Below the pieces are notes generated by a model. It made no database searches. It saw only the letters and a list, made by a program, of their open reading frames with translations, and had not been told where the DNA came from. Shown in pieces: positions 1 through 64,000 of a DNA stretch of 64,000 nt; positions within the stretch are counted from its first letter, which is position 1; each line of letters opens with the position of its first letter. The DNA comes from an uncultured Hyphomicrobiales bacterium. Lineage in GTDB: Bacteria; Bacteroidota; Ignavibacteria; Kapaibacteriales; UBA7675. The DNA is taken from NCBI GenBank assembly GCA_964445695.1, contig CAYULF010000010.1, forward strand, positions 57,821 to 121,820, written 5' to 3'. The translations under genes were made by a program, and so were the position numbers.

Positions 1-1239
1 AACCAGGCGATAGAACCGGCGCACGTCCTCAGCGTGCTGCTGGACGACAAGGGCGGCATCATTGCACCGATGCTGATGAAGCTGGGCGTGAATGTAGACA
101 ACCTGAAAAGCGGCATCGACGCCGAAATCGAAAAACTGCCGAAGGTGAGCGGCGCGGCGCTGGGCAACCAGTTTGTGTCGTCGGACATGGCCAAGGTGCT
201 GGACATCGCGCTGGCCGAAGCGCAGTCGCTCAAAGACGAATACGTCAGCACCGAGCACCTGCTGATCGCGCTGGCGGAGCAGCGCAGCGACACGGGACGC
301 ATGCTGAAGGCGCAGGGCGTGACCAAAGAAACGATCATGCGCATTCTGAAGGACTTCCGCGGTTCGCGGCGCGTGACGGATCAGAATCCGGAAGACAAAT
401 ACCAGGCGCTCAAGAAGTACGGCCGCGTGCTGAACGACGAGGTGCGCAAGGGCAAGGTCGACCCGATTATCGGCCGCGAGGACGAGATACGGCGCGTGCT
501 GCAGGTGCTGGCGCGCCGCACCAAAAACAACCCGGTGCTCATCGGCGAGCCCGGCGTGGGTAAAACGGCGATAGCGGAAGGCATCGCCCAGCGCATCGTT
601 GAGGGCGACGTTCCCGACTCGCTCAAGTCCAAGCAGATCGTTGCGCTGGACATGGCGTCGCTGGTGGCGGGCGCTCAGTTCCGCGGTCAGTTTGAGGAGC
701 GTCTCAAAGCCGTGGTGGAGGAAGTCACCGAGTCCAACGGCGAAATCATTCTGTTTATCGACGAGCTGCACACGCTGGTGGGCGCGGGCGCTACGAGCGG
801 CAGTATGGACGCTGCGAACATTCTCAAACCCGCGCTGGCGCGCGGCGAACTGCGCACGATTGGTGCGACGACGCTGGACGAGTACCACAAGTACATCGAA
901 AAAGACGCCGCGCTGGAGCGTCGTTTCCAGCGCGTCCTGATCGAGGAGCCGTCGGTTGAGGACGCAATTTCTATCCTGCGCGGCCTGCGCGAGAAGTACG
1001 AGGTACACCACGGCGTGCGGATTACGGACGCGGCGTTGGTGGCGGCGGCACAGCTTTCGGACAGGTACATCACGGACCGCTTTCTGCCGGACAAAGCTAT
1101 CGACCTTGTGGACGAGGCGGCGAGCAAGCTGCGCATCGAGATCGACTCGATGCCGGAGGAGCTGGACTCGCTGGAGCGTCGCATCCGCACGCTGGAGATC
1201 GAGAAGCAGGCTTTGTTAAGGGAGTTGGGGGAGTCGTAG
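1..1239 (+). CDS. clpB: ClpB-type AAA+ disaggregase, N-terminal half only (N-domain, NBD1 and start of the middle domain); 5' end lies outside the window and the 3' end is an in-frame stop with no continuation
   Basis: Frame-1 translation from nt 1 reads [19 protein letters not shown] and continues through Walker [14 protein letters not shown], Walker B ILFIDELH and the sensor region, ending [15 protein letters not shown] at about 445 aa of an expected ~860. None of the three downstream frames continues a ClpB-like sequence. Confidence 0.8.
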
Positions 1240-1282
1240 CGCGGGTGAGTGAAGAGTTAAACAGAGCTTCGTGAGATTAAAG

Positions 1283-1315
1283 GCCGGGTTCGGGAGAATC
1301 CGGCTTTTGTTGTTT
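1283..1315 (+). terminator. Rho-independent terminator immediately after the truncated clpB ORF
   Basis: gccggg-ttcgggagaa-tccggc hairpin followed by a ttttgttgttt T-tract. Confidence 0.5.
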
Positions 1316-1334
1316 AATTGATGTTTGTATTTCT

Positions 1335-1425
1335 TGAGTGATGGAGTTTTTGGTGCGGGAGTTTTTGAGTGATGGAGTTTTTAGTGCGGGAGTTTTTAAG
1401 TGATGGGTTTTCATGTGGGCGATGT
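1335..1425. repeat. Tandem repeat of a ~31-bp unit (tgagtgatggagtttttggtgcgggagtttt), about 2.5 copies
   Basis: Direct reading of the sequence; the units differ by 1-3 substitutions. Confidence 0.7.
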
Positions 1426-1690
1426 AGTTTGAAGACTTCGGGTTTGTTTAAACCGGCCGAACTCTCGGCTAGATCAGGGGACCGCCCCGCCGCCTCCACG
1501 GTCGAGTCCTCCGCGCACCAGACACACTCCTCCCACCCTGCATTGTGTGCAGATTTTTTGAGTGAAGGCCGTCGCGGATTCACGCGCCGCATGCTGCGCG
1601 TTTCATCATGTCAAGATTAAACAAGTTGGTCATTCTACACCAGCGGATAACACTGAACGGTATTGAATTTCTGTTTGATCGTGCTGAATA
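1425..1690. repeat. Direct repeat copy A (~265 bp; core 1431-1655 near-identical to copy B)
   Basis: The string gaagacttcgggtttgtttaaa(c)cggccgaactctcggctagatcagggg...gtcattctacaccagcggataa occurs twice. Each copy contains the weak hairpin ctgca-ttgtg-tgcag followed by attttttg. Confidence 0.85.
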
Positions 1691-1839
1691 GTCCGCCAAG
1701 TGGGAGCGATGCGCCGATTGTTAACCTGGAATTCGGCAGCTGGTTCCGTCCGGGGTGATGAGCTGGTGTGCGTCAAACCTACGCTACTCAATTTGGTGCC
1801 GCTGCAAGTCTCGCCGCCACAGGATCAGAGGCGTCGAGG

Positions 1840-2105
1840 AAGTTTAAAGACTTCGGGTTTGTTTAAAACGGCCGAACTCTCGGCTAGATCAGGGGACCGC
1901 CCCGCCGCCTCCACGGTCGAGTCCTCCGCGCACCAGACACACTCCTCCCACCCTGCATTGTGTGCAGATTTTTTGAGTGAAGGCCGTCGCGGATTCACGC
2001 GCCGCATGCTGCGCGTTTCATCATGTCAAGATTAAACAAGTTGGTCATTCTACACCAGCGGATAAAACTTACTGGTATTAAATACCTGGTTGAACGTACC
2101 GAATT
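1840..2105. repeat. Direct repeat copy B (415 bp downstream of copy A)
   Basis: Near-identical to 1431-1655, with degenerate similarity extending ~40 bp beyond the core on both sides. Confidence 0.85.
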
Positions 2106-2172
2106 TTCCGTTAAACGGGGATCGAACTGTGCCGACTGGCCGCTGCATAGTCATTGCAGCTTAAACAACACA

Positions 2173-2400
2173 TCAATTGTCGCCGGCCTGCTCCACACTG
2201 TCCGCCCCCGCGTGCTGCATCTCCGCCTCCGCCGCGCGCGCCGAATCCCGCTGCCGGTTGGCCTTTACGCGCATCGAATCCAGGTAGTGTTTTTTGTACT
2301 CAAAGCGACGCTGTTTGGCTTCGTAGCGCTCGCACCAGCCGCCGGTGAGAGCAAAGGCGCTGAGCAGTGCCGCCGCGATGAAAATCGGAAAGCGCTTCAT
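2173..2400 (-). CDS. Small secreted protein (75 aa) with an N-terminal signal peptide; hypothetical
   Basis: The ORF has hydrophobic leader MKRFPIFIAAALLSAFALTGG. Its ATG overlaps the rlmB stop in an ATGA arrangement (2397-2400), suggesting translational coupling. Confidence 0.45.
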   Translation of the reverse strand: MKRFPIFIAAALLSAFALTGGWCERYEAKQRRFEYKKHYLDSMRVKANRQRDSARAAEAEMQHAGADSVEQAGDN

Positions 2401-3154
2401 GCCGGTTTCTCCGCATGGCGGCGGCGGCGCAGAATCTCGAAGAACATGACCCCGGCGGCCACGGAGGCGTTCAGCGAGGAGATTTTACCTGCCATCGGAA
2501 CGCGCACCTGCACGTCGCACATCTTCAGGATCGGCGCGCTGATGCCCGCTCCCTCGCTGCCGATGACAATCACCTGCGGACCGTCGTAGTCGACCGCGTC
2601 GTAGTCTTCCGCACCGGCGTCGGCGCAGCCGACAATGCGGAAATCGGCATTGCGGCAGTCGATCAGCGCCTTTTCCAGCGGTCCCACCTTTGCCACGGGC
2701 AGGTGCTCAAACGCGCCGGCGGCCGTCTTGAGCGCCACATTGGTGATCGGCGCGCCGCCGCGCTCCGGAATAATCAGCCCGTGAATGCCGGCGCACTCGG
2801 CCGAGCGCGCGATTGCTCCCAGGTTGTGCGGATCGCTGATGCCGTCCAGGGCGGCCAGCACGGGATTGTCGCTGCGCTCGTAGGCCAGGTCGATCAGCTC
2901 GACCAGGCTGCGACGCGGCACCGGACTCACCAGAGCGATGACGCCCTGGGCGGCGTGCATGCCCGCCTTCAGTTCGCGTTCCATTGCGCCGAACTTGCGC
3001 GTGTCGGCTATGACGCAGGCGACGGAGCGCCTTTGCGCCTCGCTGCGGATCTGGGCCGTGCCGCTGTCTTCCGCGCCATGGCGGATAAATATCTTCTCAA
3101 TCTCGCGGTCGCCGCGCAGGGCTTCCAGGACTGGATTGCGTCCAAAAATGTACA
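2397..3154 (-). CDS. rlmB: 23S rRNA (guanosine-2'-O)-methyltransferase, SpoU/TrmH family (RlmB-like)
   Basis: Translation MYIFGRNPVLEAL...NLGAIARSAECAGIHGLII...VIGSEGAGIS...SLNASVAAGVMFFE shows the SpoU-substrate-binding domain and SPOUT motifs. Start placed at the MYIFG ATG (3152-3154) rather than the upstream ORF start. Confidence 0.8.
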
Positions 3155-3376
3155 TAGGGACTCTGCTGTTGGAATCAAGGGAATGCAGTTGCTGTGTCGT
3201 CGAATGGCCGGATTTATTTTTTGATACGCCCTCCGCAGCCCCGTGAACATTCTTCACATGGCGCGTAAATTTTCCTGAACATTTTAATATCTTTGCGGTT
3301 CTCGTCGAGCTACGGCCCGACATCGGCGACGCCGGCCGACCTGCCGTCGTTCATTCCCCGAGTGAGCAATTTACGC

Positions 3377-4096
3377 ATGTACAAAGTCGAACTGCCCAAT
3401 TTTGAAGGCCCGCTCGACCTGCTTCTCTTTTTCATCAAGCGGGACGAACTGGACATCTACGACATTCCGATAGCGCGCATTACCAGCGAGTTTCTGGACT
3501 ATGTGCGCCTGATGGAATTGCTCGATCTGGAGTTGGCGGGCGAGTTCCTCGTGATGGCGTCGATGCTCATGCAGATCAAGGTGCGCATGCTGCTGCCGCG
3601 TGAGGAACGCGGCGAAAACGAGGAGGCCGAAGAAGAAGATCCGCGCTCCGAACTGGTGCGCCGCCTGCTCGAATACAAACGCTACAAGGAAAGCGCCGAA
3701 CAACTGGCGCAGCGCGCCGAAGTCGAACGCTACGCCTACTACCGCCAGTTCTTCAAAGCCGATGCGGTGAGTGCGGACGACGAGGAAGACCTGCTCAGCA
3801 ATGTGACGCTGTTTGATCTGATTGCGGCTTTCAAGCGCGCTATGGAACGCGCGCCGCGTGAAGCGCCCAAACACCGGATCGAGTTTGAGCCGGTCACGAT
3901 TGAAGAGCAGGCCGACTTTATCATGGGTGAACTGCAGGAAAAAAAGCAGATTTCTTTCTTTACCGCGACGAACGCGCTGCACATCGGCGCCGTAATCGTC
4001 ACGTTTCTGGCTATCCTCGAACTGATGCGGGCGGGCAGACTGGCCATACGACAAAGCGCCGCGTTCGAGGACATTCTGCTGTACCGTCCGGATTGA
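3377..4096 (+). CDS. scpA: Segregation and condensation protein A (kleisin)
   Basis: MYKVELPNFEGPLDLLLFFIKRDELDIYDIPIARITSEFLDYV... is the typical ScpA N-terminus. Divergent from rlmB and followed by scpB. Confidence 0.85.
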   Translation: MYKVELPNFEGPLDLLLFFIKRDELDIYDIPIARITSEFLDYVRLMELLDLELAGEFLVMASMLMQIKVRMLLPREERGENEEAEEEDPRSELVRRLLEYKRYKESAEQLAQRAEVERYAYYRQFFKADAVSADDEEDLLSNVTLFDLIAAFKRAMERAPREAPKHRIEFEPVTIEEQADFIMGELQEKKQISFFTATNALHIGAVIVTFLAILELMRAGRLAIRQSAAFEDILLYRPD

Positions 4097-4112
4097 TCCG
4101 GCGCAGCTTCCA

Positions 4113-6002
4113 TTGCCGACAGTCATTATGCAAAAACTCGTCAGCCCTTTTCTCGACCTGGAACGCGAAGACCAACGTCTCGCTCTCGAAGCAATCATCT
4201 TTGCTTCTGATGAACCCCTGTCTACCGCCGCGCTGTACCGGTTACTCGTTGAGCCCGACGCCGACGTGCGCGCAATCGAGGAAGAAGACGCGCTCGAAAA
4301 TATAGAACCCAACAGTCAGGTCATCGATCCGGAAACCGCTGCCGACGAGTCCACCGCCGAAGAATCGGACCAGGAATCAGGCGAAGAATCGGACGAAGAA
4401 TCAGTCGAAGAATCTGGTGAAGAATCGGACGCCGAATCAGACAATGAATCGGACGAAGAATCAGACGAAGAATCTGGTGAAGAAACGGACGATGAATCAG
4501 GCGAAGAACCGGCCGATGAAATGGACAGTGAAGCAGACGACGAGACAGATGGCGAATCAGATGATGAAGCGGACGACGAAGACGAGGACAGCGACGCGGA
4601 AAGCTCCGAGCCTGACGCTGCAAGCGAAGTAGAGCCAGAGGCTGACGCCACTCAGCAGGCAGACACCGACGCTGCTAAAAGCGAGGACAAAAAAGCCGTT
4701 CAGGCACGCCACATCGAAGGCGATCCGGCCGGCGTGCTGACAAAACTGCGCGAACAGCAGGATACCCTAAAAAAATTGCACCGTGAAAAACGGCGTGAAA
4801 TCCGCAGTCTGTTCGATGAACTGATCGAGGAAATCAACGCCGATCTGGACGAGACCGGACGGCCTTTCCACGTCGTGCGCATCGCAGGTGGCTACCAGTT
4901 CGCCACGCGCCCCGAACACGGTGAAATGATCGTGCGCCTGCAAGGCTCGCGTACCCGCCGTCGCCTCTCGCGCGCAGCGGTCGAATCGCTGGCAATCATT
5001 GCCTATCGCCAGCCGCTGTCCAAGTCCGATGTCGAGGCGATCCGCGGCGTCAACTCCGGCGAGGTCATCAAAAAGCTGATGGAAAAAGGGCTCGTCTCCA
5101 TCGTCGGTCGCTCCGACAGCGTCGGCAAACCGCTGCTTTATGGTACGACCCGCGAGTTCCTTAAAACCTTTGGTTTGCACGACCTGACCGACCTGCCGCG
5201 TCCGCGCGAGCTCAAGGAAATCCTGCGCGACAGCCAGGAAGAAATGAGCCAGTATCAAACGATCATCATCGATGAGGACGACAACATCGAAGTCATCGAA
5301 GAGCGCATTCAGTCGATCACCGGCGAGTCGCCGCTCGTTGAAGGCAAGTATATTTCTCAGCGCGACGGCGATTCCGATGACGATGAAGAGACGGACGACT
5401 CCGAAGAGGAAATCCGTGACGCCGATTCCGACGATGAAGATGCCGACCTTGATTCCGCGGACGGTGATGAAAATACCGACGCCGACGACGCCGACGACGC
5501 CGACGATGATGAATCAGATGACGACGACGACGATGATGACGACGATGACGACGATGACGACGATGATGAATCAGATGACGACGATGATGACGACGATGAC
5601 GACGATGATGACGACGATGACGACGATGATGAATCAGATGACGACGATGAATCAGATGACGATGACGACGATGATGATGACGAATCAGATGACGATGAGC
5701 AGTTTGACGACCTGGCGTCCGGTGATGAGTTTTACGCCGATGGGAGCGGCGACGGGGAAGATCTGAGCGACGAAGATCCCGACTACGAGCAATTCGACGA
5801 CGAGCCCGCGGATGAAAACGCGGAGGATCACAACAACAATACTGACGGCGATCGTGGACGCGACGCCGACAACCGCACGACTAACAAGAATTCGGAAACC
5901 GCCACCGAAGGTGCGGAATCAAGGAAGCCGAAGTTTGCCAGGCAGGGCGGCGAGCAGGACCAAAATGCGCCCGAAATCCGGTTTATGAAGCGCCGCGGCT
6001 GA
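4113..6002 (+). CDS. scpB: Segregation and condensation protein B carrying a ~180-aa poly-acidic insertion and a ~250-aa poly-Asp C-terminal tail (629 aa versus a typical ~200 aa)
   Basis: Conserved ScpB blocks LALEAIIFASDEPLS and HVVRIAGGYQFATRPEHGEMIVRL...LSRAAVESLAIIAYRQPLSKSDVEAIRGV are present. Between and after them lie ESDEESGEESDEE repeats and DDDDDDDDDDDDDDDDESDDDD runs, encoded by 15-21-bp DNA tandem repeats. Confidence 0.8.
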   Translation: MPTVIMQKLVSPFLDLEREDQRLALEAIIFASDEPLSTAALYRLLVEPDADVRAIEEEDALENIEPNSQVIDPETAADESTAEESDQESGEESDEESVEESGEESDAESDNESDEESDEESGEETDDESGEEPADEMDSEADDETDGESDDEADDEDEDSDAESSEPDAASEVEPEADATQQADTDAAKSEDKKAVQARHIEGDPAGVLTKLREQQDTLKKLHREKRREIRSLFDELIEEINADLDETGRPFHVVRIAGGYQFATRPEHGEMIVRLQGSRTRRRLSRAAVESLAIIAYRQPLSKSDVEAIRGVNSGEVIKKLMEKGLVSIVGRSDSVGKPLLYGTTREFLKTFGLHDLTDLPRPRELKEILRDSQEEMSQYQTIIIDEDDNIEVIEERIQSITGESPLVEGKYISQRDGDSDDDEETDDSEEEIRDADSDDEDADLDSADGDENTDADDADDADDDESDDDDDDDDDDDDDDDDDESDDDDDDDDDDDDDDDDDDDESDDDDESDDDDDDDDDESDDDEQFDDLASGDEFYADGSGDGEDLSDEDPDYEQFDDEPADENAEDHNNNTDGDRGRDADNRTTNKNSETATEGAESRKPKFARQGGEQDQNAPEIRFMKRRG

Positions 6003-6011
6003 GCGCCGGGG

Positions 6012-6524
6012 TCAGGAAAGCCCGAACAGTTTTTTGTATTCGTCAATCTCCTTTTGACTGACTTTGCGCGGTTTTTCGCCGGCGTCCTCCATCGCGCCGC
6101 GCAGCGAATTCGCCGCCTTTTTTACCGTTTTTTTATTGCCCTTGGCCAGCCGCGCCAGGAATTGCTCCGCCCGCAGCGTCTCGCATTCAAAGCGCCGCGC
6201 AAACGCCGCCACCTCGTGATCATTGGAAACGACAATCCACTCACCGGCCATTCTGGAGCCGCGAACGATCTTTTTTATCACGGCATCGGCATTTTGATTG
6301 ACGCGTGTTCCACGCACAAAAATCACGTCGTCAATCGTGCGGGATTTGACGTCGCGCCCGTCAAAAACCAGTGTACAGCGGACATCGCGGCGGGCCAGGG
6401 CATAGGATTTGGCGCGTTCGATCAGCAGCTCGCGCGCATCGTTGAGGGACTGGCGCAGCAGTTGCTCCCAGTCGGGATTGGCGTGCAGGACGTTGTGGGC
6501 ATCGACGAGGTAGTTGGTCATGGT
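6012..6524 (-). CDS. NYN/PIN-domain RNA-binding nuclease, YacP (Rae1)-like
   Basis: MTNYLVDAHNVLH...TLVFDGRD...DDVIFVRGT...ADAVIKKIV matches the YacP-like NYN domain. Start chosen at MTNYL (6524); the upstream Arg-rich extension looks non-coding. Confidence 0.6.
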   Translation of the reverse strand, partial: TMTNYLVDAHNVLHANPDWEQLLRQSLNDARELLIERAKSYALARRDVRCTLVFDGRDVKSRTIDDVIFVRGTRVNQNADAVIKKIVRGSRMAGEWIVVSNDHEVAAFARRFECETLRAEQFLARLAKGNKKTVKKAANSLRGAMEDAGEKPRKVSQKEIDEYKKLFGLS

Positions 6525-6879
6525 GCATTCACTCCGGTGCATTGTGCGGCGTGGGGACGGGCTTTTTTCGGGCTCTTTCCAGCAAAGGCCATTTTGCTTT
6601 TCACCGATGTAGAAACGTCGGGAATTCAAGCTGTGCCGGGCCTTCGAGCTGAAATTCAGAGGTCGGCCAGGGAGTCCCTGCGCACATGAATAATTGCGGC
6701 AAGGGACGTTTTCATGCGGAAGATTCGTATTTTAGATGTTTGCCGCTTTTGCCGGACGGGTCCCCGCATGAACATTGGGAACGCGCCGGCCTGAAAAAAT
6801 TTGCGGAACCTGCGCCCGGTATGTCGACGATATGGTGCAGGAGCCCAATAGTTTTGGAACGTAAAGGACAAGAAGACGC

Positions 6880-7764
6880 ATGATCATCAGCATGACAGGT
6901 TTCGGCCGCGGTCAGGTTTCCAAAAACGGTGTAACCGTCACCGCCGAGATTCGCAGTGTCAACAGCCGTTTCCTCGAAATTTCGACCGGCGGACTGCCGC
7001 GGCGTTTTGCCGCCTTTGAGAATGAAGTTCGCGACATGATCAAAAGCAAACTGTCGCGTGGCAAGCTGAATCTCAGCGTCACCGTCGACAACAACAGCGA
7101 TGCCGCGGCGGAAGGGCTCGTCAACATTCCGGCGGCCAAAGCCTACCTGAACGCACTGCAGTCGATCCGCAAAGAACTGAAAATTAAGGAAACTGTCAAA
7201 CTGGAGCACCTGCTGCAGAACCAGGACATTTTCCGTCCCGTTGAAGGCGACAACGACGTCGTCGAAGCCGAGTTCGAGCAGGTCGCCGAAGCGATTGAAG
7301 TTGCGCTGGACGAACTCAACAACATGCGCGGCAAAGAAGGCCGCGAGCTGCGCGACGACATGATCAAGCGCATCAAGGAGATCGAGAAAAACGTCGACAG
7401 CATCGAGAAGATGACGGTGGACCGCATTCCGGCCGAGCGTCAGCGCCTGCGCGAGCGCATCGGCAAACTGTTCGAGAGCGATGAAATCGACGAGCAGCGC
7501 CTGGAGATGGAGATCGTCATTCTGGCGGACAAACTCGACATTTCCGAAGAGTGCGTGCGCATGCGCAGCCACATCAAGTTCTTCAACGAAGCGCTCAACG
7601 CCAAGGACAAACCCGGCCGCAAGATTAACTTCCTGCTGCAGGAAATGAACCGCGAAGTCAACACGATGGGATCCAAGAGCAACGACGCCAAGATCTCGCA
7701 CACCGTTGTGGCCGTGAAGGAAGACCTGGAGAAAATCCGCGAGCAGGTTCAGAACGTCGAATAA
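6880..7764 (+). CDS. yicC: YicC-family protein (stress-induced endoribonuclease family, TIGR00255)
   Basis: MIISMTGFGRG...SVNSRFLEI...the N- and C-terminal YicC domains are present, and the gene sits directly upstream of gmk as in the conserved yicC-gmk pairing. Confidence 0.85.
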   Translation: MIISMTGFGRGQVSKNGVTVTAEIRSVNSRFLEISTGGLPRRFAAFENEVRDMIKSKLSRGKLNLSVTVDNNSDAAAEGLVNIPAAKAYLNALQSIRKELKIKETVKLEHLLQNQDIFRPVEGDNDVVEAEFEQVAEAIEVALDELNNMRGKEGRELRDDMIKRIKEIEKNVDSIEKMTVDRIPAERQRLRERIGKLFESDEIDEQRLEMEIVILADKLDISEECVRMRSHIKFFNEALNAKDKPGRKINFLLQEMNREVNTMGSKSNDAKISHTVVAVKEDLEKIREQVQNVE

Positions 7765-7797
7765 ACTGCGTCGCAGGCCGCGACGCATTCCGATGAG

Positions 7798-8364
7798 ATG
7801 CAAAAACGACTCCTGATTATTTCGGCGCCGAGCGGGGCCGGCAAAACGACAATTGCCGGCCGCCTCATGTCCGCCTTTCCGCAGCTGAGATTTTCCGTTT
7901 CCGCCACCACCCGGTCGCGCCGCCCCGGCGAGGTCGACGGCAAGCACTACTACTTCCTCACACACGACGAGTTTAAACAGCGCATCGCCGCCGGCGATCT
8001 GGTTGAATACGAAGAGATTTACGGCAACTACTACGGCACGCTGCGCAGCGAAATCCAGTCCTCGATGGACGCAGGCCGCACCCTGATTTTCGACGTCGAC
8101 GTCAAAGGCGCGCTCTCGCTTAAACAACAATTCCCCGATCAATGTCTGCTGGTTTTCATAGCGCCGCCGAGTCTTGAGGTTCTGCACGACCGTCTGGCCG
8201 GCCGCAAGACCGAAGACGCGGCGCAGCTGGCGCGCCGCATGGAGCGCGCGCGCGAGGAGATGGACTACCGCTCCCGTTTTGACATCGTGGTTGTTAACGA
8301 CGACCTGGAGAAGGCCGTGGGGGAATTGACGGGGAAGCTGGAGTCGCTGCTGGCTGGTGAGTGA
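7798..8364 (+). CDS. gmk: Guanylate kinase
   Basis: P-loop SAPSGAGKTT, guanylate-binding SATTRSRRPGEVDGKHYYF and EEIYGNYYGT motifs. Confidence 0.9.
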   Translation: MQKRLLIISAPSGAGKTTIAGRLMSAFPQLRFSVSATTRSRRPGEVDGKHYYFLTHDEFKQRIAAGDLVEYEEIYGNYYGTLRSEIQSSMDAGRTLIFDVDVKGALSLKQQFPDQCLLVFIAPPSLEVLHDRLAGRKTEDAAQLARRMERAREEMDYRSRFDIVVVNDDLEKAVGELTGKLESLLAGE

Positions 8365-8399
8365 GTGGGATAAGAAGCAGCAATCTCTGCAGCGATGGA

Positions 8400-8425
8400 G
8401 TAAAGACCGCTGCCGCGGTCTTTAC
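8400..8425. terminator. Hairpin with 11-bp stem (gtaaagaccgc-tgcc-gcggtctttac) in the convergent intergenic region
   Basis: Perfect inverted repeat between gmk (+) and the ATP-grasp gene (-). Confidence 0.5.
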
Positions 8426-8441
8426 TCTACGACAAGTTTAA

Positions 8442-8475
8442 AACACAACGGGCCCTTTTCAGGGCCCGTTGTGTT
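8442..8475. terminator. Bidirectional rho-independent terminator with 14-bp perfect stem (aacacaacgggccc-ttttc-agggcccgttgtgtt)
   Basis: Perfect palindrome flanked by A/T runs on both sides, in the convergent gap between gmk and the ATP-grasp gene. Confidence 0.7.
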
Positions 8476-8542
8476 TATTCAGCTACCAGTCTTTCGACTC
8501 AACAACAAGTCTTCAAGCTTAACAAATCAAAGACTTAACGTC

Positions 8543-9475
8543 TTACTTCGAATTCAAAAACGAACTCCACGCGTATTCCTGCGGAACCTTGCGGCCTTCT
8601 TTGGCCAGGTCGATCAGGAACTGCGCCGTGGTCTGTACGACCCACTCGAAGTTCTCGTCTTGTACCGACGAAGCCTCGGCGTCCGGCGCGGGGTTCATGT
8701 AATCGATGGCGTAAGGCACGTCGTCTTCCACCGCAAATTCCACCGTGTTGAAGTCGTAACCCAGCGCTTCGCAGATCTTGATGCAGTATTCTTCGATCTG
8801 TTTGCGGCGTTTCTCCGTTAACTCAAAGTCCGCCACGTAGCGCAGGTGGTGCGGATTGCGCGGGTCGTAGGGCATGATGTGCACGTGTTTGCGGCCGATC
8901 ACGTAGCAGCGGTAGTACTCCGTGAAGTTAACATTGGCCTGCAGCACCATCGTAGTGTCGCCCGACTCGTTGTACGCCTCAAACAGCTCCTGCGCGTTGT
9001 CGACCTTGTAGACCTGCTTCCAGCCGCCGCCGTCGTGCGGCTTCAGGAAAGCCGGAAAACCGACGTAGTCGAAGACTTCGTCCCAGTTGAGCGGGAACAT
9101 GAGGTTGCGGAAGGACTCGCTGCTCGTACCCTCGGGGTGTTCCTTCGACGGCAGCAGCGCCGTGCGCGGCACCGGTACGCCGATCTGCGACGCAAGCGCG
9201 TAGTTGAAAAACTTGTCGTCGGCGCTCCACCAGAACGGATTGTTAACAACGCGCGTGCCCGTCAGCGCCGCGTTTTTCAGGAGCGAACGGTAAAAGGGAA
9301 TGTCGTGGGAGATGCGGTCCAGGATGACGTCGTACTTGCTCAGCTCGGCCATCTTGACCGCACCGACTTTAACAAATTCTGCACAGACGTCGTCCACGTC
9401 CATGCTGTTGATGCGTTCGACCAGGGCAGGCGGGAAGGATTGCTCCATCCCGAATAACAATCCGATAGTTTTCAT
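8543..9475 (-). CDS. ATP-grasp domain protein (RimK / glutathione-synthetase-like fold); substrate unknown
   Basis: About 310 aa with ATP-grasp-like core FLKPHDGGGWKQVYKV...MVLQ...YRCYVIG. Start placed at MKTIG. Confidence 0.55.
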   Translation of the reverse strand: MKTIGLLFGMEQSFPPALVERINSMDVDDVCAEFVKVGAVKMAELSKYDVILDRISHDIPFYRSLLKNAALTGTRVVNNPFWWSADDKFFNYALASQIGVPVPRTALLPSKEHPEGTSSESFRNLMFPLNWDEVFDYVGFPAFLKPHDGGGWKQVYKVDNAQELFEAYNESGDTTMVLQANVNFTEYYRCYVIGRKHVHIMPYDPRNPHHLRYVADFELTEKRRKQIEEYCIKICEALGYDFNTVEFAVEDDVPYAIDYMNPAPDAEASSVQDENFEWVVQTTAQFLIDLAKEGRKVPQEYAWSSFLNSK

Positions 9476-9576
9476 GCGTAGTCCTTGCAATTTGCAGCGA
9501 CGTGGATAAACGTGATAGTTTGTATGTGTTAATTATTTGTTCGGTTTCATGCGGTCGATTAAACACGCATAAAGTG

Positions 9577-10587
9577 TTAATCGATCAGAATGACTTCCGT
9601 GCGCTCGCGAGCCGAAACGTACATCGCCTCGATAATGCGCATGCGCTCATAAGCCTCACGGCCTGTCGAAACTGTCGGCACCAGCCCGCGCACGGCGTTC
9701 AGAAAATGCTGAAGCTCCGTGTGATAGGACTTGCGGATGACGTTCTTGCGCGTCAGTCCCTGCAGCGGATTCATCTCCACCGAAAATTCCGAACCGACGC
9801 GTTTAATAACTTTTAACGGGTTGGCGTATGCGCTGCCTTTTGTCCCGAAGATGTTGCAGTAGTAAACTTCGTCCGGGCGCATCAAAGACCAGCTGGCTTC
9901 CATGGTTGCCACGCGATCGTCGCGGAAGTTAATAAACGCCGTTACAAAGTCTTCGACATTTTTGGTTTCGTGGTAGTGTGTGGCCGCGCGCACCGAGTGC
10001 ACTTCCGCGTAGTTAAACATCCACAACATAATGTCCAGGAGCACGATGCCCAGGTCCAGCAGCACGCCGCCGCCCGCGCGGTCGGCTTCCTCCAGCCAGC
10101 GCCGTTGGTTGGAGCGCTGTGAGAGCCAGCCGGATTTCATGTAAAACAACTCGCCCAGCTCGCCTCGCATCACTTTGTCTTTTAACAGCACGATGTCCGA
10201 ACGGAAGCGGTGATTCATGCCGACCATCAACTTGCGCCCCAGCCGTTCCGCTGTCTCCACAATTGATTTGGCTTCGCGCGCCGAACGCGAAATCGGCTTT
10301 TCGATGAAGACGTCAAGACCGCGTTCCATGCACGCTTCGGCAATCTCCTGGTGGCCGTCCGTGCTCGTGCACACCAGCACCGCATCGATATTGTCGTAGG
10401 CCAGCATCTCTTCCAGGCTGCGGCAGTAATGCGGAATCGAATAGCGCTCCGCCAGAATCTTGGCTTTGGAACGGTTCCGGTCGCACACAACGCGCAGCTC
10501 CACATTCTTGAGCGTGCTCAGGAATGGGATGTGAAAATTTTGGGCGATGTTCCCCGCCCCGATGAGAGCGACGCCGAGTTGGTTCAT
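9577..10587 (-). CDS. Gfo/Idh/MocA-family NAD(P)-dependent oxidoreductase
   Basis: N-terminal Rossmann segment VALIGAGNIAQNFHIPFL, EKPIS motif and the C-terminal alpha/beta domain. Confidence 0.8.
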   Translation of the reverse strand: MNQLGVALIGAGNIAQNFHIPFLSTLKNVELRVVCDRNRSKAKILAERYSIPHYCRSLEEMLAYDNIDAVLVCTSTDGHQEIAEACMERGLDVFIEKPISRSAREAKSIVETAERLGRKLMVGMNHRFRSDIVLLKDKVMRGELGELFYMKSGWLSQRSNQRRWLEEADRAGGGVLLDLGIVLLDIMLWMFNYAEVHSVRAATHYHETKNVEDFVTAFINFRDDRVATMEASWSLMRPDEVYYCNIFGTKGSAYANPLKVIKRVGSEFSVEMNPLQGLTRKNVIRKSYHTELQHFLNAVRGLVPTVSTGREAYERMRIIEAMYVSARERTEVILID

Positions 10588-10815
10588 AACGCGACAGGAA
10601 TTTGGATCACGATTTGCGGCATGGGTGCACCTCGGTGCACGCGCACAAAATTAGTAAAATTGCGCGTTCTTTTACACTGGAATCGCCCCCTGCGTTCCCA
10701 TTCTGGCGCTTTTCGTCTTCTTTCTTCCCAGTGGTTTCCCTGACTTTTAAATCCGCTTTTGTTTGTCCTCGGGAGAGAAGTCGTCAGTCGCCGGGTTGTG
10801 ATCAGCCCCTTTGTG

Positions 10816-11871
10816 TCAGGTCGTCAGCTCCGTCACTGCGCGCACAACCTCGGCAACCTCCATGCCCAGCATGCAGTCAAAATGTCCGCGCGGACAGTTT
10901 TTACGTCCGATATGCGTGCACGGCCGGCAGCTCAGGTCGCGCTCCACAATCTTCAGCGGCGTGCGGAAAGGCGCAAAACCCAGTGCCGGCGACGTCGAAC
11001 CAAAAATCGACACAACCGGCACGCGCCGCGCCGCCGCCAGGTGCGCCGCCGCAGAGTCATTGCTCACCACCGCGCGGCAGGTGTCGATGGCCGCGATGCT
11101 CTCCGCCGCGGAACCCGCCGCGCCCACGTCCGTCAGTTTTTCACCGTACTTGAAATGCCGTCGGAATTCAGCCATTGTTTCGGCGTCTTCCGGTCCGCCG
11201 ATCAGCACGATTCTTTCGGTACTTCCGCGTTTAATCAGTTCGTTGCCCAGTTCGGCAAAGCGTTGCGCAGGCCAGCGTTTGGTCAGGTGCCGCGCGCCCG
11301 GCGCCAGGCCGATACTGTTTCTGCCCGCGTGGAATTCCGGTATTGCCGGCCGGTACACGCCATTTGCTCTGTCTTCCGGCAGCCAGATTTCGAGCCCTTC
11401 GCCGTCGTCCGGCACGTCGAGCTGCGCCGCTGCGTCCAGATAGCGCTGCGGCACCGGTGGCAGGCTCTTTGCCCGCCGTGCGCCGCGCCAGACCAGCGCC
11501 AGTTTGCCAATGCGGTGTTTGTCGATCGTGTAAATCTCACCGCCCAACTGTTTGCGGACTTTTTTGGATCGGCGGTTGTTCTGCAGGTCGAGGATGATTT
11601 GCGGCGCGTTTCCGTTCATCGCGGCTCTGATATCGTCGGCCGTGGATGCCGCATCGCGTGCGCGGTCGTAGGCGATGACGCCGTCGACGTAGGGGGAATA
11701 GCGGTAGAGGTCGACGCCGGCCGCGCCGACGAGCATGTGAATGGTGCTGTCGGGAAAGCGCCGCCGCAGGAGGCGCGGCAGCGCTGAACAGAGAATAATA
11801 TCGCCGAAGGAGGAAAGGCGGATCAGCAGAATTGAACGCGGAGTGTTTGCAGCCGCAATATCAGTTTTCAT
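10816..11871 (-). CDS. Glycosyltransferase family 9 (ADP-heptose:LPS heptosyltransferase-like)
   Basis: ILLIRLSSFGDIILCSALPRLLRRRFP...LIGGPED...VVSNDSAAAHLAAA...VSIFGSTSP are GT9 hallmarks. Confidence 0.8.
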   Translation of the reverse strand: MKTDIAAANTPRSILLIRLSSFGDIILCSALPRLLRRRFPDSTIHMLVGAAGVDLYRYSPYVDGVIAYDRARDAASTADDIRAAMNGNAPQIILDLQNNRRSKKVRKQLGGEIYTIDKHRIGKLALVWRGARRAKSLPPVPQRYLDAAAQLDVPDDGEGLEIWLPEDRANGVYRPAIPEFHAGRNSIGLAPGARHLTKRWPAQRFAELGNELIKRGSTERIVLIGGPEDAETMAEFRRHFKYGEKLTDVGAAGSAAESIAAIDTCRAVVSNDSAAAHLAAARRVPVVSIFGSTSPALGFAPFRTPLKIVERDLSCRPCTHIGRKNCPRGHFDCMLGMEVAEVVRAVTELTT

Positions 11872-12385
11872 CCGGATTCATCGAGGGCAGCGGCAGGGAG
11901 CCGGGCACGCCCATCACGGGGAAGTCCTTGCGCAGCGGATAAATCGGCTCGCCCGACTCGGGGTCGACGTAGTCTTCCGGCATGTAGAAGCGGCGCAGAT
12001 CCGGGTGGTTCTCAAAGTAGATGCCGTACATGTCGTAGGTTTCGCGCTCGTACCAGTTGGCGCTCTCCCAGACTTCAACCAGCGAGGCCACCGACGGGTC
12101 TTTTTCGGCCAAGGATACGCGCAGGCGGATGCGGTGTTTGTGCGTCAGCGAATACAGCGTGTAAATCACGTCGTAGCGCAGCGGCCGGCGGTCGTACCAG
12201 TCGATGGCCGTAACGTCGCGCAGTTGCTCAAAACGCGTGTCGGGATTGTCGCGCAGTTCACGCGCCGCCTCAACCAGATCGTCGGCGTCAACGGTAAAGG
12301 TCAGGTCGCCGCGGTGCTCATATACGTCCACGGATCCGCAAATCGGTGCAAGCACACCCAGAACTGTTTCTTTCGTACCAGCCAC
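11861..12385 (-). CDS. nuoC: NADH-quinone oxidoreductase subunit C-like (30-kDa subunit family), stand-alone
   Basis: DVTAIDWYD...RIRLRVSL...SLVEVWESANWYERETYDMYGIYFENHPDLRR matches the Nqo5/NuoC fold. No other nuo genes are adjacent. Confidence 0.7.
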   Translation of the reverse strand: MAGTKETVLGVLAPICGSVDVYEHRGDLTFTVDADDLVEAARELRDNPDTRFEQLRDVTAIDWYDRRPLRYDVIYTLYSLTHKHRIRLRVSLAEKDPSVASLVEVWESANWYERETYDMYGIYFENHPDLRRFYMPEDYVDPESGEPIYPLRKDFPVMGVPGSLPLPSMNPDEN

Positions 12386-12398
12386 GACGATTTCCCCC

Positions 12399-13067
12399 TT
12401 AGTCCTTGTTGAGCGGAGTTTCCACCCGCGTTTTGATTGATTTGCGCCGCGCGCGCACGTATTCCGGCACCGTGCCGAAAACGTAGTCCCACAGCGGGTT
12501 GCTCACACCATACGCCGTTGAATCATCGACGAAATGGTGTTTCATGTGATATTCCTTCAGGAAATGTCCAACCCGCCCGTTCAGGCGCATGTGATGCGTT
12601 GCGTAATGAATGCTGTCGTATGACACGTAGCCGAACAGGAAGCCGGCAAAAATGGCCTCGGCGGCAGCTGCGAACAGCAGGTCAAACAGTCCGTAAAACG
12701 CAACGGCCAGCGGCAGGCTGACCAAAAGAGGCATCACCAGGCGCGTGCTGTCGCGCGGATAATCATGGTGAATGCCGTGCACCAGAAAGTGCAATTTTTT
12801 TGCGAGGTCCGACCTGGGCTCATAGTGAAAAGCCCAGCGATGAATCGCGTATTCCGTAAATGTCCACAGCGCCGTCCCGCCCAGAAACGCGAGTGCGATC
12901 TGCCAGACCGCAATTTGATCGAAACTCAACCACAACATCACTCCGATAACAGGCACAAACACAACGACCGGCGTGGCCGGATGAATGTGCGAGAAGTACT
13001 CGAGAATCGGATTCTTGAAGAGCGGAATTGTCTCGTCTTTGTTCGATATGAACTTTGCTTTTGCCAT
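12399..13067 (-). CDS. Fatty acid hydroxylase / sterol desaturase superfamily membrane protein
   Basis: Histidine boxes HRWAFH, HGIHHDYPRD and HHMRLNGRVGHFLKEYHMKHH. Start placed at MAKAKF. Confidence 0.75.
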   Translation of the reverse strand: MAKAKFISNKDETIPLFKNPILEYFSHIHPATPVVVFVPVIGVMLWLSFDQIAVWQIALAFLGGTALWTFTEYAIHRWAFHYEPRSDLAKKLHFLVHGIHHDYPRDSTRLVMPLLVSLPLAVAFYGLFDLLFAAAAEAIFAGFLFGYVSYDSIHYATHHMRLNGRVGHFLKEYHMKHHFVDDSTAYGVSNPLWDYVFGTVPEYVRARRKSIKTRVETPLNKD

Positions 13068-13270
13068 GTCTGTGGCCTTCCGGATAGAGCAATGATTGCT
13101 GGACCAACGAACAACAATCACCCCGCAATCTACGGAAATTTCTCCATTTTCGATTTTGGCGTCCGGGATTGCGGCAGGGGTGATTTGCCGGGCTGCAAAC
13201 GACGAGCGAGGAACTTTTGTAGTTTTGCCGCTTCAGTTCCTGTTGACCAGCATTTGAACGGAATGACTCT

Positions 13271-14044
13271 ATGCGTTTGAACAACAAGATTGCCCTGATC
13301 AGCGGCGCATCTGCGGGTATCGGCCGAGCCACGGCCCGCAGCCTGGCGGCGGAAGGCGCTCGCCTCATCCTCACCGCGCGCCGCCGCGAACGCCTCGAAG
13401 AGCTGGCGGCCGAGCTGAAAAACGAATTCGGAACCGAATCGTTCCTCATTCCGCTCGACGTGCGGGTGCAATCGGACGTCGAAAAACAGATCAAAAACCT
13501 GCCGGCCGAGTGGCGGAATATCGACATCCTCGTCAACAATGCCGGTCTCTCGCGTGGACTGGAGCCGCTGCAGGAAGGTCTGATCGACAACTGGGAAGAG
13601 ATGATCGACACCAACGTCAAAGGGCTGCTTTATATGTCGCGCGCGGTCATGCCCGGCCTGCTGGCGCGCAACGACGGGATCATCGTGAATATCGGTTCGA
13701 TCGCCGGGCGCGAAGTGTACCCGGGCGGCAATGTCTACTGCGCCACCAAACACGCCGTCAAGGCGATTTCCGACGGCATGCGCATCGACACCAATGGTTC
13801 CGGCGTGCGGGTGGTCAACATCGACCCCGGTCTGGTCGAAACCGAGTTTGCCGGCGTGCGTTTTCACGGCGATCAGGAGCGCGCCCGCAAAGTCTACGAG
13901 GGTTATACGCCGCTGCGCGGCGAGGATGTGGCCGAAGCCGTTCTCTTTGCGGTTACGCGTCCGAAACACGTCGTCATTGCCGACATGCTGATTTTTCCGG
14001 CCGACCAGGCTTCGTCCACAATTGTCAATAAAACGCAGTCCTGA
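13271..14044 (+). CDS. Short-chain dehydrogenase/reductase (YdfG-like NADP-dependent oxidoreductase)
   Basis: ALISGASAGIGRATA (TGxxxGIG), NNAG, catalytic S...YCATK, and PG motifs. Confidence 0.85.
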   Translation: MRLNNKIALISGASAGIGRATARSLAAEGARLILTARRRERLEELAAELKNEFGTESFLIPLDVRVQSDVEKQIKNLPAEWRNIDILVNNAGLSRGLEPLQEGLIDNWEEMIDTNVKGLLYMSRAVMPGLLARNDGIIVNIGSIAGREVYPGGNVYCATKHAVKAISDGMRIDTNGSGVRVVNIDPGLVETEFAGVRFHGDQERARKVYEGYTPLRGEDVAEAVLFAVTRPKHVVIADMLIFPADQASSTIVNKTQS

Positions 14045-14092
14045 GCGCGGCGCGCGACCGGAAGCACTCTAAAACAAAGGTCGGACCGAGGC

Positions 14093-15202
14093 ATGGCCGA
14101 AATCACGCTCGACGGGCTCAACAAAGTTTACGACAATGGTTTTAACGCCGTGCGCGACGTCTCCCTGGACGTCGCCGAAGGTGAATTTCTGGTGCTGCTC
14201 GGCCCGTCCGGCTGCGGCAAATCCACCACGCTGCGGATGATAGCCGGCCTGGAGGAGATCAGCAGCGGGAAGTTGTTGTTCGACGGCGAGGACGTCACAC
14301 ACCGCGCCGCGCGCGAACGCGACGTCGGAATGGTTTTCCAGAATTACGCGCTCTATCCACACCTGACGGTGTTTGAGAATATCGCTTTTCCGCTGCGCAT
14401 CCAGAAGCTGGCAAAAACGGACGTGGCGGCGCGTGTGCAGGCCACCTCAACCATGCTGGGTCTGGACGAACTGCTGGAGCGCAAACCCAAACAGCTCAGC
14501 GGCGGCCAGCGGCAGCGCGTGGCACTGGGACGCGCCATCGTTCGCAAACCGCGCGTATTCCTGTTTGACGAACCGCTGTCCAATCTGGACGCCAAACTGC
14601 GCATGCGCATGCGCAGCGAGATTATTCAGCTGCATCGCAGCATCGGCGTAGCGGCTGTGTATGTGACGCACGACCAGACCGAGGCAATGACGATGGGCGA
14701 CCGCATCGCCATCATGAACGGCGGGGAACTGGTGCAGCTGGGCACGCCGCGCGAGGTCTACGACAATCCGGCGGATCGTTTTGTGGCCGGTTTTCTCGGC
14801 AGCCCAAGCATGAATTTTTTTGAGGGCGAGCTGCGCGACGGTCGTTTTTTCAGCGAAGACGGCGACGGAATTCAACTGGAGCTGGATGCGCGGTCCTTCA
14901 CGGGCGCGCCGCCAAGCGGCCGATGCAAGGTAGCCGTCGGCATTCGACCCGAAGCCTTGCATCGACGCGAAGCGGAGTTTATGTCGGTCGAAGCGGCTGG
15001 AGACCTGCGCGTTTTTGATGCGAAGATTGAACTACAGGAATACCTGGGACACGAGTTGCTGCTGCACTTCCGGACCGGTGACAAACAAAAAACAGCCAGA
15101 AGCGCCGGAGCAGACGAAGCCGCGACGGCAAGCGAGAATCAGCGGTTTTATGTGAGGTCGACCGATATTTTTGTGTTTGATGATTCCGGGAAGAGAATGT
15201 GA
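14093..15202 (+). CDS. ABC transporter ATP-binding protein, MalK/UgpC/MsiK-type (with C-terminal TOBE-like regulatory domain); no permease gene adjacent
   Basis: Walker A GPSGCGKST, Q-loop, signature LSGGQRQRVALGRA, Walker B FLFDEPLSNLD, H-loop VTHDQ, plus a C-terminal MalK-like extension. Confidence 0.85.
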   Translation: MAEITLDGLNKVYDNGFNAVRDVSLDVAEGEFLVLLGPSGCGKSTTLRMIAGLEEISSGKLLFDGEDVTHRAARERDVGMVFQNYALYPHLTVFENIAFPLRIQKLAKTDVAARVQATSTMLGLDELLERKPKQLSGGQRQRVALGRAIVRKPRVFLFDEPLSNLDAKLRMRMRSEIIQLHRSIGVAAVYVTHDQTEAMTMGDRIAIMNGGELVQLGTPREVYDNPADRFVAGFLGSPSMNFFEGELRDGRFFSEDGDGIQLELDARSFTGAPPSGRCKVAVGIRPEALHRREAEFMSVEAAGDLRVFDAKIELQEYLGHELLLHFRTGDKQKTARSAGADEAATASENQRFYVRSTDIFVFDDSGKRM

Positions 15203-15238
15203 GGTGTCGGTTGAAGTCGTACGAGTGAATATCCTGAA

Positions 15239-15967
15239 TCACAATTCCATGTGGTTGTAGTCGCGCATGATTGTGCGCAGAAAATCGAATGGCTCTTCGG
15301 CGGAAACAATTCCCGTGCGATTCTTGATTTTCTGAGCGGCGCTGCTGACCAGGTGTTTGAGAGCTTTGTTGCGCGGTCCGCGGTGGTAGCGTTCCAGAAT
15401 GTCGCGAATGAGTGAGATGTCGCTTTCGCGCAGATACTCCACCTGCGGATAGTGGATTTTGTAGCCTTCGATCTGATTCATGAGAATAGTGTCGTCCAGA
15501 CTCAAACGGCGAGAAACCTGTACGACGGTTGTACCGGCGGCCAGATCGCCCAGGCGTTGACCGCGCCCGTTGATGAGCACAACGATCAGTGCAAAAATGT
15601 TGCAGGCGAACTTTTCAACGAAGCCGATTATCCAGCGGATCAGGTAGCTTTCAATGGTTGCCTGTGTGCCGTCGATGCGCACCACGCGGATTTTCATGAT
15701 GCGTTTGCCGATCGTCTGGCCGTCCATGAGCGATTCTGTCACCGCGTCGTACAGAACAACCGGAAGCGAGAGCACAAACTGGAGCGTAACGAGTGTCCAG
15801 TTGCCGTGGTCCAAACCAAATGCCGGCACGACGAAAAACAGCATGGCGAGGACGTAGGCCAATTGAATCATGAAATCGATGCCGTAAGCCATCATGCGCG
15901 TGCCGACGTTGGCGACTTCATAGTCGATGGTGACATTCTGTGCGGTGTCTATCGAGATTCTTTCCAT
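15239..15967 (-). CDS. RDD-family membrane protein
   Basis: N-terminal RMMAYGIDFMIQ, transmembrane segments and the RLGDLAAGTTVV motif typical of RDD proteins. Confidence 0.75.
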   Translation of the reverse strand: MERISIDTAQNVTIDYEVANVGTRMMAYGIDFMIQLAYVLAMLFFVVPAFGLDHGNWTLVTLQFVLSLPVVLYDAVTESLMDGQTIGKRIMKIRVVRIDGTQATIESYLIRWIIGFVEKFACNIFALIVVLINGRGQRLGDLAAGTTVVQVSRRLSLDDTILMNQIEGYKIHYPQVEYLRESDISLIRDILERYHRGPRNKALKHLVSSAAQKIKNRTGIVSAEEPFDFLRTIMRDYNHMEL

Positions 15968-16050
15968 ATCGTCAGCTTTTTGTGTAACTTCAGCGCCGAA
16001 GCAATTTACCGGAAAAATAGTTAATTCTCTGGTGACTAAGACAAAAACGC

Positions 16051-17040
16051 ATGCGTGAAATCACCTTTCTGAAACGCAACCGCGAGAAATGGGAGAAGTA
16101 CGAGGAAATTCTCGCGAACGCCCGCCACACGGATGCGGATACGCTGGCCCAGTTGTTCGTGGAGCTGACCGACGATCTGTCGTACGCGCGCACGTACTAC
16201 CCGAAAAGCAAAACGACGCAATATCTCAACCAGCTGGCGGCGGATGTGCACCGCAATATTTATCGCACGCGCAAGCAGAATCTGAGCACGATCAAAAGAT
16301 TCTGGGTCTACGACCTGCCCATGGCCTTGACGCGGCGCCGTCGCGAGTTATTCGCGTCGCTGGCTATCTACCTCTTTGCCTTTGCCGTCGGCATGTACTC
16401 CAGCGCGGTGGACGATTCATTTGTCCGCATGATCATGGGGGACGGGTATGTGAACCTGACGATTGAGAATATCGAGAAGGGCGACCCGCTGGCAATATAC
16501 AAGGACGAAGAGTTGACGGCGATGGCGACCGGCATCGGGTTCAACAACACCTTTTATGCCTTCATCACATTTGTTCACGGCTTGTATTGGGACCCGTACT
16601 GCGCCGAAATGATTTTCAGTACCGGCGTGATGGTCGGCAGTTTTCATCAGATGTTTATCAACCGGGACCTCGGTTTTGAGATGTTCCGGGTTGTGTATAT
16701 ACACGGTGCGCTGGAATTGAGCGCCATCGTGATCGCCGGCGGAGCGGGCATATCGCTGCTTTTCGGTTTTTTGTTTCCGGGGACGCACGGTCGCCTGCGT
16801 TCTTTTGGACAGGCCGTCCTAGACGGTTTGCGCATCATGCTGGGCCTGGTACCTGTTTTCGGGATGGCCGCACTGCTCGAAGGTTTTGTGACGCGACATA
16901 CGGAAATGCCGCTGCTCCTCAGTCTGATCATCATCGGCGGCTCGTTTGCGTTCATTATTTGGTACTTTATACTCTACCCAATGACCGTAGCCCGGTCGCA
17001 ACTGAAATTATCAGGAGACATCCCGAATGGACTATCGTGA
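16051..17040 (+). CDS. SpoIIM-like / DUF95 integral membrane protein
   Basis: N-terminal soluble region followed by about 5 TM helices (HGALELSAIVIAGGAG) characteristic of the stage II sporulation protein M family. Occupies the expected position in the RDD-MoxR neighbourhood. Confidence 0.65.
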   Translation: MREITFLKRNREKWEKYEEILANARHTDADTLAQLFVELTDDLSYARTYYPKSKTTQYLNQLAADVHRNIYRTRKQNLSTIKRFWVYDLPMALTRRRRELFASLAIYLFAFAVGMYSSAVDDSFVRMIMGDGYVNLTIENIEKGDPLAIYKDEELTAMATGIGFNNTFYAFITFVHGLYWDPYCAEMIFSTGVMVGSFHQMFINRDLGFEMFRVVYIHGALELSAIVIAGGAGISLLFGFLFPGTHGRLRSFGQAVLDGLRIMLGLVPVFGMAALLEGFVTRHTEMPLLLSLIIIGGSFAFIIWYFILYPMTVARSQLKLSGDIPNGLS

Positions 17041-18103
17041 GGACTACATTGACCTGCGACAACAGCGCGATTTCGGCCAGATGCTGTCGGCCACTTTCGG
17101 CATTGTGCGCAGGGAATTCGTCCCCCTCATCAAGGCTCTGCTCGTGTTGGCCGGTCCGTTTATTATTGCCGGCGCAATCATCAGCGTATTTGTTCAGATA
17201 GCCGCGATCGAAGCCGCACAGGCGATGCTGACCTTGCCGCAGGAAGATCCGATGATGATGTTCAAGGCAATGATGGGTGCGGCGGGCGCGGGCATCGGCC
17301 TGACCATGCTGGCATTCGCGATCGGAACGGCAACCAGTTTTTCGATTGCCTGGACCGGCTATGAATACGTGCGACTCTACATGGAGCGTGGCGAAGGCAA
17401 TATTTCAGTCGGCGACGTTGCGCGCGCTATCGGCAATGACTTCGGCGTTCTGCTGGGCACTTCGATCGTTGCGTACATTCTGTTGGTAATCGGTTTTATG
17501 TTCTGCATCCTGCCGGGAATCTACCTGTTGGTGCCGATGAGTTTTCTCATCATTGGTCGAATCATGCAGCGCGACAGCAGCATCGGCGATAGTTTCAGCC
17601 AGGCATTTGAGTTTACCAAGGAACGCTACTGGGTGTCGCTGTTCACGATTATTGTCGTGATTCTGATACAGATTGTAGTGAGTTATGGACTGTCACTGCC
17701 GCTGTCGAACTATACCGCGGAAATGACTTTTGTCGGCGTGGATGCATTTGACAAGGTGCATGCCCTGTTGTTGGCGCTGGTGCACAACTTTACAAATCTG
17801 TTGGGTGTTCTGCCCGCGATTGCAGGCGTTGTGATCTATGTGGGCGCGCGCGAATACCACCGCGCCGACTCGCTCTACGACGAAGTAGAGGGCATGGACA
17901 TGGAGCAGGACGACGATGGCTATGGTGCTTCAAGCGCCGATTCCTACGGCGGCTACGGCAACGACGAGTCCGGCAACAATGATTCCGACGACGATGCGCG
18001 TTGGCAGTCGCCGTCGTCCGGCGATGATTCATCCGACGATGACGCCGACCGCTGGAAAGGCCCCGACAGGTCGGGCAGCGACGATGATGACCGAAATTCC
18101 TGA
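17027..18103 (+). CDS. Multi-pass membrane protein, paralog A of a tandem triplet; acidic Asp/Gly/Ser-rich C-terminal tail
   Basis: Shares the motif ILPGIYLLVPMSF...ERYWVSLFTI with the next two ORFs. Tail is DDDGYGASSADSYGGYGNDESGNNDSDDD. Confidence 0.6.
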   Translation: MDYREDYIDLRQQRDFGQMLSATFGIVRREFVPLIKALLVLAGPFIIAGAIISVFVQIAAIEAAQAMLTLPQEDPMMMFKAMMGAAGAGIGLTMLAFAIGTATSFSIAWTGYEYVRLYMERGEGNISVGDVARAIGNDFGVLLGTSIVAYILLVIGFMFCILPGIYLLVPMSFLIIGRIMQRDSSIGDSFSQAFEFTKERYWVSLFTIIVVILIQIVVSYGLSLPLSNYTAEMTFVGVDAFDKVHALLLALVHNFTNLLGVLPAIAGVVIYVGAREYHRADSLYDEVEGMDMEQDDDGYGASSADSYGGYGNDESGNNDSDDDARWQSPSSGDDSSDDDADRWKGPDRSGSDDDDRNS

Positions 18104-18260
18104 CGATCGCATTTAACACGGGCCGATATGCTGCGGCAGTCGGCCTGTGATGTTTTATTATCCCTCCCCCCCAAATCCCGGTTGCCCTGTTCAGTATCCA
18201 GTCACGTTGTACTCCCGGAGACTTCAGACCGCATCATATACTTTGATCACGTGATCTCAA

Positions 18261-19373
18261 TTGCCGGAGACCATTGCTGCCATGCCAAACGACGAGCTGT
18301 TCAGTTCCGATTTCATTGAGTTCCGCCGGGTTCGCAACGTCGGCCAGATTCTTGGCGATACCTTTGGCTTTATGCGTCAGGAATACAAACTGATGTTAAG
18401 GTCATTCGCAAGGACTGCAGGACCGTGGCTGCTGGCGGCATTTGTTTTTGTTCTGGTCGGAGCAATTGTAAGCCCGGGCGGACTGGCTTCGGGAAGCACG
18501 GGGTCACACTACGATCCCGCTACCGATACCTACGTGGACAGCTCCGGCGGATCCGGTTCCTTTTTTGGTTTGCTGTTTATCCTGGGAATGATTTCCGGGG
18601 CGGTCGGAATGTACTTCCTGATCGCCACGAGCATCAATTACTGCGGCGTTTACGTGCGTATGGGCGCCGGCAATTTTGACGTGCAGGATATCCGGGAGGC
18701 GGTGAAAAAAGACGGCGGCCGCACTTTCCTGGGCGCTCTGATCAGTAACGTCGTAACGTCCATCGCATCCAACCTGTGTTTTTTCCCGGGTTTATACCTG
18801 AGCGTTCCGATGAACCTGATGATGGTCGAATACATTCTGGAGCGCGACACGACTATCAGCGGGGCATTCAGCGAAGGATTTACGCTCAGCAAAGATCGCT
18901 GGTGGGTGTCGTTTTTATCGTCCTTTACGATCAGCATCATACTGGTTGCGGCCGCTGTAGTTGTTGTGTTTTCTCCCTTCTTGGCGCCGGACGCCGCGGA
19001 TCCCCACGAGTCTATCAACATAGTGACTTTTGTGCAGGGCGTTCTCTTTCTGGCCATTCTGGTCGCGGCGGGAGCGATCTTGTTTTCCATGTACCAGATC
19101 TGCAACGTGTTCATCTACTACTCCAACCGCGAGTACCATTTCGGCGATTCGATAGCCGAAGAGATCGACAATATTGACGGCGCCGAGTTTGACGAATTCG
19201 ACGAAGAATTGCGGCGCGACGCGAACTATCGTTCACGGGAAGACGATGAACCCGCCGCCGATGATCCGATCCGTTGGAGCCGCGCGCCGCGCGACAATCC
19301 CGACGAGAAAAATTCCAGTGAAGACGGTCCGGGCGACACGGCCGGCGGCGACGATCGTGAATTCAGAGGATGA
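18261..19373 (+). CDS. Multi-pass membrane protein, paralog B of the tandem triplet; acidic C-terminal tail
   Basis: FFPGLYLSVPMNLMMVEYILERDTTISGAFSEGFTLSKDRWWVSFLS aligns with paralogs A and C. Confidence 0.6.
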   Translation: MPETIAAMPNDELFSSDFIEFRRVRNVGQILGDTFGFMRQEYKLMLRSFARTAGPWLLAAFVFVLVGAIVSPGGLASGSTGSHYDPATDTYVDSSGGSGSFFGLLFILGMISGAVGMYFLIATSINYCGVYVRMGAGNFDVQDIREAVKKDGGRTFLGALISNVVTSIASNLCFFPGLYLSVPMNLMMVEYILERDTTISGAFSEGFTLSKDRWWVSFLSSFTISIILVAAAVVVVFSPFLAPDAADPHESINIVTFVQGVLFLAILVAAGAILFSMYQICNVFIYYSNREYHFGDSIAEEIDNIDGAEFDEFDEELRRDANYRSREDDEPAADDPIRWSRAPRDNPDEKNSSEDGPGDTAGGDDREFRG

Positions 19374-20200
19374 AGATGTCGGATCCCACGGAATACGCCC
19401 TGCCTCGTTCCGCCTGGAAGATAGCCGCCGCCTCGTGGAGCACTGCACGGCGTGATGCGCGTGAGCTGACCATGCTCTCTCTGCGCGCGGCCGCGCCGGG
19501 ACTGTTGTCCGGTACCCTGGTTTGCACGGTCGTGCTGTGGATGGGGGGGCAATTTACCCAGACGGGGTGGGGGCCAACCTTGCTCCTTGCGGCCGGTCTG
19601 GCAATAATCTTTTGCGCCACTATGTTGGCGCGCGCCGCGGCAATCGAGTTTTATGCCGCGCGTCTTGCGCAGGCGCCCGGTGCGTATCAGTCCGAGGGAA
19701 TTGTGTCGTCAAGGCCGGCTGCCTGGCCGCGCCGTCTGTTGGCGACCGTTCCGGCCTGGCTGGCAGTGCAGATCGGATTTGAAATTTGTGTGCTGCCGGG
19801 TGTCTACCTCATGGTTCCCATGGCCGTGCTGCCGGCTGCCGTACTGCTGCGCGCTGATCAAACGCTGCAGCAGGCACTGAACGAAACATTTAAATTGATT
19901 GCCAGGCGCTGGTGGTTTGTCTTCAAGGCAGTTGCGCTCTTCGATCTTGTCGCGATCGGTGTTGGCTTTATTCTGGTCGTCCCGGGAATCTATCTCGGGC
20001 ACGGCCTGGGACTGATGCTGGACGACGGGAGGCTGATGCGAGCATTTTGCATCTTGTTGTTCACCGGCGCGGGCTTCAGCGTGCTTCAGGCAGCGATGGG
20101 GATCTTTACCGTCAATATCTATCGCGCACTTTTCCGGATTCGGGCGGAAGTAAAGGCGTCAGCCGCCGCCGAAACATCTGATGATGAATCAGAAAGATAA
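19370..20200 (+). CDS. Multi-pass membrane protein, paralog C of the tandem triplet
   Basis: VLPGVYLMVPMAVLPAAVLLRADQTLQQALNETFKLIARRWWFVFKAV aligns with A and B. Start overlaps the stop of B by 4 nt. Confidence 0.55.
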   Translation: MKMSDPTEYALPRSAWKIAAASWSTARRDARELTMLSLRAAAPGLLSGTLVCTVVLWMGGQFTQTGWGPTLLLAAGLAIIFCATMLARAAAIEFYAARLAQAPGAYQSEGIVSSRPAAWPRRLLATVPAWLAVQIGFEICVLPGVYLMVPMAVLPAAVLLRADQTLQQALNETFKLIARRWWFVFKAVALFDLVAIGVGFILVVPGIYLGHGLGLMLDDGRLMRAFCILLFTGAGFSVLQAAMGIFTVNIYRALFRIRAEVKASAAAETSDDESER

Positions 20201-21139
20201 ATGTTAACAAAAACGACATATCGCGGAATTCGGAGAACGGGGGAGTCGCTCCCGGAGGAAAAATGGTTAACCGGCGCTCGTCGATTGCTGTTTCTCTGGC
20301 TGTGCTGTTGTTTAAGTTGCGTCGTCACGCCGCTGACGGCGCAGGAGAACGAACAGGCGACCTACGAGTGGACGTCCAACTCCACCATATCCATTGATGA
20401 AGACGGCAACGTCATCTTCAAAGAGAAAGAGCCGGAAAAGACGGCCGGCGTCAAAGTTGAAAGCACCACATCGACAATCGACCTGCCGCAGGACAATCAG
20501 TCGATAGAAGCCCGCGGTATCGATCAACAAACCATTGATGCCCTGCGCGACAAACCCGAGTACCAATACAATGTCGTCAAGCCTGAAGAGCCGTCGCTCT
20601 GGGATGAATTATGGTACTGGCTGGTGCGCAACCTGTTTTCTCCGATCGACGATGAAGGGCAAGTTACGCCGTTTAAGTTGATCAGCTACGGCCTGATTCT
20701 TCTGGCGCTGGTTTTGCTGGTTCGCGTGCTGATGGGCGGCGCCTTCTTTGGTTTGCTGGGGCGGCGCGACAAGTCGACGGGGATTGATTACACGACAGGC
20801 GCCGAAGAAGACATCCACAGCATGAGTCTGGAAGATCTGTTAAGTGAAGCGCTGGCGCAGGAGAACTATCGATCCGCCGTGCGCTATCGCTTCCTGATGC
20901 TGCTGCGCGAACTGGCGCGGCAGAACAAAATTTCCTGGCGCCGCGAAAAGACCAATTCGCGTTACATGGCCGAGATTCAGGACCCCGAACTTAAACAGAT
21001 GTTCAGGAAGGCGGCCTGGTGGTTTGACCTGGCCTGGTACGGCGAATGGAGCCTCACGGCGGCCGACGAAGCGCAGATAGCCCAGGTGTTCAGAGATTGC
21101 ATGGCGCGCCTGGGCGTGCGGGAGGCGATGCAGAAATGA
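20201..21139 (+). CDS. DUF4129-domain protein (transglutaminase-associated membrane protein)
   Basis: TM segment plus the C-terminal block YRSAVRYRFLMLLRELARQNKISWRREKTNSRYMAEI...WWFDLAWYGEW typical of DUF4129. Confidence 0.7.
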   Translation: MLTKTTYRGIRRTGESLPEEKWLTGARRLLFLWLCCCLSCVVTPLTAQENEQATYEWTSNSTISIDEDGNVIFKEKEPEKTAGVKVESTTSTIDLPQDNQSIEARGIDQQTIDALRDKPEYQYNVVKPEEPSLWDELWYWLVRNLFSPIDDEGQVTPFKLISYGLILLALVLLVRVLMGGAFFGLLGRRDKSTGIDYTTGAEEDIHSMSLEDLLSEALAQENYRSAVRYRFLMLLRELARQNKISWRREKTNSRYMAEIQDPELKQMFRKAAWWFDLAWYGEWSLTAADEAQIAQVFRDCMARLGVREAMQK

Positions 21140-22560
21140 AGAAAATCTGGATCGTTCTTGTTATCGCCCTGATTGTCGTATTCCTCGTAGTGCAGAGCAG
21201 TGTACCGCAGGCGCCTGACTGGAGCCCAGACTTCCGGTCGTCCAGTACCAAACCGTACGGCGGCAAAATTCTGTACGACCTTCTGCCCGAGCTGATTCCC
21301 GGTGCACGTGTGTTTAAGTCGGACGTCACCGCTTTTGAAGATTCGCGCAATGCCGGCATGATGGAGGGGAAAACCTATTTTTCCGTTGGTTACAGTTTTG
21401 CTCCGGACGACTACAGCACCTACGAACTGTTAAACTTTGTGGAGGAGGGCAACACGGCTTTTATCGCTGCGGCGCAGATCGACGGGCTTATCTCCAAGCG
21501 CCTGGGATTCAGGGTCGGGATGCGACATCCCTACCAGGTCGCGTTTAAAGCCGGCGATTATTTTGAGACCGGCGCGGGCATTCCAGCCGCGGAGACCGAG
21601 GCTGCAAGTACGGAGGCTACGATTTCCGCCGCATCGGCTTCAGACGCGACGGCAAACGACTCTGCGATTGTCGATGCGCAGGTTCCCGACTCGGCGATTA
21701 ACAAAAAATCAGGGGAAAGCACCGACAGCAGCGAGATCGTGCAGCAGGAGAGGGATTCGCCCATGTCGGCGGCGGACTGGATTCTGAGTTATTCGACCGA
21801 CATCAACCTGTTAAACGAAGATCTGCGCCTGGATTCCGGCGTCTGGTACCAGCGTTTTGAAGGTTATCGCTGTTTTACGGAAATGGTAGGCACAAGCACC
21901 TGTACCGTCCTGGGACGCAATCAATTCGGCGAGGCCAATTTCATGCATTTCCGCTGGGGCGAGGGCGACTTTTACATCAGTACCGTGCCGTTTGCCTATT
22001 CGAATTTCAACATGTTGCAGGACGGTTGCGCTGAGTACGCGGCGCGTTCTTTGTCCTATTTGCCGAATCGCGATTTGTACTGGGACAACTACACCGGTAA
22101 AAACATTGGCGAGCTGGATTCCATGCGTCTGTTGCGACAGTCGCCGGCGTTAATGGCGGCCATCTGGACGGGGGCGGCGACGCTGCTGCTCTTTCTGGTG
22201 TTCAGTGTTAAACGCCGCCAGAGAATCATTCCGGTCATTACACCGCCGTCCAATGCCACGCTGGGATTTGTCGGCATGGTCGGCAATCTGTATTACCAGC
22301 GCGCTGACCACGTGGTGGCGGCGCACAAGAAAATTCGCTTCCTGCTGGAGTATATACGCCGGCGTTACTTTTTACGAACCAACGTGATCGATCACGAGTT
22401 TCGCGATGCGCTCGAAGCCAAATCAGGCGTGCCGCGCAGCGATATCGACGCGCTCTTTGACGCTATTGATGCGGTGCAAAAACAGCCCGACATCACAGCG
22501 GAAGAGCTGGCCGATATCTGTCGATTGATCGATGCGTTTTATTCCGACTGCAAAGTGTGA
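21136..22560 (+). CDS. DUF4350-domain protein (signal-anchored, with C-terminal TM)
   Basis: MKKIWIVLVIALIVVFLV leader, GGKILYDLLPEL motif, and C-terminal TM plus basic stretch. ATGA overlap with the DUF4129 gene. Confidence 0.7.
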   Translation: MKKIWIVLVIALIVVFLVVQSSVPQAPDWSPDFRSSSTKPYGGKILYDLLPELIPGARVFKSDVTAFEDSRNAGMMEGKTYFSVGYSFAPDDYSTYELLNFVEEGNTAFIAAAQIDGLISKRLGFRVGMRHPYQVAFKAGDYFETGAGIPAAETEAASTEATISAASASDATANDSAIVDAQVPDSAINKKSGESTDSSEIVQQERDSPMSAADWILSYSTDINLLNEDLRLDSGVWYQRFEGYRCFTEMVGTSTCTVLGRNQFGEANFMHFRWGEGDFYISTVPFAYSNFNMLQDGCAEYAARSLSYLPNRDLYWDNYTGKNIGELDSMRLLRQSPALMAAIWTGAATLLLFLVFSVKRRQRIIPVITPPSNATLGFVGMVGNLYYQRADHVVAAHKKIRFLLEYIRRRYFLRTNVIDHEFRDALEAKSGVPRSDIDALFDAIDAVQKQPDITAEELADICRLIDAFYSDCKV

Positions 22561-23633
22561 TGGAAAACGAACAGCAAGACGGTCGCACGGCGACCAACCC
22601 GGAGCAGGAACGTCCGGCCGATGCGGCCGCCACGCCTGCCCACGATGCGCCCGACGCGCCGGCGGTGAGCACGGCGCAACGAACGTCACTGGATGTACTG
22701 AGCGACAAACTGGAGAGCGTGCGCCGGGAAATCGCCAAGGTGATCGTCGGCCAGGCTTCGATGATCGACCAGTTGATAGCGGCAATGCTCGTGGACGGGC
22801 ACGTGCTGATTGAAGGCGTGCCGGGCGTGGCCAAAACGCTGGCGGCGCGCCTGCTGGCGCAGACGCTGGACGTCGATTTTGCGCGAATTCAGTTCACGCC
22901 CGACCTGATGCCTTCGGACGTCATCGGGACGAATGTGTTTAACCCGCGCGAGTCCCGTTTTGAATTCCACCGCGGTCCGATTTTTGCCAACGTCGTGCTG
23001 ATCGACGAGATCAACCGCGCTCCCGCCAAAACGCAGGCCGCGCTGTTCGAGGCGATGGAAGAACGCCAGGCGACCGTCGACGGAACGACCTACGCCTTTG
23101 CGCCGCCCTTCACCGTCCTGGCTACGCAGAACCCGGTGGAGCACGAAGGCACCTACCGTCTGCCCGAGGCGCAACTGGACCGTTTTATGTTCAAGATTGA
23201 AGTCGGTTACCCCGATCTGGCGGAAGAGACGCGCATTCTGACGGCCGGCCACGAACGCCGCGGACGGCCGCAGACCGCCGAAGTACGGCCCGTGCTGAGC
23301 GGCGCGGACCTGCTGGCGCTGCGCGAAACCGTGCATCAGGTGCACGTGGACGCCAAACTGATGGAATACGTTGCCAAACTGGTGCAGCAGACGCGCAGCT
23401 CGCCTTCGATTTTCCTGGGCGGCTCGCCGCGCGCTTCGCTCGCAATTCTGGCGGCCTCCAAGGCATTTGCCGTGATGAGCGCGCGCGACTTCGTGATTCC
23501 CGAGGACATCCAGCTGGCCGCTTTCCCGGTACTGCGCCATCGCCTCATCCTGACGCCGGAACGCGAAATGGAGGGCACGCGCCCGGACGACGTCATCAAG
23601 GAGCTGATCAAACGCGTCGAGGTGCCGCGCTAG
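22557..23633 (+). CDS. MoxR-family AAA+ ATPase
   Basis: IVGQASMIDQL, Walker A EGVPGVAKT, Walker B VLIDEINRA, and TQNPVE...GTYRLPEAQLDRF are MoxR signatures. Confidence 0.9.
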   Translation: MMENEQQDGRTATNPEQERPADAAATPAHDAPDAPAVSTAQRTSLDVLSDKLESVRREIAKVIVGQASMIDQLIAAMLVDGHVLIEGVPGVAKTLAARLLAQTLDVDFARIQFTPDLMPSDVIGTNVFNPRESRFEFHRGPIFANVVLIDEINRAPAKTQAALFEAMEERQATVDGTTYAFAPPFTVLATQNPVEHEGTYRLPEAQLDRFMFKIEVGYPDLAEETRILTAGHERRGRPQTAEVRPVLSGADLLALRETVHQVHVDAKLMEYVAKLVQQTRSSPSIFLGGSPRASLAILAASKAFAVMSARDFVIPEDIQLAAFPVLRHRLILTPEREMEGTRPDDVIKELIKRVEVPR

Positions 23634-24976
23634 TGGACAAGTTGAAAGAGTTCATGGGCGGCGTTTTCCTGCCGGCGCGTCTGTTGGTTGTGCTGATTGT
23701 CATCGTGGCGATGATGGTGGCCGGCTATCTGCTGCCCTTTCTCTACGAATTGGCCGTGCTGCTGGTCTGGGGCACGGCCGCGCTGACGCTGATCGATCTG
23801 CTGCTGCTCTACGGTGCGCGCGAGGGCATCCAGGCTACGCGGATTGTGGCTGAGCGCTTTTCCAACGGCGATATTAATCCCGTCAACGTCAGCGTTGAAA
23901 ACAACTACCGTTTTCCCGTGCGGGCCACGCTGATTGACGAACTGCCGGAGCAATTCCAGATTCGCGACAGCAAACACCACTTCTCACTTTCGACCGGCGC
24001 CATGCGCACCATTCGCTACGAACTGCGACCGACCAAACGCGGCGACTACGGCTTCGGCCGCTCGATGATCTACGTCACCTCGCCGATCGGCTTGGTGCAG
24101 CGCCGATATATTGGTGCGTCAGAACAGAACGTGGTGACCTATCCGTCCTTTCTGCAAATGCGGCGCTATGAGCTGCTGGCCATCTCGAACCGCCTCTCGG
24201 AGGTCGGCGTCAAAAAAGTGCGCCGTCTGGGACACAGCATGGAGTTCGACCAGATCCGCCAGTACGTGCCGGGCGACGACTACCGCACGATCAACTGGAA
24301 GGCCACGGCGCGCGCCACGGAACTGATGGTCAACCACTTTCAGGACGAGCGCTCGCAGCACGTTTATGCCGTGATCGACAAGGGGCGCACGATGAAAAGC
24401 CCGTTTCGCGGCATGACGCTGCTGGACTACGCCATCAACGCCTCGCTGGTGATCTCCAATATCGCCATGCTCAAATACGACAAGGCGGGTTTGCTGACCT
24501 TCAACGACGGGACGGATGCTTTTTTGAAGCCGGACCGCGGCGGCAAACACCTCAACCGCATCCTGGAGGTGCTCTACAACCAGACGACCACCTTCCGCGA
24601 GTCCAACTTTGAGTTGCTGTTCACAATGACACGCAGATCAATCCACCAACGGAGCCTGATCCTGCTGTTCACAAACTTTGATACGGTGTCCTCAATGCGC
24701 CGCAGCCTGGACAAACTGCGGGCCATCGCCCGCAATCACGTTCTGGTGGTCATTTTCTTCGACAACACCGAGCTGCTCGACGTACTTGAAGGCGAGACGG
24801 AAACAGTGGCGGAAGCCTACACCAAAATAATTGCGGAGCAGTTTGCGTTTGAAAAACGTGAAATTGTGGCGGAACTGGAGCGCCACGGCATTCACGCCGT
24901 TTTAAGCGCCCCGGAAAACCTGACGGTCGATACGATTAATTCCTATCTGCGGCTGAAGTCGCGGGGCATCATCTGA
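23633..24976 (+). CDS. DUF58-domain protein (vWA-like, the usual MoxR partner), with N-terminal TM helices
   Basis: DUF58 core GDDYRTINWKATAR and a downstream vWA-like region. GTG start overlaps the MoxR stop. Confidence 0.75.
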   Translation: MDKLKEFMGGVFLPARLLVVLIVIVAMMVAGYLLPFLYELAVLLVWGTAALTLIDLLLLYGAREGIQATRIVAERFSNGDINPVNVSVENNYRFPVRATLIDELPEQFQIRDSKHHFSLSTGAMRTIRYELRPTKRGDYGFGRSMIYVTSPIGLVQRRYIGASEQNVVTYPSFLQMRRYELLAISNRLSEVGVKKVRRLGHSMEFDQIRQYVPGDDYRTINWKATARATELMVNHFQDERSQHVYAVIDKGRTMKSPFRGMTLLDYAINASLVISNIAMLKYDKAGLLTFNDGTDAFLKPDRGGKHLNRILEVLYNQTTTFRESNFELLFTMTRRSIHQRSLILLFTNFDTVSSMRRSLDKLRAIARNHVLVVIFFDNTELLDVLEGETETVAEAYTKIIAEQFAFEKREIVAELERHGIHAVLSAPENLTVDTINSYLRLKSRGII

Positions 24977-25038
24977 GCCCAACTTTCAGCGGTGGAATTC
25001 GTAGGATGGAAATTGTGTTATACGCCTGTGCCAATGGC

Positions 25039-25071
25039 GCGCAGGGGCCGCGCAGGGGCCGCGCAGGGGCC
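25039..25071. repeat. 11-bp tandem repeat gcgcaggggcc, 3 copies
   Basis: Direct reading of the sequence. Confidence 0.8.
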
Positions 25072-25128
25072 TGAAACTCAGCAAATAACTACTGTACATA
25101 CACACTGACAATTCAAGGACTTGAGACA

Positions 25129-25839
25129 ATGGAAGTCAGAGAGATGAGTTTTGCCGAGCGCATGACCGAGAAAGTGGAACTCGGCGCGGATCGCGCAGCG
25201 CTCGTCAAACAATCATACCTGATGTTGAGCCTGGCGGTGGTTGCCGCCATGTTCGGCGGATGGGTCGGCTCTACGGTGCCGTTTTTCATTAATCTGTTCA
25301 CGGGTTGGGGCGGCTGGATCATGGCCATGCTGCTCATCAACTTTTTACCGATTATGGCGCTGCGCACGGCGCACAATCCGACGACCGGTCTGCTCTCGCT
25401 GCTCGGCTACGGATTTGTGGCCGGCCTCGTGCTTGGACCGATGATCTACGTGGTGGCCTTTATTCTTGAACAGCCTGAATTGCTGTTCAGCGCAGGGGTG
25501 ATTACCGCGGCGGTCTTCGGCGCGGTCACATTCTACGTGTTTACCTCCGGCAAGAGTTACTCCGCGCCGAAGGGAATGATGGTAGGAATGTTCGTGGGAC
25601 TCACGGGCGCCGTGCTGGTAAACCTGATGTTGGGCTCCAGCCTGCTCGGTTTCCTGATCAGCATCGGCATCGGTATTTTCGGCGTTATCTCGCTGTTTTA
25701 CTCGACCTCGAACCTGCTGCACAACCGCGACATCACAAGCCCGATTACCGGCGCCGTGTTGCTGTTCAGCGGTGTGTTCATGATCTTTCAGTCCGTGCTG
25801 CGCATCCTGATGGCTTTTGCCGGCGGCAGCCGCAACTGA
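25129..25839 (+). CDS. Bax inhibitor-1 / YccA-family (TMBIM) membrane protein
   Basis: Seven-TM profile with BI-1 family motifs, including the FYSTSNLLHNRD-like loop and a C-terminal basic end. Confidence 0.75.
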   Translation: MEVREMSFAERMTEKVELGADRAALVKQSYLMLSLAVVAAMFGGWVGSTVPFFINLFTGWGGWIMAMLLINFLPIMALRTAHNPTTGLLSLLGYGFVAGLVLGPMIYVVAFILEQPELLFSAGVITAAVFGAVTFYVFTSGKSYSAPKGMMVGMFVGLTGAVLVNLMLGSSLLGFLISIGIGIFGVISLFYSTSNLLHNRDITSPITGAVLLFSGVFMIFQSVLRILMAFAGGSRN

Positions 25840-25874
25840 TGCATCTGATTGATTGACGGATTTTACTCTTACTG

Positions 25875-25903
25875 CAGGCGCCCTCGTGGCGCCTGTTTTT
25901 TTT
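25875..25903 (+). terminator. Rho-independent terminator (caggcgcc-ctcgt-ggcgcctg followed by T8)
   Basis: 8-bp GC-rich stem followed by tttttttt, directly after the BI-1 gene. Confidence 0.8.
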
Positions 25904-26077
25904 GTGCCTGTCAGCAGAATGGCAGTATCCCGGTGTACACATGGAAAACCCGCAGCGTTAATATTGGCGCGTCTCTCGTTCCGGCTTGCATCCACCAATG
26001 ATACTTTTCTATTTTGAGTCGCCTTAATCTTTTTGCTTAACTCACTGTTTGTTCAAATCTTTAAGGATGGTTTTTTT

Positions 26078-26461
26078 ATGCAACGTACTCTTGGTTTAAC
26101 ATTCGCACTGCTCGTGGTGTTTGTTTGCGGTCTGGGCCAGTCGGCCTATGCCCTTGATTGCCACACGGTTACGGTTCGCAATGAAGGGACTTGTACCGAG
26201 CGGGTCATTGTCAGTTCCCAAAGCACGGACTACGGTCCGTTTAACGTCCTGCCGGGGACGACGCTGCTGGTGACATTTTCGTCGGCGGCGGAAACGCTGC
26301 AGCAGTTTACGATTAACGGCGTGTCGATTGACGCGGACGACGCCTGCGCCGCGACCAAATGCCCGCAGATCGGTTCCGGTTCCTGTCCGCTGACCGTTGT
26401 GCGTTACCTCTGCCCGGTAACGGCCGACTGCTGCAACTGGCGTATTACAACCACGCCCTGA
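26078..26461 (+). CDS. Small secreted cysteine-rich protein (127 aa, 9 Cys), hypothetical
   Basis: Signal peptide MQRTLGLTFALLVVFVCGLGQSAYA. The mature part carries CHTV, GTCTE, DACAATKCPQIGSGSCPL and CPVTADCCNW. Confidence 0.5.
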   Translation: MQRTLGLTFALLVVFVCGLGQSAYALDCHTVTVRNEGTCTERVIVSSQSTDYGPFNVLPGTTLLVTFSSAAETLQQFTINGVSIDADDACAATKCPQIGSGSCPLTVVRYLCPVTADCCNWRITTTP

Positions 26462-27154
26462 CCGAAACGGTAATCACCATTGGGCACTGCCGCCTCGACT
26501 GACTGCCCCGACTTCACCGGGCGTTGTTTAATTTGCGCTGCCTGTGCAGCGCCCGGCTTATTCTCACGATTGTTAAACATGTTTGCCGGCGTTTTTCACT
26601 TGCCGGATTGTTAACTGCTGCTCGCTTCCGGCGTATTAACACCTTGACTTTTTTCTGAGCTTCCGACAAAACCATCTTGTTCGTCAAGGAGCGTCAAACC
26701 AGAAGTCTCCGAACCGGCCGAGAGCATCCACGCTGAAAACCCGACAACCAACAAGAAAATCATAGAGCCTGAGATGCCGCAGGCAGCTCAAAGCGGTCGG
26801 AATTGTGTGACATCCCGCCGCCTCGGATTGTCGAGGGGAGTGATTGGTCTGACGTTTGATGCGACGCGCCTTGTGCCGTCGTGCCGACGTTCGTACTGAC
26901 GGCCGGACCGGCGAACGTCCTGAGCTTTGGGAAGCGTTCGTTGTGGAGGGTTCCTGTGCGTTATTCCCGTGGTGAGTCCGTAGTCGGTCCGTTCGTCTGT
27001 TTACCATTATATTGTGTCCGCGAGCAGCCGGCGGGGCTGTAACATTCGTTCGTCCGCCGGATTGAAATGGAACGCAGTGCGCTGCGATTGTTCCCGGCCT
27101 GCGCGCTGTTTTTTTACGATGTTCACATTCCACTCAGAGCAACATCCGGCTCCC

Positions 27155-30100
27155 ATGATATTCCGAAAACTCTTTCTCATTTGCCTGTGTGTGCAGTTCG
27201 GTGCTGCTGCTGCTGCGATAGCCGCGTCGCCGGTGGATCTCGGCGGGCTGAAACCGGGCATGCAGGCGCGCGTGCTGGACGACGGCATTCTGTTTCATCA
27301 CTACGTCGTCGATGCGGAAGTCATACGCGAAACATGCGTGCGAATGCGCGTCGGGCTGGCCGACGAGGCGGCGGGGACAATTGTGCCGCGATCGGGCGAG
27401 GTGGAATTTCCGGAACATTTGAACGGCATGCGGACGACTTCGCTGGAAGTGACGCAGGTTTGTGCCGGCGTCGATATGCTCGTACACGCGCAGGGCGGCC
27501 TGCCGCGCTATGACTTTGTGCTGCGTCCCGGGCTGGATCCTCATCGCCTGCGCCTGGCCTTCAGCGGGGTTGACAGCCTGACAGTTCGTGGCGAAGAATT
27601 GACGCTCTTCAGCGGTGAGCACCGCCTGGATCACGGCGGCTTGTTTACCTATCAGGAAACAAACAATGGCCGAATTGCAGTTGACTGTCAATTTATCGAC
27701 GCAGGTGAAGTTGACGGTGAATGGACGGCGGCCTTCCGCGTCGGCGCACATGATCCCGCTCTGCCATTGGTAATCGATCCGCTGGTGGACGCGACCTATT
27801 GGGGCGGCCTCGGCGCAGAAAAAATCTGTGATATGCGTCGGCGTGACGACGGCAGCATCGTGGTGGTGGGAGAAACGAAATCGGTCGATTTCCCGATCAC
27901 GCTGGGCGATGCGGTGCGCGCGGACATGGATGGGCACGACATTTTTATCAGCGCCTTTGCGCCGAACGGCACGGACCTGCTTTGGTCGCGCATTCTGGGC
28001 GGCAGTTCGGACGATCTGGTCGGCGGCATGAGCATAGGCAACGACGGCCGAATTATTGTCTGCGGGCAGACCGGCTCGGATGACTTTGACATGCCGGGAT
28101 TCACGTTTGAAGGCAAGACGCGCGGCACGACCGACGGTTTTGTCCTCGTGCTGCTGCCGGACGGCGAAAATGTGGACTATTTCAGGTTGATCGGCGGTGA
28201 AGCCGACGACGCGATGACGGACGTGGTCTGGCACGGCGGCAAGCGCCTGATGCTGCTCTGCGGCTGGACGTCTTCGCAGGATTTTCCGATAAGTGGGGAA
28301 ACGCCCTATCAGGTGGAGCTGAAACCGTCGACCGACGGCAAATTGACGCGCGACGCCGTGGTGGTCTACCTGAACCAGAGCGAGAGTGAGCTGCAATACG
28401 CCACCTATCTGGGCGGCAACGGCGAGGATGCGGCGCTTGGTATCGCAACAGATCTGGACGGCGCGGCTTATGTGTGCGGTTATACGGACTCACGGGAGTT
28501 GCGCGAAGCCAAAAACACCAATGAAGGCGGGCGCGACGCTTTTGCCGCGCGCTTCACGCCCAACGGCGGCCTGCGCTACCTGCGTTTTCTCGGCGGCGAA
28601 TATTACGACGCTGCGGCGGACATTCAGCGCATCGACGGTGCGCTGGTGGCCATTGTCGGCACGACATTTTCACCCGACTTTCCCTGGACCGCCGATGCGC
28701 CGCAGACAGAACTGGTCGGCGGCCCGACTTTCAGCGACGGATTCCTGACGGTTCTCAACGGCGACGGAGAGCTGGAAACCAGCGGTTTTGTCGGCGGCAA
28801 TTTCAACGACGAGCTGGCGGCGCTGGACATACGCGAGCAGCGTTACCTGGCCCTGGCGGGGAACAGCGCGTCGTCGCAGTTTGGATTTAATATTGAGGGT
28901 TGCAGCGGCACGCGCGGCGTTGAAGACCTGTTTGCGGTGGTTTACGATCTGAACAACAACGACGTCAGTTTTGCCGCGCAGCACGGCGGCACGCAGGCCG
29001 ACCGCGCCACGGCGGTTCAGTGGCGCAGCGACACGCGCATCCTGCTGGGCGGCACGACATTTTCAGACGATTTCCCGGTCGACATCGGCGCTTTGCAGTC
29101 GATGAAGTCCGACGCGCCCTCGGATGTCTCCAATGGTTTTCTGGCGCAACTGGATCTGGAGCAGAACGAAGAATTTCGCGTCAGCGGACAACTGGACCTT
29201 GGCTACGTCGAGGCCGGATTTTTCAAGTCGGTCGAAGTAACGATCCACAACCTGCGCAACAGCGATCTGACGATCACACTGGAAGAGGGCGCTCGCCTGG
29301 GCGAGCTGGAGTTGAGCTGGGTCGGGCCGATCACCATTCCGCCCTGCGGTTCGTACAAAATCAACGTCAGCATCGCGCCGGTGACGCAACGCCATCACAG
29401 CACCGAATTGATTGTCGGCAGCGACGCGGGCGAAAAGCGCTACGTCTTCCACGCGGTCAGCACAACGCCGGAAGAGGCCGCGGCGCAGGTGCTGCTGCGC
29501 ATTCCGCGCAATCTGGCGGCCGCGCCGGGCGAGGAGTTTGCGCTGCCGATTTTTCTGGACGCTGCGCGTTTTGACCTCATGCCGGCCGCGCGGCCGACGC
29601 GCCTGACGATGAACCTGAGTTTCAATGCGCGCAGTTTTACCACGGCCGACGAAAATGCGCGCGGCCTGGAGAACGACAACCGCCATGAAATTCCGCTCGA
29701 CATTGCTTTCGATGAAGACGAGTTCCGCGCCGGCATGACTCTGGTCGAAATTCCGATGATCGCGACGCTGGGCGACAGCCGCCAGACGGTGATCAACGTC
29801 TACGATATTCGCTGGTTCACCGGCGCGGCGGAGAACGAGGACATCGCGACGGCCGTCAGCCCGGGACTGTTCACGACGGAAGACCTGTGGTTTTTTCCCG
29901 ACGGCTCTCCGCGTCTGATTCAATCGGCCGACGACAACTTCTATCTGGAGATTCTGCCGAGCGTCATCAGCGACGGCGTTCTTCGCGCGGTGATTGCGCT
30001 GCCTGAAGGCGGCGTGGCGACGCTGAGTATCAGCGACCTCAACATGATGCCGGTGCTGGACCTGACGCCGCAGTTGATTGCCGGCGCAGGACTGAAAGAC

Positions 30101-30196
30101 TTTGAAGCGGATATCAGCGCGCTGGGCGCGGGCGTCTACGCCGTCGAGCTGTCCGACGGGCGAAATTCCTTATGGAGATTGATCCTGCTTGAATAA
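27155..30196 (+). CDS. Large secreted SBBP (beta-propeller) repeat protein with a choice-of-anchor-like Ig domain and a T9SS C-terminal sorting domain
   Basis: Signal peptide MIFRKLFLICLCVQFGAAAAAIAASP. Repeated units of the form GGxxxDxxxGIAxDxxGxxYVxGxTxSxDFP, and a C-terminal beta-sandwich ending VYAVELSDGRNSLWRLILLE. Confidence 0.7.
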   Translation: MIFRKLFLICLCVQFGAAAAAIAASPVDLGGLKPGMQARVLDDGILFHHYVVDAEVIRETCVRMRVGLADEAAGTIVPRSGEVEFPEHLNGMRTTSLEVTQVCAGVDMLVHAQGGLPRYDFVLRPGLDPHRLRLAFSGVDSLTVRGEELTLFSGEHRLDHGGLFTYQETNNGRIAVDCQFIDAGEVDGEWTAAFRVGAHDPALPLVIDPLVDATYWGGLGAEKICDMRRRDDGSIVVVGETKSVDFPITLGDAVRADMDGHDIFISAFAPNGTDLLWSRILGGSSDDLVGGMSIGNDGRIIVCGQTGSDDFDMPGFTFEGKTRGTTDGFVLVLLPDGENVDYFRLIGGEADDAMTDVVWHGGKRLMLLCGWTSSQDFPISGETPYQVELKPSTDGKLTRDAVVVYLNQSESELQYATYLGGNGEDAALGIATDLDGAAYVCGYTDSRELREAKNTNEGGRDAFAARFTPNGGLRYLRFLGGEYYDAAADIQRIDGALVAIVGTTFSPDFPWTADAPQTELVGGPTFSDGFLTVLNGDGELETSGFVGGNFNDELAALDIREQRYLALAGNSASSQFGFNIEGCSGTRGVEDLFAVVYDLNNNDVSFAAQHGGTQADRATAVQWRSDTRILLGGTTFSDDFPVDIGALQSMKSDAPSDVSNGFLAQLDLEQNEEFRVSGQLDLGYVEAGFFKSVEVTIHNLRNSDLTITLEEGARLGELELSWVGPITIPPCGSYKINVSIAPVTQRHHSTELIVGSDAGEKRYVFHAVSTTPEEAAAQVLLRIPRNLAAAPGEEFALPIFLDAARFDLMPAARPTRLTMNLSFNARSFTTADENARGLENDNRHEIPLDIAFDEDEFRAGMTLVEIPMIATLGDSRQTVINVYDIRWFTGAAENEDIATAVSPGLFTTEDLWFFPDGSPRLIQSADDNFYLEILPSVISDGVLRAVIALPEGGVATLSISDLNMMPVLDLTPQLIAGAGLKDFEADISALGAGVYAVELSDGRNSLWRLILLE

Positions 30197-30204
30197 ATTG
30201 CCGC

Positions 30205-32301
30205 ATGTTTTTGCATTTCAGGCGGTTTTTCTGCGGCCTTGTTTGTGTGTTTGCAGCAATTGCACCGATAAGGGGCGCTGAAGAAAGCGACTCCGAGGTG
30301 CGCTTCGGCGCGGCTATGTGGGGCGGGGTGACGAGCCTGGATGCCCCGGCGGTGCCGTTCAACGGCATTGAGCTGCCGCCGGACGCCACCGGTTTTTCCG
30401 CCGCCGATGCTCCGCACTTCGGCCTGCTGGCCGAATGGGATTATTACCCGACGCCCGCCTGGTTCGTCGGCCTGCAGGCCGGCCTGGAAATTCAGACCGC
30501 CGCGCGTTTTACCGCCACCGAAACCCAACTGTACACGGACGACAACCTGGTTGTGCGCGAGCTGCTGTTCCAGCACACGCTCGACGCCGATCTGACTGTT
30601 GTCGGCGCCGGCCCGGTGGCCGGATTTCACCTGCCGTTTTTACCCGATCTGCGCATCGCGGCGGGGGCCTGGTTCGCCTGGCCGCTCAGCTCGCGTCTGA
30701 TTCAGGAACAGAGCATTGTCTCGCCCGAGGGTTTGACGTTTGCCGGCGGACAGACGCGCGTGCGCAGCCTGGACGAGGAGTGGACCAGCGTCGCTTCACC
30801 TCTGGTGAGCGGCGAAATCGGCATGCAGTTTGCGCTTTCGCGTCTGAGTTTCGGCGGCTGGGAGCCGCGCATCCTGGCGGGTTGGCGCAGCTCGCTCCAG
30901 TCAATCGACGCGGACATCGACTGGAACACACAGACGCTTACCGCCGGGCTGGGCATCTACCAGATGGCCACGCCGCCGCGCCCCGTGCTGACCGATACAA
31001 CCTGGCTGCGGGACACGGTGGACTTCACCTCGCCGGATATCGAGGAAGAGCGCGTGGAACTGGCCGCCTCCACGAGCACCTGGCAGCGCCAGGAATTGCC
31101 CGACGCCATTTACAACACGCTGATCGTGCGCGAGCGCTACCGCCGCATGGTGCCGGAGATCCGCAGCCTGCTGCTGCTCGGAATGCAGGTCAGTTTTGTC
31201 AAACGCGACGGCAGCGAATCCGGCAATATCACAATCGATCTGGAAGAATTTGTCGCGCTGGAGCGTTTTCCGCTGCTGCCTTATATCTTTTTTGAACGCG
31301 AATCGGTCGAGTTGGCGGCGCGTTATCGCGGCGCTTCACCTTCCGAATCCGCGGGCGATCTGGCGACTTACTGGGGGCTGATAGACACGTTGGCCGCGCG
31401 CCTGCTACGCTTTCCCGTCGCGACGCTGACGCTCCGCGGTCAATCGCTGGACGACGAGAGGGACCTTGGTCTTGCGCGTGCACAGGTGATTAAACAGGCG
31501 ATTGTCCGGCGCAATGCCGCCGTCGACCCGCAGCGGATAGTGGTGGAGGGAGCTGTATCGGACGCCGTGGCGTTCAACCGTCCGGAGCTGCGTGACGAAC
31601 TGCGCCGCGTGGAGTGTTCGTCCGACGATCCGCGCCTGCTGGAGCCCGCCGCGCGCAGCCTGGTGCGCCGCCGCGCCGATCCGCCGACTGTGCGTTTTTA
31701 TCCCGAAGTATTCGCCGAGGCCGGCATCCGCGACTGGCGTCTGGAAATTCTGTGGCGCGACAGCGTGGCCGCCGTGATGCAGGGCCGGGGCGAGCCGCCC
31801 GTCTCGCTCGACTGGAACCTGCGCGAAACGCAGGAAGCGCTCGGTATCGCACTGGATCAGTTGCGCCTGGATCACCGGCTGACGGTCACCGACGGGGACG
31901 GGCAGATCAAATCGACGGAGCGCGGTTCAATCGACTTCCGCCGTACTGCACCGCCTTCGCGTATCGACACGCTGGAGGAGCGACGCATGTTGGCCTGGTA
32001 TGCACACAACGACACCACGCTGCTGCCGCATCACGTTCGCGAGCTGCAATCGGTGGCGGAGTCGGGGCACAACTTAAACAACATCACGGTGTTCGGCGCG
32101 ACGGACAATACGGGCAGCGTCGACTACAATCGGGTGCTTTCGCGTCAGCGTGCGCAGGGCGCGGTGCGGCTGCTGGGGCCGCGTGCACGCGTGGCCGATC
32201 ACGACGATGCCGCCGGGATGACTGTTTACGACAATGCGCTGCCCGAGGGCCGCATGTACAACCGCCGCGTGGAGATTCTGCTGCAGCCGGAGTCGCGTTG
32301 A
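30205..32301 (+). CDS. Outer-membrane protein with N-terminal beta-barrel-like region and C-terminal OmpA-family peptidoglycan-binding domain
   Basis: Signal peptide present. C-terminus TVFGATDNTGSVDYNRVLSRQRAQGAVRLL...GRMYNRRVEILLQP is the OmpA_C motif, and a second degenerate OmpA-like segment lies around aa 380-460. Confidence 0.7.
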   Translation: MFLHFRRFFCGLVCVFAAIAPIRGAEESDSEVRFGAAMWGGVTSLDAPAVPFNGIELPPDATGFSAADAPHFGLLAEWDYYPTPAWFVGLQAGLEIQTAARFTATETQLYTDDNLVVRELLFQHTLDADLTVVGAGPVAGFHLPFLPDLRIAAGAWFAWPLSSRLIQEQSIVSPEGLTFAGGQTRVRSLDEEWTSVASPLVSGEIGMQFALSRLSFGGWEPRILAGWRSSLQSIDADIDWNTQTLTAGLGIYQMATPPRPVLTDTTWLRDTVDFTSPDIEEERVELAASTSTWQRQELPDAIYNTLIVRERYRRMVPEIRSLLLLGMQVSFVKRDGSESGNITIDLEEFVALERFPLLPYIFFERESVELAARYRGASPSESAGDLATYWGLIDTLAARLLRFPVATLTLRGQSLDDERDLGLARAQVIKQAIVRRNAAVDPQRIVVEGAVSDAVAFNRPELRDELRRVECSSDDPRLLEPAARSLVRRRADPPTVRFYPEVFAEAGIRDWRLEILWRDSVAAVMQGRGEPPVSLDWNLRETQEALGIALDQLRLDHRLTVTDGDGQIKSTERGSIDFRRTAPPSRIDTLEERRMLAWYAHNDTTLLPHHVRELQSVAESGHNLNNITVFGATDNTGSVDYNRVLSRQRAQGAVRLLGPRARVADHDDAAGMTVYDNALPEGRMYNRRVEILLQPESR

Positions 32302-32620
32302 TTTCACCTGGAGTTCGATACTTGTTATTCGGTTTTGTTTAACTCGCCTGCCGGCCGCAACCCGCATGAGCACTGCGCCGTGCGGCTGCACTTTGTTGGC
32401 CTGCGGCTTGCTTTTTCTTTTGTTGGTCGCGCAGATTCAAGTCCGAAGTCACGGAGGTTGTTAACAGACTTCAAGCGCGAAGTCTCATGTCCGCCGCATG
32501 TCTTCCTGTTTAAGTAAATACAGCGCGTGCCGCGTCCGGCACTGTTAAACAACATTGCAGTTTAATGCGCCTCGCAGCTTTGTGTTTTCGCTGTCCCGGC
32601 ACTGGAGTGTTTAAAACGAT

Positions 32621-32652
32621 CGAGGCCACCGTCGCAAACGACGATGGCCTCG
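32621..32652 (-). terminator. Hairpin (14-bp stem, 1 mismatch) downstream of the minus-strand sigma/anti-sigma operon
   Basis: cgaggccaccgtcg-caaa-cgacgatggcctcg, with an A/T run on the minus-strand 3' side. Confidence 0.4.
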
Positions 32653-32740
32653 AATCAGCGCGTAAGTACTCCCATTTTCAGTCGGTCGGTCTTGCCGCTC
32701 GGCCGGGTGAACAGCCGGCGCGGCGCCCGATCGTGCCGCT

Positions 32741-33739
32741 TTAGTGCGGCAGCTCTTCCAATGCTTTCTCGTAGGATTTTGTGTCGCGTCCCAGTTTGCG
32801 CAGTTGCTCGATGCTGCTGCGCAGGATGTCCTCTGTTTTGTCGCGGTTGGCGCTTGTGGCGTTCAGCAGCGCCAGATCGGCCGTGCATTGGACTTCGAGC
32901 GCGCGCAGGCCGTGTTCCACCGCCAGATCGTGTGCGCGTTCGTATTGTGTCGCGGCCGCGCCGACGTCGCCAAGGTGTGCGTAGACGCCGCCAAGGCGGT
33001 GCGCCGTCGTGGCTTCGCGCGCGGCGTCGCCCTGCTGGTGATGGCGCTGCAATTCTTCGCGCAGGCTGGCCGCAGCCATGCGCAGCTGTTTTTCCAGTCG
33101 TTCGGTGACGCGCGTACGACCTTCCACCGTATTGCTGTTCGGCGTCTCGCTGTCCGTGCGGATTTCGGCCGACTGACTGTCCACGACGTCGGCCGAATTG
33201 CCGGACTGCGGCATGGCCCTGTCGGACCCGCGCGGCGGACCGGGATTAAATCCGTCGATCGTGCCGGGCCTGTCCACGTCGCGTTCGATCGTGGTGTAGT
33301 CCTGTGCGTGTTCGTTGTGTGCTTCGTCCGGCGGGAAGTTGAGTTCCAGTGTCGGTGTTGGTTCGGCGGTGAGTGAGGCTTCCGGCGCGAGTGAAGCGTC
33401 GACGGCAGCTGAGTTGTCGCCGGCGAACCACAGGAGCGCCGCGACGGTCAGCAGGATGACGGCTCCGCCGGCTATCCACGCCGTTTTGGCGCCCGCGGCC
33501 GTGCCGGCGGCGGCGCCGGACTGGCTCTGGATGTTCTGCAGGACGCGCGTGCGGAATTCCGCGCTGGCGCTGTGCGACAGTTCGGCGCGTTCGGTCAACA
33601 GGTTTTCAACCTGTTGCAGCTCGCGAATTTCCTCGGCCAGGCTCGAATCCTGCGCCAGCAGTTGTTCGAGTCGCAGGCGGTCAGCTTCGCTGAGGGTGCC
33701 GTCCAGCAGTTGTACAAGTAGTTCTTCGCTCTGGCTCAT
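32741..33739 (-). CDS. Anti-sigma factor (N-terminal zinc-finger-like anti-sigma domain, one TM, C-terminal TPR-like region)
   Basis: MSQSEELLVQLLDGTLSEADRLRLEQLL..., a single TM helix AWIAGGAVILLTVAALLWF, and a 4-nt overlap with the upstream ECF sigma gene. Confidence 0.65.
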   Translation of the reverse strand: MSQSEELLVQLLDGTLSEADRLRLEQLLAQDSSLAEEIRELQQVENLLTERAELSHSASAEFRTRVLQNIQSQSGAAAGTAAGAKTAWIAGGAVILLTVAALLWFAGDNSAAVDASLAPEASLTAEPTPTLELNFPPDEAHNEHAQDYTTIERDVDRPGTIDGFNPGPPRGSDRAMPQSGNSADVVDSQSAEIRTDSETPNSNTVEGRTRVTERLEKQLRMAAASLREELQRHHQQGDAAREATTAHRLGGVYAHLGDVGAAATQYERAHDLAVEHGLRALEVQCTADLALLNATSANRDKTEDILRSSIEQLRKLGRDTKSYEKALEELPH

Positions 33740-34302
33740 GTTGTTTCTTGCATATATGGTTGCAATGTTTTGCGGAGGAGCTTTTTGGCCCTGAAGATGC
33801 GCACCTTGACCAATGAGAGGCTGATGTTCATCATTTCGGCTATTTCGTCGTAGGAAAAGCCGCTCAGGTACTTGTATTCGATCGGGAGCCGGAACTCATC
33901 CGGCAAGTTGAGTACCGCCTGATCGAAAGCTTCCCGCAGCAAAAAATCATCTCCGGTTTTGTCGGCCGCGTTCGGGATGGATTCGGCCAGTTCATCAACG
34001 GGAGTAGTATGCGCGCTGGAGCGTTTGGCCTTCAGGCAAAAGTTGCGGGCTATCGTAAAGATCCACGCCGCAAAGTTTCCGCCCCGGTATGAATCGCGGC
34101 TTTTGTAGGCCGTCATCATCGTGGTTTGGTATGCGTCTTCCGCCGCCTCGCGGTCTTTCAGGACCGTGAGGCAGTACGCAAAAATTCGCCTGTCGTACCG
34201 CCGGTAAATCTCTTCGAAGGCCCGCTCGTCGTTGTTCCGCACCATCGCGAAAACATCATCATCGCTGAGCGCTTCGAGTGACTCACGATTTGTTTTGCTC
34301 AT
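33736..34302 (-). CDS. RNA polymerase ECF-type sigma-70 factor
   Basis: Region 2 FEEIYRRYDRRIFAYCL and region 4 LPDEFRLPIEYKYLSGFSYDEIAEMMNISLSLVKVRIFRAKKLL. Confidence 0.85.
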   Translation of the reverse strand: MSKTNRESLEALSDDDVFAMVRNNDERAFEEIYRRYDRRIFAYCLTVLKDREAAEDAYQTTMMTAYKSRDSYRGGNFAAWIFTIARNFCLKAKRSSAHTTPVDELAESIPNAADKTGDDFLLREAFDQAVLNLPDEFRLPIEYKYLSGFSYDEIAEMMNISLSLVKVRIFRAKKLLRKTLQPYMQETT

Positions 34303-34539
34303 TTGCTCGAAACAATCCTGTCAACAATGGAATGTTACAGACCGCCTGCTCGTAGCCGCCAGGGGCGCTTTTTCGGCTCTTTCAGAGCGCTGAAACGGCT
34401 CCCGGCGACCGCGGTATCACGCGGACGAAACAAGGTCCGGCAGCGTTTAACATTTTTTTGAAAAGCCCGGTAACTATTCATCGGAAGCCGGATTGCTCCG
34501 GTCACAGTCCCTGAGACAGGACCTGATCATAACAAGACC

Positions 34540-34875
34540 ATGACTGAAAACTCGCTCCACATATCGCACGCATTAACAAACAAGAAGGCTGTTTTTAAAT
34601 CAGGCCGGATTGAGGCGTTTGCTGCGATCCACGGTGAAAAAGCGCCGTACAGCGATCGGTTTAAACAAATTGCGTCCGCGGCATCCATCGATGCGGCCGG
34701 AACAGATGAAAATCTCACATTCTACCAGAACCCGGAACAGACTGGATCCACTTATTCAATTGTCGGCCACATGCGGACCCGGAAGCCGTATGCAGGGATA
34801 ATTGATGTACGACGCCAGAGCGATCACATCAGGACAACCATGGAGTTGAAGGAGGTAGTGACGAGGTCGACCTGA
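34540..34875 (+). CDS. Hypothetical small protein (111 aa); coding status uncertain
   Basis: An ORF in an otherwise gene-free 900-bp gap, with no recognisable motifs. Confidence 0.2.
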   Translation: MTENSLHISHALTNKKAVFKSGRIEAFAAIHGEKAPYSDRFKQIASAASIDAAGTDENLTFYQNPEQTGSTYSIVGHMRTRKPYAGIIDVRRQSDHIRTTMELKEVVTRST

Positions 34876-35191
34876 ACGTCGATTCGTGCGGGCGCAAACC
34901 CGGCCCGGTTTACCGACCGCGGGCGGAGGCGTCTACCCGACGGGAATGCGGAGGAACACATTCCCCGGACAATATGGCGCTCGACGCTATCACCTGATCC
35001 ACCACCGGACAGACACGCCGCGTATCATGCTTGATGCGCGGCGTGTTATTTTTCGGGCCGGCCCTCGTCGAAATTGCGGTACACTTGACGGCCACATCAA
35101 CCGTTACTGTGCCCTGCGCCTGGCGGATGCACCGTCGCGGCGCGGCGGACGCCTGCCGGCGTCGATTCTTCCTCACGCATTTCACAGTTCT

Positions 35192-36049
35192 GTGAACAAT
35201 ATTCGCACCTACTTACGGGACTCGGTCGACCGCATTGACTTTGTCGTCTGGGGACTCGTCATAGTCTTTTTCCAGGTATCGGCGGCGGTCAACGGCGGCG
35301 ACGGGCCCATGTCGCTTCTGGCGGCGCTGGGCATCATCGCGGCTATGCTGCTGATCAGCACTTCAATCGAGGTGTTGATCGGCACGCTGCGCAACATGCC
35401 GGGCATCGGCACGCTGATCGGCTTTATCACAAACGGCCCGGAAGCGCTGGTGCTGCTGATCGGCCTGCTGGACAACGACATTATTTTTGCCTCGTCGACG
35501 CCCTTGGGCTCCAACCCGATGAACGTCCTGCTGTTTTTCCTGGCCACGACGCTGACGGGGACGATGGCGGTGGTCTGGGCGCGCAAGGTTGTGTACCGCT
35601 ATCTCGTTTTTATCGCCACGATAGCCATAGCGCTGAGTTTTTATCTGATTCCGGTCGCCATGTACAGCTCCTGGCTGATTTACTGGCTGATCGGCGTGCT
35701 GGCGATTTCGGGCCTTATCTTTGCGACGCGTCCCGCCGAGGAGCTGCCGGAGGAGGACGTGGCGTTGAGCCGCATCTGGATGCTGCCTGCGCTGGCGGTG
35801 CTGGTCGGTGCTGGTGTGCTGCTGGACTTTGTCGTTTCGATGGCTTCCGACGTTTCGATGGCGCCCAAAGGCGTGATCGGTTTTATCGTGCTCTCGACGA
35901 TGACGTCCTGGCCCGAGTTCAAATCGACGCTGTCGCTGCTGCGCAAGGACATGCCGCTGGCGGCTTTTCTGAATATTCTGGTCAGCAACATCACCAATTT
36001 ATGGCTTGCCTGTCTCGGCGTGCTGATCTACTGGCTGCTTTCGCTCTAG
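35192..36049 (+). CDS. Cation/Ca2+ exchanger-like (CaCA/YrbG-like) membrane protein; start uncertain (GTG 35192 or ATG 35309)
   Basis: Two alpha-repeat-like segments GFITNGPEALVLLIGL and STMTSWPEFKSTLSLL within about 8 TM helices. The upstream Arg-rich part of the ORF is judged non-coding. Confidence 0.5.
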   Translation: MNNIRTYLRDSVDRIDFVVWGLVIVFFQVSAAVNGGDGPMSLLAALGIIAAMLLISTSIEVLIGTLRNMPGIGTLIGFITNGPEALVLLIGLLDNDIIFASSTPLGSNPMNVLLFFLATTLTGTMAVVWARKVVYRYLVFIATIAIALSFYLIPVAMYSSWLIYWLIGVLAISGLIFATRPAEELPEEDVALSRIWMLPALAVLVGAGVLLDFVVSMASDVSMAPKGVIGFIVLSTMTSWPEFKSTLSLLRKDMPLAAFLNILVSNITNLWLACLGVLIYWLLSL

Positions 36050-36372
36050 CTCTTTATTCCCGACGCGTTTATACCCGTTTTTGCGACCGTTCAGAGGCAA
36101 AGGTCGCCCGTTTGCGTTTTTGCAGTTGTGCTGTCGGTTCGGACGTGGCATATTGTCTGCGTTGGATCTTCCGGAGGATGCGACGGAGCTGTGAGGCGGG
36201 AATAAAACTTGTTGCCTAAGCAACGATTTTTCACTGATCGCTTTGAGCCTCGCTTGCAGCTTCGTCTCAGGCTCTTATGACTTTTTTGCTTGTCACCGGG
36301 TTTTCAGACTTCAAGCTTGATGTTGTCGCTCAGCGCCATGCAAACGAACTGCCAGTCTTTCAACGCGACACT

Positions 36373-36420
36373 CAGTGACAAACAAGAGAAAAGCAAGCCG
36401 CCGAACAGGTGAGGAGGCGA
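36373..36420. promoter_or_regulatory. ~50-nt conserved intergenic motif (copy 1), upstream of the yqiJ-flotillin operon
   Basis: cagtgacaaacaagagaaaagcaagccgccgaacagg is nearly identical to 55899-55950 (cagtgacaaacaagaggaaaaacaagccgcaggcggaacag). Confidence 0.4.
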
Positions 36421-36678
36421 AGCGCTCCGCCGTCGCGCGTGCCATGCCGGCCTGTAGCCCGTCGCGACTCCCTGTGCCGCGTCCGCCGGCGGTCGGAATC
36501 GCGCGATTGTGTATCTTCGTGCGCGCCCGACGTCCGCTCGCGTCAAACGGCCGCGCCCGCATTTGCCCGGTCGTTTCGTGAATCTTTTGTCATATTTACC
36601 CGTTGATCGGGCTTCGACAAAAGACGGACAGCGGCGCCTCCGGGCGCGAAAAAAAACTCTCAATTCCGAGGTTCTTCA

Positions 36679-37434
36679 ATGGACCAGTTGCTGGATGCCG
36701 CACTCAGCGCAGTTAACATACCTTTTACGGTATTGTTTGTTCTGGTGCTGTTATATTGGATCACCGTCATTATTGGTCTGCTCGACATCGACTCGCTCGA
36801 TGTGGACGTGCACGCCGATGCGGACTTCGATTTTGACGCAGATCTGGACGTCGATGCCGATATCGACGTCGACGCGGACCTCCATCTGGACGCCGATACA
36901 CATGTTGATGTCGGCAACGCGGAAATCGTCGGCGCGCATGCCGACGGCGCGGTGACGGACATCGGCGTCGATCACGGCGGAATGTTAAACTCGCTGCTGC
37001 TCTTTGCCAACCTCGGTTATATCCCTTTCATGATTGTCTTTTCCTTTATGGTACTGTTCCTCTGGACGGGCGCCATATTGTTAAACTATTACTTTAACCC
37101 CGACCTGGGCCTCGGCATGGCTGCGCTGCTGTTTGTGCCGAACTTCGCCGTCAGTTTTACCGCGATGAAGTTAATAACCTGGCCCCTCAAAAAACTGTTT
37201 TATCACATGCGCCGCGAAGAGCGCGAGATCGAATCCGTTGTGGGCCGCATTTGCGTGCTCACGATGGACGCCAGCCCGGAGCGCCTTTCCCAGGCCACGG
37301 TGGCGCGTCGCGGCGTTCCGCATTTGTTAAACGTCCGCCCGGTTGGCGACGACACGATTCTGCGCGGCAGCAAGGCCGTGGTTGTATCCTACATTGAAGA
37401 TCAGAGCGTGTACCTCGTCCAACCCGTGGACTGA
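36679..37434 (+). CDS. yqiJ: YqiJ-family (DUF1449) membrane protein with C-terminal NfeD-like OB-fold and an acidic (D-x)n repeat
   Basis: TM1, then DVDVHADADFDFDADLDVDADIDVDADLHLDADTHVDV, then 2-3 TM helices, then a C-terminal OB-fold GRICVLT...LRGSKAVVVSYIEDQSVYLVQPV. Sits upstream of SPFH genes as in E. coli yqiJK. Confidence 0.65.
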   Translation: MDQLLDAALSAVNIPFTVLFVLVLLYWITVIIGLLDIDSLDVDVHADADFDFDADLDVDADIDVDADLHLDADTHVDVGNAEIVGAHADGAVTDIGVDHGGMLNSLLLFANLGYIPFMIVFSFMVLFLWTGAILLNYYFNPDLGLGMAALLFVPNFAVSFTAMKLITWPLKKLFYHMRREEREIESVVGRICVLTMDASPERLSQATVARRGVPHLLNVRPVGDDTILRGSKAVVVSYIEDQSVYLVQPVD

Positions 37435-37522
37435 TTCCCCCCAGCAAGACAACTGAATTTGTGTTTAATCTGCGCGCATCGCGGCGGAAGAGTTAACGCT
37501 GCCATCGTGCGGCATTAAAGGA

Positions 37523-38197
37523 ATGCCTATGTTCTCCGGCGTCCTGGTACTGTTGGGTCTTGCACTCGTGCCGATTAACTTTTTCATCATATCCATGTTT
37601 GCCTTTCGCAAGCCGCCGGCGGGATTTGCCCTGGTGCGCAGCGGCTTTGGCGGCATGCGCGTCGGTTTTGCGGGAATGTTTGTTTTCCCCCTGCTGCACC
37701 GCGCGGAGCTGGTGGATATGCGCATGAAAACCGTGGATGTCGATCTCTCCGGTCCCGACGCTGTGGTGTTTAAGGACGGCGTACGCGCCGACGTTCTACT
37801 TCGGATGCAACTGCGAGTTAACCACACTGCTGAATCGGTTATGCAGGTGCACGGCGTTTTCGGCGCAGGCGACCACTTTGCCGAATCGCAATTTCAGAAC
37901 TCCTGGACTGGGCGGTTTGCCGCGGCTGTGCGTCATGTTTTCAGCATGCTTGAATTTTCCGAAGCGGACTCCCTGGAAGCCAAGGACATGATCCTGACGA
38001 TGATTGGCATGGATATGAACGGTTACGTCCTCGAAGACATTTCCGTCCTGCAGTGCCGCAAAAACTCGTCGATCTTTGCCGAGCATGGGCTTGACCTGGA
38101 ATACCGGGAAGGCCTTCTTGTTTGGCACGGAGTCAGAAACGTCGAGATTTTGAGTAGCAGCGAACCCAATAGCGTCGTGCTCAAAGCACGTGTTTAA
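37523..38197 (+). CDS. SPFH/band-7 domain protein, short paralog (N-terminal TM plus SPFH core only, no coiled-coil)
   Basis: PPAGFALVRSGFGGMRVGFAGMFVFPLLHRAELVDMRMKTVDV aligns with the N-terminus of the downstream flotillin (ALVRTGLGGVKVAFNGIMVVPAIHRMELMDISVKRIEI). Confidence 0.65.
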   Translation: MPMFSGVLVLLGLALVPINFFIISMFAFRKPPAGFALVRSGFGGMRVGFAGMFVFPLLHRAELVDMRMKTVDVDLSGPDAVVFKDGVRADVLLRMQLRVNHTAESVMQVHGVFGAGDHFAESQFQNSWTGRFAAAVRHVFSMLEFSEADSLEAKDMILTMIGMDMNGYVLEDISVLQCRKNSSIFAEHGLDLEYREGLLVWHGVRNVEILSSSEPNSVVLKARV

Positions 38198-38273
38198 GTC
38201 CTTAAACGCCCGCGTGCGAGCGGGTGAGAACTGAAAATTTCGAACTTGAAATACAACATTTAATCATCTTTGA

Positions 38274-40271
38274 GTGAGAGGAAATATGCTGGAAAGTTTA
38301 GGGCTTGTAGGCATAGTTGCGACTGCACTGTTTGTCTTTGGTATTGCCGTGTTCATCGTCAAGATGTACCGAAAGGTTGAACAGGGGAAAGCGTTAGTAA
38401 GAACCGGCTTGGGCGGAGTTAAAGTTGCATTTAATGGAATCATGGTTGTTCCCGCCATTCACAGAATGGAGCTGATGGACATCTCTGTTAAACGCATTGA
38501 AATCTCGCGCCTCGGCAAAGCCGGCCTTGTGTGTAAAGACAACATTCGTGCTGACATTAAGGTCGCTTTTTTTGTGCGGGTCAATCAGACAGTCGAGTCT
38601 GTTAGTCAGGTGGCCGGTTCGCTCGGCTGTGAACGCGCATCTTTGCAGGACGCATTGGTCGAACTCTTTGACGCCAAGTTCTCCGAAGCGCTTAAAACAG
38701 TCGGTAAGAAGTTTAACTTCGAAGAACTCTACGAAGCGCGCGTTGAATTCAAACGTGAAATGCTTGAAGTAATCGGCAGAGACCTCAACGGTTACGTTCT
38801 GGAAGATGCGGCGATCGATTACCTCGAACAGACGCCTTTAATGGAGCTTTCGCCCGACAACATTCTGGATGCGGACGGTATCAAGAAGATCACCGATCGC
38901 ACCGCCGCCGAAAACATGTTGACGAACAATATTCGGCGTGAAGAAGAAAAAGTCATCAAGAAACAGGACGTCGAAGCGCGCGAAGCCATCCTGCAGATGG
39001 AGCGTCAACTGGCCGAAACCGAACAGCGCCAGCAAAAGGAAATTGCCGCGATTACCGCGCGTGAACAGTCCGAAGCGCACCAGGTCGAGTATCAGGAAAT
39101 GTTAAAAGCCGAACAGGCCCGCATCCGCACGGAAGAAGAAGTGCGCGTCGCAGAACAAAACCGCGACCGCCAGGTGATTGTCGCCGAGCGCGCCAAACAA
39201 CGCACCGACGCCGTCGAGTCCGAACGCGTCGAAAAAGATCGCCTGCTCGAAAAAACCGAGAAGGAAAAGATCGTCAGCCTGGCCGAAATCGAAAAACAAC
39301 GCGCCGTTGAAGAAGAGCGCAAAAACATTCAGGAAGTCATCCGCCAGCGCGTGATGGTAGAAAAAGCCGTGGTCGAGGAAGAAGAGCGCATCAAAGACAC
39401 GCGCGCCAAAGCCGCTGCCGACCGCGAAAAACTCGTGGCCGTCACCAAAGCGCAGGAAGTCGCCGAAGAAGCCAAAATCAGCGAAGTCGTCGCCGCCGAA
39501 GCCGCGCGTGAAGCCGCGCGACTGAACGCCGAACGCAAAGTCATCGACGCGGACGCCGACAGAACAACCGCCGAAAAACGCGCCGAAGCGATGAAAACCA
39601 TTGCCGACGCCCGCGCCGAAGAAGAAGCCGTGCTCGGCCTCTCCGAGGTTCGCGTGATGGAAGCGCGCGCGCTGGCAATCGAAAAAGAAGGCGGCGCCGA
39701 GGCGCGCGTCATCGAACTCAAAGCCGGTTCGGAAGCCAAAGGTATACGCGAGAAAGCCGAAGCCATGAAGGAATTCGACGGCGTCGGTCGCGAACACGAA
39801 GAGTTTAAACTGCGCCTCAACAAAGAAAAAGAGGTCGAACTGGCCGGCATCAATATTAACAAAGACATCGCCCTGGCGCAGGCCGAAATCATCCGCGATG
39901 CGCTCAGCTCCGCCAAGATCGACATCATCGGCGGTGAAACGATGTTCTTTGAAAACATCGTCAACGCCGTATCACGCGGCAAAGCGCTCGACCGCATGGT
40001 CGACAACAGCAGCGTGCTGCAGGATCTGCGCAAAGGCATTCTGGGCGAGGGCGGCGGCAACATCGCCTCCGGAATCCGCGGCATCATGGATCGCCTGGGC
40101 GTCAACTGGGAAGATGTTAAAAACATCAGCGTTTCCGCTCTGCTGACGCAGTTGATGACGCGCGCCGACAGCGACACACACGCCATGCTCAGCGACTGGT
40201 TTAACACCGTCAAGGGTACGCCGCTGGCCGACCAGCAGGTCTCCAGCGTCATGTCGCGGCTGCGCTCCTGA
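38274..40271 (+). CDS. yqiK: Flotillin-family protein (YqiK/FloT-like: TM, SPFH domain, long EA-rich coiled coil, conserved C-terminal domain)
   Basis: 665 aa with the SPFH core, a ~250-aa charged heptad region (AEQ...REEE...) and a flotillin C-terminal block GGETMFFENIVNAVSRG. Confidence 0.85.
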   Translation: MRGNMLESLGLVGIVATALFVFGIAVFIVKMYRKVEQGKALVRTGLGGVKVAFNGIMVVPAIHRMELMDISVKRIEISRLGKAGLVCKDNIRADIKVAFFVRVNQTVESVSQVAGSLGCERASLQDALVELFDAKFSEALKTVGKKFNFEELYEARVEFKREMLEVIGRDLNGYVLEDAAIDYLEQTPLMELSPDNILDADGIKKITDRTAAENMLTNNIRREEEKVIKKQDVEAREAILQMERQLAETEQRQQKEIAAITAREQSEAHQVEYQEMLKAEQARIRTEEEVRVAEQNRDRQVIVAERAKQRTDAVESERVEKDRLLEKTEKEKIVSLAEIEKQRAVEEERKNIQEVIRQRVMVEKAVVEEEERIKDTRAKAAADREKLVAVTKAQEVAEEAKISEVVAAEAAREAARLNAERKVIDADADRTTAEKRAEAMKTIADARAEEEAVLGLSEVRVMEARALAIEKEGGAEARVIELKAGSEAKGIREKAEAMKEFDGVGREHEEFKLRLNKEKEVELAGININKDIALAQAEIIRDALSSAKIDIIGGETMFFENIVNAVSRGKALDRMVDNSSVLQDLRKGILGEGGGNIASGIRGIMDRLGVNWEDVKNISVSALLTQLMTRADSDTHAMLSDWFNTVKGTPLADQQVSSVMSRLRS

Positions 40272-40385
40272 TCCGCCAGTAAACAGACCGACGGACGCCG
40301 TCACGGCCACGCCTTAAACAGCAGACGGGCGGCGTCGATTCAACTCGAACACCGAATAAACTTAACAAGCTGAGCGTGCCTGGAT

Positions 40386-43300
40386 ATGGCGGATACGGAA
40401 ATACAACAGGAACAGGCAAAATCGAGTGCGGAAAAAGAGGCGGGATCAAATCGTCTTGACGAAGGCGCTTACGGCCTGATACGCGGGCGCATGCGGGCCG
40501 CCGCCGGCGAACTGCTGCGGGATCTGGATCACCTTAACAAAGAGCGCCGCGCCGTCTATGGCGCAGTCTCAACCGAACTGCTCGGCAGCGAACGCATCAG
40601 CACGATAAACAACTGCGTTCCGCGCGACATGACGCCGATCGGTTCGCGTTTTCTCTTCGGCTACAACGTACATATCGGCCTGCGCTCGGAGACGCGGCTG
40701 GAAGACGTCTTTGCCATGTACGAGTGGCGCGACGGTCATCTGGTGAGTTCAACGCTCGACAGCATCGACGACCCGCAGTTTAAACGCGAATTCGCCGAAC
40801 TGTACAAATACTACAAAAACACGGCCTTTGCCAAGTTTGCGCGTCGCGGCGTCTACCTCTACATGAAGTTTCGCATCGGCTCCAGCGTCGACGACTTCAA
40901 GGCGTTTAAGTGGCAGATCAACGACGACGGCACGTTGACCTATATCAATAACCGCGGCGACCTGGAGTTGCACTATCCGCCGCAACATGAATTTGAGTGG
41001 AAAAGGCTCGGACGCGACGCACAGCGAACTGCCGGCACTGACTACCTCTCGGTCAGCGAGAAGCTGTTTATCTCGATCGAAAATGCGGTGTTAACGTTCC
41101 GCGTTGAGGACAATACCGAGCAAGGCGCTACAATTGCCGGCGAGCCGGTGGCCGAAGCCGAGCAAAAGCTGGACGACATGTCCATTGAATTTGCCGAGCT
41201 CGAGCATTTGATAATTCTGCGAATCCGGCCTTATCGCGAAGAGAAACTGCGCTACTTCGTGTTCAACGGCAAGACGCAGGAACTTAAACGCGTGGACGGC
41301 CTGGCGGAGGCGGCTATCCTGTTGCCGGAGAACCACGGGCTGATTTTTCCGCGCGGCAGTTACTTAAACGACGGCACATTGCAGGAGCTGGACACGCGCC
41401 AGGCGGACATGTTGTTCGAGCGTCGTTATCCCGCGCCTAACGGCGAGGATTTCCTCTTTGTGTTTTACAACCGCGCCGACGGCGTCTACGTGCTTCTGCA
41501 GTACAATCTGATCGAGCAGGTGCTGGCGCCGCCCCTGGTCTGCAACGGGTTTTCAATTTTCGACGACGGGCGTCTGCTGTGTTTTCGCGTTGAAGAACTG
41601 GCACAGAAACACCACATGGTTCAGATCTGGCGCACGCCGTTCATGGTGGACATGCCGGTCGCAACAGAACAAAGCGATTCGCCACTGCTGAAAATCGGCA
41701 ACCGCGAAATCGTGCGCTGCATGGCAGAGTGTCACGAACTCTACGGCCTGACGCAGAAAGAAGAAATCTACGCCGATCTTTACCTCGACATCACGCGCAA
41801 AGGCGGAGACATACGCGACGCCTATTTCTGGCTGGAGCAGGTTGAAGCCGGCGCGATTATTAAACACATCGACGGAATCCGCTCCGCTGCCGAAGCCGCG
41901 ATCGACGAATACGACAAACTGCGCGCGGTCAAGGCCGACACAAGCCAGAAGTTTAACGAGTTCCGCAGCGAGGTGGAGGAATTTTTAACGACTTCGGCGG
42001 CGCAGCGCCCGGGGTCGATCGAAGAGTTTGTAGCCGCGCTGGCTCAGGTGCGCGCTCTGCGTGGGCGGGCCGCCGCCGTGGCGGAGTTGCCGCACTGCGA
42101 CGTCGAAGCCGTTGAACAACTGGACGCCGCCATCCGCGCACATGGCGAGGAACTGGCGCACGGCTGTGTTGAGTTTCTGCTGCGCGACGACGCGTTGGAC
42201 GGTTATCGCGCGCGCATCGAAGTGCTGGACGGTGAAACTGCACAGGCGCGGAAAGCTGCGGACCTGATCGAACCGCTGGCGTCGCTGGACCAGCTCTCGA
42301 CCGACCTCGAAATGTTAATCGACGTGGTTGTCAACCTGGACATCGAAGACAGCACGCAGAGCACGCGGATTGTAGAATCGATTTCCGCGCAGTTCACCGA
42401 CATCAACCGCGTGCGTGCGGGCATGCGCTCGCGGCGTTCGGATCTGGCGCGCGGCGAAGGCGAAGCCGAGTTCCGCGCGCAGCTGAATCTTATACAGCAG
42501 AGTCTGTTAAACTACCTGGAACTGGCCGATACGCCCGTCCGTTGCGACGAATTCACCACCAAGCTGCTGATCCAGATCGAAGAACTCGAAGCGCGCTTTG
42601 CCGACTTTGACGGTTTCCTGGATGAACTGGGTCTTAAACGCGACGACGTTTACAACGCTTTTGAACAGAAAAAAGTCGCGCTGACGGAAAAGTTAAACAA
42701 ACGCGCGCTGGCCTTGACGCGTTCGGCCGAGCGCATTCTGGGCGGCATCCGCGAACGCCTGTCCCGCTTCGGCAAAGCCGATGAAATTTTCGCCTGGTTT
42801 TCGACCGATCAGATGGTCGCCAAGGTACGCGACATCTCGCAGTCCCTGCGCGAGGAACTGGGCGACAGCACCCGCGCCGACGATCTCTGGACGCGTTTAA
42901 ACACATTGCGCGAAGATGCTCTGCGCAATCTCAAGGACGCCGATGAACTCTTCGTCGATGGTCCCGACCGCGTAAAATTCGGCCGCCAGATTTTTTCCGT
43001 TGTCAACGACAAACCGCATCTCAGCCTGGTTGTTCGCGATGACGAAGACTATTTTCACGTCGGCGGCACGCAGTACTTTCTACCCGTGCACGACGAGGAG
43101 TTAAACGCTCTGCGCGACGTCCGCGATCAGGAGATCGCCTTTGAGAACAACCATGTCTACCGTGCCGAGTACCTGGCTTTTGAAATCTGGGACGGCTACG
43201 GTGCGCCCGGGCTGCTTGAGGCGGTCGACGGCCGGGCTCTGGACGAGGCGTCGCTTTCATTTGTGCAGCACCACCTTAACAAGAAACCCTCGGATGCGTA

Positions 43301-45353
43301 CGTCAAGGGCGTGCACGACCACGATGCCGCCAAGATTCTGGCCGCCCTGTTAACCATTGAGTCGCAGGCGGGGCTGCTGGCCTGGCGCGACGCCGACCGC
43401 GCTTTGGCCTGGTGTTATCATGTGGACCGCGGCCGGGACGAATCATTGCAATCGCTCAACGAACAGATTGAAGCGATGCGCGTTGTGCGGACGCTCTACG
43501 AACTGCCGTACGAGTCCAGATATGTTGTGGACCGCCTGGAGCGCGAAATCGCGCGTTACTGCGACGACAGCGATTTTGCTCTCGACGCCGACACACACGC
43601 TGCGGCGGAATATCTGTTTAATGTTTTGACGCGCAATCAGGCGCGTGAAGGCGTCGAAGGTTTTGTGTTGAACGCGCGCGCGCGCGACATGGCCGCTGCG
43701 TTCCGCGAAGCGATGCGCGTCAGTCCCAAACCGCGCGCCTTTGAAGAATCGCTTCAGGGCCGCGAGTCCGCCGCGCTGCGTCTGCGCATCGCGCTGATCT
43801 GGTTGAATGCCCGTCGTGAAGGTCCGAACTCGGCGGCGAATGCCGTTGACGCGGCGCTTTTGTTAAGTGTGCCGGAAGGAATGGAATCGGCGTTCACCTT
43901 CGGCGAGCTGGAAACACGGGTAACCGTTGACGGTCTGCACGGCCGGCACGTGCGCGTGGAAAAGGGCGCGCTGCAACTGGATTATCACGGTTTTTTAACA
44001 TGCGTTGGCCGGTTTGCAACAAATGCAGCGCTGCGTTTTCAACAGTTGCAGGCGCGCAAACAGCATCTGCTGGAAGAGCACCGCCGTGTACTGCGTCTCG
44101 AAAAACTGCAGCCCGGCGTGCCGTCCTACTTTGTGCGTAACCGATTGCTGACGCGCGTCTACCTGCCGATGATCGGCGAAAACTTTGCACGTCAGATCGG
44201 AACCTCCGGGCGCGACACGCGCAGCGACCGCAGCGGCTTGCTGTTGTTAATCTCGCCGCCGGGCTACGGCAAAACGAGTTTGATCGAATACGTCGCCAAA
44301 CGCCTCGGCATGCTCTACGTCAAGGTCGACGGGCCGGCGCTGGGACACGACGTGACCTCGCTCGATCCGGCGACCGCGCCTAACTCCGCCGCGCGCTCCG
44401 AATTGATGAAGTTAAACCAGGCTTTTGCCCTGGGCGACAACGTCATGTTGTACATAGATGACATTCAACACTGCAACCCGGAGTTCCTGCAGAAGTTTAT
44501 TCCGCTCTGCGACGCACAGCGCCGCATAGAAGGCGTGTTTAACGGGGAGGCGCACAGCTTTGACCTGCGCGGTCGGCGTTTTGCCGTGGTTATGGCCGGC
44601 AATCCCTACACGGAAAGCGGCTCGGCATTTGTGATCCCCGACATGCTGGCCAACCGCGCCGACGTGTTTAACCTGGGCGACATCTCCACGGCCGAGCAGG
44701 AAGCCTTTGAGCTCTCCTTTGTTGAAAACTGTTTAACCTCCAATGCCACGACGCGGCGCATGGCATTGACGCATCGCGAGGACGTGCCTGCCTTTGTGCG
44801 CTGGGCGCGCAGCAAGTCGCGCGAAGGCCTCGAGTTCAAAGGCTCGTATTCATCCGCCGAGATGCAGGACATCGTGAATGTGATCGGCAAACTGATGCGC
44901 GTGCGCGATACCGTCCTGGCCGTCAACAACGCCTACATCCGCTCGGCGGCAACGGCCGAAGCCTACCGCACCGAGCCGCCTTTTCAGTTGCAGGGTTCCT
45001 ATCGCGACATGAATAAAATCGCCGCCAACGTGCTGGCCGCGATGACCGAGGAAGAGCTGGATAAACTCGTTGAAAATCACTACGTCAACGAAGCGCAGAC
45101 ATTGGCGGGCGACAGCGAAGCCAATCTGTTGAAATGGCGCGAAATTGTCGGCGTCATGACGGAACCTGAACGCAAGCGCTACGAAGATATCAAACGCCGC
45201 TTCGGCGACAATCAATTGTTCGGCGGAGCGGGCGACGGCGATCCGCTGCAGGAAACAATCAGGCAGATTAAACAACTCAATTCCGGCGTGCACGCCATCG
45301 CCCGTGCAATCAGCAATCACGCCGGCAACAAGGGCGGAAGTTTAAATGAGTGA
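40386..45353 (+). CDS. Giant (1655-aa) multidomain ATPase: N-terminal domain of unknown function, long alpha-helical middle region, C-terminal AAA-type P-loop domain (DUF3686-like, sometimes annotated as a DNA-repair ATPase)
   Basis: Walker A LLLLISPPGYGKTSLIEY (nt ~44238-44290), Walker B VMLYIDDIQH (nt ~44447), arginine-rich sensor region FAVVMAGNPYTESG. Family assignment is from memory and should be verified. Confidence 0.6.
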   Translation: MADTEIQQEQAKSSAEKEAGSNRLDEGAYGLIRGRMRAAAGELLRDLDHLNKERRAVYGAVSTELLGSERISTINNCVPRDMTPIGSRFLFGYNVHIGLRSETRLEDVFAMYEWRDGHLVSSTLDSIDDPQFKREFAELYKYYKNTAFAKFARRGVYLYMKFRIGSSVDDFKAFKWQINDDGTLTYINNRGDLELHYPPQHEFEWKRLGRDAQRTAGTDYLSVSEKLFISIENAVLTFRVEDNTEQGATIAGEPVAEAEQKLDDMSIEFAELEHLIILRIRPYREEKLRYFVFNGKTQELKRVDGLAEAAILLPENHGLIFPRGSYLNDGTLQELDTRQADMLFERRYPAPNGEDFLFVFYNRADGVYVLLQYNLIEQVLAPPLVCNGFSIFDDGRLLCFRVEELAQKHHMVQIWRTPFMVDMPVATEQSDSPLLKIGNREIVRCMAECHELYGLTQKEEIYADLYLDITRKGGDIRDAYFWLEQVEAGAIIKHIDGIRSAAEAAIDEYDKLRAVKADTSQKFNEFRSEVEEFLTTSAAQRPGSIEEFVAALAQVRALRGRAAAVAELPHCDVEAVEQLDAAIRAHGEELAHGCVEFLLRDDALDGYRARIEVLDGETAQARKAADLIEPLASLDQLSTDLEMLIDVVVNLDIEDSTQSTRIVESISAQFTDINRVRAGMRSRRSDLARGEGEAEFRAQLNLIQQSLLNYLELADTPVRCDEFTTKLLIQIEELEARFADFDGFLDELGLKRDDVYNAFEQKKVALTEKLNKRALALTRSAERILGGIRERLSRFGKADEIFAWFSTDQMVAKVRDISQSLREELGDSTRADDLWTRLNTLREDALRNLKDADELFVDGPDRVKFGRQIFSVVNDKPHLSLVVRDDEDYFHVGGTQYFLPVHDEELNALRDVRDQEIAFENNHVYRAEYLAFEIWDGYGAPGLLEAVDGRALDEASLSFVQHHLNKKPSDAYVKGVHDHDAAKILAALLTIESQAGLLAWRDADRALAWCYHVDRGRDESLQSLNEQIEAMRVVRTLYELPYESRYVVDRLEREIARYCDDSDFALDADTHAAAEYLFNVLTRNQAREGVEGFVLNARARDMAAAFREAMRVSPKPRAFEESLQGRESAALRLRIALIWLNARREGPNSAANAVDAALLLSVPEGMESAFTFGELETRVTVDGLHGRHVRVEKGALQLDYHGFLTCVGRFATNAALRFQQLQARKQHLLEEHRRVLRLEKLQPGVPSYFVRNRLLTRVYLPMIGENFARQIGTSGRDTRSDRSGLLLLISPPGYGKTSLIEYVAKRLGMLYVKVDGPALGHDVTSLDPATAPNSAARSELMKLNQAFALGDNVMLYIDDIQHCNPEFLQKFIPLCDAQRRIEGVFNGEAHSFDLRGRRFAVVMAGNPYTESGSAFVIPDMLANRADVFNLGDISTAEQEAFELSFVENCLTSNATTRRMALTHREDVPAFVRWARSKSREGLEFKGSYSSAEMQDIVNVIGKLMRVRDTVLAVNNAYIRSAATAEAYRTEPPFQLQGSYRDMNKIAANVLAAMTEEELDKLVENHYVNEAQTLAGDSEANLLKWREIVGVMTEPERKRYEDIKRRFGDNQLFGGAGDGDPLQETIRQIKQLNSGVHAIARAISNHAGNKGGSLNE

Positions 45354-46200
45354 TTTCAATCCCGTTGTTCGCGAACTGCATGTGTATCCGCTCAAATCGG
45401 CCGGCGGAATTGCAGTTGATCGCGCCGCGGTCGATATGCGCGGTCTGGAATTCGATCGGCGCTGGATGTTGGTCGACGCGGAGGGAATGTTTATCTCGCA
45501 GCGCGAATACGCGCGCATGGCGTTGTTAAACATGCGCCCGGCCGACGGCGGATTTGTGATTGAAGCGCCGTCCATGCCACCGCTGTTTATAGCCCACGAC
45601 CTGCCGATGAGCGACCGCCGTATGGTGCAGGTCTGGAGCAGCCGCCTGCGGGCCTGGACATATCCGGCCGCGGTGGACGAGTGGTTCACGCAGTTCCTCG
45701 GTGTCGAATGTCATTTAACTGCAATGCCGGACGACGGCAAACGCATCGCCAATCCGCGCAACACGCGCTCGATTACTCCGATTCGTTTTGTCGACGGTTA
45801 TCCGATTTTGCTGCTCTCGGACGCCTCGCTGGCCGATCTGAACAGTCGGCTTGCCACGCCTCTGCCTCACGACCGCTTTCGCGCAAACATGATCATTTCC
45901 GGCTGCGAGGCGTTTGCTGAAGACGGCTGGGACCGCTTTTCCATCGGCGACGTCGAGTTTGAAACCATCAAGCCATGCCCGCGCTGCGTCGTGACGACGA
46001 TCGATCAGCGCAATGCGCAGAAATCGGACGAGCCGCTGCGCACGCTGGCGTCCTACCGCAATCGCGGCGGCGCGGTGGAATTCGGTATGTACGCGCGGGC
46101 GCTCAACGCGGGGACCATAAACTGCGGGGCTGAAATTCTGCTTACATTGCGTCGGTCGGAAGCGGACAGCCAGGATCAAGATTCCCGGCCGACTACGTGA
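45346..46200 (+). CDS. MOSC-domain protein (YcbX/YiiM-like MoCo-sulfurase C-terminal beta-barrel)
   Basis: MOSC N-terminal beta-barrel plus core VDGYPILLLSDASLADLNSRL...RFRANMIISG...ETIKPCPRCVVTTIDQ. Start overlaps the giant ATPase stop by 8 nt. Confidence 0.75.
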   Translation: MSDFNPVVRELHVYPLKSAGGIAVDRAAVDMRGLEFDRRWMLVDAEGMFISQREYARMALLNMRPADGGFVIEAPSMPPLFIAHDLPMSDRRMVQVWSSRLRAWTYPAAVDEWFTQFLGVECHLTAMPDDGKRIANPRNTRSITPIRFVDGYPILLLSDASLADLNSRLATPLPHDRFRANMIISGCEAFAEDGWDRFSIGDVEFETIKPCPRCVVTTIDQRNAQKSDEPLRTLASYRNRGGAVEFGMYARALNAGTINCGAEILLTLRRSEADSQDQDSRPTT

Positions 46201-46210
46201 AACTACGTAA

Positions 46211-46244
46211 GAGCTGTGAGCCCTAAGGGCTCACAGCTCTTTTC
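46211..46244 (+). terminator. Rho-independent terminator (13-bp perfect stem gagctgtgagccc-taa-gggctcacagctc followed by a T-run)
   Basis: Perfect palindrome immediately after the MOSC gene stop. Confidence 0.8.
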
Positions 46245-46287
46245 CTGCGTTCCGATTCCTTCAGAACCCAATTCCCGAGAGAACCCC

Positions 46288-46536
46288 ATGGGCATCTTCT
46301 GGCTTCTGCTCATAGTCATCGTCGTACAGGGACTGTTGGCCCTGATCTCCACCCGCCTCGGCGCGCGCGAGTCGGCCGGCCTGCGCCTGGCCGTCAACGC
46401 GGCTCTCATGGGCATGTGTGCGGCGCTGTTTATCCTGGGCGGCGGCGGCCTGCTATTTCTCTTGATGGCTCTGGCTATCGGCCTGCTCATGTGGCGCGAG
46501 ATTGTTCGTCTGCGTGCTCCGCAGGATCGCCGGTGA
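46288..46536 (+). CDS. Small two-TM membrane protein (82 aa), hypothetical
   Basis: MGIFWLLLIVIVVQGLLALIS...MGMCAALFILGGGGLLFLLMALAIGLLMW is strongly hydrophobic with a basic C-terminus. Confidence 0.4.
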   Translation: MGIFWLLLIVIVVQGLLALISTRLGARESAGLRLAVNAALMGMCAALFILGGGGLLFLLMALAIGLLMWREIVRLRAPQDRR

Positions 46537-46592
46537 CGCCGTCTTCCCGGTCGGATGTTTTTATAACTCAGAATCATTGACTTCAGGACTCC

Positions 46593-47936
46593 ATGTTTCC
46601 ATCCAGACGCAGCGGCTTTTTTCTGTTTGCCGCCTCCTGTATCGGCCTGCTATTTTTTTGTTTGTCAACGGGAGCGAATGCTCAGAGCGACAGGGAAGTC
46701 ACCGCGGCGATGCGCGGTCTGCTGCGAACGCTCGACGGCGCGCCGGATCCAAACAACCCGGCGGCTTTCATTTTGGGTCTGCGTGACGAACAAGAGAATC
46801 TCAAGGGGTATGTTTTACGGGTAAACGGAGCGGGTATCGAGATAAACGGGCCGCTGGATTTTCTGCCGCTGCCGTACGGCGACAGTTTGCAGTATGTCTA
46901 CAAATACACCGAAATGGACATCACACGGGAGGTCGGGGCGGAAGTGCGCATGAAAGCCGGCGTCGACACCCTGCTGGATTGCAGCAGCCTCAGCAGCGTA
47001 TTCCTGACGAACGACGTTTCCACGGCGCGCAAACGGGGCAATCTTACGATCGACCATGCGGGCGCCGACAGCTCACTGATCCGGGAGGTCCGGGAATATC
47101 AAATGCGGTTCGGCGAAAACAAAATCGCGTGGTACAACGATTGCAGCACCCAACTGGAATATTGCGGCGCCAACGTCCTGACCGTCACCGCGCGATATAC
47201 CGGCGATACGGGCGGCAACCAGACGTATCGCGAGATAGAAGAATACAGCCTGCCGATCGGCCAGGTGATGAACAGCACAATCTCGGGTTGCGATGAATAT
47301 CTGAAGCCGGAGAACCTTGCTGTCGCCTCCACCGCGCCGCTGCGGCTGGAAGATTTTGTCGACTCAACCGAGCTGGCGCAGGTGCGCGCACGCGTCGTTG
47401 CCGATCTGGAGTACCGCCGCAAAAACGGCGTGGCCTCGGGTGATCTGGCGGAGTTTGATCGCATCGCCGTGGCATTCGATGCGTCCCTGCTGCCGACGGT
47501 GGAACGCCAGCAGACGCTGAACTGCATGGATCCCTGTACGGAGGACATTCAGACTGTGTCATGCCGCGTGGTGCGTTGGCTGGGGCGGATGTACGCAATT
47601 GCCGGGACGAACTGCTGGGGCAACTACCTCTGCACCGGCGGAATTCCGTATCGATTTGAAACGCTCGTGGGCGCGGTGGGCGATGAATCCGATGCGCGCA
47701 GCATGCCTTTTGACCCGGCCGATCTGCTTGCCGCGGGAATCGTGGATGCGGCGCTCAGTGCGGACGGCAGCCTGGCGCTGTTTGTGCACGAAAAGGGGCT
47801 GGCGGTCTACGACGTCGCTGCGCAGCGACTGCTCTGGCAGTTGCCTTTTGATCCGCAAAAAACGCGGATCGTGATGGTCAAAAGCGTTGGCGGCGACAAT
47901 ATGAAACGACTATTGGACGTTTTGGCGGACGACTGA
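46593..47936 (+). CDS. Secreted hypothetical protein (447 aa) with signal peptide
   Basis: Leader MFPSRRSGFFLFAASCIGLLFFCLSTGANAQ, followed by a long ORF with coding-like codon usage and several Cys pairs. Confidence 0.5.
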   Translation: MFPSRRSGFFLFAASCIGLLFFCLSTGANAQSDREVTAAMRGLLRTLDGAPDPNNPAAFILGLRDEQENLKGYVLRVNGAGIEINGPLDFLPLPYGDSLQYVYKYTEMDITREVGAEVRMKAGVDTLLDCSSLSSVFLTNDVSTARKRGNLTIDHAGADSSLIREVREYQMRFGENKIAWYNDCSTQLEYCGANVLTVTARYTGDTGGNQTYREIEEYSLPIGQVMNSTISGCDEYLKPENLAVASTAPLRLEDFVDSTELAQVRARVVADLEYRRKNGVASGDLAEFDRIAVAFDASLLPTVERQQTLNCMDPCTEDIQTVSCRVVRWLGRMYAIAGTNCWGNYLCTGGIPYRFETLVGAVGDESDARSMPFDPADLLAAGIVDAALSADGSLALFVHEKGLAVYDVAAQRLLWQLPFDPQKTRIVMVKSVGGDNMKRLLDVLADD

Positions 47937-48104
47937 CAAGCGGGCGTCGACCGGACGCGTAGTCACCGAAATTGTTGATGCCCCTGTCAAAGCCGCTGCG
48001 GCCCAAATCCGACGAGCGGCGGCGCTGTGACGCCGTCCGGGCCTTTCCATTCGGCCTGCCATGTTTTCAAGTCGTAATCCGACTTACGCTGAAAAACCCG
48101 CGCT

Positions 48105-49415
48105 ATGAGTCCTGAAAACTTCAAGTACATAGCCACGGCGATATTTGCCCTGGCTGTCCTGCACACCTTCGTTTCAAGCTATTTCAACAAACTGGCGTCG
48201 AAGTATCCGGAAGGTTCGCCGCTCGAAAATCTCTTCCACTTCCTCGGGGAAATCGAAGCGGTTTTCGGTTTGTGGCTCATTCCGCTTTTTTACGCCTACT
48301 GGGCATCCTTCGGCTTGACGGAGACGCTGGATTACTTTGACTCCGTCACGCCAAAACTGATGGAACCGCTGTTTGTCATTGTCATAATGGTGATGGCGGC
48401 CACGCGGCCAATCCTCAAAGCCACGCAGAATCTGGTGGCCATGGCGTCGAAGCTGGTGCCGATCCCCAGCGCTACGGCGCGTTACTACGCGACTGTGCTG
48501 GCTATAACGCCGCTACTCGGTTCGTTTATCACCGAACCGGCGGCCATGACGATTTCGGCTTTACTGCTCAGCAAGTTTCTCTACGAAAACAAACCCAGCC
48601 CGCAGTTGATGTACACCACGATCGCCCTGCTGTTCGTGAACGTCTCGATCGGCGGCACGCTGACGCACTTTGCGGCTCCGCCGGTGCTTATGGTCGCGAA
48701 CAAGTGGCACTGGGACATCAACTTCACCTACATGGCGACGCATTTCGGCTGGAAGGCGGCGGTGTCGATCTTTGTTTGTACCAGCGTCGTGACAACGATG
48801 TTTTTCCGCGAGTTCAAACGTCTGGACGGCATGCCGAAACAGGTGGAGGACATGAGGCCGATTCCGTTCTGGGTGACGGGTGTGCACGTGATTGCGCTGG
48901 CGTGGTCCGTCGTGATGGCGCACCATCCGCTGCTGCTGATCCTCGGATTCATGTTTTTCTTCGGCTGGTGCATCATCACAAATGAGTACCAGAGCGAGCT
49001 GCAGCTCAAACCGGCGCTGTTGGTCGGATTTTTCCTGGCCGGCCTGGTGACGCACGGCAGCCTGCAGGACTGGTGGATCAGCCCGATCATTGCCCAGCTG
49101 GAGAGCGTGCCGCTCTTTATCGGCTCGACGATTCTGACGGCCTTCAACGACAATGCCGCGATTACGTATCTCTCGACGCTGGCGCTCGACCAGGGATTCT
49201 CCGGACCGTTTACGGAGATGGGACTCAAGAAATACGCCATCGTGGCCGGCGCCGTGACGGGCGGCGGTTTGACGATTATCGCCAACGCGCCCAACCCGGC
49301 CGGGAACGCCATCCTGTCGAAGTACTTCCCCGGCGGCAGCGTCAACCCCGGCAAACTTTTTCTGTTTGCCTTGCCTTTTACCATCATCGCTGCGCTCTGT
49401 TTCATGCTGCTTTGA
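48105..49415 (+). CDS. Putative Na+/H+ antiporter-family (PF07399-like) multi-pass membrane protein, tandem paralog 1
   Basis: 436 aa with about 11-12 TM helices and conserved blocks FITEPAAMTI, GGTLTHFAAPPVLMVA and TAFNDNAAITYLS. About 60% identical to the next gene. Confidence 0.55.
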   Translation: MSPENFKYIATAIFALAVLHTFVSSYFNKLASKYPEGSPLENLFHFLGEIEAVFGLWLIPLFYAYWASFGLTETLDYFDSVTPKLMEPLFVIVIMVMAATRPILKATQNLVAMASKLVPIPSATARYYATVLAITPLLGSFITEPAAMTISALLLSKFLYENKPSPQLMYTTIALLFVNVSIGGTLTHFAAPPVLMVANKWHWDINFTYMATHFGWKAAVSIFVCTSVVTTMFFREFKRLDGMPKQVEDMRPIPFWVTGVHVIALAWSVVMAHHPLLLILGFMFFFGWCIITNEYQSELQLKPALLVGFFLAGLVTHGSLQDWWISPIIAQLESVPLFIGSTILTAFNDNAAITYLSTLALDQGFSGPFTEMGLKKYAIVAGAVTGGGLTIIANAPNPAGNAILSKYFPGGSVNPGKLFLFALPFTIIAALCFMLL

Positions 49416-49680
49416 GCGGCGCGATTGAAAAATTTTCAAGGCCGTCGGGAGGTCTGCGCACAGACTGCGCGTTCCGACGGCCTTTTCATTTCAAACCGCT
49501 GCTGTGCCTTTCCATCCCGATTCGGGTCGGTTTCATCCCGGTATTTCGCCATTCGGCTCAACATCGGCTGCATGCCTGCGTTGTATTGGCCTGATTGTGG
49601 GCGGACGCCTTGCGTCTTTTCACGTATGTTTGCTCTGCGTACCTTCCATTGTAATCTGAAACCGAAAGCGAGTGACTTAC

Positions 49681-50982
49681 ATGACTTTTGATCATGTTGC
49701 AACGGTGCTGTTTGCACTGGCCGTGCTGCACACCTTCATGGCCGGCAAATTCAACAGCCTGGCGTCCAAATACCCCAGGGGATCCATACGCGAGAGCGTG
49801 TATCACTTTCTCGGCGAAATAGAGGTGGTCTTCGGCATCTGGCTGATACCGCTTTTTTACGCTTACTGGGCCTACAATTCCTGGGACGCCACGCTGGACT
49901 ATTTCAACTCCGTTGCGCCCAAAATGATCGAGCCGCTCTTTGTGGTGGTGGTCATGGTCAAGGCCGCGACCAAACCGGTGCTGGACGCCACGCGCGGTGC
50001 GATCCTCTCGCTTTCGCGCATCGTGCCGCTGCCGAGTGAGACGGCGCGTTACTACGCCACGATCTTGATCATTGCGCCGATTATCGGTTCGTTTATCACC
50101 GAACCGGCGGCGATGACGATAGCCGCACTTTTGCTTGCGCAGTTGTTTTACGAGAAAAATCCGTCGCCCGTGCTCAAGTACGCCACGATTGCATTGTTGT
50201 TTGTTAACATCTCGATCGGCGGCACGCTGACGCATTTTGCCGCGCCGCCGGTATTGATGGTCGCAGCAAAGTGGGGCTGGAATACGGACATCATGTTCAT
50301 GCTGACCAATTTCGGCTGGAAATCGGTTGTGTCGATTGTGCTTTGCACTCTGGCAGTCGTAATAATTTTCCGCCGTCAGTTCCGCGAACTCGACGCGGTA
50401 AAAGTTAAAGCCGAGGCCGCGGACCCGATTCCGGCCTGGGTTACGCTGGTGCATTTACTGTCGCTCGGCTGGGCGGTGCTGATGGCGCATCAGGCGGTAC
50501 TGCTGGTTCTTGGGTTTATGTTCTTCCTGGGTTTTGTGGTTATCACGCAGAAGTATCAGGACGGCGTCAATGTCAAACCGGCGCTGCTGGTTGGATTTTT
50601 CCTGGCGGGGCTTGTCATTCACGGCAATCTGCAGGAGTGGTGGATCACGCCGATTATTCAACAGCTCAGCGCGCTTCCGCTCTTTATTTCATCGATGGTG
50701 CTGACGGCGTTTAACGACAACGCGGCGATTACCTATTTGTCGTCGCTGGCGCTGGAACCGGGCCTGGCGGAGGTCGGATCGGAGGAAGCGCTCAAGAAAT
50801 ACGCCATTGTGGCGGGAGCTGTCGGTGGCGGCGGTTTAACAATTATCGCCAACGCGCCGAACCCGGCGGGCAACTCAATCCTCAAACCCTACTTTGGCGA
50901 TGAGGGCGTAAACCCGCTCAAACTGGCGCTGTTCGCCATTCCATTTACGGTGGTGGCGGCGCTCTGCCTCTACCTCTTGTAA
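49681..50982 (+). CDS. Putative Na+/H+ antiporter-family membrane protein, tandem paralog 2
   Basis: Collinear with 48105-49415 (same blocks FITEPAAMTI, GGTLTHFAAPPVLMVA, TAFNDNAAITYLSSLAL). Start chosen at ATG 49681 by alignment with paralog 1. Confidence 0.55.
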   Translation: MTFDHVATVLFALAVLHTFMAGKFNSLASKYPRGSIRESVYHFLGEIEVVFGIWLIPLFYAYWAYNSWDATLDYFNSVAPKMIEPLFVVVVMVKAATKPVLDATRGAILSLSRIVPLPSETARYYATILIIAPIIGSFITEPAAMTIAALLLAQLFYEKNPSPVLKYATIALLFVNISIGGTLTHFAAPPVLMVAAKWGWNTDIMFMLTNFGWKSVVSIVLCTLAVVIIFRRQFRELDAVKVKAEAADPIPAWVTLVHLLSLGWAVLMAHQAVLLVLGFMFFLGFVVITQKYQDGVNVKPALLVGFFLAGLVIHGNLQEWWITPIIQQLSALPLFISSMVLTAFNDNAAITYLSSLALEPGLAEVGSEEALKKYAIVAGAVGGGGLTIIANAPNPAGNSILKPYFGDEGVNPLKLALFAIPFTVVAALCLYLL

Positions 50983-51146
50983 ACCGGTCTTTCAGCCGAA
51001 TCCGACTCTGAAAATCTGTTCAAACCGCAGCCGGCATTTCTGAGCGCTTCGCCGCCATGGGATGTCGGCTTGCTTTTTGCTTTTGTTTGTCAACGAGAGA
51101 GAAACAACAAACAGAAGAGTTGGCCACAAACCGCACAACTTCCGAG

Positions 51147-51271
51147 CCCACAGTCAGTCCCCAGCCTCAGAGTGTTCAGCCCACAGTCAGTCTCCAGCCT
51201 CAGAGTCCTCAGCCGAAAACCAGTTTCCAGCCTCAAAGTCCTCAGTCGAAAACCTGTCCCAGGCCGTGAAG
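51147..51271. repeat. 33-bp imperfect tandem repeat, 3.8 copies (cccacagtcagtccccagcctcagagtgttcag and variants) within a ~1-kb gene-free region
   Basis: Direct reading of the sequence; the units diverge progressively. Confidence 0.75.
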
Positions 51272-51948
51272 AGCGCCGGCTCCAAAGCCGGTTTCCAGTG
51301 TTTAATTTCACGAATCAGAAGAGAAGAGTTTGCTCTTGCCGTCCGATCAGTTCCGCGTGGACATGTGCCGCAGTCGATTTTCCGGCGATGTTTGAGTTCT
51401 TGTTTTCGCGGCCCGGCATGTCGGCCGACGCACACGCGCTTCCCGTTCAGCGGCGTAATCTCGCCGTTCACCTGCGTTTTACCGCCCGCTTGTTTCTTTC
51501 GGGCTTGAAATCACGCAATGTCGTTGTATGCTTGTGAAGTGAAAGGAGAGAACTGCGCAGACAAGAGCAGGAAGGAGATCGCGTCGTCAGGCCGGGAATC
51601 CGCGCAACCTTCGGGTTGTCGAGCGGACGGCCTGCTGGTGGGTTGGTGGTGGAAAACCTGACTGGAGGCGGCGGCGGGGGCGGGCCCACTTGATTTCACA
51701 CCAAAATGCGTTCAGACCCGAACCCCGCCCGTTCAGGCCACGAGAACCTACGATTAAGCACTGAATTCGTCCAATCAAGCCCTGGGAAAAGCTGTTGAAA
51801 CGCCGTCAGCCACGACGCAATTCACCGTCAGCGACTCGAACTTTGTGCAGGGATTGGCCTTTGACAGCAGAGAGTTGTTTATCACCCGTGTGCAGCAGAG
51901 ACAACGGTACTCCGCATGTAGTCGTCCGTTGACAACCGAGCCGGGAAG

Positions 51949-52575
51949 ATGAGGCGCGGTGCAATTTTCTTCTGTGTTGCCATTTCTTTCTGCCTATCTT
52001 TGTCCGGCATTGAGATTCTCGTTGGCAATTCGGCGGTCGGAATTAGCATGTTGTATAACGATGACTTGCCGCCTAATCCACGTGGTTTTGGCGGATGGAT
52101 GATCATGCTCAGCCTGGGTTTGATCTTTGTTTTTGCACATTCTCTGTCCAGAATTTGGACGGAATATCTGCCTGTCTTTCAACCCGAAAATCTCAACGTT
52201 TACACGCTTCCAGCTTCAGAGTACTTTGTTCCGTACATTTCAGGTCTGTTGTTCGCGGAGCTTGCGCTAAGTTTTCTCTTTTCCGTTGCGCTCGCCTTTC
52301 TTCTCATTTTACTGTTCAAGAGAAGTCGGTACTTCCCCAGACTCTTTGTCTTTACAATGCTCAGTCATTTAATATTGCTGACAGCGATTGCTCTGATCTT
52401 CGATGCTGTAACGGCGGACATCCAGTATCCGGATGAAATCGGAATTACTGAAGGAGAATTTTACAGTTCAATATATGTTACTGTCGTTTGGGGTAGTTAC
52501 GTTCTCTTGTCCCGCCGCGTATACAACACCTTTCTGCGTAAATCCGGTGCTGAAGACCAGATTAAAGAACCGTGA
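51949..52575 (+). CDS. Small polytopic membrane protein, tandem paralog 1 of 4 (DUF2569-like; family assignment tentative)
   Basis: Shares LLILLFKRSRYFPRLFVF and a C-terminal RRVYNTFLRK block with the three following ORFs. Confidence 0.5.
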   Translation: MRRGAIFFCVAISFCLSLSGIEILVGNSAVGISMLYNDDLPPNPRGFGGWMIMLSLGLIFVFAHSLSRIWTEYLPVFQPENLNVYTLPASEYFVPYISGLLFAELALSFLFSVALAFLLILLFKRSRYFPRLFVFTMLSHLILLTAIALIFDAVTADIQYPDEIGITEGEFYSSIYVTVVWGSYVLLSRRVYNTFLRKSGAEDQIKEP

Positions 52576-52664
52576 AGGCAACCAGCGACATCCGACATCG
52601 CCGGTTAAAACGTTTTAACGGGTCGGCCAGACTGGAAACACCTGCTTCGGGGAGTTAAAAAATC

Positions 52665-53759
52665 ATGAGCAACACACATGATGAAAATCAATTTGAATTC
52701 AACATGACGGCCCTTTGGCCGCCCGCCGCAATTCTCATTGTATACATGTTGTATTCGCTGGTGCTCGGCGTCCAGATCGATATTTTCAGCCTTCCCGACC
52801 TTGTGGGTGCGCTCTCAGACGATCTGGGCAATGTAAGCAATCACCTGATTTTCTATCTCATGGCAATTATGTCCGGCGTACTCGCGACTTTACTGTGCAG
52901 TATATTTCTGCTGTTGTTGTTAATCCGGCGCAGCCGGAGGTTTCATCGCTTATTTATGACGTTTCTGTGGTCTGTTTTGCTGGGTAACGGCGTCGTCTGT
53001 TTTCTCGAACTCTACTTTTTTCAATTAGGTGGCGATTCGTTTGCGATTTGGCATTTCCAGCTTTCAACCGTCGCTTTGCTTGCCTTTGTGTTGTATGCTG
53101 CCGCATCCCAATACTATGTCCAACTTTTCAGACCCGGGTATGCGTATAAATTCTGCTGCGCGCCGGTTGAAGTTTCACATGCAGAAGGCGCGCCGATCGA
53201 ACAGAGCCGGGCACCACGGCCTGCTTCAGGTGGTCCGGTCGGCATCGGCGGATGGTTGATTGTGCCGCTCCTGTTGTTTGTTTTAACACTTGCCTTTGAA
53301 TGTGTCTACTTTATTATTTCCCTTCCTGCTTTCATAGGGCCGTTTGAAATAGTTAACCAAATTGGCGTCTTCCTGCCTGGACTGAGCCTTGCGGGCTTTG
53401 TGCCCTTAGTCGTTGGTGTTATTGCGACGGCTCTGTTCGTTAGGCGCAATCGGTGGTTCCCCGGTGTTTTAGCGCTGTACTTTTTTGTCGGTGTCCTGAG
53501 CCACTGGATTAGCATATCCTGGTATGATATGTTGATTTTTGACCTGGTCCTTACACTTGAAGATGTGGCGGGAGCACCTCAATCGCTAGTCGGATTTAAT
53601 CCTCTCCCGGTCGAAATATCTGTCGCAATTCTGCTGGCACTCTACCTGCGATTATCCAAACGCGTTAAAAACACCTTCCCGCGCAAGGTCGACTCCGACG
53701 ACGAACAGCAAGACATTGACAACGGGGAAGCACAACCGGCAATGCCGAAAATTAACTGA
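52665..53759 (+). CDS. Membrane protein, tandem paralog 2 of 4; contains an internal duplication of the same domain
   Basis: Half 1: LLLLLIRRSRRFHRLFMTF. Half 2: GIGGWLIVPLL...LFVRRNRWFPGVLALYFF...SKRVKNTFPRK. Confidence 0.55.
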   Translation: MSNTHDENQFEFNMTALWPPAAILIVYMLYSLVLGVQIDIFSLPDLVGALSDDLGNVSNHLIFYLMAIMSGVLATLLCSIFLLLLLIRRSRRFHRLFMTFLWSVLLGNGVVCFLELYFFQLGGDSFAIWHFQLSTVALLAFVLYAAASQYYVQLFRPGYAYKFCCAPVEVSHAEGAPIEQSRAPRPASGGPVGIGGWLIVPLLLFVLTLAFECVYFIISLPAFIGPFEIVNQIGVFLPGLSLAGFVPLVVGVIATALFVRRNRWFPGVLALYFFVGVLSHWISISWYDMLIFDLVLTLEDVAGAPQSLVGFNPLPVEISVAILLALYLRLSKRVKNTFPRKVDSDDEQQDIDNGEAQPAMPKIN

Positions 53760-53855
53760 ATGACTTGTAATTCAATGCCCCCACTGCAGCAAAGGAGTAG
53801 AGGTGTTTAAACACACTGATCTCGATGCCTTGGCGCGTCGCCTCAATAGATCCGA

Positions 53856-54377
53856 GTGAGAACTATGCGGGAACAACAAACAGACAGTTCAACAAGTCGG
53901 CCGGGAATAACGTTCTACGTCCCCGCTTTGTTGCTCTTGTTGTATGGAGTTGGAAACTTGCTGCAATTTGTGGATACATCTTTTGATAAAATCTTCTTTT
54001 TGTATAAAAAACTGCTCTCGATGCTGTTGTATGGCATTGATCCCTACTTTTTGCCCTATCTGCTGTTTATCTCGAAGGCCATGTGGGAGTTGTTTAATAT
54101 CCTGGCGAGTGTTGTTCTATTGCTCTTGTTTGTTCGCGGAAAACGCTCGTTTCATCGCCTGGCCATGTATTATGTCTGGCTGTACGCCCTCGTTTGGCTG
54201 CTGGCGGGATTGCCGATTAATGTCTTCGGCGGCGAGTCGGTGTTAAACGTAAATTTCTGGCTGGCGGTGGTAGCAGCGGCTATCTTTACGATATTCACAT
54301 CCAGGTCTGCGGCGTACGCGCGCGTGTTCAGGCAGATGGATGTTCAACAATCGCAGGAAGGTTCAGATGGAAACTAA
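53856..54377 (+). CDS. Membrane protein, tandem paralog 3 of 4
   Basis: LLLLFVRGKRSFHRLAMYYVW...AYARVFRQ matches the family pattern. Confidence 0.5.
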   Translation: MRTMREQQTDSSTSRPGITFYVPALLLLLYGVGNLLQFVDTSFDKIFFLYKKLLSMLLYGIDPYFLPYLLFISKAMWELFNILASVVLLLLFVRGKRSFHRLAMYYVWLYALVWLLAGLPINVFGGESVLNVNFWLAVVAAAIFTIFTSRSAAYARVFRQMDVQQSQEGSDGN

Positions 54378-54936
54378 TGACGCTAACAACCAGCCATCGC
54401 CTGCCGCTGTTCCGCCCGCTCCTGCCCGGGGTCCGCACGGTATCGGCGGGTTGATGTGGTTGCCGCTGCTGTATCTTGCAGTCGTCCTGCTTGATCCTCT
54501 CTTCAACATTGGTGCATTTCTGTTTAAGCTGGTTGTCCACGGCTGGCCGCAGGAGCCGGAGAACTCCGGGTTGCGATCGGTATTCGCCGATGCGCTTTTT
54601 TCCACGCTGATCATTCAGGCTTGCAACTTTGTCATGCTGGCAATCGGCGCTCAGACTCTTAATCTGTTTGTTAAACGCAGTCGTTTTTTTCCTCCATTGC
54701 TGTCTGCCCTCTTTTTTCTCTACGTCATGTTCCACTTCGTCACTTTGTTGCTTCGCCTTTGGATGGTATTTGGCAGCGGGGGCACGATGTCTGCCACGGT
54801 ACTTGCGCGGCAACTGGAACCTGAAATTGTGCTCCTCCTGCTCGAATTGTCGGCGGCAATCGTTTTGACCTTTTACCTCGGTATTTCCAAACGTGTTAAA
54901 AATACCTTTGGGCGGCTCTTCGTCAAATCCACCTGA
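54340..54936 (+). CDS. Membrane protein, tandem paralog 4 of 4 (true start may be the internal Met at ~54424)
   Basis: GIGGLMWLPLLYL...LNLFVKRSRFFPPLLSALFF...SKRVKNTFGRLF. The 38-nt overlap with paralog 3 suggests the later start. Confidence 0.5.
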   Translation: MFNNRRKVQMETNDANNQPSPAAVPPAPARGPHGIGGLMWLPLLYLAVVLLDPLFNIGAFLFKLVVHGWPQEPENSGLRSVFADALFSTLIIQACNFVMLAIGAQTLNLFVKRSRFFPPLLSALFFLYVMFHFVTLLLRLWMVFGSGGTMSATVLARQLEPEIVLLLLELSAAIVLTFYLGISKRVKNTFGRLFVKST

Positions 54937-54971
54937 GCAATCCCTTTCAAACCAATTTTGTTCGTTGTTTA

Positions 54972-55751
54972 ATGACAAGCTCGACGTCCTGGAACCCGGC
55001 CCTGTACCTGCAGTTTGAAGATCATCGTCTGCGGCCGGCCCTCGATCTGCTGAACCGCATTCCACTGCAAAACGCCGATCTGGTCTGCGACCTCGGCTGC
55101 GGCGCCGGCAACGTCATGTCTTTTCTCGCGCAGCGCTGGCCGCAGGCGCAGATTATCGGAATTGATCACTCGGCCGAGATGCTGGAGCGTGCGCGGCGCG
55201 AGTATCCGCAGTTCGACTTCCAGGAAGCCGATGCCGGAGCGTGGAAGGCGTCGACACCCGCAGACATCATTTACTCCAATGCCGCACTGCACTGGCTGCC
55301 GGATCACCGCAGCTTGTTTCCGCGCCTGGTTAAACAGCTGAAAGCCGGCGGCTGCCTGGCCGTGCAGATGCCCGCCAACTTCAAGGCGCCATCGCACACG
55401 CTGATTCGCGACGTACTCGATGACTTGCAACTGTGGAATGAAGAACTGCGTCGCGCACTTGGCTCGGTGGGTATTCTCGACGCGGCGGACTACTACGACA
55501 TTCTTGCGCCGCACACCGGCTCGCTGGATATCTGGCAAACCGAATACATGCAGTGCTTGCAGGGCGAAGATCCCGTACTGAACTGGGTGCGCGCCTCGGC
55601 TCTGCGCCCCGTGTTTAACTGCCTGTCGCCCGACCAGAGTAATCAATTTCTCAATGAGTACAAGCAGCGTTTGTCCGCCGCCTATCCACGACGCGGTGAT
55701 GGGAGCGTGCTCTTTCCTTTTAAACGTCTGTTCATAGTGGCTCGGATCTGA
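54972..55751 (+). CDS. tam: Trans-aconitate 2-methyltransferase-like class I SAM-dependent methyltransferase
   Basis: WNPALYLQFEDHRLRPALDLL...VCDLGCGAGN...IYSNAALHWLPDH is characteristic of the Tam family. Confidence 0.8.
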   Translation: MTSSTSWNPALYLQFEDHRLRPALDLLNRIPLQNADLVCDLGCGAGNVMSFLAQRWPQAQIIGIDHSAEMLERARREYPQFDFQEADAGAWKASTPADIIYSNAALHWLPDHRSLFPRLVKQLKAGGCLAVQMPANFKAPSHTLIRDVLDDLQLWNEELRRALGSVGILDAADYYDILAPHTGSLDIWQTEYMQCLQGEDPVLNWVRASALRPVFNCLSPDQSNQFLNEYKQRLSAAYPRRGDGSVLFPFKRLFIVARI

Positions 55752-55898
55752 AGTGAGCCTGCGGCGCCTGTGTTGGTCGGGCCTGAACCATGTAGCTTCC
55801 TCAAACCCGACGACCTGCAAGACCCGAACAGTGGTATTGCTGTGGAACTATGCAGTTCGTCTGCCGCAAAACAGGCCGTGTATTCAGGGCTGATCACC

Positions 55899-55950
55899 CA
55901 GTGACAAACAAGAGGAAAAACAAGCCGCAGGCGGAACAGCGAGAAGCCGC
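55899..55950. promoter_or_regulatory. ~50-nt conserved intergenic motif (copy 2), upstream of the DUF2235 gene
   Basis: Near-identical to 36373-36420. Confidence 0.4.
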
Positions 55951-56204
55951 ACGGCGAAGTGCTCAAGCCGCCCAATCAGAGTGAGGCGGTGTAAAGCCGG
56001 ATGGGAGTCTGTTCGCAGGCCGAAAAATTTCGCAGATCGCAGCAGTACAGGACTGAGCGGAAGTGCCGATGCCGAATGCGAAACGTTGAGCGCGTGAATT
56101 GTGTGTCGCCAAAAATTGCCTTGTAGAGTTTCGTTTGACGCGATAATTTCGGCGCAGCAACGTGAGTGAGATTATCCTTTTGTGTTAAGTTCAAGGATCA
56201 GAAG

Positions 56205-57224
56205 ATGAAACACATAGCTATCTTTGCCGACGGGACGTGGAATTCGCCGGAGACCGAGCGGCCGACCAATGTCCTGATGACCGCCCGTGCCGTGGCGCCC
56301 GAAAATAAAGCAGGTGTTAATCAGGTTGCTTTTTACGATTGGGGCGTCGGCAGCGACGGTAAACGCGTGGTCGGCGGTTTGACGGGGGAAGGCATCGACA
56401 AGAATATTATGGACTGTTATCGCTTCCTGGTGCACAACTACGAGCCGGGCGATAAACTCTACTTTTTTGGTTTCAGCCGCGGTGCGTACACCGTGCGTTC
56501 GTTGGGCGGTTTTATCCGCAACTGTGGTTTGTTAAAACGCGAGTCCGCCGGTGAAATTCAGCGTGCATATGAGTTCTACCGCAAGCGCGGTAAAAATTAC
56601 CACCCGGATTCCGTAAAAGGCAAAGCGCTGCGTGCAAAGTACGCCGTTGCCGACATCACACCGATCGAATTTATCGGCGTCTGGGACACGGTCGGTTCAC
56701 TGGGAATTCCCGTGCCGTTCTGGGGTACGCTGGGAGCGGAAGAATTTCTGTTTCACGATACACAGCCGAGTCGGATTGTTAAACACGCGCGTCATGCGTT
56801 GTCGATAGATGAAGACAGGGAAGACTTTGCCGAGACATCCTGGGACCACAAACCCGGTCTCGATGTTAAACAGGTCTGGTTTGCCGGCGTGCATTCGGAC
56901 ATCGGCGGTGGGTACCCGGAAGCCGGGCTGTGCGCCTGCGCGGCCGACTGGATGATGAAGGAAGCCGAGAAATTTGAGTTCAAGTTTTCGGATTACCTGT
57001 CCAAGCTGATCAAACCCAATCCGCACGACAAGATCCACAAAGCGCGCACGGGCATGTTTCACTTGCGGCCGGAAAATGTGCGCACAATCCAGGGACCGCT
57101 GCACAGCTCCGTTAAACAGCGCTGGGATGCCGACACACAGGGCTACCGCAAAAAAAGCAAGGCAATGCGCAAGTTGCTGCAGTCCGTCGGCAACGACTGG
57201 TCGAAGATAGAAGTCGTGGATTGA
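56205..57224 (+). CDS. DUF2235-domain alpha/beta hydrolase (Tle1-like phospholipase fold); no secretion-system context
   Basis: HIAIFADGTWNSPE N-terminus, nucleophile elbow YFFGFSRGAYTVRSL (GxSxG), and downstream GVWDTVGSLG, all typical of DUF2235. Confidence 0.7.
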   Translation: MKHIAIFADGTWNSPETERPTNVLMTARAVAPENKAGVNQVAFYDWGVGSDGKRVVGGLTGEGIDKNIMDCYRFLVHNYEPGDKLYFFGFSRGAYTVRSLGGFIRNCGLLKRESAGEIQRAYEFYRKRGKNYHPDSVKGKALRAKYAVADITPIEFIGVWDTVGSLGIPVPFWGTLGAEEFLFHDTQPSRIVKHARHALSIDEDREDFAETSWDHKPGLDVKQVWFAGVHSDIGGGYPEAGLCACAADWMMKEAEKFEFKFSDYLSKLIKPNPHDKIHKARTGMFHLRPENVRTIQGPLHSSVKQRWDADTQGYRKKSKAMRKLLQSVGNDWSKIEVVD

Positions 57225-57276
57225 CCGTGCCACGGCGCTGGAGTGTTAAAACTCAAGAAGTACAAAGTGGCGGTTG

Positions 57277-58155
57277 TTAACCAGCTGCGAGTGCAGGAGA
57301 TCCAAGCGGGCGGAACTGCAGGTGATGCGCCGTCGGGACAATCAGCGGTGTGTTGCTCTGCGGATGCGTGCGGACATCAACCTCCAGACCGAAGGCTGCG
57401 CCTATGTGCTCTTGCGTGAGGACCCGGGCCGGGCTGCCGCTCGCAAGAATTCTGCCGCTGTTTAACAGGCAGACGCGGTCCGCACATTGCGCCGCCATGT
57501 TGAGATCGTGCATGATAATAACCACGCCCAGTCCCTGTGAGTCAGCCAGCCCGCGAACGAGCTGCAGCATCAGGTGCTGTTGTTTAATGTCGAGATTTGA
57601 CGTCGGCTCGTCGAGCAGGAGGAAACGACCGCGCATATCGCATGTATTGTCGCAGCGCAATTGCGCCAGGGCGCGCGCAAGGTGAATGCGCTGTTGTTCG
57701 CCGCCGGACAGCGTTAAAAAGTCGCGTTCCGCCAGGTGTGCCGCGTCCACAAGCTTCAATAGATTGTAAGCCGCTTCCGCATCGTCCTGACCGGCGCGGC
57801 CCGCGTGCAGCGGCAGCCGTCCAAGCATGACAACGTCGACGGCGGCGAAGGAAAAACCGAGCTTTGGATTTTGCGTCATGACTGCGCGCAGTTGAGCCAA
57901 TTCGTCCGCCTTCCAGTCGCGCAATGGACGATTGTTAAACAGTATCTCGCCGGAGTCGGGCGCAAGGTCGCCGCAGACCAACCGCATCAGCGTTGTTTTA
58001 CCTGCGCCGTTGCAGCCCATCAGCGCACAGACTTCGCCCGGGACGATGTCGAGCGAGACGTCGTCCAGAATTGAGTGTTTGCCGTGAGCGAAATTCAGGT
58101 GTTTAACGCTTATCACATCAGGCTCCGGTTGCGTTTGAAGCGTAAAAGCAGCCAC
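57277..58155 (-). CDS. hmuV: Heme/iron-siderophore ABC transporter ATP-binding protein (HmuV/FecE-like)
   Basis: Walker A GCNGAGKTTL, signature LSGGEQQRIHLARAL, Walker B LLLDEPTSNLD, H-loop IIMHDLN. Confidence 0.85.
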   Translation of the reverse strand: MAAFTLQTQPEPDVISVKHLNFAHGKHSILDDVSLDIVPGEVCALMGCNGAGKTTLMRLVCGDLAPDSGEILFNNRPLRDWKADELAQLRAVMTQNPKLGFSFAAVDVVMLGRLPLHAGRAGQDDAEAAYNLLKLVDAAHLAERDFLTLSGGEQQRIHLARALAQLRCDNTCDMRGRFLLLDEPTSNLDIKQQHLMLQLVRGLADSQGLGVVIIMHDLNMAAQCADRVCLLNSGRILASGSPARVLTQEHIGAAFGLEVDVRTHPQSNTPLIVPTAHHLQFRPLGSPALAAG

Positions 58156-59204
58156 AGGAAAAAGGGACCGCCGATGGCGGATGTTAATATTCCCACCGGC
58201 ATCTCCGCCGGCGCAGCCACGAGACGCGCCGCCAGGTCCGAGAGTAACAACAATATTCCACCGCTCAATATCGAGAGCGGAATGACGCGTTGGTGATGCG
58301 AGCCCACAAGCAGTCTCACAATATGCGGCACCACCAGGCCGATGAATCCGATCACACCCGCCAGCGAGACAGCCGCGCCTACAATAATTGCCGTTAAAAA
58401 TGTGATGTGAAATTTGCCGCGTTCCACGTCAAAGCCGAGGTGCCGCGCCTCGCGTTCGCCCAGCATCATGGCGTCCAGCACACTCGAATAGCGCGTTAAA
58501 GCTAAAAGAGCGGGCAGGATAAACAGTGCCGCGATGCCGATCGACTTCCAGCCCGCTCCGGCGATATTGCCGAGCAGCCAGAACGTTACCGTGCGCAGTT
58601 CGTCGTCGTCCGCCACGAACATCATTAAACCGATAAATGCCGCGGCCATGGCGTTGATCGCAATACCGCCCAGAATCATGATTGTGACGGATGTTTCATT
58701 GTTGCGCGTAGAAATGCGGAACACCAGCCAGGTTGCCGCCAGGCCGCCCAGGAAGGCCGCCGCCGGCGTCAGAAACAGCGTCAGAGCTCCGGCTGTTGCT
58801 CCGAAGAGTCCGCCGCCGATCACAATAAAAAATACCGCGCCGCAAGCCGCGCCGTTGCTGATGCCGATCAGCGCCGGGTCCGCCAGCGGATTGCGGAACA
58901 ATCCCTGAATTGCCGCGCCGGAAGCCGCCAGTCCCGCTCCGAGCAGAATGCAGAACAGCGTGCGCGGCAGGCGGATAAATACGACAATTGATTCCTGCGT
59001 GGCGGTGAATTCCCAGGGGAGTTTAAGTCCGATCTGTGCCGCCAGTATGGATAACAGCTCCTGCGGCGAGAGTCCGACAGCGCCGAAGGAAACCGAAGCC
59101 AGCGCCAGTGCAACAAGCGCAAACAGCAGCACCGCAACCAATTGTGACTGCGATGTACTGCGACTTTTGCGTTTGTTTAATATGGCGGCGGCCAGGCTGT
59201 TCAT
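58113..59204 (-). CDS. hmuU: FecCD-family ABC permease (heme/iron complex)
   Basis: About 9 TM helices with FecCD blocks RLPRTLFCILLGAGLAASGAAIQGLFRNPLADPALIGIS. Start placed at MNSLAAAIL, since the upstream Arg-rich extension is non-coding. Confidence 0.8.
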   Translation of the reverse strand: MNSLAAAILNKRKSRSTSQSQLVAVLLFALVALALASVSFGAVGLSPQELLSILAAQIGLKLPWEFTATQESIVVFIRLPRTLFCILLGAGLAASGAAIQGLFRNPLADPALIGISNGAACGAVFFIVIGGGLFGATAGALTLFLTPAAAFLGGLAATWLVFRISTRNNETSVTIMILGGIAINAMAAAFIGLMMFVADDDELRTVTFWLLGNIAGAGWKSIGIAALFILPALLALTRYSSVLDAMMLGEREARHLGFDVERGKFHITFLTAIIVGAAVSLAGVIGFIGLVVPHIVRLLVGSHHQRVIPLSILSGGILLLLSDLAARLVAAPAEMPVGILTSAIGGPFFLWLLLRFKRNRSLM

Positions 59205-60133
59205 CGACCTGCCTCCGCATCGCCGAAGTGCAGGCCGCGTACGAGTTCGATCATGGCTTTGCCGAGGCGCGGACCGAAACCGAGCAGGAGCAGATCGTCG
59301 ATGACGACAAAGTTGGCGTTTCTGCCGGCGGGAGTCTGCGCAATACCGGGGATGTTTAACAGCCCCTCGGTTCCACCGACACTGGCAAGTCCGGAAGTCG
59401 TCAGCACCAGCACGTCGGGCGAACGTCCGATAATCGCTTCGGCGCCGACGGGTTTCCATCCGTCGATGTCATGCACCACGTTGTCGGACATGCACCAGTT
59501 CAACATGAAGTCGATCGGCGTGTCCGCGCCGCCGGCGTTGAGTACTTTGGCGCCGCGCAGGTAAAGCATCAGTGCTTTCCGGCGCGTTGTTGCATCTTTT
59601 AACAGTTCGCGCGCATGTGCCAGATCGCGATCCAGCGTACTGATCAGCGCTTCGCCGCGTTCTTTGCGGTTGAGTGCGGCGGCCAACAGCGTGATTTTGT
59701 GTTTCGCGCCCGGAATGCTGAACTCTTCCGGCACGCGCAGCACCGGGATTCCCGTTGCGCGCAACTGGTCAAAAATGTACTCGGGACCGGCCAGATCGGA
59801 AATGATAATGAGCGTGGGGTTAAACGACAGAATTCCTTCCGTCGCCAGCGCGCGCCAGTAACCTACTTTGGGCAGGTTCTCCAGCGATTCGGGCCAGGTG
59901 CTCGAAATGTCCGTCGCCACGATATTGTCGGCATAACCCAGCGCGCAGACGATTTCCGTCACCGGGCCGCCCAGCGATACAATCCGCGAGCGATCCGCAA
60001 TGTGAACTTTGTGACCGTCCGCATCAACCACCGTCACGGCGTCGTCTGATTGGGCCCGCAGCTCCGCTCCCGTCGGCAAACAGAAGAACAGGATTGAGAG
60101 AAGCAGCGGTGTGATGTTAACAGATTTAAACAT
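59201..60133 (-). CDS. hmuT: Periplasmic heme/iron-complex ABC substrate-binding protein (HmuT/class III SBP)
   Basis: Signal peptide, then RIVSLGGPVTEIVCALG...PTLIII (SBP_bac_8-like fold). 4-nt overlap with the permease gene. Confidence 0.75.
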   Translation of the reverse strand: MFKSVNITPLLLSILFFCLPTGAELRAQSDDAVTVVDADGHKVHIADRSRIVSLGGPVTEIVCALGYADNIVATDISSTWPESLENLPKVGYWRALATEGILSFNPTLIIISDLAGPEYIFDQLRATGIPVLRVPEEFSIPGAKHKITLLAAALNRKERGEALISTLDRDLAHARELLKDATTRRKALMLYLRGAKVLNAGGADTPIDFMLNWCMSDNVVHDIDGWKPVGAEAIIGRSPDVLVLTTSGLASVGGTEGLLNIPGIAQTPAGRNANFVVIDDLLLLGFGPRLGKAMIELVRGLHFGDAEAGR

Positions 60134-61178
60134 GAACGTACTCCTCCCAGGCGCCGTATTTGCTCGCCAGGACCTCGCGCCACTCGTTCAGTTCGGGAAT
60201 GCCGGGTTTGCGTTTGCCAAAGAGTTGCAACACCATTTCGCCTTTGTCATTAAATATTTCCAGCGAATGAATCATGCCGTCGCGACTCGGTTTGCGCACG
60301 TACCAGGTTTCGTGCAGATTTGCGCCGTTAATGTGCAGGTTGAATCCGGGATCCATCACGTTGAACCAGCCGTTGAATTCGGCTGTTTTGTTTACCGTGC
60401 CGGAAAAAATTTGCAGGATGCCGCCGTTGCCTACAAATGCCATGATCGGCGTTTGTGTTTCGGCTGCGGCGGTTATGACTTCAGTAAATGAATTGAGCGG
60501 TACGCGGCGCGCCCAGTCCGGTCCGGCAATGCGCAAGGCCTGTGTGCGCGGCAGACCATGCTTTTTTAACATCCCGAAAAACTCGTGTGTGTCCTGCAGA
60601 GCGGCCCAGTCTTGCCGGAACAATTCTACATCGACATCGTTGTTGTCGTCCGCGCGTTTAACTTCCTGCGGCGTTGGATTGACCGCACTCTGGTCGTCCG
60701 ACATCAGGTCCTTCTCCAGCTGCTCAAAGGCTTCGCGATTGGATTCCGCGCCGATATACACCTTGTGGATTGCTTTTCCATGTTCGTCAAAGATCTGGAA
60801 GCTGATCAACTCGCCGCGTGCCGTAGAGCGGCGTTCGGTGTAGAGGCTGTGCCAGGCGGAAGGGAAGAGGCGCAGGTCGATTTCGCTGCCGAGTACCAGC
60901 CCGTGATCGGCGTTCAGGTGGATGTTTTTGTACTCGCCGCGCACCTCGTGCACAACGTCGTCATTGCGCGTCAATGCCATCACGCGCCCCAGTTCGCCCA
61001 GGCGCGGAATAAACGTTTTCCAGTCGGCTTTGAGGCGTTTAACATTGTCGCCGCAGTCGGTCGTCAGCAGAGCTTCCTCGCTCACGCCAAGTTGGTCGGC
61101 GGCGTCGCGGATACGCGGCGGATTGGCGCCGGCGCGCATTTCCTGCCATTGTTCGCGGATAGAATCTACGGAAGTCAT
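60126..61178 (-). CDS. hmuS: Hemin-degrading / heme-trafficking protein, HemS/ChuS/HmuS family
   Basis: Two-repeat ChuX-like architecture, with blocks MALTRNDDVVHEV and IMAFVGNGGILQIFSGTV. Confidence 0.7.
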   Translation of the reverse strand: MTSVDSIREQWQEMRAGANPPRIRDAADQLGVSEEALLTTDCGDNVKRLKADWKTFIPRLGELGRVMALTRNDDVVHEVRGEYKNIHLNADHGLVLGSEIDLRLFPSAWHSLYTERRSTARGELISFQIFDEHGKAIHKVYIGAESNREAFEQLEKDLMSDDQSAVNPTPQEVKRADDNNDVDVELFRQDWAALQDTHEFFGMLKKHGLPRTQALRIAGPDWARRVPLNSFTEVITAAAETQTPIMAFVGNGGILQIFSGTVNKTAEFNGWFNVMDPGFNLHINGANLHETWYVRKPSRDGMIHSLEIFNDKGEMVLQLFGKRKPGIPELNEWREVLASKYGAWEEYVHV

Positions 61179-61332
61179 TGGTTTGCCTGTCCGATGTTTA
61201 ATGAAATGTTTGTTGTTCAGCGTCCGAAGCCGCAGCATCATTCGCATGAAAAAAAGTTGGCGGCAGGAGAACGGGTCTCTCGATGCTTTCGCTCTCCTGC
61301 CGCCGTGTGATCACCGCCGTCGCGTTGATGAG

Positions 61333-62604
61333 TTAGTGGATTTGAAGAGTTGCCATAAGCGTTTTTCCATCCAACTGCAGTTGAACTGCATACTGTCCCG
61401 CAGCCAGACCGTTTACATTCAGCGGAAGCTGATGCATGCCCGTTCCGGCCTTAACATTTTCCCGCAACACAATGTGACCGTTCAGGTCCACGATGCGCAG
61501 TTGCGCGCTCTTGATGTGCTTGTTAATCGCATAACTCAGCGTGCATGCGCCGTCCGTTACCGGTGCGGGGAAGAGCGCCATGCTGCCGACAAGTTCGCCG
61601 TTCGTTTCTGCAACGTCCGTCGACAGTGGTTCACCGACTTCAAAGCCGACCTTGCCGTCCGCACCGCCGCCGAATTCCGTGAAGTAGACTTTGTAAATAC
61701 TGCCGTCGTGCGCCTGTACAAAGTAGGCCACGCTCTCATTCATCACGTATGAGTTGGTTGAGAATGAGAATTCTTTCCAGTCGTGACCGATAATGTTAAT
61801 ATCCTCGCTCAGCGTCATGTCCTGGCTGTAGCTGACCGTCAGCGGGTCGACGTCGTCGGCCTGGGCGCAAAGCACGCCGACATTGCTGCGCACGCCGGAG
61901 ACGACGTAGGGAACATCGCCATTTTCGCCGACGTAGGCGATGTAACGTCCAAACACGATGTCCCACTCGGCGCTGAGCGGTTCGCGGTCAAGCGTCGTAT
62001 GTGAACCGAGCGAATAATACGCGAAGTTTTTACCGCTGAACTCACTCTTGGCGATTTCGGCGCTGTGCGCGTTGCTGCCGTCCAGGTTGGCGTATTTGAT
62101 CGTGTACACACCCGACTTCAGACTCTCGACCATCAGTTTAACATAAGTCGTCGCGTCCAGCTGCAGGACAAAAATTTCCGTGCCGTCCACGTGGTGAGTA
62201 ATCGGATTGTATTCACCCCAGCCCAGCGAGCCGCTGTTCGGGTCAATGCCGAGGTTAAGCGCACCCGAGCTCCATGACGTTTCCGAATTGTATGTCAGTT
62301 CCCAATTCGCCGTCATGCCGTTGGTGTCCAGCAGGTCAAAGTTGTCGATGTTAACGCCGAATGCGTGCCACACAAGAATGCCCTTGCTGTGGTTAACCAG
62401 CACCGAGGCGGCAAATCCCGAAATCTCAAAAGCCAGATCCCAATCGCTTGCGCTCCGGCTTTCAACGCCGTCATCAGTAAGACTGAAAAACACGTCGTTG
62501 GCGTAGTCCGCTCCCATCGCGATGCTCCGTTCGCCTGCCAGAACGGGAGAGGCCAGGAGCGCAAATACACAAACGAATGATAAAAAAGTGCCGCAAAGTT
62601 TCAT
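61333..62604 (-). CDS. HmuY-like heme-binding protein with T9SS C-terminal sorting domain
   Basis: Signal peptide; MGADYANDVFFSL, SDWDLAF and EWDIVFGRY motifs, shared with the next paralog and reminiscent of the HmuY family. C-terminal ~80 aa forms a beta-sandwich ending LQLDGKTLMATLQIH. Confidence 0.55.
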   Translation of the reverse strand: MKLCGTFLSFVCVFALLASPVLAGERSIAMGADYANDVFFSLTDDGVESRSASDWDLAFEISGFAASVLVNHSKGILVWHAFGVNIDNFDLLDTNGMTANWELTYNSETSWSSGALNLGIDPNSGSLGWGEYNPITHHVDGTEIFVLQLDATTYVKLMVESLKSGVYTIKYANLDGSNAHSAEIAKSEFSGKNFAYYSLGSHTTLDREPLSAEWDIVFGRYIAYVGENGDVPYVVSGVRSNVGVLCAQADDVDPLTVSYSQDMTLSEDINIIGHDWKEFSFSTNSYVMNESVAYFVQAHDGSIYKVYFTEFGGGADGKVGFEVGEPLSTDVAETNGELVGSMALFPAPVTDGACTLSYAINKHIKSAQLRIVDLNGHIVLRENVKAGTGMHQLPLNVNGLAAGQYAVQLQLDGKTLMATLQIH

Positions 62605-62819
62605 CGCTAAACCTATGATATAATTGCAGTTAAAAGAATCGTGCTCGTCGGTGTCGGCCGCAGTTGCCGGCAGTCTTCACCTTATCTGTATTTAAATCTG
62701 GATTAAGTCCAGATAACTGAGGCATTCTTGTTCGATGCGATTTCGCCGCTCTCTCTTGAAAGCCCCTTGAATGTTTTTGTTAACCTCGCCGGTAGAAGGC
62801 GAAGAACGACAAGTCAGTC

Positions 62820-63839
62820 TCAGAGCCGCTGGAATTCAAACGCGGGACTGCCTTTGTCGCCGCTTTCAGGATCGTAAAAATCCGTGAAACGCAGCTTGTA
62901 CAGAAAGCCGGCCGCATCGCGTACGATATAACTGCGGCTGATGTCGACGATGTAGAGCGACTCCTGCAAGATGAATGTCTTCCAGTCGTAGCCGATTGCG
63001 TCGGGGCGTGTGTTTAACTCCACCGCCGCCGCAGTCTCGCGGTCGATCAGTTCGTAGGGAAGTTCGTTAAACTCCGCCGCGCTTACCAGGCCGGGATTGG
63101 ACAATGCGCCGTTAACCGAATAGGGCAGCGGCTCCGGCTGGTAGAACACATAGACGTACTTTGTGAAAACCAGGTCCCAGCTTTCGCGCGGCGGCTCGTG
63201 CTCAAATTCTGCTTTGCTGTCAAAATCAAAGCCGATATAGTTGAAGCTGTCGTCGCGATTAACCGCGTAGGTCGCAGCGCCTGTTCCATCGATATTCGCA
63301 AGGCTGACGGAATAGAACTTGTCGTTGGCGGATTCAATCCGGAACAGCACGAGGCCGTTTTTCTCGCCCGCGGCGCTGTAGCCGCGATCAAGCAGGTAGA
63401 CGTGTTTGCGCGATGCAGCGCCGGGTTCTTCATCCGATCGCCACCACGCGCCGATGCCGCTGGAGTCCACATCGCCGCTCTGTACATCGTACCGGAATTC
63501 GGCGTTCTTGATCATCGCTGCATTGACGTCGCTGAATTCAATCGCTCCAAGATCGGCGACGGAAGCAAATTTTGCACTGTTCAGACGCACGTCGTAGCGG
63601 CCGGGCCGGCAGTTAAACTCCAGGTCCCAGAGTGCAAAGTCAACAGACTTAACGCTCCTGTTGCTGCCAAGGTCGAAGTACACGCGCTGCGCGTAGTCGC
63701 CGCCCATTGTAACCGTGGCGGCGCGAACGTCGCCGCGATCGATGGGAGCCACCAGTTCGTCCTCGGGCAGGCAGCCGCTCAGACCGACAAACACGGCGGC
63801 CAGCGCAAATCTGAATATGATGGAGTGTGTGTTAAACAT
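62820..63839 (-). CDS. HmuY-like lipoprotein (paralog of 61333-62604, no T9SS tail)
   Basis: Lipobox VGLSGC; MGGDYAQRVYFDL, FALWDLEF and ESWDLVFTKY motifs collinear with the upstream paralog. Confidence 0.55.
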   Translation of the reverse strand: MFNTHSIIFRFALAAVFVGLSGCLPEDELVAPIDRGDVRAATVTMGGDYAQRVYFDLGSNRSVKSVDFALWDLEFNCRPGRYDVRLNSAKFASVADLGAIEFSDVNAAMIKNAEFRYDVQSGDVDSSGIGAWWRSDEEPGAASRKHVYLLDRGYSAAGEKNGLVLFRIESANDKFYSVSLANIDGTGAATYAVNRDDSFNYIGFDFDSKAEFEHEPPRESWDLVFTKYVYVFYQPEPLPYSVNGALSNPGLVSAAEFNELPYELIDRETAAAVELNTRPDAIGYDWKTFILQESLYIVDISRSYIVRDAAGFLYKLRFTDFYDPESGDKGSPAFEFQRL

Positions 63840-63857
63840 CTTGTTGTCATTCCGAGT

Positions 63858-64000
63858 GTCAGAGCGTGTTCAGATCCAGGCGCAGAAACAGCGATCTCCC
63901 GGTGCCGATCGACACGCTGCCGCCCGCATCCGAGTGCACATCATTGCTGTTCAGGCTGTTGCTGATATTCACAACGTCGAAAATATTTTTCACACCGCCG
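63858..64000 (-). CDS. TonB-dependent receptor, C-terminal end only (start outside the window), likely the HmuR-type heme receptor
   Basis: Minus-strand translation ...GGVKNIFDVVNISNSLNSNDVHSDAGGSVSIGTGRSLFLRLDLNTL* resembles a TBDR C-terminal beta-strand region. Sits at the head of the hmu locus. Confidence 0.45.

Follow-up and report, generated by a model that had tools for sequence, protein, structure and literature searches.

Organization of the window

The window, by which we denote the entire 64-kb stretch of DNA analyzed from an uncultured bacterium, includes the genes and intergenic regions listed in Table 1. The block structure reported below is that of these 64 kb, compared with about 65 kb of relatives' sequence. 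In the window, the 7-base palindrome GTTWAAC is present in an approximately tenfold excess, and it is the commonest S-W5-S heptamer. On the + strand, exact counting returned 28 copies of GTTAAAC and 21 of GTTTAAC, together with 22 of GTTAAC and 7 of GTTTAAAC.

The initial annotation had already noticed this word family. Each position that it listed lies 0–9 nt from a real copy, but the copies of both 7-mers were undercounted. Its expectation of 1–3 copies per 7-mer from base composition agrees with the computed 2.3–2.4, while the GC content has to be corrected from ~62% to 57.2%. The enrichment was described as window-wide; it is in fact located at about 7.8–10.6, 20.2–22.9, 26.0–26.6, 36.7–45.5, 49.7–51.0 and 53.8–64.0 kb.

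Table 1. Gene blocks and intergenic regions of the window, with the positions of GTTWAAC and related words
Feature	Position	Strand	Genes or region	GTTWAAC	Other sites	TTAA; synonymous opportunities used
Intergenic sites	1256..2116		Downstream of ClpB; contains a direct repeat of 285 nt	GTTAAAC 1256, 2110	GTTTAAAC 1446; GTTAAC 1720	
Rich block A	7798..10587		Guanylate kinase, ATP-grasp-like, GFO/IDH/MocA oxidoreductase	10012	GTTAAC 8293, 8817, 8927, 9242; GTTTAAAC 7971, just upstream	4.4–5.9 per kb (adjoining genes 0–1 per kb)
Poor block	10816..20200		Glycosyltransferase 9, Complex1_30kDa, FA hydroxylase, SDR, ABC ATPase, RDD, SpoIIM-like, others	0		About 5 in 9.4 kb; 0/9
Rich block B	20203..22943		DUF4129, DUF4350, MoxR start	21429, 21810, 22207, 22937	GTTAAC 20203, 20266	4/4 in DUF4350 and MoxR, the GTTWAAC carriers
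Rich block C	26033..26640		142-aa ORF and intergenic DNA 3′ of it	26094, 26239, 26572	GTTAAC 26610	
Poor genes	27155..36049		DUF7948 1013-aa protein, OmpA-like, anti-sigma, ECF sigma, 285-aa membrane protein	0 in coding DNA		0–1 per kb; 0/16
Intergenic sites	32337..32550		Between OmpA-like gene and anti-sigma/ECF-sigma pair	GTTTAAC 32337; GTTAAAC 32544 (context cacTGTTAAACAaca)	GTTAAC 32460	
Intergenic or small-ORF sites	34445..34666			GTTTAAC 34445	GTTTAAAC 34659	
Rich block D	36679..45531	+	251-aa protein, Band_7/SPFH, 661-aa protein, 1655-aa DUF3686/AAA/DUF7902 protein, MOSC start	36984, 37080, 37326, 38487, 38711, 40199, 41951, 42506, 42692, 43100, 44411, 44537, 44666, 44731, 45525	GTTAAC 36712, 37492, 37817, 41090, 43349; GTTTAAAC 39803, 40778, 42895	5.4–7.9 per kb in four genes (36679–45353), 2.3 per kb in MOSC; 15/29 in the five genes
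Poor block	46288..49415	+	82-aa protein, 447-aa protein, first Na_H_antiport_3 paralogue			0 in 3.1 kb
Rich gene E	49681..50982	+	Second of two tandem Na_H_antiport_3 paralogues	GTTTAAC 50709, 50834	GTTAAC 50203	4 TTAA, 5 GTTAA/TTAAC
Rich block F	53805..64000		DUF2569-like genes, SAM methyltransferase, Tle1-like lipase, haem-uptake operon (ABC ATPase, FecCD, periplasmic binding protein, HemS/ChuX, HmuY)	54242, 54670, 55329, 55613, 56778, 56865, 57111, 57460, 57934, 58101, 59354, 59819, 60656, 61037, 62136, 63012, 63066, 63612, 63831	GTTAAC 57276, 60116, 62350, 62392, 62779, 63111; GTTTAAAC 53805	

Definition of the word

In 100 dinucleotide-preserving shuffles of the window, GTTWAAC was found 5.00±2.28 times (maximum 11), compared to 49 observed copies. 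The word is self-reverse-complementary and tolerates only W in its center (49 copies vs 14 of GTTSAAC). Its flanks are also symmetric, with T at position −1 in 25 of the 49 copies and A at position +1 in 22. No further conservation was seen within ±40 nt of the 49 copies. The word extends weakly to tGTTWAACa. One-base variants at the outer positions (ATTAAAC, CTTAAAC, TTTAAAC, GTTAAAA) are likewise enriched 4–6-fold, and the site may therefore be less sharply defined than type II recognition sequences usually are, with TTWAA/GTTAA as its core.

GTTWAAC is within the top two outliers of all 7-mers, both with an order-3 Markov model and with a synonymous-codon-shuffle null. The higher-order Markov comparison suggested by the initial annotation gave observed/expected ratios for the two 7-mers of 3.7 and 2.6 with an order-3 model and of 1.8 with an order-4 model; at order 5, the maximal one, the ratio fell to about 1 (28/26.2 for GTTAAAC, 21/22.4 for GTTTAAC). 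This last value does not refute the enrichment, since the expectation is drawn from two enriched hexamers which lie mostly inside the motif: 28 of 42 GTTAAA and 28 of 53 TTAAAC copies belong to it, and the hexamers overlapping within the motif are themselves enriched 4.6–6.6-fold.

Codon choice

Coding DNA was shuffled 500 times with the protein and the per-gene codon usage held fixed. GTTWAAC occurs 43 times vs 9.7±2.7 in these shuffles (maximum 21), a codon-aware excess of 4.4-fold, and the excess also withstands shuffles of codon order. The initial annotation had placed GTTAAC on an equal footing with the 7-mers. With codons controlled, GTTAAC (14 vs 8.4±2.6) and GTTSAAC (12 vs 9.4) are unenriched and GTTTAAAC is weakly enriched (4 vs 1.6). 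The leading sense-strand words of the codon-aware scan are TGTTAAAC (17 vs 1.3) and GTTAAAC (26 vs 3.7).

The word overrides the usual codon choice, which is conditioned by bases of the neighboring codons up to 3 nt away. For phenylalanine preceding AAC, the ratio of TTT to TTC is 15 : 5 after G and 2 : 15 after other bases (Fisher 1.9e-4). For leucine in the same position, the rare TTA codon is used in 14 of 30 cases after G vs 4 of 35 otherwise (p 0.002). Of 17 GTT-AAA codon pairs, 11 have C as the next base. Once codons touching TTAA are excluded, TTA drops to 1–2% of leucine codons in rich and poor genes alike.

GTTWAAC is found in three of the four frame/orientation combinations left open by stop codons, and these three frames encode the unrelated dipeptides L-N, V-K and F-N. 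Of the synonymous opportunities open to each orientation, comparable shares are filled: 25/69 (36%) and 17/54 (31%). The sites at 32337..32550 demonstrate that the word is not limited to coding DNA; overall, six intergenic copies in 9.4 kb amount to a density similar to that of coding DNA. The full 7-nt codon context, the equal use of both orientations and the intergenic copies show that the signal acts on double-stranded DNA. They support the earlier suggestion of a pressure at the DNA level, as opposed to one on protein or codons.

Rich and poor gene blocks

Of the 43 coding copies, 41 are located in ‘rich’ genes (25.3 kb) and two in ‘poor’ genes (29.3 kb). A single GTTWAAC is present between 2.2 and 21.4 kb, and none was found in 27.0–32.3 kb or in 45.6–50.7 kb. 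The classes are set by TTAA density, which makes the contrast partly circular; this circularity is mitigated by a runs test (10 runs of rich genes vs 26.6 expected, p<5e-5), by non-motif TTAA as predictor and by the fact that the relative conserves the pattern. Inside rich blocks, site spacing is indistinguishable from random.

The two classes are otherwise much alike. Their 4-mer spectra correlate with r=0.95, and only words of the GTTA, TTAA, GTTAA and TTAAA types differ; ATAT, TATA, GAATTC and GTAC show no class difference. Against synonymous nulls computed for each class, rich genes contain more GTTAA|TTAAC than expected (114 vs 48.8) and poor genes less (7 vs 20.2). TTAA is likewise depleted in poor genes (19 vs 40.6), while CTAA/TTAG, GTAC, ATAT and GAATTC behave alike in both classes. 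GC3 has little explanatory power (rho −0.28). Protein divergence is equal (0.905 in rich, 0.913 in poor genes). Of the 54 synonymous opportunities in poor genes, 9 carry the word, although background codon usage and divergence match those of rich genes. The tandem antiporter paralogues provide a local example: the words present in gene E are absent from its neighbor (48105–49415), to which it is ~72% identical at the nucleotide level.

Conservation and lineage range

In GCA_030430495.1 (~89% identical), 29 of 38 aligned coding GTTWAAC sites are intact vs 17.7 expected from phase- and class-matched 7-mers (p 1.8e-4) and 15.3 from matched controls rich in AT (p 7e-6). Three genomes, down to ~80% nucleotide identity, have the same sequence at sites 21810 and 22207. 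Site 21429 is common to the window and the third genome (~80%), which has six copies in 4 kb. Three ~21-kb pieces of the relative contain 16, 20 and 5 copies vs 1.2–1.5 expected. Block F extends in the relative about 2 kb beyond the window end and then ends, positions 1–7200 of contig L085 being site-free; the Logan contig L081 is identical over block D.

Per-gene TTAA density correlates between the window and the relative with rho 0.88. Over equal aligned lengths, TTAA present in one genome only was counted 63 times in rich and 15 times in poor genes. Site turnover is ongoing and block-specific. GTTWAAC is not enriched in 80 Ignavibacteria/Kapabacteria loci, nor in 58 loci that contain distant homologues (112 copies, where 160 would be expected). 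The enrichment is restricted to one lineage.

Interpretation

The tenfold excess, the override of codon choice, the conservation between relatives and the confinement to blocks suggest a chromosomal signal which is likely read by a protein. Our preferred reading, still tentative, is that GTTWAAC, kept by selection, marks chromosomal blocks as a site recognized by a dimeric DNA-binding protein or by a methyltransferase. The four candidate causes named in the initial annotation (uptake signal, nucleoid-protein site, methylation target, repair bias) remain the right shortlist; the symmetric motif, its block-restricted distribution and the site conservation favor a site recognized by a nucleoid protein or methyltransferase, and speak against uptake signaling and against repair bias of a purely neutral kind. 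We infer that the reader would be a sequence-specific protein of two-fold symmetry, either nucleoid-associated or of the silencing type, or else an orphan methyltransferase that provides the input to such a system. Site density could then label particular operon-scale blocks, the word being maintained inside discrete multi-gene blocks and avoided in the intervening ones. Sites would be created mainly by synonymous substitutions which override the usual avoidance of TTA codons and YTAR words, and purifying selection would retain them; upon site loss, the disfavored codons would revert. No reader protein, whether methyltransferase or nucleoid protein, was identified in the sequence examined. The only methyltransferase of the window (54972–55751) is a generic class-I SAM enzyme.

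Site conservation can also arise from site-specific restoring repair, the site itself being functionless. In such neutral biased repair or ‘molecular drive’ tied to a methyltransferase, a VSP/Vsr-type correction as Elhai proposed for HIP1, near-cognate mismatches would always be fixed to GTTWAAC, so that the word accumulates and looks conserved. The palindrome with central W resembles CCWGG in this respect, the variants are enriched mainly at outer positions, as described for HIP1, and sites resist substitution. Furthermore, the extreme, genome-wide depletion of CTAG (6 vs 239) and CTAA/TTAG (30 vs 359) attests to strong context-specific forces on TA-containing words in this genome. We nevertheless judge this mechanism unlikely, as a genome-wide enzyme should not skip whole gene blocks and leave poor genes depleted in GTTAA. 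In addition, none of the single-mismatch precursors shows a consistent depletion: GTTAAAT/ATTTAAC has 2 copies vs 3.5 expected in the window, but the relative has 9 vs 2.9, and for GTTTAAT/ATTAAAC there are about 20 vs 3.5 expected. The sole cytosine is the terminal base. For HIP1, an excerpt of Xu et al. (PMC5861425) favors selection over replenishment.

An uptake signal of the USS/DUS type, by which uptake bias and recombination during natural transformation would favor often-exchanged segments, seems improbable. Known uptake sequences are about 9–12 nt long, non-palindromic and fairly evenly spread with an emphasis on core genes, whereas GTTWAAC is a 7-nt palindrome devoid of extended flanks and nearly absent from housekeeping blocks. 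Its density (about 0.8 per kb across the window, rising to about 1.6 per kb in rich blocks), its occurrence in both orientations and in permissive frames inside genes, and its lineage-specific enrichment would suit such a signal, and block restriction could reflect the swapping of operon-scale cassettes. However, third-position identity to the relative is similar in rich (0.784) and poor (0.808) genes, which gives no hint of extra recombination, and competence genes did not turn up in the sequence examined, which covers less than the genome. Xu et al. (PMC5861425) give the length of uptake sequences as ~10 bp.

A signal in RNA or translation, such as a preferred codon pair, a site for a ribonuclease or an RNA-binding protein (e.g. 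a motif cleaved by a MazF-type enzyme) or a slippery sequence, is very improbable in view of the three unrelated dipeptides, the similar filling of both orientations, the intergenic copies and the symmetric flanks. Sense-strand GUUAAAC (25 vs 3.1) is indeed more enriched than GUUUAAC (18 vs 6.6). Toxin-cleavage motifs have been proposed to show gene-specific presence or avoidance, a behavior which the present pattern would fit.

Finally, we largely reject as highly unlikely a by-product of composition (clustered A/T runs, frequent GTTT/AAAC and AACA/TGTT, or the remains of ameliorated AT-rich foreign DNA): 4-mer enrichment (AAAC/GTTT 2.1x, AACA/TGTT 1.9x, AAAA 3.0x, TTAA 1.65x), 3–6x enrichment of other S-W5-S words and the maximal-order Markov ratio speak for it, but a 3-fold excess persists at order 3 and the codon-aware excess stands, the dinucleotide TA is depleted (rho 0.53) as is TTAA in poor genes, the class difference is confined to GTTAA-type words, and conservation exceeds that of AT-matched controls.

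The closest analogue of GTTWAAC is the cyanobacterial HIP1, a palindrome which is itself still unexplained. For HIP1, too, PMC4390886 describes an enrichment of one-base variants that falls chiefly on the outer positions, and Xu et al. take the conservation of HIP1 sites as an indication of selection.

Abundance of GTTWAAC in the window

The heptamers GTTAAAC and GTTTAAC, together GTTWAAC, form a short exact palindrome which is its own reverse-complement class. They occur 28 and 21 times in the window, where base composition predicts 2.3 and 2.4; GTTAAC is found 22 times (11.0 expected) and GTTTAAAC 7 times (0.5 expected). The initial annotation had estimated 1-3 copies per 7-mer from composition, in agreement with these values. 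The positions which it listed for the motif all match true occurrences within 0-9 nt, about a third of the copies having been missed, and its GC content of ~62% has to be corrected to 57.2%. In 100 dinucleotide-preserving shuffles, GTTWAAC appeared 5.00 ± 2.28 times (maximum 11) compared to 49 observed copies, a 9.8-fold excess. It ranks first among the 64 strand-symmetrised S-W5-S heptamers (49 copies, 10.4-fold), followed by GAAAAAC/GTTTTTC with 31 copies. When all heptamers are compared with an order-3 Markov model, the clear outliers are GTTWAAC and the overlapping TGTTTAA/TTAAACA (58 vs 3.5). With GTT and AAC held fixed, a central A/T is seen 49 times vs 4.7 expected and a central C/G 14 times vs 6.3.

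A ratio near 1 under higher-order Markov composition had been named beforehand as evidence against the motif. The observed/expected ratio is ~12 at order 0, 3.7 and 2.6 at order 3, 1.8 at order 4, and reaches ~1.0 only at order 5, the maximal order. The order-5 expectation derives from the overlapping hexamers GTTAAA and TTAAAC, which are themselves enriched 4.6-6.6-fold and lie inside the heptamer in 28/42 and 28/53 cases. The ratio near 1 therefore means that the signal is already visible in the hexamers, not that it is absent. The enrichment of GTTWAAC is genuine and statistically robust, and DNA is the level on which it acts.

The flanks of the 49 copies are weak and symmetric (T at -1 in 25/49, A at +1 in 22/49), and no conserved position was detected beyond -1/+1 within ±40 nt. 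A repeat or mobile-element remnant (REP, MITE) was rejected on this lack of flank conservation and on the finding that no repeat family covers the sites. A bipartite promoter-like signal, comprising an ECF -35 'AAC' box and a -10 element, was rejected as no second conserved element accompanies the word. Helical or codon periodicity and regular site spacing were indistinguishable from random, apart from a weak shortage of very short gaps. The window carries no RNA families or tRNAs at gathering thresholds, and none was found in 1200-2200 at E≤1.

Repeats of other kinds are present as well (see the table of features). A 285-nt direct repeat downstream of clpB gave no Rfam match at E≤1. Two intergenic segments of ~65 nt are reverse-complementary to each other and may represent a small dispersed intergenic element or terminator module.

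Enrichment within coding DNA

Genes were called by a codon-usage model, and the calls agree with those on related contigs. For a codon-aware null, synonymous codons were shuffled within each gene in 500 replicates, keeping the proteins and the per-gene codon usage. GTTWAAC exceeds this null 4.4-fold, while GTTSAAC is not enriched (see the table of words). Within the motif family proposed by the initial annotation, GTTWAAC is thus upheld; GTTAAC and GTTTAAAC show only weak excesses. A scan of all k-mers with the same null placed TGTTAAAC (17 vs 1.3), TGTTAAA (24 vs 2.7), GTTAAAC (26 vs 3.7) and TTAAACA (20 vs 3.5) among the leading sense-strand words.

Observed vs expected counts of selected words under synonymous shuffling (expectations for rich and poor genes are class-specific)
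Word	Coding DNA	Rich genes	Poor genes
GTTWAAC	43 vs 9.7±2.7 (max 21)		
GTTAAC	14 vs 8.4		
GTTSAAC	12 vs 9.4		
GTTTAAAC	4 vs 1.6		
GTTAA/TTAAC		114 vs 48.8	7 vs 20.2
TTAA		143 vs 83.7	19 vs 40.6
CTAA/TTAG		14 vs 52.3	5 vs 37.5
CTAG		1 vs 4.9	3 vs 8.8
GTAC		76 vs 86.6	69 vs 88.6
ATAT		48 vs 53.2	51 vs 48.9
GAATTC		17 vs 12.8	15 vs 11.0

Occurrence in all reading frames had been claimed. Three frames are in use, namely xxG-TTA-AAC (Leu-Asn), GTT-AAA-Cxx (Val-Lys) and xxG-TTT-AAC (Phe-Asn), and encode unrelated dipeptides; the others are either blocked by a stop codon or rare. Codon choice is governed by the whole 7-nt context. The ratio of TTT to TTC for Phe preceding AAC is 15 : 5 after G and 2 : 15 otherwise (Fisher 1.9e-4), and the rare Leu codon TTA precedes AAC in 14/30 cases after G vs 4/35 otherwise (p 0.002). 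After GTT-AAA, the next base is C in 11/17 cases. TTA accounts for 5% of all Leu codons, is followed by A in 59% of cases and by AAC in 20%, and its share drops to 1-2% once codons touching TTAA are removed.

Synonymous recoding could create GTTWAAC at 123 places in the coding DNA and 42 of these opportunities are filled, in similar fractions for the two orientations (25/69 and 17/54). Intergenic DNA holds 6 copies in 9.4 kb, a density like that of coding DNA. The codon-aware excess, the three frames, both orientations, the intergenic copies and the symmetric flanks together indicate a pressure on double-stranded DNA, directed at the two-fold symmetric tGTTWAACa. This supports the earlier suggestion of a pressure exerted on DNA. 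The word is neither a peptide motif nor the result of codon pairing.

Rich and poor blocks

The density of TTAA per gene is bimodal, with either 0-1 or 4-8 copies per kb, and genes were classed as rich or poor on this basis. The 'window-wide' spread originally described does not hold: coding GTTWAAC amounts to 41 copies in rich genes (25.3 kb) vs 2 in poor genes (29.3 kb), a contrast whose size is partly circular as the classes are set by TTAA density. This circularity does not touch the runs test, the pattern conserved in relatives or the behaviour of control words. Inside rich genes, the word reaches ~22-fold over base composition. Opportunities are filled in 3/3, 3/3, 3/3 and 3/4 cases in some rich genes and in 0/5, 0/5 and 0/4 in some poor genes. 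The heterogeneity in use among genes is significant (permutation p 0.016), and the density of TTAA outside the motif predicts use of GTTWAAC (33/69 vs 9/54, p 3e-4). Furthermore, rich genes are contiguous, forming 10 runs where 26.6 are expected (p<5e-5).

Features of the window (window positions)
Feature	Position	Description
Rich stretches	~7.8-10.6, 20.2-22.9, 26.0-26.6, 36.7-45.5, 49.7-51.0, 53.8-64.0 kb	classed by TTAA density
Poor stretches	2.2-7.7, 10.8-20.2, 27.2-36.0, 46.3-49.4 kb	classed by TTAA density
Tandem units	1331-1423	three 31-nt units preceding the direct repeat
Direct repeat	1420-1704 and 1835-2119	285 nt, spacing 415 nt, 93% identity between the copies; lies downstream of clpB in an intergenic region of 0.9 kb; two of the six CTAG in the window fall here
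ScpB homologue	4128-6002	unusually long, 624 aa; long N-terminal and internal Asp/Glu-rich low-complexity region
Repeats within ScpB homologue	4323-4592, 5400-5734	degenerate 9-12-nt tandem repeats encoding the Asp/Glu-rich region
Intergenic segment	32364-32428	~65 nt, after OmpA-like gene; 82-87% reverse-complementary to 55903-55968 (pairs I2, I6)
Four-gene cluster	36679-45353 (+)	conserved; 251-aa protein, Band_7/SPFH, 661-aa protein, 1655-aa DUF3686/AAA/DUF7902 protein
Na_H_antiport_3, first copy	48105-49415	0 TTAA
Na_H_antiport_3, second copy	49681-50982	4 TTAA and 2 GTTWAAC
Compositionally odd region	51000-54400	GC 0.476 in 52-54 kb; 9 of the rare CTAG/CTAA/TTAG words; DUF2569-like genes
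Tandem repeat	51145-51243	3 x 33 nt, within the odd region
Methyltransferase gene	54972-55751	matches generic class-I SAM families
Intergenic segment	55903-55968	~65 nt, between SAM methyltransferase and Tle1-like gene

Apart from this core, the two classes are much alike. Their 4-mer spectra correlate with r=0.95, and the only strongly differing words (rich vs poor) are GTTA/TAAC (168 vs 29), TTAA (143 vs 19), GTTAA/TTAAC (114 vs 7) and TTAAA/TTTAA (107 vs 13). Under the class-specific null, the core word is in excess in rich genes and in deficit in poor genes, whereas other TA-containing words show similar behaviour in the two classes. Outside TTAA, the codon usage of the classes is close to identical, with a GC3 of 0.70 in rich and 0.74 in poor genes. 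The GC of 2-kb bins is 0.53-0.60 in rich and 0.57-0.64 in poor stretches. Expression or codon bias was rejected as the origin of the blocks, since the rich/poor difference correlates only weakly with GC3 (rho -0.28, p 0.07) and many poor genes share the GC3 of rich genes.

Several other words are rare across the window. CTAG is observed 6 times vs 239 expected (0.03x) and CTAA/TTAG 30 times vs 359 (0.08x); CCTA, GCTA and CTTA stand at 0.17-0.26x, and CCCC/GGGG at 0.2x. The CTAA/TTAG deficit survives the synonymous-codon null and is common to the related loci (L082, L083, L085 and L144, described below). YTAR is therefore avoided genome-wide, with the exception of TTAA inside rich blocks.

The rich blocks contain a haem-uptake operon, a Tle1-like lipase, the cluster of Band_7 and the 1655-aa DUF3686/AAA protein, and DUF4129/DUF4350 genes upstream of MoxR. 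The poor blocks contain ClpB, ScpA/B, SpoU, a glycosyltransferase, Complex1_30kDa (NuoC-like), ABC and other housekeeping genes, and also hold genes for a large secreted and an OmpA-like protein. This is suggestive of a division between conditionally useful functions in rich blocks and housekeeping in poor ones, but the split is not clean. Two tandem Na_H_antiport_3 paralogues with ~72% nucleotide identity flank a poor/rich boundary.

No other block of the window is as dense in the motif as the four-gene cluster. Its 1655-aa protein has widespread metagenomic homologues at 37-53% identity, and a defence-system identity was rejected as PADLOC gave no meaningful match for 36.7-45.3 kb.

Conservation and turnover among relatives

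The lineage could be followed in ~130 kb of sequence in total. The relative GCA_030430495.1 (contig JAUIKM010000023.1, loci L082, L083 and L085) is ~89% identical at the nucleotide level and syntenic over the window. A third genome is represented by a 4-kb ENA contig (L144) with ~80% identity, and a Logan contig is identical to window 36.2-46.2 kb. T9SS Por_Secre_tail sorting domains are present, and the ClpB fragment shows at most 77% identity to Kapabacteria/Ignavibacteria MAG proteins among the matches listed.

In the relative, three pieces of ~21 kb hold 5, 16 and 20 copies of GTTWAAC vs 1.2-1.5 expected, and CTAG and CTAA are depleted as well. Its rich block stops sharply ~2 kb past the point matching the window end, the first 7200 nt of L085 being without GTTWAAC. 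The same locus (L085 1-9300) carries two successive TonB-receptor/HmuY pairs, the distal one motif-free and the proximal one in the rich block, which constitutes a second case of neighbouring paralogues in opposite states. The third genome has 6 copies vs 0.2 expected; two of these sites are identical across all three genomes, and a further one, also present in the window, has been lost from the closer relative.

Aligned coding sites are intact in the relative in 29/38 cases, compared to 17.7 expected from phase- and class-matched 7-mers (p 1.8e-4) and 15.3 from AT-rich matched controls (p 7e-6). Sites found in one genome only differ by at least 2 substitutions in 10/17 cases and by at least 3 in 5/17, marginally above controls (p≈0.05). 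In one example, CTG-TTA-AAC is aligned with CTG-CTG-GAT. This is consistent with disfavoured codons reverting once a site is broken. The per-gene TTAA density is well correlated between window and relative (rho 0.88). TTAA copies private to one genome number 63 in rich and 15 in poor genes over equal aligned lengths, hence site turnover is continuing and block-specific.

Protein identity to the relative is 0.905 in rich and 0.913 in poor genes, and third-position identity is 0.784 and 0.808. Given these similar values, the rich blocks did not arrive recently, nor are they under weaker constraint. A relaxed constraint on the proteins of rich genes was rejected on the amino-acid identities, and recent horizontal transfer on the 4-mer correlation, the equal divergence and the synteny of the blocks in the relative. 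For the region 51000-54400, the alignment to the relative is poor or absent (82-84% identity; gap at 51.1-52.6 kb), and this region is possibly a more recent acquisition.

No enrichment of GTTWAAC was found across 80 ClpB loci of Ignavibacteria/Kapabacteria relatives, nor in 58 metagenomic loci around distant homologues of the 1655-aa DUF3686 protein (37-53% identity; 112 observed vs 160 expected), which rules out a trait of the wider clade. A protein search returned only three close-lineage members, after which identity falls to 43%.

Possible origins of the pattern

A symmetric word of 7-9 bp has been written into the sequence counter to its general codon and oligonucleotide biases. The word is retained longer than matched controls and is gained and lost mainly within particular multi-gene blocks. 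Its core is depleted outside these blocks, and the word is specific to one lineage. As the simplest source of this pattern, we tentatively propose selection for the density at which recognition sites of a putative two-fold symmetric DNA-binding protein occur. Candidates for the reader of these sites are a nucleoid-associated or silencer-like factor and an orphan methyltransferase with marks read by such a factor; occupancy by the reader would distinguish the blocks. No DNA methylase was identified in the sequence examined, the only methyltransferase met being of a generic class-I SAM type.

A more elaborate and rather doubtful proposal is that the palindrome has been selected into operon-scale blocks and its core selected out of housekeeping blocks, with a candidate dimeric protein or methylation reader which silences, insulates or spatially organises them. 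The coded blocks would then be those of haem uptake, the Tle1-like effector, the Band_7/DUF3686 giant-ATPase cluster and DUF4129/DUF4350. If true, this arrangement would be a sequence-encoded analogue of xenogeneic silencing, independent of bulk AT content, and would give HIP1 a tractable counterpart outside the cyanobacteria.

Neutral biased repair linked to methylation, following Elhai's HIP1 model, accounts for the palindrome, the variants at outer positions and the resistance to change. However, it does not account for whole blocks of the same background being spared, and no precursor word (GTTWAAT/ATTWAAC) is consistently depleted: GTTTAAT/ATTAAAC is enriched (~20 vs 3.5 expected), and GTTAAAT/ATTTAAC occurs 2 times vs 3.5 in the window and 9 times vs 2.9 in the relative. 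We regard this explanation as unlikely. A DNA uptake signal is quite improbable; the density of the word fits, but the 7-nt palindromic form, the housekeeping blocks nearly empty of the word and the equal divergence of rich and poor genes do not. An RNA- or translation-level signal is contradicted by the orientation symmetry, the three frames and the intergenic copies, and a compositional by-product by the codon-aware nulls, the TTAA depletion in poor genes and the site conservation; both are scarcely credible.

In practical terms, the GTTWAAC pattern provides a strong lineage-specific signature for binning and strain tracking. As most TTA codons here exist only within the word, inferences from codon usage and on horizontal transfer call for caution. 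To our knowledge, short palindromes of such hyperabundance have been described almost only in cyanobacteria (HIP1), where their function has been unexplained for ~30 years. GTTWAAC represents an independent case, in a different phylum and with a different, AT-rich word. The restriction to blocks is a feature added to this kind of palindrome and could make function testable: the sharp on/off blocks, including adjacent paralogues in opposite states, offer a second, contrasting system for asking whether such words serve methylation, nucleoid organisation, silencing or exchange.

Comparison with known systems

In our literature search, no paper described GTTAAAC, GTTTAAC or GTTWAAC as a genomic signal of bacteria or as a motif for methylation or uptake. 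Uptake sequences (Haemophilus USS, Neisseria DUS) are asymmetric words of 9-12 nt with conserved flanks which are read by a competence receptor. They are spread roughly evenly over the genome, core genes included, and are not confined to gene blocks. GTTWAAC resembles them in its ~1 copy per kb, both orientations, permissive codons and lineage specificity. Unlike them, it is a 7-nt palindrome with no information beyond ±1 nt and is split 41 vs 2 between rich and poor genes. Membership was therefore rejected on length, asymmetry and even spread.

Dcm/Vsr very-short-patch repair (enterobacterial CCWGG / CTAG skew) shares with our case a palindrome with central W, an extreme CTAG depletion and the idea that site-specific repair reshapes oligonucleotide frequencies. 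In contrast, GTTWAAC has no depleted T-for-C precursor, its effect is block-confined, and the only C in the motif is terminal. A signature of this repair was rejected as no consistently depleted analogue of CTWGG was found.

The sites of MatP/matS, SlmA-SBS and Noc-NBS measure 12-14 nt, and a genome carries tens of them, which delimit regions of hundreds of kb. Xenogeneic silencers (H-NS, Lsr2, MvaT, Rok) recognise generally AT-rich DNA and prefer a TpA step in a short AT-rich core. As in these systems, the presence or absence of symmetric sites marks chromosomal regions, GTTWAAC holds a TpA step in a short AT-rich core, and the few-kb rich blocks carry conditional functions (haem uptake, lipase effector, large ATPase systems). 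Unlike silencer domains, the rich blocks are just ~2-3% lower in GC and not markedly AT-rich.

Chi, KOPS and AIMS are non-palindromic words skewed with replication direction. GTTWAAC is likewise a short word over-represented in coding DNA, but it is palindromic, and its two forms are found 28 (GTTAAAC) vs 21 (GTTTAAC) times on the + strand while the cumulative GC skew climbs monotonically across the window; it was not assigned to this group.

Judged by its likenesses, the closest analogue of GTTWAAC is cyanobacterial HIP1 (GCGATCGC) with the alternate HIPs. HIP1 is described as a hyperabundant palindrome within and between genes without a peptide or RNA role, conserved between genomes, unevenly distributed and possibly tied to methyltransferases, namely a cognate orphan enzyme recognising the word or its core (Xu, Lawrence & Durand 2018, PMC5861425; Elhai 2015, PMC4390886). 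A 15-300-fold excess over expectation (PMC5861425) and a chromosomal periodicity of 10-90 kb have been reported for it. GTTWAAC is similarly hyperabundant inside and between genes, its sites are conserved above background, its distribution is uneven, its one-base variants concentrate at outer positions, and nothing points to a role at the peptide or RNA level. It is nevertheless not HIP1 itself, and GCGATCGC is under-represented in the window (sense strand 0 vs 4.0, codon-aware null). HIP1 is a GC-rich octamer with GATC, whereas GTTWAAC has an AT-rich core, an odd length of 7 nt and a central W. The bacterium carrying GTTWAAC is no cyanobacterium and belongs to an uncultured FCB-group lineage close to Kapabacteria/Ignavibacteria. 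The enrichment may be lower than the range reported for HIP1, at ~10-fold for the window as a whole and ~22-fold relative to composition inside rich genes. Finally, GTTWAAC is sharply bimodal at a block scale of 0.5-15 kb, with its core depleted in the poor blocks, and this on/off pattern is much sharper than in HIP1.

Follow-up and report, generated by a model that had tools for sequence, protein, structure and literature searches.

The open reading frame at 4113..6002 of a 64-kb window (the whole 64,000-nt stretch of DNA analysed here) encodes what is, judged by its sequence and modelled fold, a genuine kite subunit ScpB of the bacterial Smc-ScpAB condensin, enlarged by two long, disordered polyanions, one in a loop of the first winged-helix domain and one at the C-terminus. 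We favour, with a probability of roughly 0.55, an explanation in which these polyanions, both expanded in frame, act by charge and modulate the engagement of DNA or of partner proteins. The host is probably an uncultured FCB-group bacterium, the nearest ScpBs being labelled Kapabacteria or Ignavibacteria. Our literature searches for acidic or disordered, negatively charged or amphipathic-helix-bearing ScpB found no description of the trait, which is apparently common in this bacterial group yet undescribed, with the window ScpB at its extreme end.

An ScpB gene with acidic expansions at two sites

The features are as follows.

3293..4096, + strand: scpA (kleisin subunit); Pfam SMC_ScpA 2.3e-39, NCBIfam ScpA models up to 215 bits
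4113..6002, + strand: scpB open reading frame, the sole ScpB-like sequence within the window
4113..4280, + strand: winged-helix 1, N-terminal section: helices 1 and 2 (residues 18-45) and a further short helix; aligned to 1T6S residues 5-31, AF2 pLDDT 94-97
4281..4712, + strand: acidic disordered insertion, residues 57-200, Glu/Asp/Ser-rich (composition; AF2 pLDDT <50)
4358..4580, + strand: degenerate tandem repeat array in the insertion; periods 12, 24 and 60 nt, 69-84% match
4725..4805, + strand: basic helical extension ahead of helix 3, residues 205-231, PAGVLTKLREQQDTLKKLHREKRREIR, net +5 (AF2)
4806..5216, + strand: conserved core, helix 3 and wing of winged-helix 1 and all of winged-helix 2 (residues 232-368; Pfam, TIGR00281, PDB, Foldseek)
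5202..5318, + strand: post-core helices (residues 364-402), semi-conserved in the clade; AF2 moderate pLDDT, identical in L001, alignable to P0123
5361..5846, + strand: polyacidic disordered C-terminal tail, residues 417-578, net -108 (composition; AF2 pLDDT <50)
5517..5567, + strand: poly-Asp run of 17 (composition)
5574..5630, + strand: poly-Asp run of 19 (composition)
5655..5681, + strand: poly-Asp run of 9 (composition)
5847..5999, + strand: non-repetitive C-terminal end, residues 579-629, net +3, alignable with L001
5973..5999, + strand: basic tip EIRFMKRRG, the last residues of that end, closing ScpB

The scpB frame runs uninterrupted for 629 codons plus a stop from a TTG start, and an in-frame ATG at 4128, giving a protein of 624 aa, matches the N-termini of homologues better. 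The TTG lies 16 nt downstream of the scpA stop on the same strand, an arrangement of the two genes that is also present in the relatives L001 and L002. The true start of scpA is likely to be the ATG at 3377 (MYKVELPNFEGP...), as the L002 homologue begins MYKLKLPNFEGP. No smc gene, tRNA or Rfam family was found within the 64-kb window, and a promoter and terminator scan of positions 3100-6800 returned the same counts as in shuffles. Off-frame and opposite-strand ORFs over the repeats (e.g. 4316-4651 minus and 5272-5766 plus) were rejected, being Ser- or Thr/Met-rich shadows cast by the repeated acidic codons.

The protein matches Pfam SMC_ScpB (PF04079) at 3.1e-46 (157.3 bits against a cut-off of 27.4), where residues 219-363 correspond to positions 19-159 of the 160-position profile, and passes the TIGR00281 equivalog at 97.4 bits against 89.2. 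The absent first 18 profile positions are accounted for by residues 18-44, the counterpart of 1T6S residues 5-31, while residues 232-354 align to residues 39-161 of that structure. The AF2 model (H-H-[loop]-H-strand-strand, then H-H-H-strand-strand, core pLDDT 75-98) has the form of two tandem winged-helix domains, and every one of its ten best Foldseek matches in the PDB is an ScpB structure (E 2e-12 to 5e-7). Sequence matches of the core in the PDB are 1T6S, 3W6J, 4I98 and 2Z99, the canonical ScpBs of Chlorobium tepidum, Geobacillus (with ScpA), S. pneumoniae (with ScpA) and M. tuberculosis; these share the tandem winged-helix core and an adjoining scpA, and the window core is 42-43% identical to 1T6S and 3W6J. 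Canonical ScpBs measure 160-220 aa, in contrast to 629 aa here, about 3.3 times the 186-position ScpB model. An initial sequence-only reading of this DNA, which described an ScpB with intact winged-helix blocks and about three times the usual length, was thus right on both points. D and E make up 38% of the whole 69-kDa protein, whose net charge is about -180, while the core is about neutral (net +3).

The first expansion sits in the loop between helix 2 and helix 3 of winged-helix 1, where the alignment gives ~187 residues against a loop of ~7 in 1T6S. The sequence-only reading had placed it after the first winged-helix domain; both the 1T6S alignment and the AF2 model put it inside that domain. 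Residues 57-200 carry 69 D/E against 4 K/R (net -65). Only part of the ~180-aa Glu/Asp/Ser repeat originally described is acidic, namely a stretch of ~145 aa, whereas the last ~30 aa (residues 205-231) are basic and confidently predicted as helix, continuous with helix 3 in the AF2 model (pLDDT 85-98) and nearly identical in L001. K/R patches occur at the same position in a subset of relatives.

The second expansion belongs to a C-terminal extension of ~260 aa. Long Asp runs had been put at 17-20 residues, and such runs are indeed present, measuring 17, 19 and 9. Given an Asp content of 6.3% in 26 other window ORFs, a run of 19 has a chance probability of ~1e-23 per position. The description of both regions as polyanionic agrees with their net charges of -65 and -108, and both are predicted to be disordered (pLDDT <50). 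Beyond the acidic tail the tip was considered as a membrane-targeting helix of the MinD/FtsA type and rejected: its hydrophobic moment (muH 0.43, shuffle mean 0.41) is reached by 43% of shuffles, and AF2 predicts no helix there.

The DNA beneath the tail repeats with periods of 9, 21 and 30 nt (74-83% match), and its Asp codons are mixed (GAC:GAT = 52:42). Perfect triplet runs reach (GAC)4 at most, and the most extended perfect tandem tract, of period 21, covers 59 nt. A phase-variable contingency microsatellite is excluded, since all units are multiples of 3 and no perfect triplet run exceeds (GAC)4. The expectation of short-period tandem repeats of hypervariable length was borne out as regards fast length evolution, seen as in-frame differences from L001 and as a 19-aa unit difference in a 95%-identical pair elsewhere; the repeats themselves are degenerate and not the slippage-prone, pure short-period DNA that had been envisaged.

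Turnover of the acidic regions among relatives

A scan of genome contigs yielded a single close relative, L001, besides two distant matches; a scan of metagenome contigs gave one distant match (L004, 46% identity). L001 (JAUIKM010000023.1; contig coverage ~3.9x) is a separately assembled genome with 90-94% nucleotide identity and a 686-aa ScpB ORF of the same architecture. The structured parts are held closely between the two: the segment at 4113..4280 is 100% identical in protein (9 synonymous and 0 non-synonymous changes), and residues 198-418 differ by 53 synonymous and 3 non-synonymous changes, so that the core is under strong purifying selection. The C-terminal end continues in frame beyond the variable tail, with 4 synonymous and 7 non-synonymous changes over its last ~50 codons, and is weakly constrained.

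The acidic regions behave otherwise. A comparison of repeat length across strains had been suggested by the sequence-only reading; against the related genome L001 the lengths differ, all in frame: the insertion measures 148 aa in L001 and 129 aa in the window, and the variable tail (net -136 in L001) 197 and 160 aa, with exact repeat lengths resting on short-read metagenome assemblies. The L001 insertion holds a different acidic sequence, and its expanded units are of 34 aa, compared with the 8/20-aa units of ESDEESGE type in the window; the net charge is -52 to -65 in both. In the disordered pieces that can be aligned, non-synonymous to synonymous changes stand at 16:11, 19:8 and 8:4, with net charges of -26/-22, -9/-9 and -6/-5 in the two genomes. 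Sequence in the disordered regions is nearly unconstrained, and while sequence and length turn over fast, negative charge is retained.

Alignment with orthologues, also proposed at the outset, locates both expanded sites in related ScpBs. Among 254 of these, acidity at both sites is the rule, with a median total charge of -28; loops span 9-436 aa and tails 24-744 aa, with median charges of -6 and -18.5. Many have linkers of just 20-40 aa and tails of ~40 aa, and large polyanions are therefore not needed for ScpB function. Several reach -100 to -269. The long acidic ScpBs of other FCB-group metagenomic lineages (such as P0218, P0161, P0169, P0170, P0153 and P0217) all pass TIGR00281 and are expanded at the same two, sometimes three, sites into acidic, disordered and often repetitive sequence (P0218 is 840 aa with net -269, P0161 730 aa with an acidic loop of 436 aa). 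Unlike the window ScpB with its Asp homopolymers of 17 and 19, these use mixed D/E/A/P/T/S and reach a maximum Asp run of 6. Polyanionic extensions, first described as unusual, are so in degree and in their Asp homopolymers; acidic linkers and tails as such are the rule in related ScpBs, and the long poly-Asp runs are the sole exceptional feature against the 254. In another ScpB lineage, two 95%-identical proteins differ by one 19-aa acidic repeat unit. One related ScpB, P0267, shows a frameshift-like change from an acidic to a poly-Arg tail.

The NCBIfam family NF001106 ('ScpB, long form') likewise comprises over-length ScpBs, and the window core aligns to its profile positions 233-364. Membership was rejected (a score of 84.6 bits where 300 are required, with profile positions 1-232 unmatched), making the window ScpB a different long form; L001 and eight other long ScpBs also fall below this cut-off.

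Modulation by charge and the alternatives

We suggest that in-frame duplication of acidic codon blocks at two solvent-exposed, permissive sites, one the loop that joins helices 2 and 3 in winged-helix 1 and the other the C-terminus, would have produced long disordered polyanions at both. Their combined charge comes to about -170 per protomer and so would come to about -340 per ScpB dimer on ScpA. Modulation of SMC-DNA engagement had been conjectured in the sequence-only reading, next to a counter-ion reservoir. Acting electrostatically, as we infer, they could hold DNA away from the kite-kleisin module, or compete with DNA for nearby basic surfaces (the Smc heads, the protein's own basic helix ahead of helix 3 and its basic C-terminal end), and the timing with which the complex engages DNA would be tuned, by analogy with acidic tails of other DNA-handling proteins. 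In E. coli GyrA, DNA wrapping is under the control of a disordered acidic tail (PMC11626157), and a role as DNA mimics has been proposed for D/E-rich domains (PMC6294567, PMC10987829). These tails, like that of HMGB1, are disordered polyanions on DNA-handling proteins, but those of the GyrA/HMGB1 type are non-homologous and of ~20-35 residues, compared with 145 and 160 in the window ScpB, whose regions (net -65 over 144 aa and -108 over 162 aa, pLDDT <50) have the charge density of a DNA-mimic or autoinhibitory tail. Acidity is, moreover, specific to ScpB within the window. The sequence-only reading had raised the question of similar tails on other chromosomal proteins, and none is carried by the other ORFs of the 64-kb window, where no other ORF has at least 15 D/E per 30 aa.

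A close rival to modulation by charge, quite possible though not the reading we prefer, is that low-complexity sequence was simply tolerated as it grew neutrally at permissive loops and termini, acidic sequence being harmless near DNA while basic and hydrophobic sequence was purged, with no specific role. The near-neutral substitution ratios in the alignable disordered parts speak for it, as do the complete replacement of repeat units between genomes 90-94% identical, the unequal copy number inside a 95%-identical pair, and the wide range of lengths among relatives, short ones included. Charge retention could itself stem merely from the expansion of acidic seeds together with selection against basic or hydrophobic low complexity. 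Set against this, the net charge of the regions stays within ~20% in two genomes that use different units, acidity at both sites is nearly universal in the 254 relatives, and ~26 other sampled window genes are without such tracts, so the organism has no general tendency to grow them.

Under a second and unlikely alternative, the acidic tail is a charged spacer, a self-repelling, extended chain that holds the basic C-terminal peptide (EIRFMKRRG) off the core for a partner, DNA or a membrane. A net-positive, non-repetitive end does follow the acidic tail, in frame in L001; the tip motif EIR(F/K)M(K/R) is found again in P0123, whose core is 52% identical to that of the window ScpB; and in 25 of 269 related ScpBs a long tail is closed by a conserved peptide of 17 aa, basic and amphipathic, with the pattern W..WK.KI..F..KLF(G). 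The muH of that peptide (0.51 vs 0.27) is reached by 5% of shuffles, whereas the window tip, as described above, is no more amphipathic than its shuffles and is predicted to form no helix. Its motif is moreover common to just three sequences (the window ScpB, L001 and P0123), and the last 50 codons carry 7 non-synonymous against 4 synonymous changes relative to L001.

It is very unlikely that the acidic regions are an artefact of mis-assembled repeats, or frameshifted, non-coding parts of a pseudogene. Low-complexity regions within metagenome assemblies invite this suspicion, as do the low coverage of L001, the frameshift-like switch in P0267 and the fact that no identical protein, from either start, is present in a collection of 15 billion proteins. 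Two independent assemblies, however, have unbroken ORFs, with a flanking base difference of 6-10%, lengths that differ in frame and an alignable C-terminal sequence, and this in-frame rebuilding with retained charge speaks against an artefact or a frameshift. The N-terminal helices and the core share one frame across the insertion, the degenerate repeats yield unique k-mers (perfect tandem tracts ending at 59 nt), and the same architecture is found in hundreds of relatives.

Least credible is a salt-in halophile's proteome acidification, or a role in cation buffering: halophile proteins typically carry highly acidic insertions and Lys is low (3.5%) in the sampled window ORFs, but the ScpB core is about neutral, and halophile-wide acidity was rejected on the D+E of 13.4% (K+R 10.8%) and the lack of acidic tracts in 26 other ORFs of the 64-kb window.

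A bolder form of modulation by charge, which we regard as doubtful, would make the polyanions a regulatory device that selection maintains across the clade in FCB-group condensins. In this role they would serve as a built-in DNA competitor or spacer cooperating with adjacent basic peptides (the helix ahead of helix 3 and the C-terminal tip here; in other lineages, the amphipathic, MinD-like helix conserved at the C-terminus), gating DNA entry or anchoring Smc-ScpAB to the membrane or another partner, with the window organism as the most extreme, poly-Asp form.

A natural charge series in ScpB

What ScpB contributes to condensin beyond shaping ScpA is unsettled: it exerts steric control over the contacts of ScpA with Smc, and whether it binds DNA is described as unclear (PMC7055376). 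Related ScpBs form a natural series in which net charge, placed at the same two sites throughout, extends from about -10 to about -270, with the window gene and its 686-aa relative near the extreme, and thereby offer ready variants for probing the charge of the kleisin-kite compartment in DNA loading or loop extrusion. Should the regions be merely tolerated, they would be a curiosity bearing on low-complexity growth at permissive sites. For the translation of acidic runs in bacteria, the Asp homopolymers of 17 and 19 residues make a demanding test; in E. coli, translation can be aborted by long D/E runs (bioRxiv 10.1101/2021.02.02.429294), and full-length ScpB may therefore be made inefficiently.

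Identity and anatomy of the scpB product

The gene is one open frame preceded on the same strand, at a distance of 16 nt, by scpA:

3293-4096, + strand: scpA (Pfam SMC_ScpA, 2.3e-39)
4113-6002, + strand: scpB, 629 codons from a TTG start; an in-frame ATG at 4128 (MQKLVSPFLDL...) is a better fit to homologue N-termini

The scpB product matches Pfam SMC_ScpB (3.1e-46) and, at 97.4 bits, clears the cut-off (89.2) of the NCBIfam equivalog TIGR00281, and its closest solved structures (1T6S, 3W6J, 4I98 and 2Z99) are all ScpB. An AlphaFold2 model based on an alignment of 58 sequences contains two winged-helix domains (pLDDT 75-98), and with this model all top ten Foldseek matches in the PDB were ScpB. 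This agrees with the intact winged-helix blocks recognised by the sequence-only reading, and the roughly threefold normal length it reported was measured at ~3.3x the 186-position ScpB model. No further ScpB-like sequence was found in the 64-kb window. D+E make up 38% of the whole protein, with a net charge of about -180. We conclude that this is an intact kite subunit carrying two disordered polyanions, and give the ScpB identity and the architecture below a joint probability of about 95%.

Parts of the window ScpB (residues counted from the TTG start)
18-45: helices 1 and 2 of winged-helix 1, aligned to 1T6S residues 5-31
57-200: Glu/Asp/Ser-rich insertion, net -65, pLDDT below 50
205-231 (window 4725-4805): basic segment KLREQQDTLKKLHREKRREIR, net +5, which the model confidently builds as an extension of helix 3 at its N-terminal end
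232-368: remainder of winged-helix 1 and all of winged-helix 2, with 1T6S residues 39-161 as the aligned counterpart of 232-354
364-402: two additional helices in the AlphaFold2 model
417-578: polyacidic tail, net -108, Asp runs of 17, 19 and 9
579-629: non-repetitive C-terminal end, net +3, terminating in EIRFMKRRG

Here ~187 residues replace the ~7 found at the same site in the Chlorobium protein (1T6S), so the insertion interrupts the first domain within its helix-turn-helix and does not follow the complete domain, as had been supposed. The Asp-rich C-terminal tail was correctly described, except that its runs, put at 17-20, measure 17, 19 and 9. The K/R patch at residues 205-231 is predicted to prolong helix 3 rigidly (pLDDT 85-98). 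K/R-rich patches directly before this helix also occur in the related ScpBs P0001, P0059, P0061, P0079, P0082-84, P0119 and P0123, which are those having larger acidic loops.

Conservation and turnover of the acidic regions

Scanning a single genome for each GTDB species turned up a matching locus, L001 (JAUIKM010000023.1, MAG Co_bin.359), whose flanking DNA is 90-94% identical to the window and which therefore represents a separate, independently assembled population. Its 686-aa ScpB has the same layout. The first 68 residues are identical (9 synonymous and no non-synonymous codon changes), residues 198-418 differ by 53 synonymous and 3 non-synonymous changes, and ScpA by 33 and 2. Indels account for the differing lengths of the insertion (129 aa in the window vs 148 aa in L001, between conserved blocks) and of the variable tail (160 vs 197 aa); exact run lengths are provisional, as these are short-read assemblies (L001 at ~3.9x coverage). 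Both frames are open and the last 50 residues align in frame. A repeat that was frameshifted or non-coding would not be expected to stay in frame in both lineages across ~500 nt rich in indels, which argues against the assembly artefact or frameshift that had been named as a danger.

The insertion DNA is a degenerate tandem array with periods of 12/24/60 nt (69-84% match), and the tail DNA one with periods of 9/21/30 nt (74-83% match). The two 34-aa (102-nt) units of the L001 insertion bear no relation to the 8/20-aa ESDEESGE-type units of the window. In the alignable disordered pieces non-synonymous:synonymous changes number 16:11, 19:8 and 8:4, a nearly unconstrained pattern, while the net charge is preserved (-26/-22, -9/-9 and -6/-5, window/L001; overall -61/-52 for the insertion and -108/-136 for the tail). 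Sequence and length are therefore free, with composition kept, and in this comparison the acidic regions evolve rapidly between close species. The earlier suggestion of hypervariable length is borne out at the level of close species, but not in the form of a contingency-type microsatellite: the array is degenerate, the poly-Asp codons of the tail are mixed (GAC:GAT 52:42), and perfect triplet runs extend no further than (GAC)4, or (GAC)8 in L001.

One acidic unit of 19 aa separates P0224 from P0267 in another ScpB lineage (one 90% cluster, 95% identical). The C-terminus of P0267 turns into ~45 aa of poly-Arg, the outcome expected if GA-rich acidic codons were frameshifted; frequent GAT codons in the window tail would put TGA stops in the Arg-coding frame.

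Acidic extensions among related ScpBs

An exhaustive profile search gave 13,870 ScpBs at E <=1e-10, of which 254 related proteins were examined, drawn from the best 120 90%-cluster matches and the best 150 50%-cluster representatives.

Extensions in the 254 related ScpBs
Helix 2-helix 3 linker length: median 38 aa, range 9-436 aa
Linker net charge: median -6, down to -108
Tail length past the core: median 96.5 aa, range 24-744 aa
Tail net charge: median -18.5, down to -232
Total charge: median -28, down to -269

In total charge the window protein ranks third (-180), after an 840-aa protein (-269) and L001 (-196), with about a dozen others between -90 and -155. All nine long forms tested, L001 included, pass TIGR00281 and none reaches the cut-off of the NCBIfam 'ScpB, long form' model, which describes a different extension. 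The polyanionic extension had been called unusual; acidic linkers and tails are in fact widespread in these relatives, and it is the Asp homopolymer that is unique within the sample (19, vs 11 in L001 and <=6 elsewhere). No paper on acidic ScpB extensions came up in our literature search. The window protein is an extreme case, marked by poly-Asp, of a trait that is widespread among FCB-group ScpBs and apparently undescribed; it does not represent a new kind of system.

Possible roles of the polyanions, and other loci

A pair of ScpB molecules attaches to the middle of ScpA; ScpB is required for Smc recruitment to the chromosome and controls by steric means how ScpA-N binds the Smc neck, and its own DNA binding is unclear (PMC7055376). 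We infer that both acidic sites are exposed, outside the ScpA and dimer interfaces; bona fide ScpBs accommodate 9-436 residues at one and 24-744 at the other. Some -340 charges per ScpB dimer beside the kleisin compartment would repel DNA from the kite module, and the polyanions could also sit on basic DNA-binding surfaces until displaced. Such behaviour would have parallels: in E. coli GyrA a disordered acidic tail governs DNA wrapping (PMC11626157), and D/E-rich regions have been put forward as DNA mimics (PMC6294567, PMC10987829). A basic element follows each polyanion (residues 205-231 and the C-terminal end), an arrangement that would fit intramolecular competition. We tentatively place a selected electrostatic role first, at less than even odds.

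Ranked almost level with it is tolerated expansion filtered solely against non-acidic sequence, with which the near-neutral substitution pattern of the disordered regions and the many relatives with short linkers agree. Nascent chains rich in D/E can destabilise ribosomes of E. coli; at internal sites, bulky residues and the chain already occupying the tunnel usually give protection (bioRxiv 10.1101/2021.02.02.429294). While the poly-Asp runs were being translated the tunnel would be full of small acidic residues, so the ribosome may not read through efficiently.

The acidic tail might also act as a charged spacer presenting a terminal peptide. A conserved 17-residue basic amphipathic C-terminal peptide, W..WK.KI..F..KLF(G), follows long acidic or Pro-rich tails in 25 of 269 related ScpBs (among P0205-P0263; hydrophobic moment 0.51 vs 0.27 in shuffles), and two forms of 900 aa carry different basic amphipathic helices at their C-termini. 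We take the peptide to be reminiscent of MinD/FtsA-type membrane-targeting helices; no literature on it was found. P0230, P0250 and P0252 belong to the same observation. The window protein lacks this motif, and for it the spacer reading is improbable because its own tip, EIRFMKRRG, is common only to L001 and one 52%-identical relative, is no more amphipathic than shuffles, has no predicted helix and sits in a weakly constrained segment.

Salt-in halophile acidification was rejected (D+E 13.4% vs K+R 10.8% in the 26 other window ORFs; ScpB core ~neutral). With Asp at 6.3% in those ORFs, a 19-Asp run has a probability of ~1e-23 per position, and no other window ORF of at least 80 aa, in any frame, reaches at least 15 D/E per 30 residues.

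Two further loci were noted. A ClpB-type ATPase ORF (34-1239, + strand; Clp_N, AAA, AAA_lid_9) enters the window at its edge and ends at 1239, within the presumed start of the coiled-coil middle domain, and no second ATPase half follows. The next ~1.15 kb (1240-2396) is free of long ORFs and contains three tandem 31-nt units (1331-1423) and two 285-nt direct repeats, 93% identical (1420-1704 and 1835-2119). A truncated gene, a rearrangement and an assembly junction are all candidate explanations. A 1655-aa ORF (40386-45353, + strand) matches DUF3686 ('ATPase involved in DNA repair') at 4e-157 and also contains DUF7902 and a weak AAA domain. It has unannotated ORFs on both sides (38274-40271, 665 aa, no Pfam match; 45346-46200) and may represent a large uncharacterised ATPase system.

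Follow-up and report, generated by a model that had tools for sequence, protein, structure and literature searches.

The window, a 64,000-nucleotide stretch of DNA from an uncultured Hyphomicrobiales bacterium, contains at positions 15239–24976 a gene cluster with three tandem copies, C1, C2 and C3, of a membrane protein gene. As a whole, this arrangement is best explained as a conserved envelope operon in which the C gene was tandemly duplicated twice, with specialisation of the copies and a later loss of C3 from a sister species, an explanation that we consider probable. The two duplications took place in the ancestor of the small clade to which the window belongs, first separating C1 from the C2/C3 lineage and then C2 from C3. 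All three copies have been kept under purifying selection, at rates that increase from C1 through C2 to C3. The triplication is a real lineage-specific expansion of modest importance, a variant of a known, uncharacterised neighbourhood.

Organisation and conservation of the gene cluster

The nine open reading frames that a preliminary description had recognised in the cluster were all recovered, and their families were assigned by Pfam matches. On the minus strand, divergent from the operon, lies an RDD-family membrane protein (15239–15967; 242 residues; Pfam RDD, 67.7 bits) with three hydrophobic segments and a C-terminal soluble part. The operon, on the plus strand, starts with a SpoIIM-like membrane protein (16051–17040; 329 residues; Pfam SpoIIM, 82.8 bits) with an N-terminal DUF8413 region; its homologs all contain PF28475 and PF01944 in precomputed annotations and are about 50% identical across phyla. 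It is followed by C1 (17027–18103; 358 residues), C2 (18282–19373; 363 residues) and C3 (19376–20200; 274 residues). The DUF4129 protein (20201–21139; 312 residues) scores 28.8 bits against a Pfam cut-off of 24.8, occupies a conserved position and, from its hydropathy, has an N-terminal signal or transmembrane segment, a second hydrophobic segment and a C-terminal DUF4129 domain. The DUF4350-like protein (21136–22560; 474 residues) falls just below its Pfam cut-off (30.0 versus 30.4 bits), its orthology being supported by its position in 76 loci; an N-terminal transmembrane segment, a large extracytoplasmic domain with a low-complexity insert, a second transmembrane segment and a C-terminal soluble domain can be discerned.

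The last two genes encode a MoxR-type AAA+ ATPase (22557–23633; 358 residues; Pfam AAA_3, 212 bits; AAA_lid_2, 79.7 bits), the start of which is probably ATG 22560, and directly 3′ of it a DUF58 protein (23633–24976; 447 residues; 76.5 bits). The Walker A and B motifs of MoxR are readable in the translation as GVPGVAKT and VLIDEINR. According to its hydropathy, the DUF58 protein consists of an N-terminal transmembrane hairpin and a vWA-like domain, in which the canonical MIDAS motif DxSxS was not found; the window has D-K-G-R-T and the orthologs D-x-(G/S)-R-(V/T), a degenerate form. The dN/dS ratios of MoxR and DUF58 are 0.056 and 0.037, respectively. The gene 3′ of DUF58 encodes a Bax1-I family protein.

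The cluster had been read as one long operon on the basis of start-stop overlaps, and the tight junctions largely support this reading. The SpoIIM-like and C1 reading frames overlap by 14 nt, the C3 stop codon abuts the DUF4129 start (TAAATG), and overlaps of 1–4 nt join DUF4129 to DUF4350, DUF4350 to MoxR and MoxR to DUF58 (1 nt at the MoxR stop). C2 and C3, however, probably do not overlap: C3 most likely starts at ATG 19376, which fits the N-terminus of the C3 ortholog in the related species L084, rather than at the alternative ATG 19370, and the two genes are consequently 2 nt apart. Similarly, the start of C2 is most likely ATG 18282 instead of TTG 18261; this ATG is used by gene callers and, together with an upstream GGAG, is conserved in three species. 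Between C1 and C2 lie about 178 nt that include a conserved hairpin 3′ of the C1 stop (18117–18149, plus strand), identified from a predicted fold and the three-species alignment, which leaves room for internal regulation. The stem arms are invariant in the three species, only the window and the sister species L001 have a U-rich tract after the hairpin, and the 101-nt stretch with the hairpin has a fold z-score of only −1.7. The element is possibly an attenuator or an RNA-stability element.

Synteny was compared in 80 clusters from Bacteroidota, Rhodothermales, Ignavibacteria and Calditrichia, anchored on the SpoIIM-like gene and annotated with HMMs. The complete order RDD (minus strand), SpoIIM, C, DUF4129, DUF4350, MoxR, DUF58 is found in 46 of the 80 loci, in agreement with the earlier view of a widely conserved neighbourhood; most remaining loci are truncated by contig ends or have RDD at the 3′ end. 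The divergent 5′ position of RDD is seen in most Bacteroidota and Rhodothermales loci, and the 3′, same-strand position in those of Ignavibacteria and Calditrichia. In the window all seven gene families are contiguous, in canonical order and orientation. It probably holds one copy of an envelope operon that is conserved across the Bacteroidota-Rhodothermales-Ignavibacteria-Calditrichia group and that has a mycobacterial counterpart at the level of domains.

By the same HMM-based count a single C gene is present in 73 loci, as had been expected for this slot, two are present in a Calditrichia MAG (L038) and in the sister species of the window (L001/L004), and three are confined to the window and the same-species contigs L002 and L003. 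Three copies are thus not routine in orthologous clusters. The L080 cluster is devoid of any C gene, which indicates that C is not indispensable to the system.

Duplication and divergence of the C genes

The paralogy of the three tandem genes, proposed from inspection of the sequence, is borne out by pairwise E-values and family HMM scores far above chance. C1 and C2 are 29% identical over their full length (E 1e-37; 26% in the comparison of all paralogs), while C3 is 17–19% identical to either (E 2e-13 against C1, 3e-12 against C2). All three contain R14, the hairpin turn P163-G164-x-Y166, W202 and Y271; C1 lies nearest to the family consensus and C3 has diverged the most. Being adjacent, homologous and on the same strand, the reading frames might be taken for fragments of one gene broken by a frameshift or an assembly error. 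This, however, is already refuted by the fact that each is a full-length family member (257, 226 and 165 bits for C1, C2 and C3), aligning end to end with the single-copy protein of about 290 residues. L002 and L003, which are independent assemblies, moreover contain the same three genes, and C1 and C2 have orthologs in two further species, so that fragmentation, an outcome named beforehand as fatal to the triplication, can practically be dismissed.

As to whether the duplications are recent or ancient, the copies proved to be old and much diverged. With L084 included, the bootstrap values are 91/100 for C1+C2+C3 and 73/100 for C2+C3, giving the topology C1|(C2,C3). The tree is a neighbour-joining tree on simple corrected distances in which C1, C2 and C3 all form long branches, and long-branch attraction could have raised the 91% support for their grouping. 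Horizontal acquisition of the extra copies from other lineages, with insertion beside the resident gene, is very unlikely, even though the paralogs are as distant from each other (17–26% identity) as from orthologs in other phyla (at most 27%), their grouping reaches only 33/100 without L084, and both C2 and C3 find their best outside match in the second L038 copy. The L038 copies join the group in only 32/100 replicates, and the GC3 of C3 (0.669) equals that of the adjacent operon membrane genes (0.66–0.71). In an exhaustive search of 1.84 billion representatives no match to C3 was better than E 8e-9 (21% identity), and thus no plausible donor emerged. Transfer would also need an exact landing in one slot, with orientation and translational coupling kept.

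The two tandem copies of L038, which share only 27% identity and are not grouped with each other in the tree, could also point to an ancient duplication shared with Calditrichia, with at least two paralogs in a deep ancestor and loss of all but one in most lineages. In hhalign comparisons copy 2 indeed outscores copy 1 against the C1, C2 and C3 profiles. However, the L038 copies score 335 and 325 against the single-copy profile and only 46–138 against any of C1–C3, the grouping of C1–C3 with the second L038 copy is again limited to 32/100, and dozens of independent losses across the 73 single-copy lineages would be required. Such a deep origin is considered highly improbable, and two duplications in the ancestor of the small clade remain the preferred reading.

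No other gene of the cluster evolves as fast as C3. When the window is compared with L084, the amino-acid identity is 74% for C1, 56% for C2 and 45% for C3, compared with 87% for the SpoIIM-like protein, and the dN/dS ratios of C1, C2 and C3 are 0.18, 0.17 and about 0.28. In L084, a third, more distant relative and by its flanking genes the outgroup to the window and L001, a C3 ortholog occupies the same slot (E 9e-60); in the sister species L001 an 86-bp gap is found in its place. Since L084 also carries C3, three copies are ancestral for the small clade and C3 was lost in the sister species. This loss and the fast evolution are compatible with C3 being a decaying relic of duplication without a function of its own, in which case the working copies would be C1 and C2, or just C1. 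C3 furthermore is without the C-terminal tail and has W, W and R at the positions of G17 and F24 (N-terminal helix) and E276 (after the last transmembrane segment), which C1 and C2 keep and which are conserved in 69–81 of 83 aligned family members. Against this, two species with dS > 1 between them both keep C3 as an unbroken reading frame, with pN (0.345) below pS (0.666); PGxYLxVPM, the core motif, is still present, as is W202; the AF2 model of C3 is confident and has the same CysZ-like fold; and C3 is tightly spaced to both neighbours. The relic interpretation is therefore unlikely.

Predicted fold, tails and putative role of the C proteins

Each C protein has six membrane helices and a predicted fold that agrees with that of CysZ and the CTL1/PNS1 family, as seen in AF2 models with pLDDT values of 93 and 89.6 (two non-independent models with most of the alignment in common). 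The mean number of Lys and Arg residues over the family is 6.8 in the N-terminus, 3.1 in loop 2, 2.8 in loop 3 and 4.0 in the C-terminus, versus 0.4, 0 and 0.8 in the alternate loops. This positive-inside pattern suggests a cytoplasmic location for the N-terminus, for two of the loops and for the C-terminal tail. The two long tails of the preliminary description are real, and by this count they are predicted to be cytoplasmic, as proposed; the proposed Asp/Gly/Ser-rich composition applies to C1, but the acidic tail of C2 is rich in Asp, Glu, Arg and Pro.

The C1 tail comprises 75 residues with two RW..P motifs, and the C2 tail 73 residues with the motif DDPxRWSRAPR. RW..P is conserved in three species inside otherwise variable tails, and the tail dN/dS ratios are 0.16 for C1 and 0.28 for C2. 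What the present comparison adds is the probable cytoplasmic position of these acidic tails, the purifying selection that acts on them and the conservation of RW..P. Most Bacteroidota C proteins have a short '...EEY' end. However, Longibacter and a Rubricoccaceae MAG have long acidic tails on their single-copy C orthologs, and such tails are therefore not a consequence of the triplication. Unrelated proteins of the same genome contain acidic low-complexity inserts as well, for instance a ScpB-like protein (4113–6002), so that the acidity of the tails may partly be a genome-wide habit.

We regard the three copies as putative specialised components of a membrane complex that MoxR and DUF58 would serve. 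A C protein could be embedded in the membrane as a subunit of this complex, or be its client, with MoxR and the membrane-anchored DUF58 protein acting from the cytoplasmic side to assemble or remodel the complex. After duplication, C1 and C2 would have kept the cytoplasmic N- and C-terminal motifs and the long acidic tails, with RW..P as a docking-type motif, while C3 would have lost these contacts and now serve as an accessory or variant subunit that can be dispensed with. A hetero-oligomer, proposed by analogy only, or alternative subunits are two ways in which the copies may work. The degenerate DUF58 MIDAS removes the most obvious route by which an acidic tail could bind DUF58. In a bolder version, which we regard as quite unlikely, the C proteins would be CysZ-like channel or scaffold subunits and the real clients of MoxR-DUF58, the acidic tails with RW..P (or '...EEY') would serve as ATPase handles, and in this clade a homo-oligomer would have turned into a C1/C2(/C3) hetero-oligomer. 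Were this client reading true, the lineage would offer a natural dissection of subunit functions, and a first client would be named for a widespread MoxR subfamily.

Relation to known families and systems

The resemblance of the C proteins to CysZ (a prokaryotic sulfate permease; PDB entries 3tx3 and 6d9z), eukaryotic CTL1/SLC44A1 and PNS1 is confined to the predicted fold, with sequence identities of 6–11%. CysZ is reported to be oligomeric, but CTL1 and PNS1 are reported to be monomers, which bears on the hetero-oligomer analogy, and the transport activity of CTL proteins is disputed (PMC13160678). Unlike C genes, CysZ genes do not reside in MoxR operons. Only one of 24 C-family members matched Pfam EI24/CysZ (PF07264), at a non-significant E of 0.0099, a PDB sequence profile search gave no match and Foldseek nothing significant; membership of the CysZ/EI24 family at the sequence level was accordingly rejected. 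In contrast, 11 of the 24 match GPDPase_memb (PF10110; best E 1.7e-10) and eight match UPF0259 YciC (PF06790; best E 6.4e-8), both at E ≤ 0.01. Within the window C2 shows a weak DUF4013 match (21.7 bits, cut-off 26.9) and C3 weak matches to GPDPase_memb (14.2 bits, cut-off 29.6) and the YciC NCBIfam model (12.8 bits); C1 has no Pfam match and none of the three reaches a curated cut-off. Since orthologs of other phyla are matched, with E reaching 1.7e-10, the kinship of the C family to GPDPase_memb/UPF0259 is real but distant. The Pfam families of the GPDPase_memb/UPF0259/DUF4013 group are themselves uncharacterised, and the C proteins contain no fused phosphodiesterase domain.

For the neighbourhood, no function has been assigned in the literature searched (PMC5898192; for the mycobacterial counterpart, PMC8191103), as had been anticipated, and comparison with it therefore provides context, not mechanism. 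A neighbourhood of MoxR, vWA and DUF4350 genes has been predicted to form a secretion or membrane-remodelling complex, and SpoIIM homologs, widely held by non-sporulating lineages, adjoin vWA and COG0714 ATPase genes (PMC5898192). The archaeal arCOG01314 neighbourhood (Makarova et al. 2015) likewise has MoxR and DUF58/vWA beside a membrane-anchored DUF4350 protein, with the same DUF4350-like architecture as in the window (PMC5898192). In Mycobacterium chelonae RDD, SpoIIM, DUF58, MoxR and DUF4350 genes are clustered and co-regulated, the mycobacterial counterpart being Rv3689-Rv3695 (PMC8191103). The window differs from the conserved neighbourhood in having three C genes instead of one and in the extension of the C1 and C2 tails to about 75 residues.

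Several other identities were rejected. A sporulation engulfment (DMP) complex was rejected, no gene of the operon matching its SpoIID or SpoIIP components in Pfam; the SpoIIM-like protein is a domain relative, not a sporulation protein. A MoxR-vWA-beta-propeller ternary (conflict) system is contradicted by the lack of a propeller gene in the cluster and by the MoxR scores (bpMoxR 44 bits versus 212 for AAA_3), and as to known defence systems PADLOC gives weak generic ATPase matches only. The Bat (Bacteroides aerotolerance) operon, an envelope-associated stress operon of Bacteroidota, likewise contains MoxR and DUF58 (PMC11834572), but identity with it was rejected because Pfam detects no Bat-specific, further vWA or TPR gene in the cluster. 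The Bat operon encodes the vWA proteins BatA and BatB and TPR proteins, and lacks RDD, SpoIIM-like, C, DUF4129 and DUF4350 genes. Whereas the MoxR-DUF58 pair stands at the start of the Bat operon, in the window it forms the operon end.

Gene content and layout of the operon

The region 15239-24976 contains nine genes, according to the open reading frames and their translations. An RDD protein (Pfam) is encoded on the reverse strand at 15239-15967, divergently from a forward-strand operon (16051-24976) that begins with a SpoIIM-like protein (16051-17040; Pfam SpoIIM, with an N-terminal DUF8413 known from the precomputed annotation of homologs). This gene is followed by three membrane protein genes, C1 (17027-18103), C2 (18282-19373) and C3 (19376-20200), and by genes for a DUF4129 protein (20201-21139; Pfam), a DUF4350 protein (21136-22560; Pfam, 30.0 bits, slightly below the cut-off of 30.4), MoxR (22557-23633; Pfam AAA_3, 212 bits, and AAA_lid_2) and a DUF58 protein (23633-24976; Pfam), all on the forward strand. 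C1, C2 and C3 have no Pfam match above cut-off, and an NCBIfam search of the cluster proteins yields nothing specific beyond Pfam. The Pfam match of the DUF4350 protein extends over residues 35-304 against a profile of 181 positions, which implies an insert of about 90 residues, rich in Ala, Ser, Thr and Asp in the translation.

The preliminary description had recognized C1, C2 and C3 as paralogs, and this is borne out by the alignments. C1 and C2 can be aligned from end to end with 29% identity (E 1e-37), and C3 matches C1 and C2 with E-values of 2e-13 and 3e-12 around a common PG(I/V/L)YLxVPM...W motif. A profile of the family scores 257, 226 and 165 bits for C1, C2 and C3, respectively, and detects no further member in the 64-kb window. 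The alternative that the three ORFs represent one frameshifted gene is ruled out, since each of them covers the entire family protein of ~290 residues. Observation and interpretation are both correct, with minor corrections to the coordinates.

The genes of the operon are tightly packed. SpoIIM-like and C1 overlap by 14 nt, C2 and C3 are 2 nt apart (or, with a C3 start at 19370, joined by an ATGA overlap), the DUF4129 start abuts the C3 stop, DUF4129 and DUF4350 are joined by an ATGA overlap, and overlaps of 1-4 nt are present at the DUF4350/MoxR and MoxR/DUF58 junctions. The sole loose junction is the C1-C2 spacer of ~178 nt. C2 is likely to start at the conserved ATG at 18282, which has a GGAG upstream. 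Directly 3′ of the C1 stop the spacer contains a stem-loop (18117-18149), of which the stem arms do not vary among three species and the loop does, and which is followed by a conserved C-rich tract; a U-rich tract 3′ of it is seen in the window and the sister species (L001) only. The stem-loop may act in attenuation or in transcript stability. Rfam and tRNA scans across the window give no match, and a sigma-70 promoter/terminator scan of the operon, which is blind to Bacteroidota-type promoters, gives background counts (6 versus 5.4 expected, and 15 versus 11.7 expected). The 152-bp spacer between the DUF58 gene and the downstream Bax1-I family gene (25129-25839) contains a perfect 11-bp tandem repeat, CGCGCAGGGGC, in three copies (25038-25071).

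Copy number, origin and constraint of the C genes

As sampling must not depend on the C genes themselves, the neighbouring SpoIIM-like gene, which is ~50% identical across phyla, was used as synteny anchor. The 80 loci sampled, each with 10 kb of flank, stem from species-representative genomes in Bacteroidota (several classes), Rhodothermales, Ignavibacteria and one Calditrichia MAG, and were annotated by HMMs built from the proteins of the window. Word-indexed homolog searches, in which low-complexity and hydrophobic words swamped the candidates, returned 3 proteins with C1 and 9 with a 24-sequence C-family profile; they were replaced by an HMM search of the ORFs in the 80 loci and an exhaustive representative search for C3.

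The canonical gene order in these loci is RDD (reverse strand), SpoIIM, C, DUF4129, DUF4350, MoxR, DUF58, and 73 of the 80 contain a single C gene, in agreement with the initial expectation of one copy. Three copies are not routine; they occur only in the window and in L002 and L003, both contigs of the window's species. Two C genes are found in the closest other species (L001/L004; MAG 'bacterium Co_bin.359') and in the Calditrichia MAG (L038), where the copies are only 27% identical. One Bacteroidetes MAG (L080) has an otherwise complete operon with no C gene, in which SpoIIM-like overlaps DUF4129 directly (L080:10001-11756); the C subunit is hence dispensable there, or encoded elsewhere in that genome. 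In nine Ignavibacteria/Calditrichia loci (L008, L009, L013, L019, L038, L040, L042, L043, L045) RDD is located on the operon strand, at the 3′ end, which adds weight to a functional association of RDD with the operon.

The duplications are not recent. Over 281 trimmed columns the identities are 26% (C1-C2), 17% (C3-C1) and 19% (C3-C2), compared with a mean of 28% between single-copy orthologs from different phyla. A more distant relative (L084, an ENA contig with ~78% nucleotide identity) has C1 and C2 as well and, in the same slot, a C3 ortholog (45% identical, E 9e-60) of which the contig covers the first 226 residues. The identity of the SpoIIM-like proteins, 95% between the window and L001 and 87% between the window and L084, places L084 as outgroup to the other two. 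Three copies are hence ancestral in this clade and C3 was lost from L001, where 86 bp separate C2 from DUF4129. In neighbour-joining (NJ) trees without L084 the relationship of the paralogs is unresolved (C1+C2+C3 at 33% support). Addition of L084 breaks the long branches and gives bootstrap values of 91/100 for C1+C2+C3, with the L038 copies outside this group, 73/100 for C2+C3 and 100/100 for each orthologous group, although NJ may overstate the grouping of long branches. The GC3 of C3 (0.669) is like that of the neighbouring genes, and an exhaustive HMMER search with C3 against 1.84 billion representatives retrieves C3 itself and otherwise only matches with E-values of 8e-9 or weaker at 21% identity, and no donor lineage. 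With the caveat on long branches, we conclude from the sequences that C1-C3 probably arose in situ, through two rounds of tandem duplication, and then diverged strongly. The triplication represents ordinary tandem duplication, divergence and differential loss, in a lineage-specific variant of a known neighbourhood.

The C1 core shows a recombination block (17150-17750), in which L001 and L084 are 87-93% identical and the window is 72-81% identical to either; outside this block the window and L001 are 88-96% identical and L084 is the outgroup at ~80%. Most simply, L001 would have exchanged its C1 core for an allele like that of L084, an event that inflates the divergence of C1 between the window and L001. 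The dN/dS values for this pair are 0.18 for C1 (tail, 0.16), 0.17 for C2 (tail, 0.28), 0.32 for DUF4129, 0.056 for MoxR and 0.037 for DUF58. For C3, compared with L084, pN is 0.345, pS 0.666 and dN/dS ~0.28, with dS near saturation. Amino-acid identities to L084 are 87% (SpoIIM-like), 83% (RDD), 74% (C1), 56% (C2) and 45% (C3). To judge from these values, all three C proteins are constrained, decreasingly along the array. The C subunit is the evolutionarily flexible part of the operon, with a copy number of 0 to 3 and the fastest evolution; MoxR and DUF58 are nearly frozen.

Fold and membrane topology

Pfam GPDPase_memb is matched by 11 of 24 C-family members (best E 1.7e-10) and UPF0259/YciC by 8 of 24, which identifies the family, at the profile level, as a distant branch of this uncharacterised group. 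AlphaFold2 models based on alignments of 57-62 sequences (C1 core, pLDDT 93 and pTM 0.89; C3, pLDDT 89.6 and pTM 0.86) predict a CysZ/CTL fold with high confidence. In these models the likeness is at the fold level only; Foldseek and a PDB-chain sequence profile search yield no match for the C proteins. CysZ has been noted independently as a fold neighbour of PNS1/CTL1, and the transport role of CTLs has been questioned (PMC13160678, 2026). The predicted fold would allow a concrete hypothesis for the C proteins, either permeation of small anions or small molecules, or a scaffold of that fold.

Hydropathy and models agree on six membrane helices, with an invariant Pro-Gly at the turn of the helix 3/4 hairpin. 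Among 83 family members the mean number of Lys and Arg residues is 6.8 at the N-terminus, 3.1 in loop 2, 2.8 in loop 3 and 4.0 at the C-terminus, versus 0.4, 0 and 0.8 in the alternate loops. By the positive-inside rule both termini should be cytoplasmic, which supports the earlier description of the tails as cytoplasmic. The SpoIIM-like and RDD proteins are also polytopic. Hydropathy shows two hydrophobic segments in both the DUF4129 and the DUF4350 protein, parts of which lie outside and inside the cytoplasm; MoxR lacks a membrane segment, and the DUF58 protein has an N-terminal transmembrane hairpin, so that its vWA-like domain should be cytoplasmic, beside MoxR.

Related systems, proposed complex and C-terminal tails

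The cluster belongs to the known RDD/SpoIIM/DUF4129/DUF4350/MoxR/DUF58 neighbourhood and differs from it in C copy number. Very many Bacteroidota and related bacteria have this seven-gene MoxR/DUF58 membrane operon, to which there is a mycobacterial counterpart; the literature searched assigns it no function. The mycobacterial homologs Rv3689-Rv3695 are co-regulated (PMC8191103), and the SpoIIM-like and RDD proteins were co-purified with a divisome protein (PMC8093794), which weakly points to envelope or division biology. Unlike the Bat operon, the cluster contains neither BatA/B nor TPR genes, and this identity is rejected. The same applies to a MoxR-vWA-propeller or listed defence system, as PADLOC shows no membership, and to a sporulation locus. 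The reading with the best support, which agrees with Makarova et al. (PMC5898192), is that the operon would encode a multi-subunit inner-membrane complex. The MoxR/DUF58 pair would control the assembly or state of this complex from the cytoplasm, and the C protein would be a membrane subunit or client with a CysZ fold.

The C1 tail (75 residues, net charge -21) is rich in Asp, Gly and Ser, and the C2 tail (73 residues, net charge -16) in Asp, Glu, Arg and Pro. Within these variable tails, DDADRWKGP and RWQSP in C1 and DDPxRWSRAPR in C2 are kept in three species. C3 ends 18 residues after the last helix and lacks the family-conserved G17, F24 and E276. Long tails are found outside the triplicated cluster as well: the single-copy Longibacter ortholog has an 81-residue acidic tail with a similar PDRWRRSD, and single-copy Rubricoccaceae also have long tails. 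In most single-copy Bacteroidota orthologs the C-terminus is short and acidic, '...(P)EE(E/Q)Y', with a terminal tyrosine (variants ...RPEEY, ...DDEGEY, ...EEQY and ...DEETY; L026, L031, L035, L041, L044, L058, L068, L081 and many other loci). This ending, possibly a docking motif, is absent from C1-C3, which instead have long tails with RW..P motifs. Both RW..P, in the window clade, and EEY, in other lineages, are candidates for interaction handles. Binding of the acidic tails to the vWA metal site of DUF58 was considered and dropped, since orthologs share a degenerate MIDAS position (D-x-G/S-R-V/T), and metal-mediated tail binding is therefore not proposed. We infer that the duplicated C subunits are specialised: C1 is nearest to the consensus, C2 has diverged but keeps both cytoplasmic end motifs and a tail, and C3 has lost end motifs and tail, and is dispensable in one species. 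The conserved tail motifs and the CysZ/CTL-fold assignment are two modestly useful by-products of the analysis.

The acidity of the tails should be read with caution, since acidic low-complexity segments also occur in unrelated proteins of this genome. A 629-residue ORF at 4113-6002 (+), the conserved parts of which we take, by eye, to be ScpB-like, contains two very large acidic inserts, one with (E-E-S-D/G) repeats and the other with a ~70-residue, near-pure Asp run with interspersed Glu-Ser, which suggests that this genome as a whole tends towards disordered acidic inserts. A further ORF at 36679-37434 (+) carries an alternating Asp repeat, DIDSLDVDVHADADFDFDADLDVDADIDVD, and a 33-bp tandem repeat of ~3 copies is located at 51145-51262.
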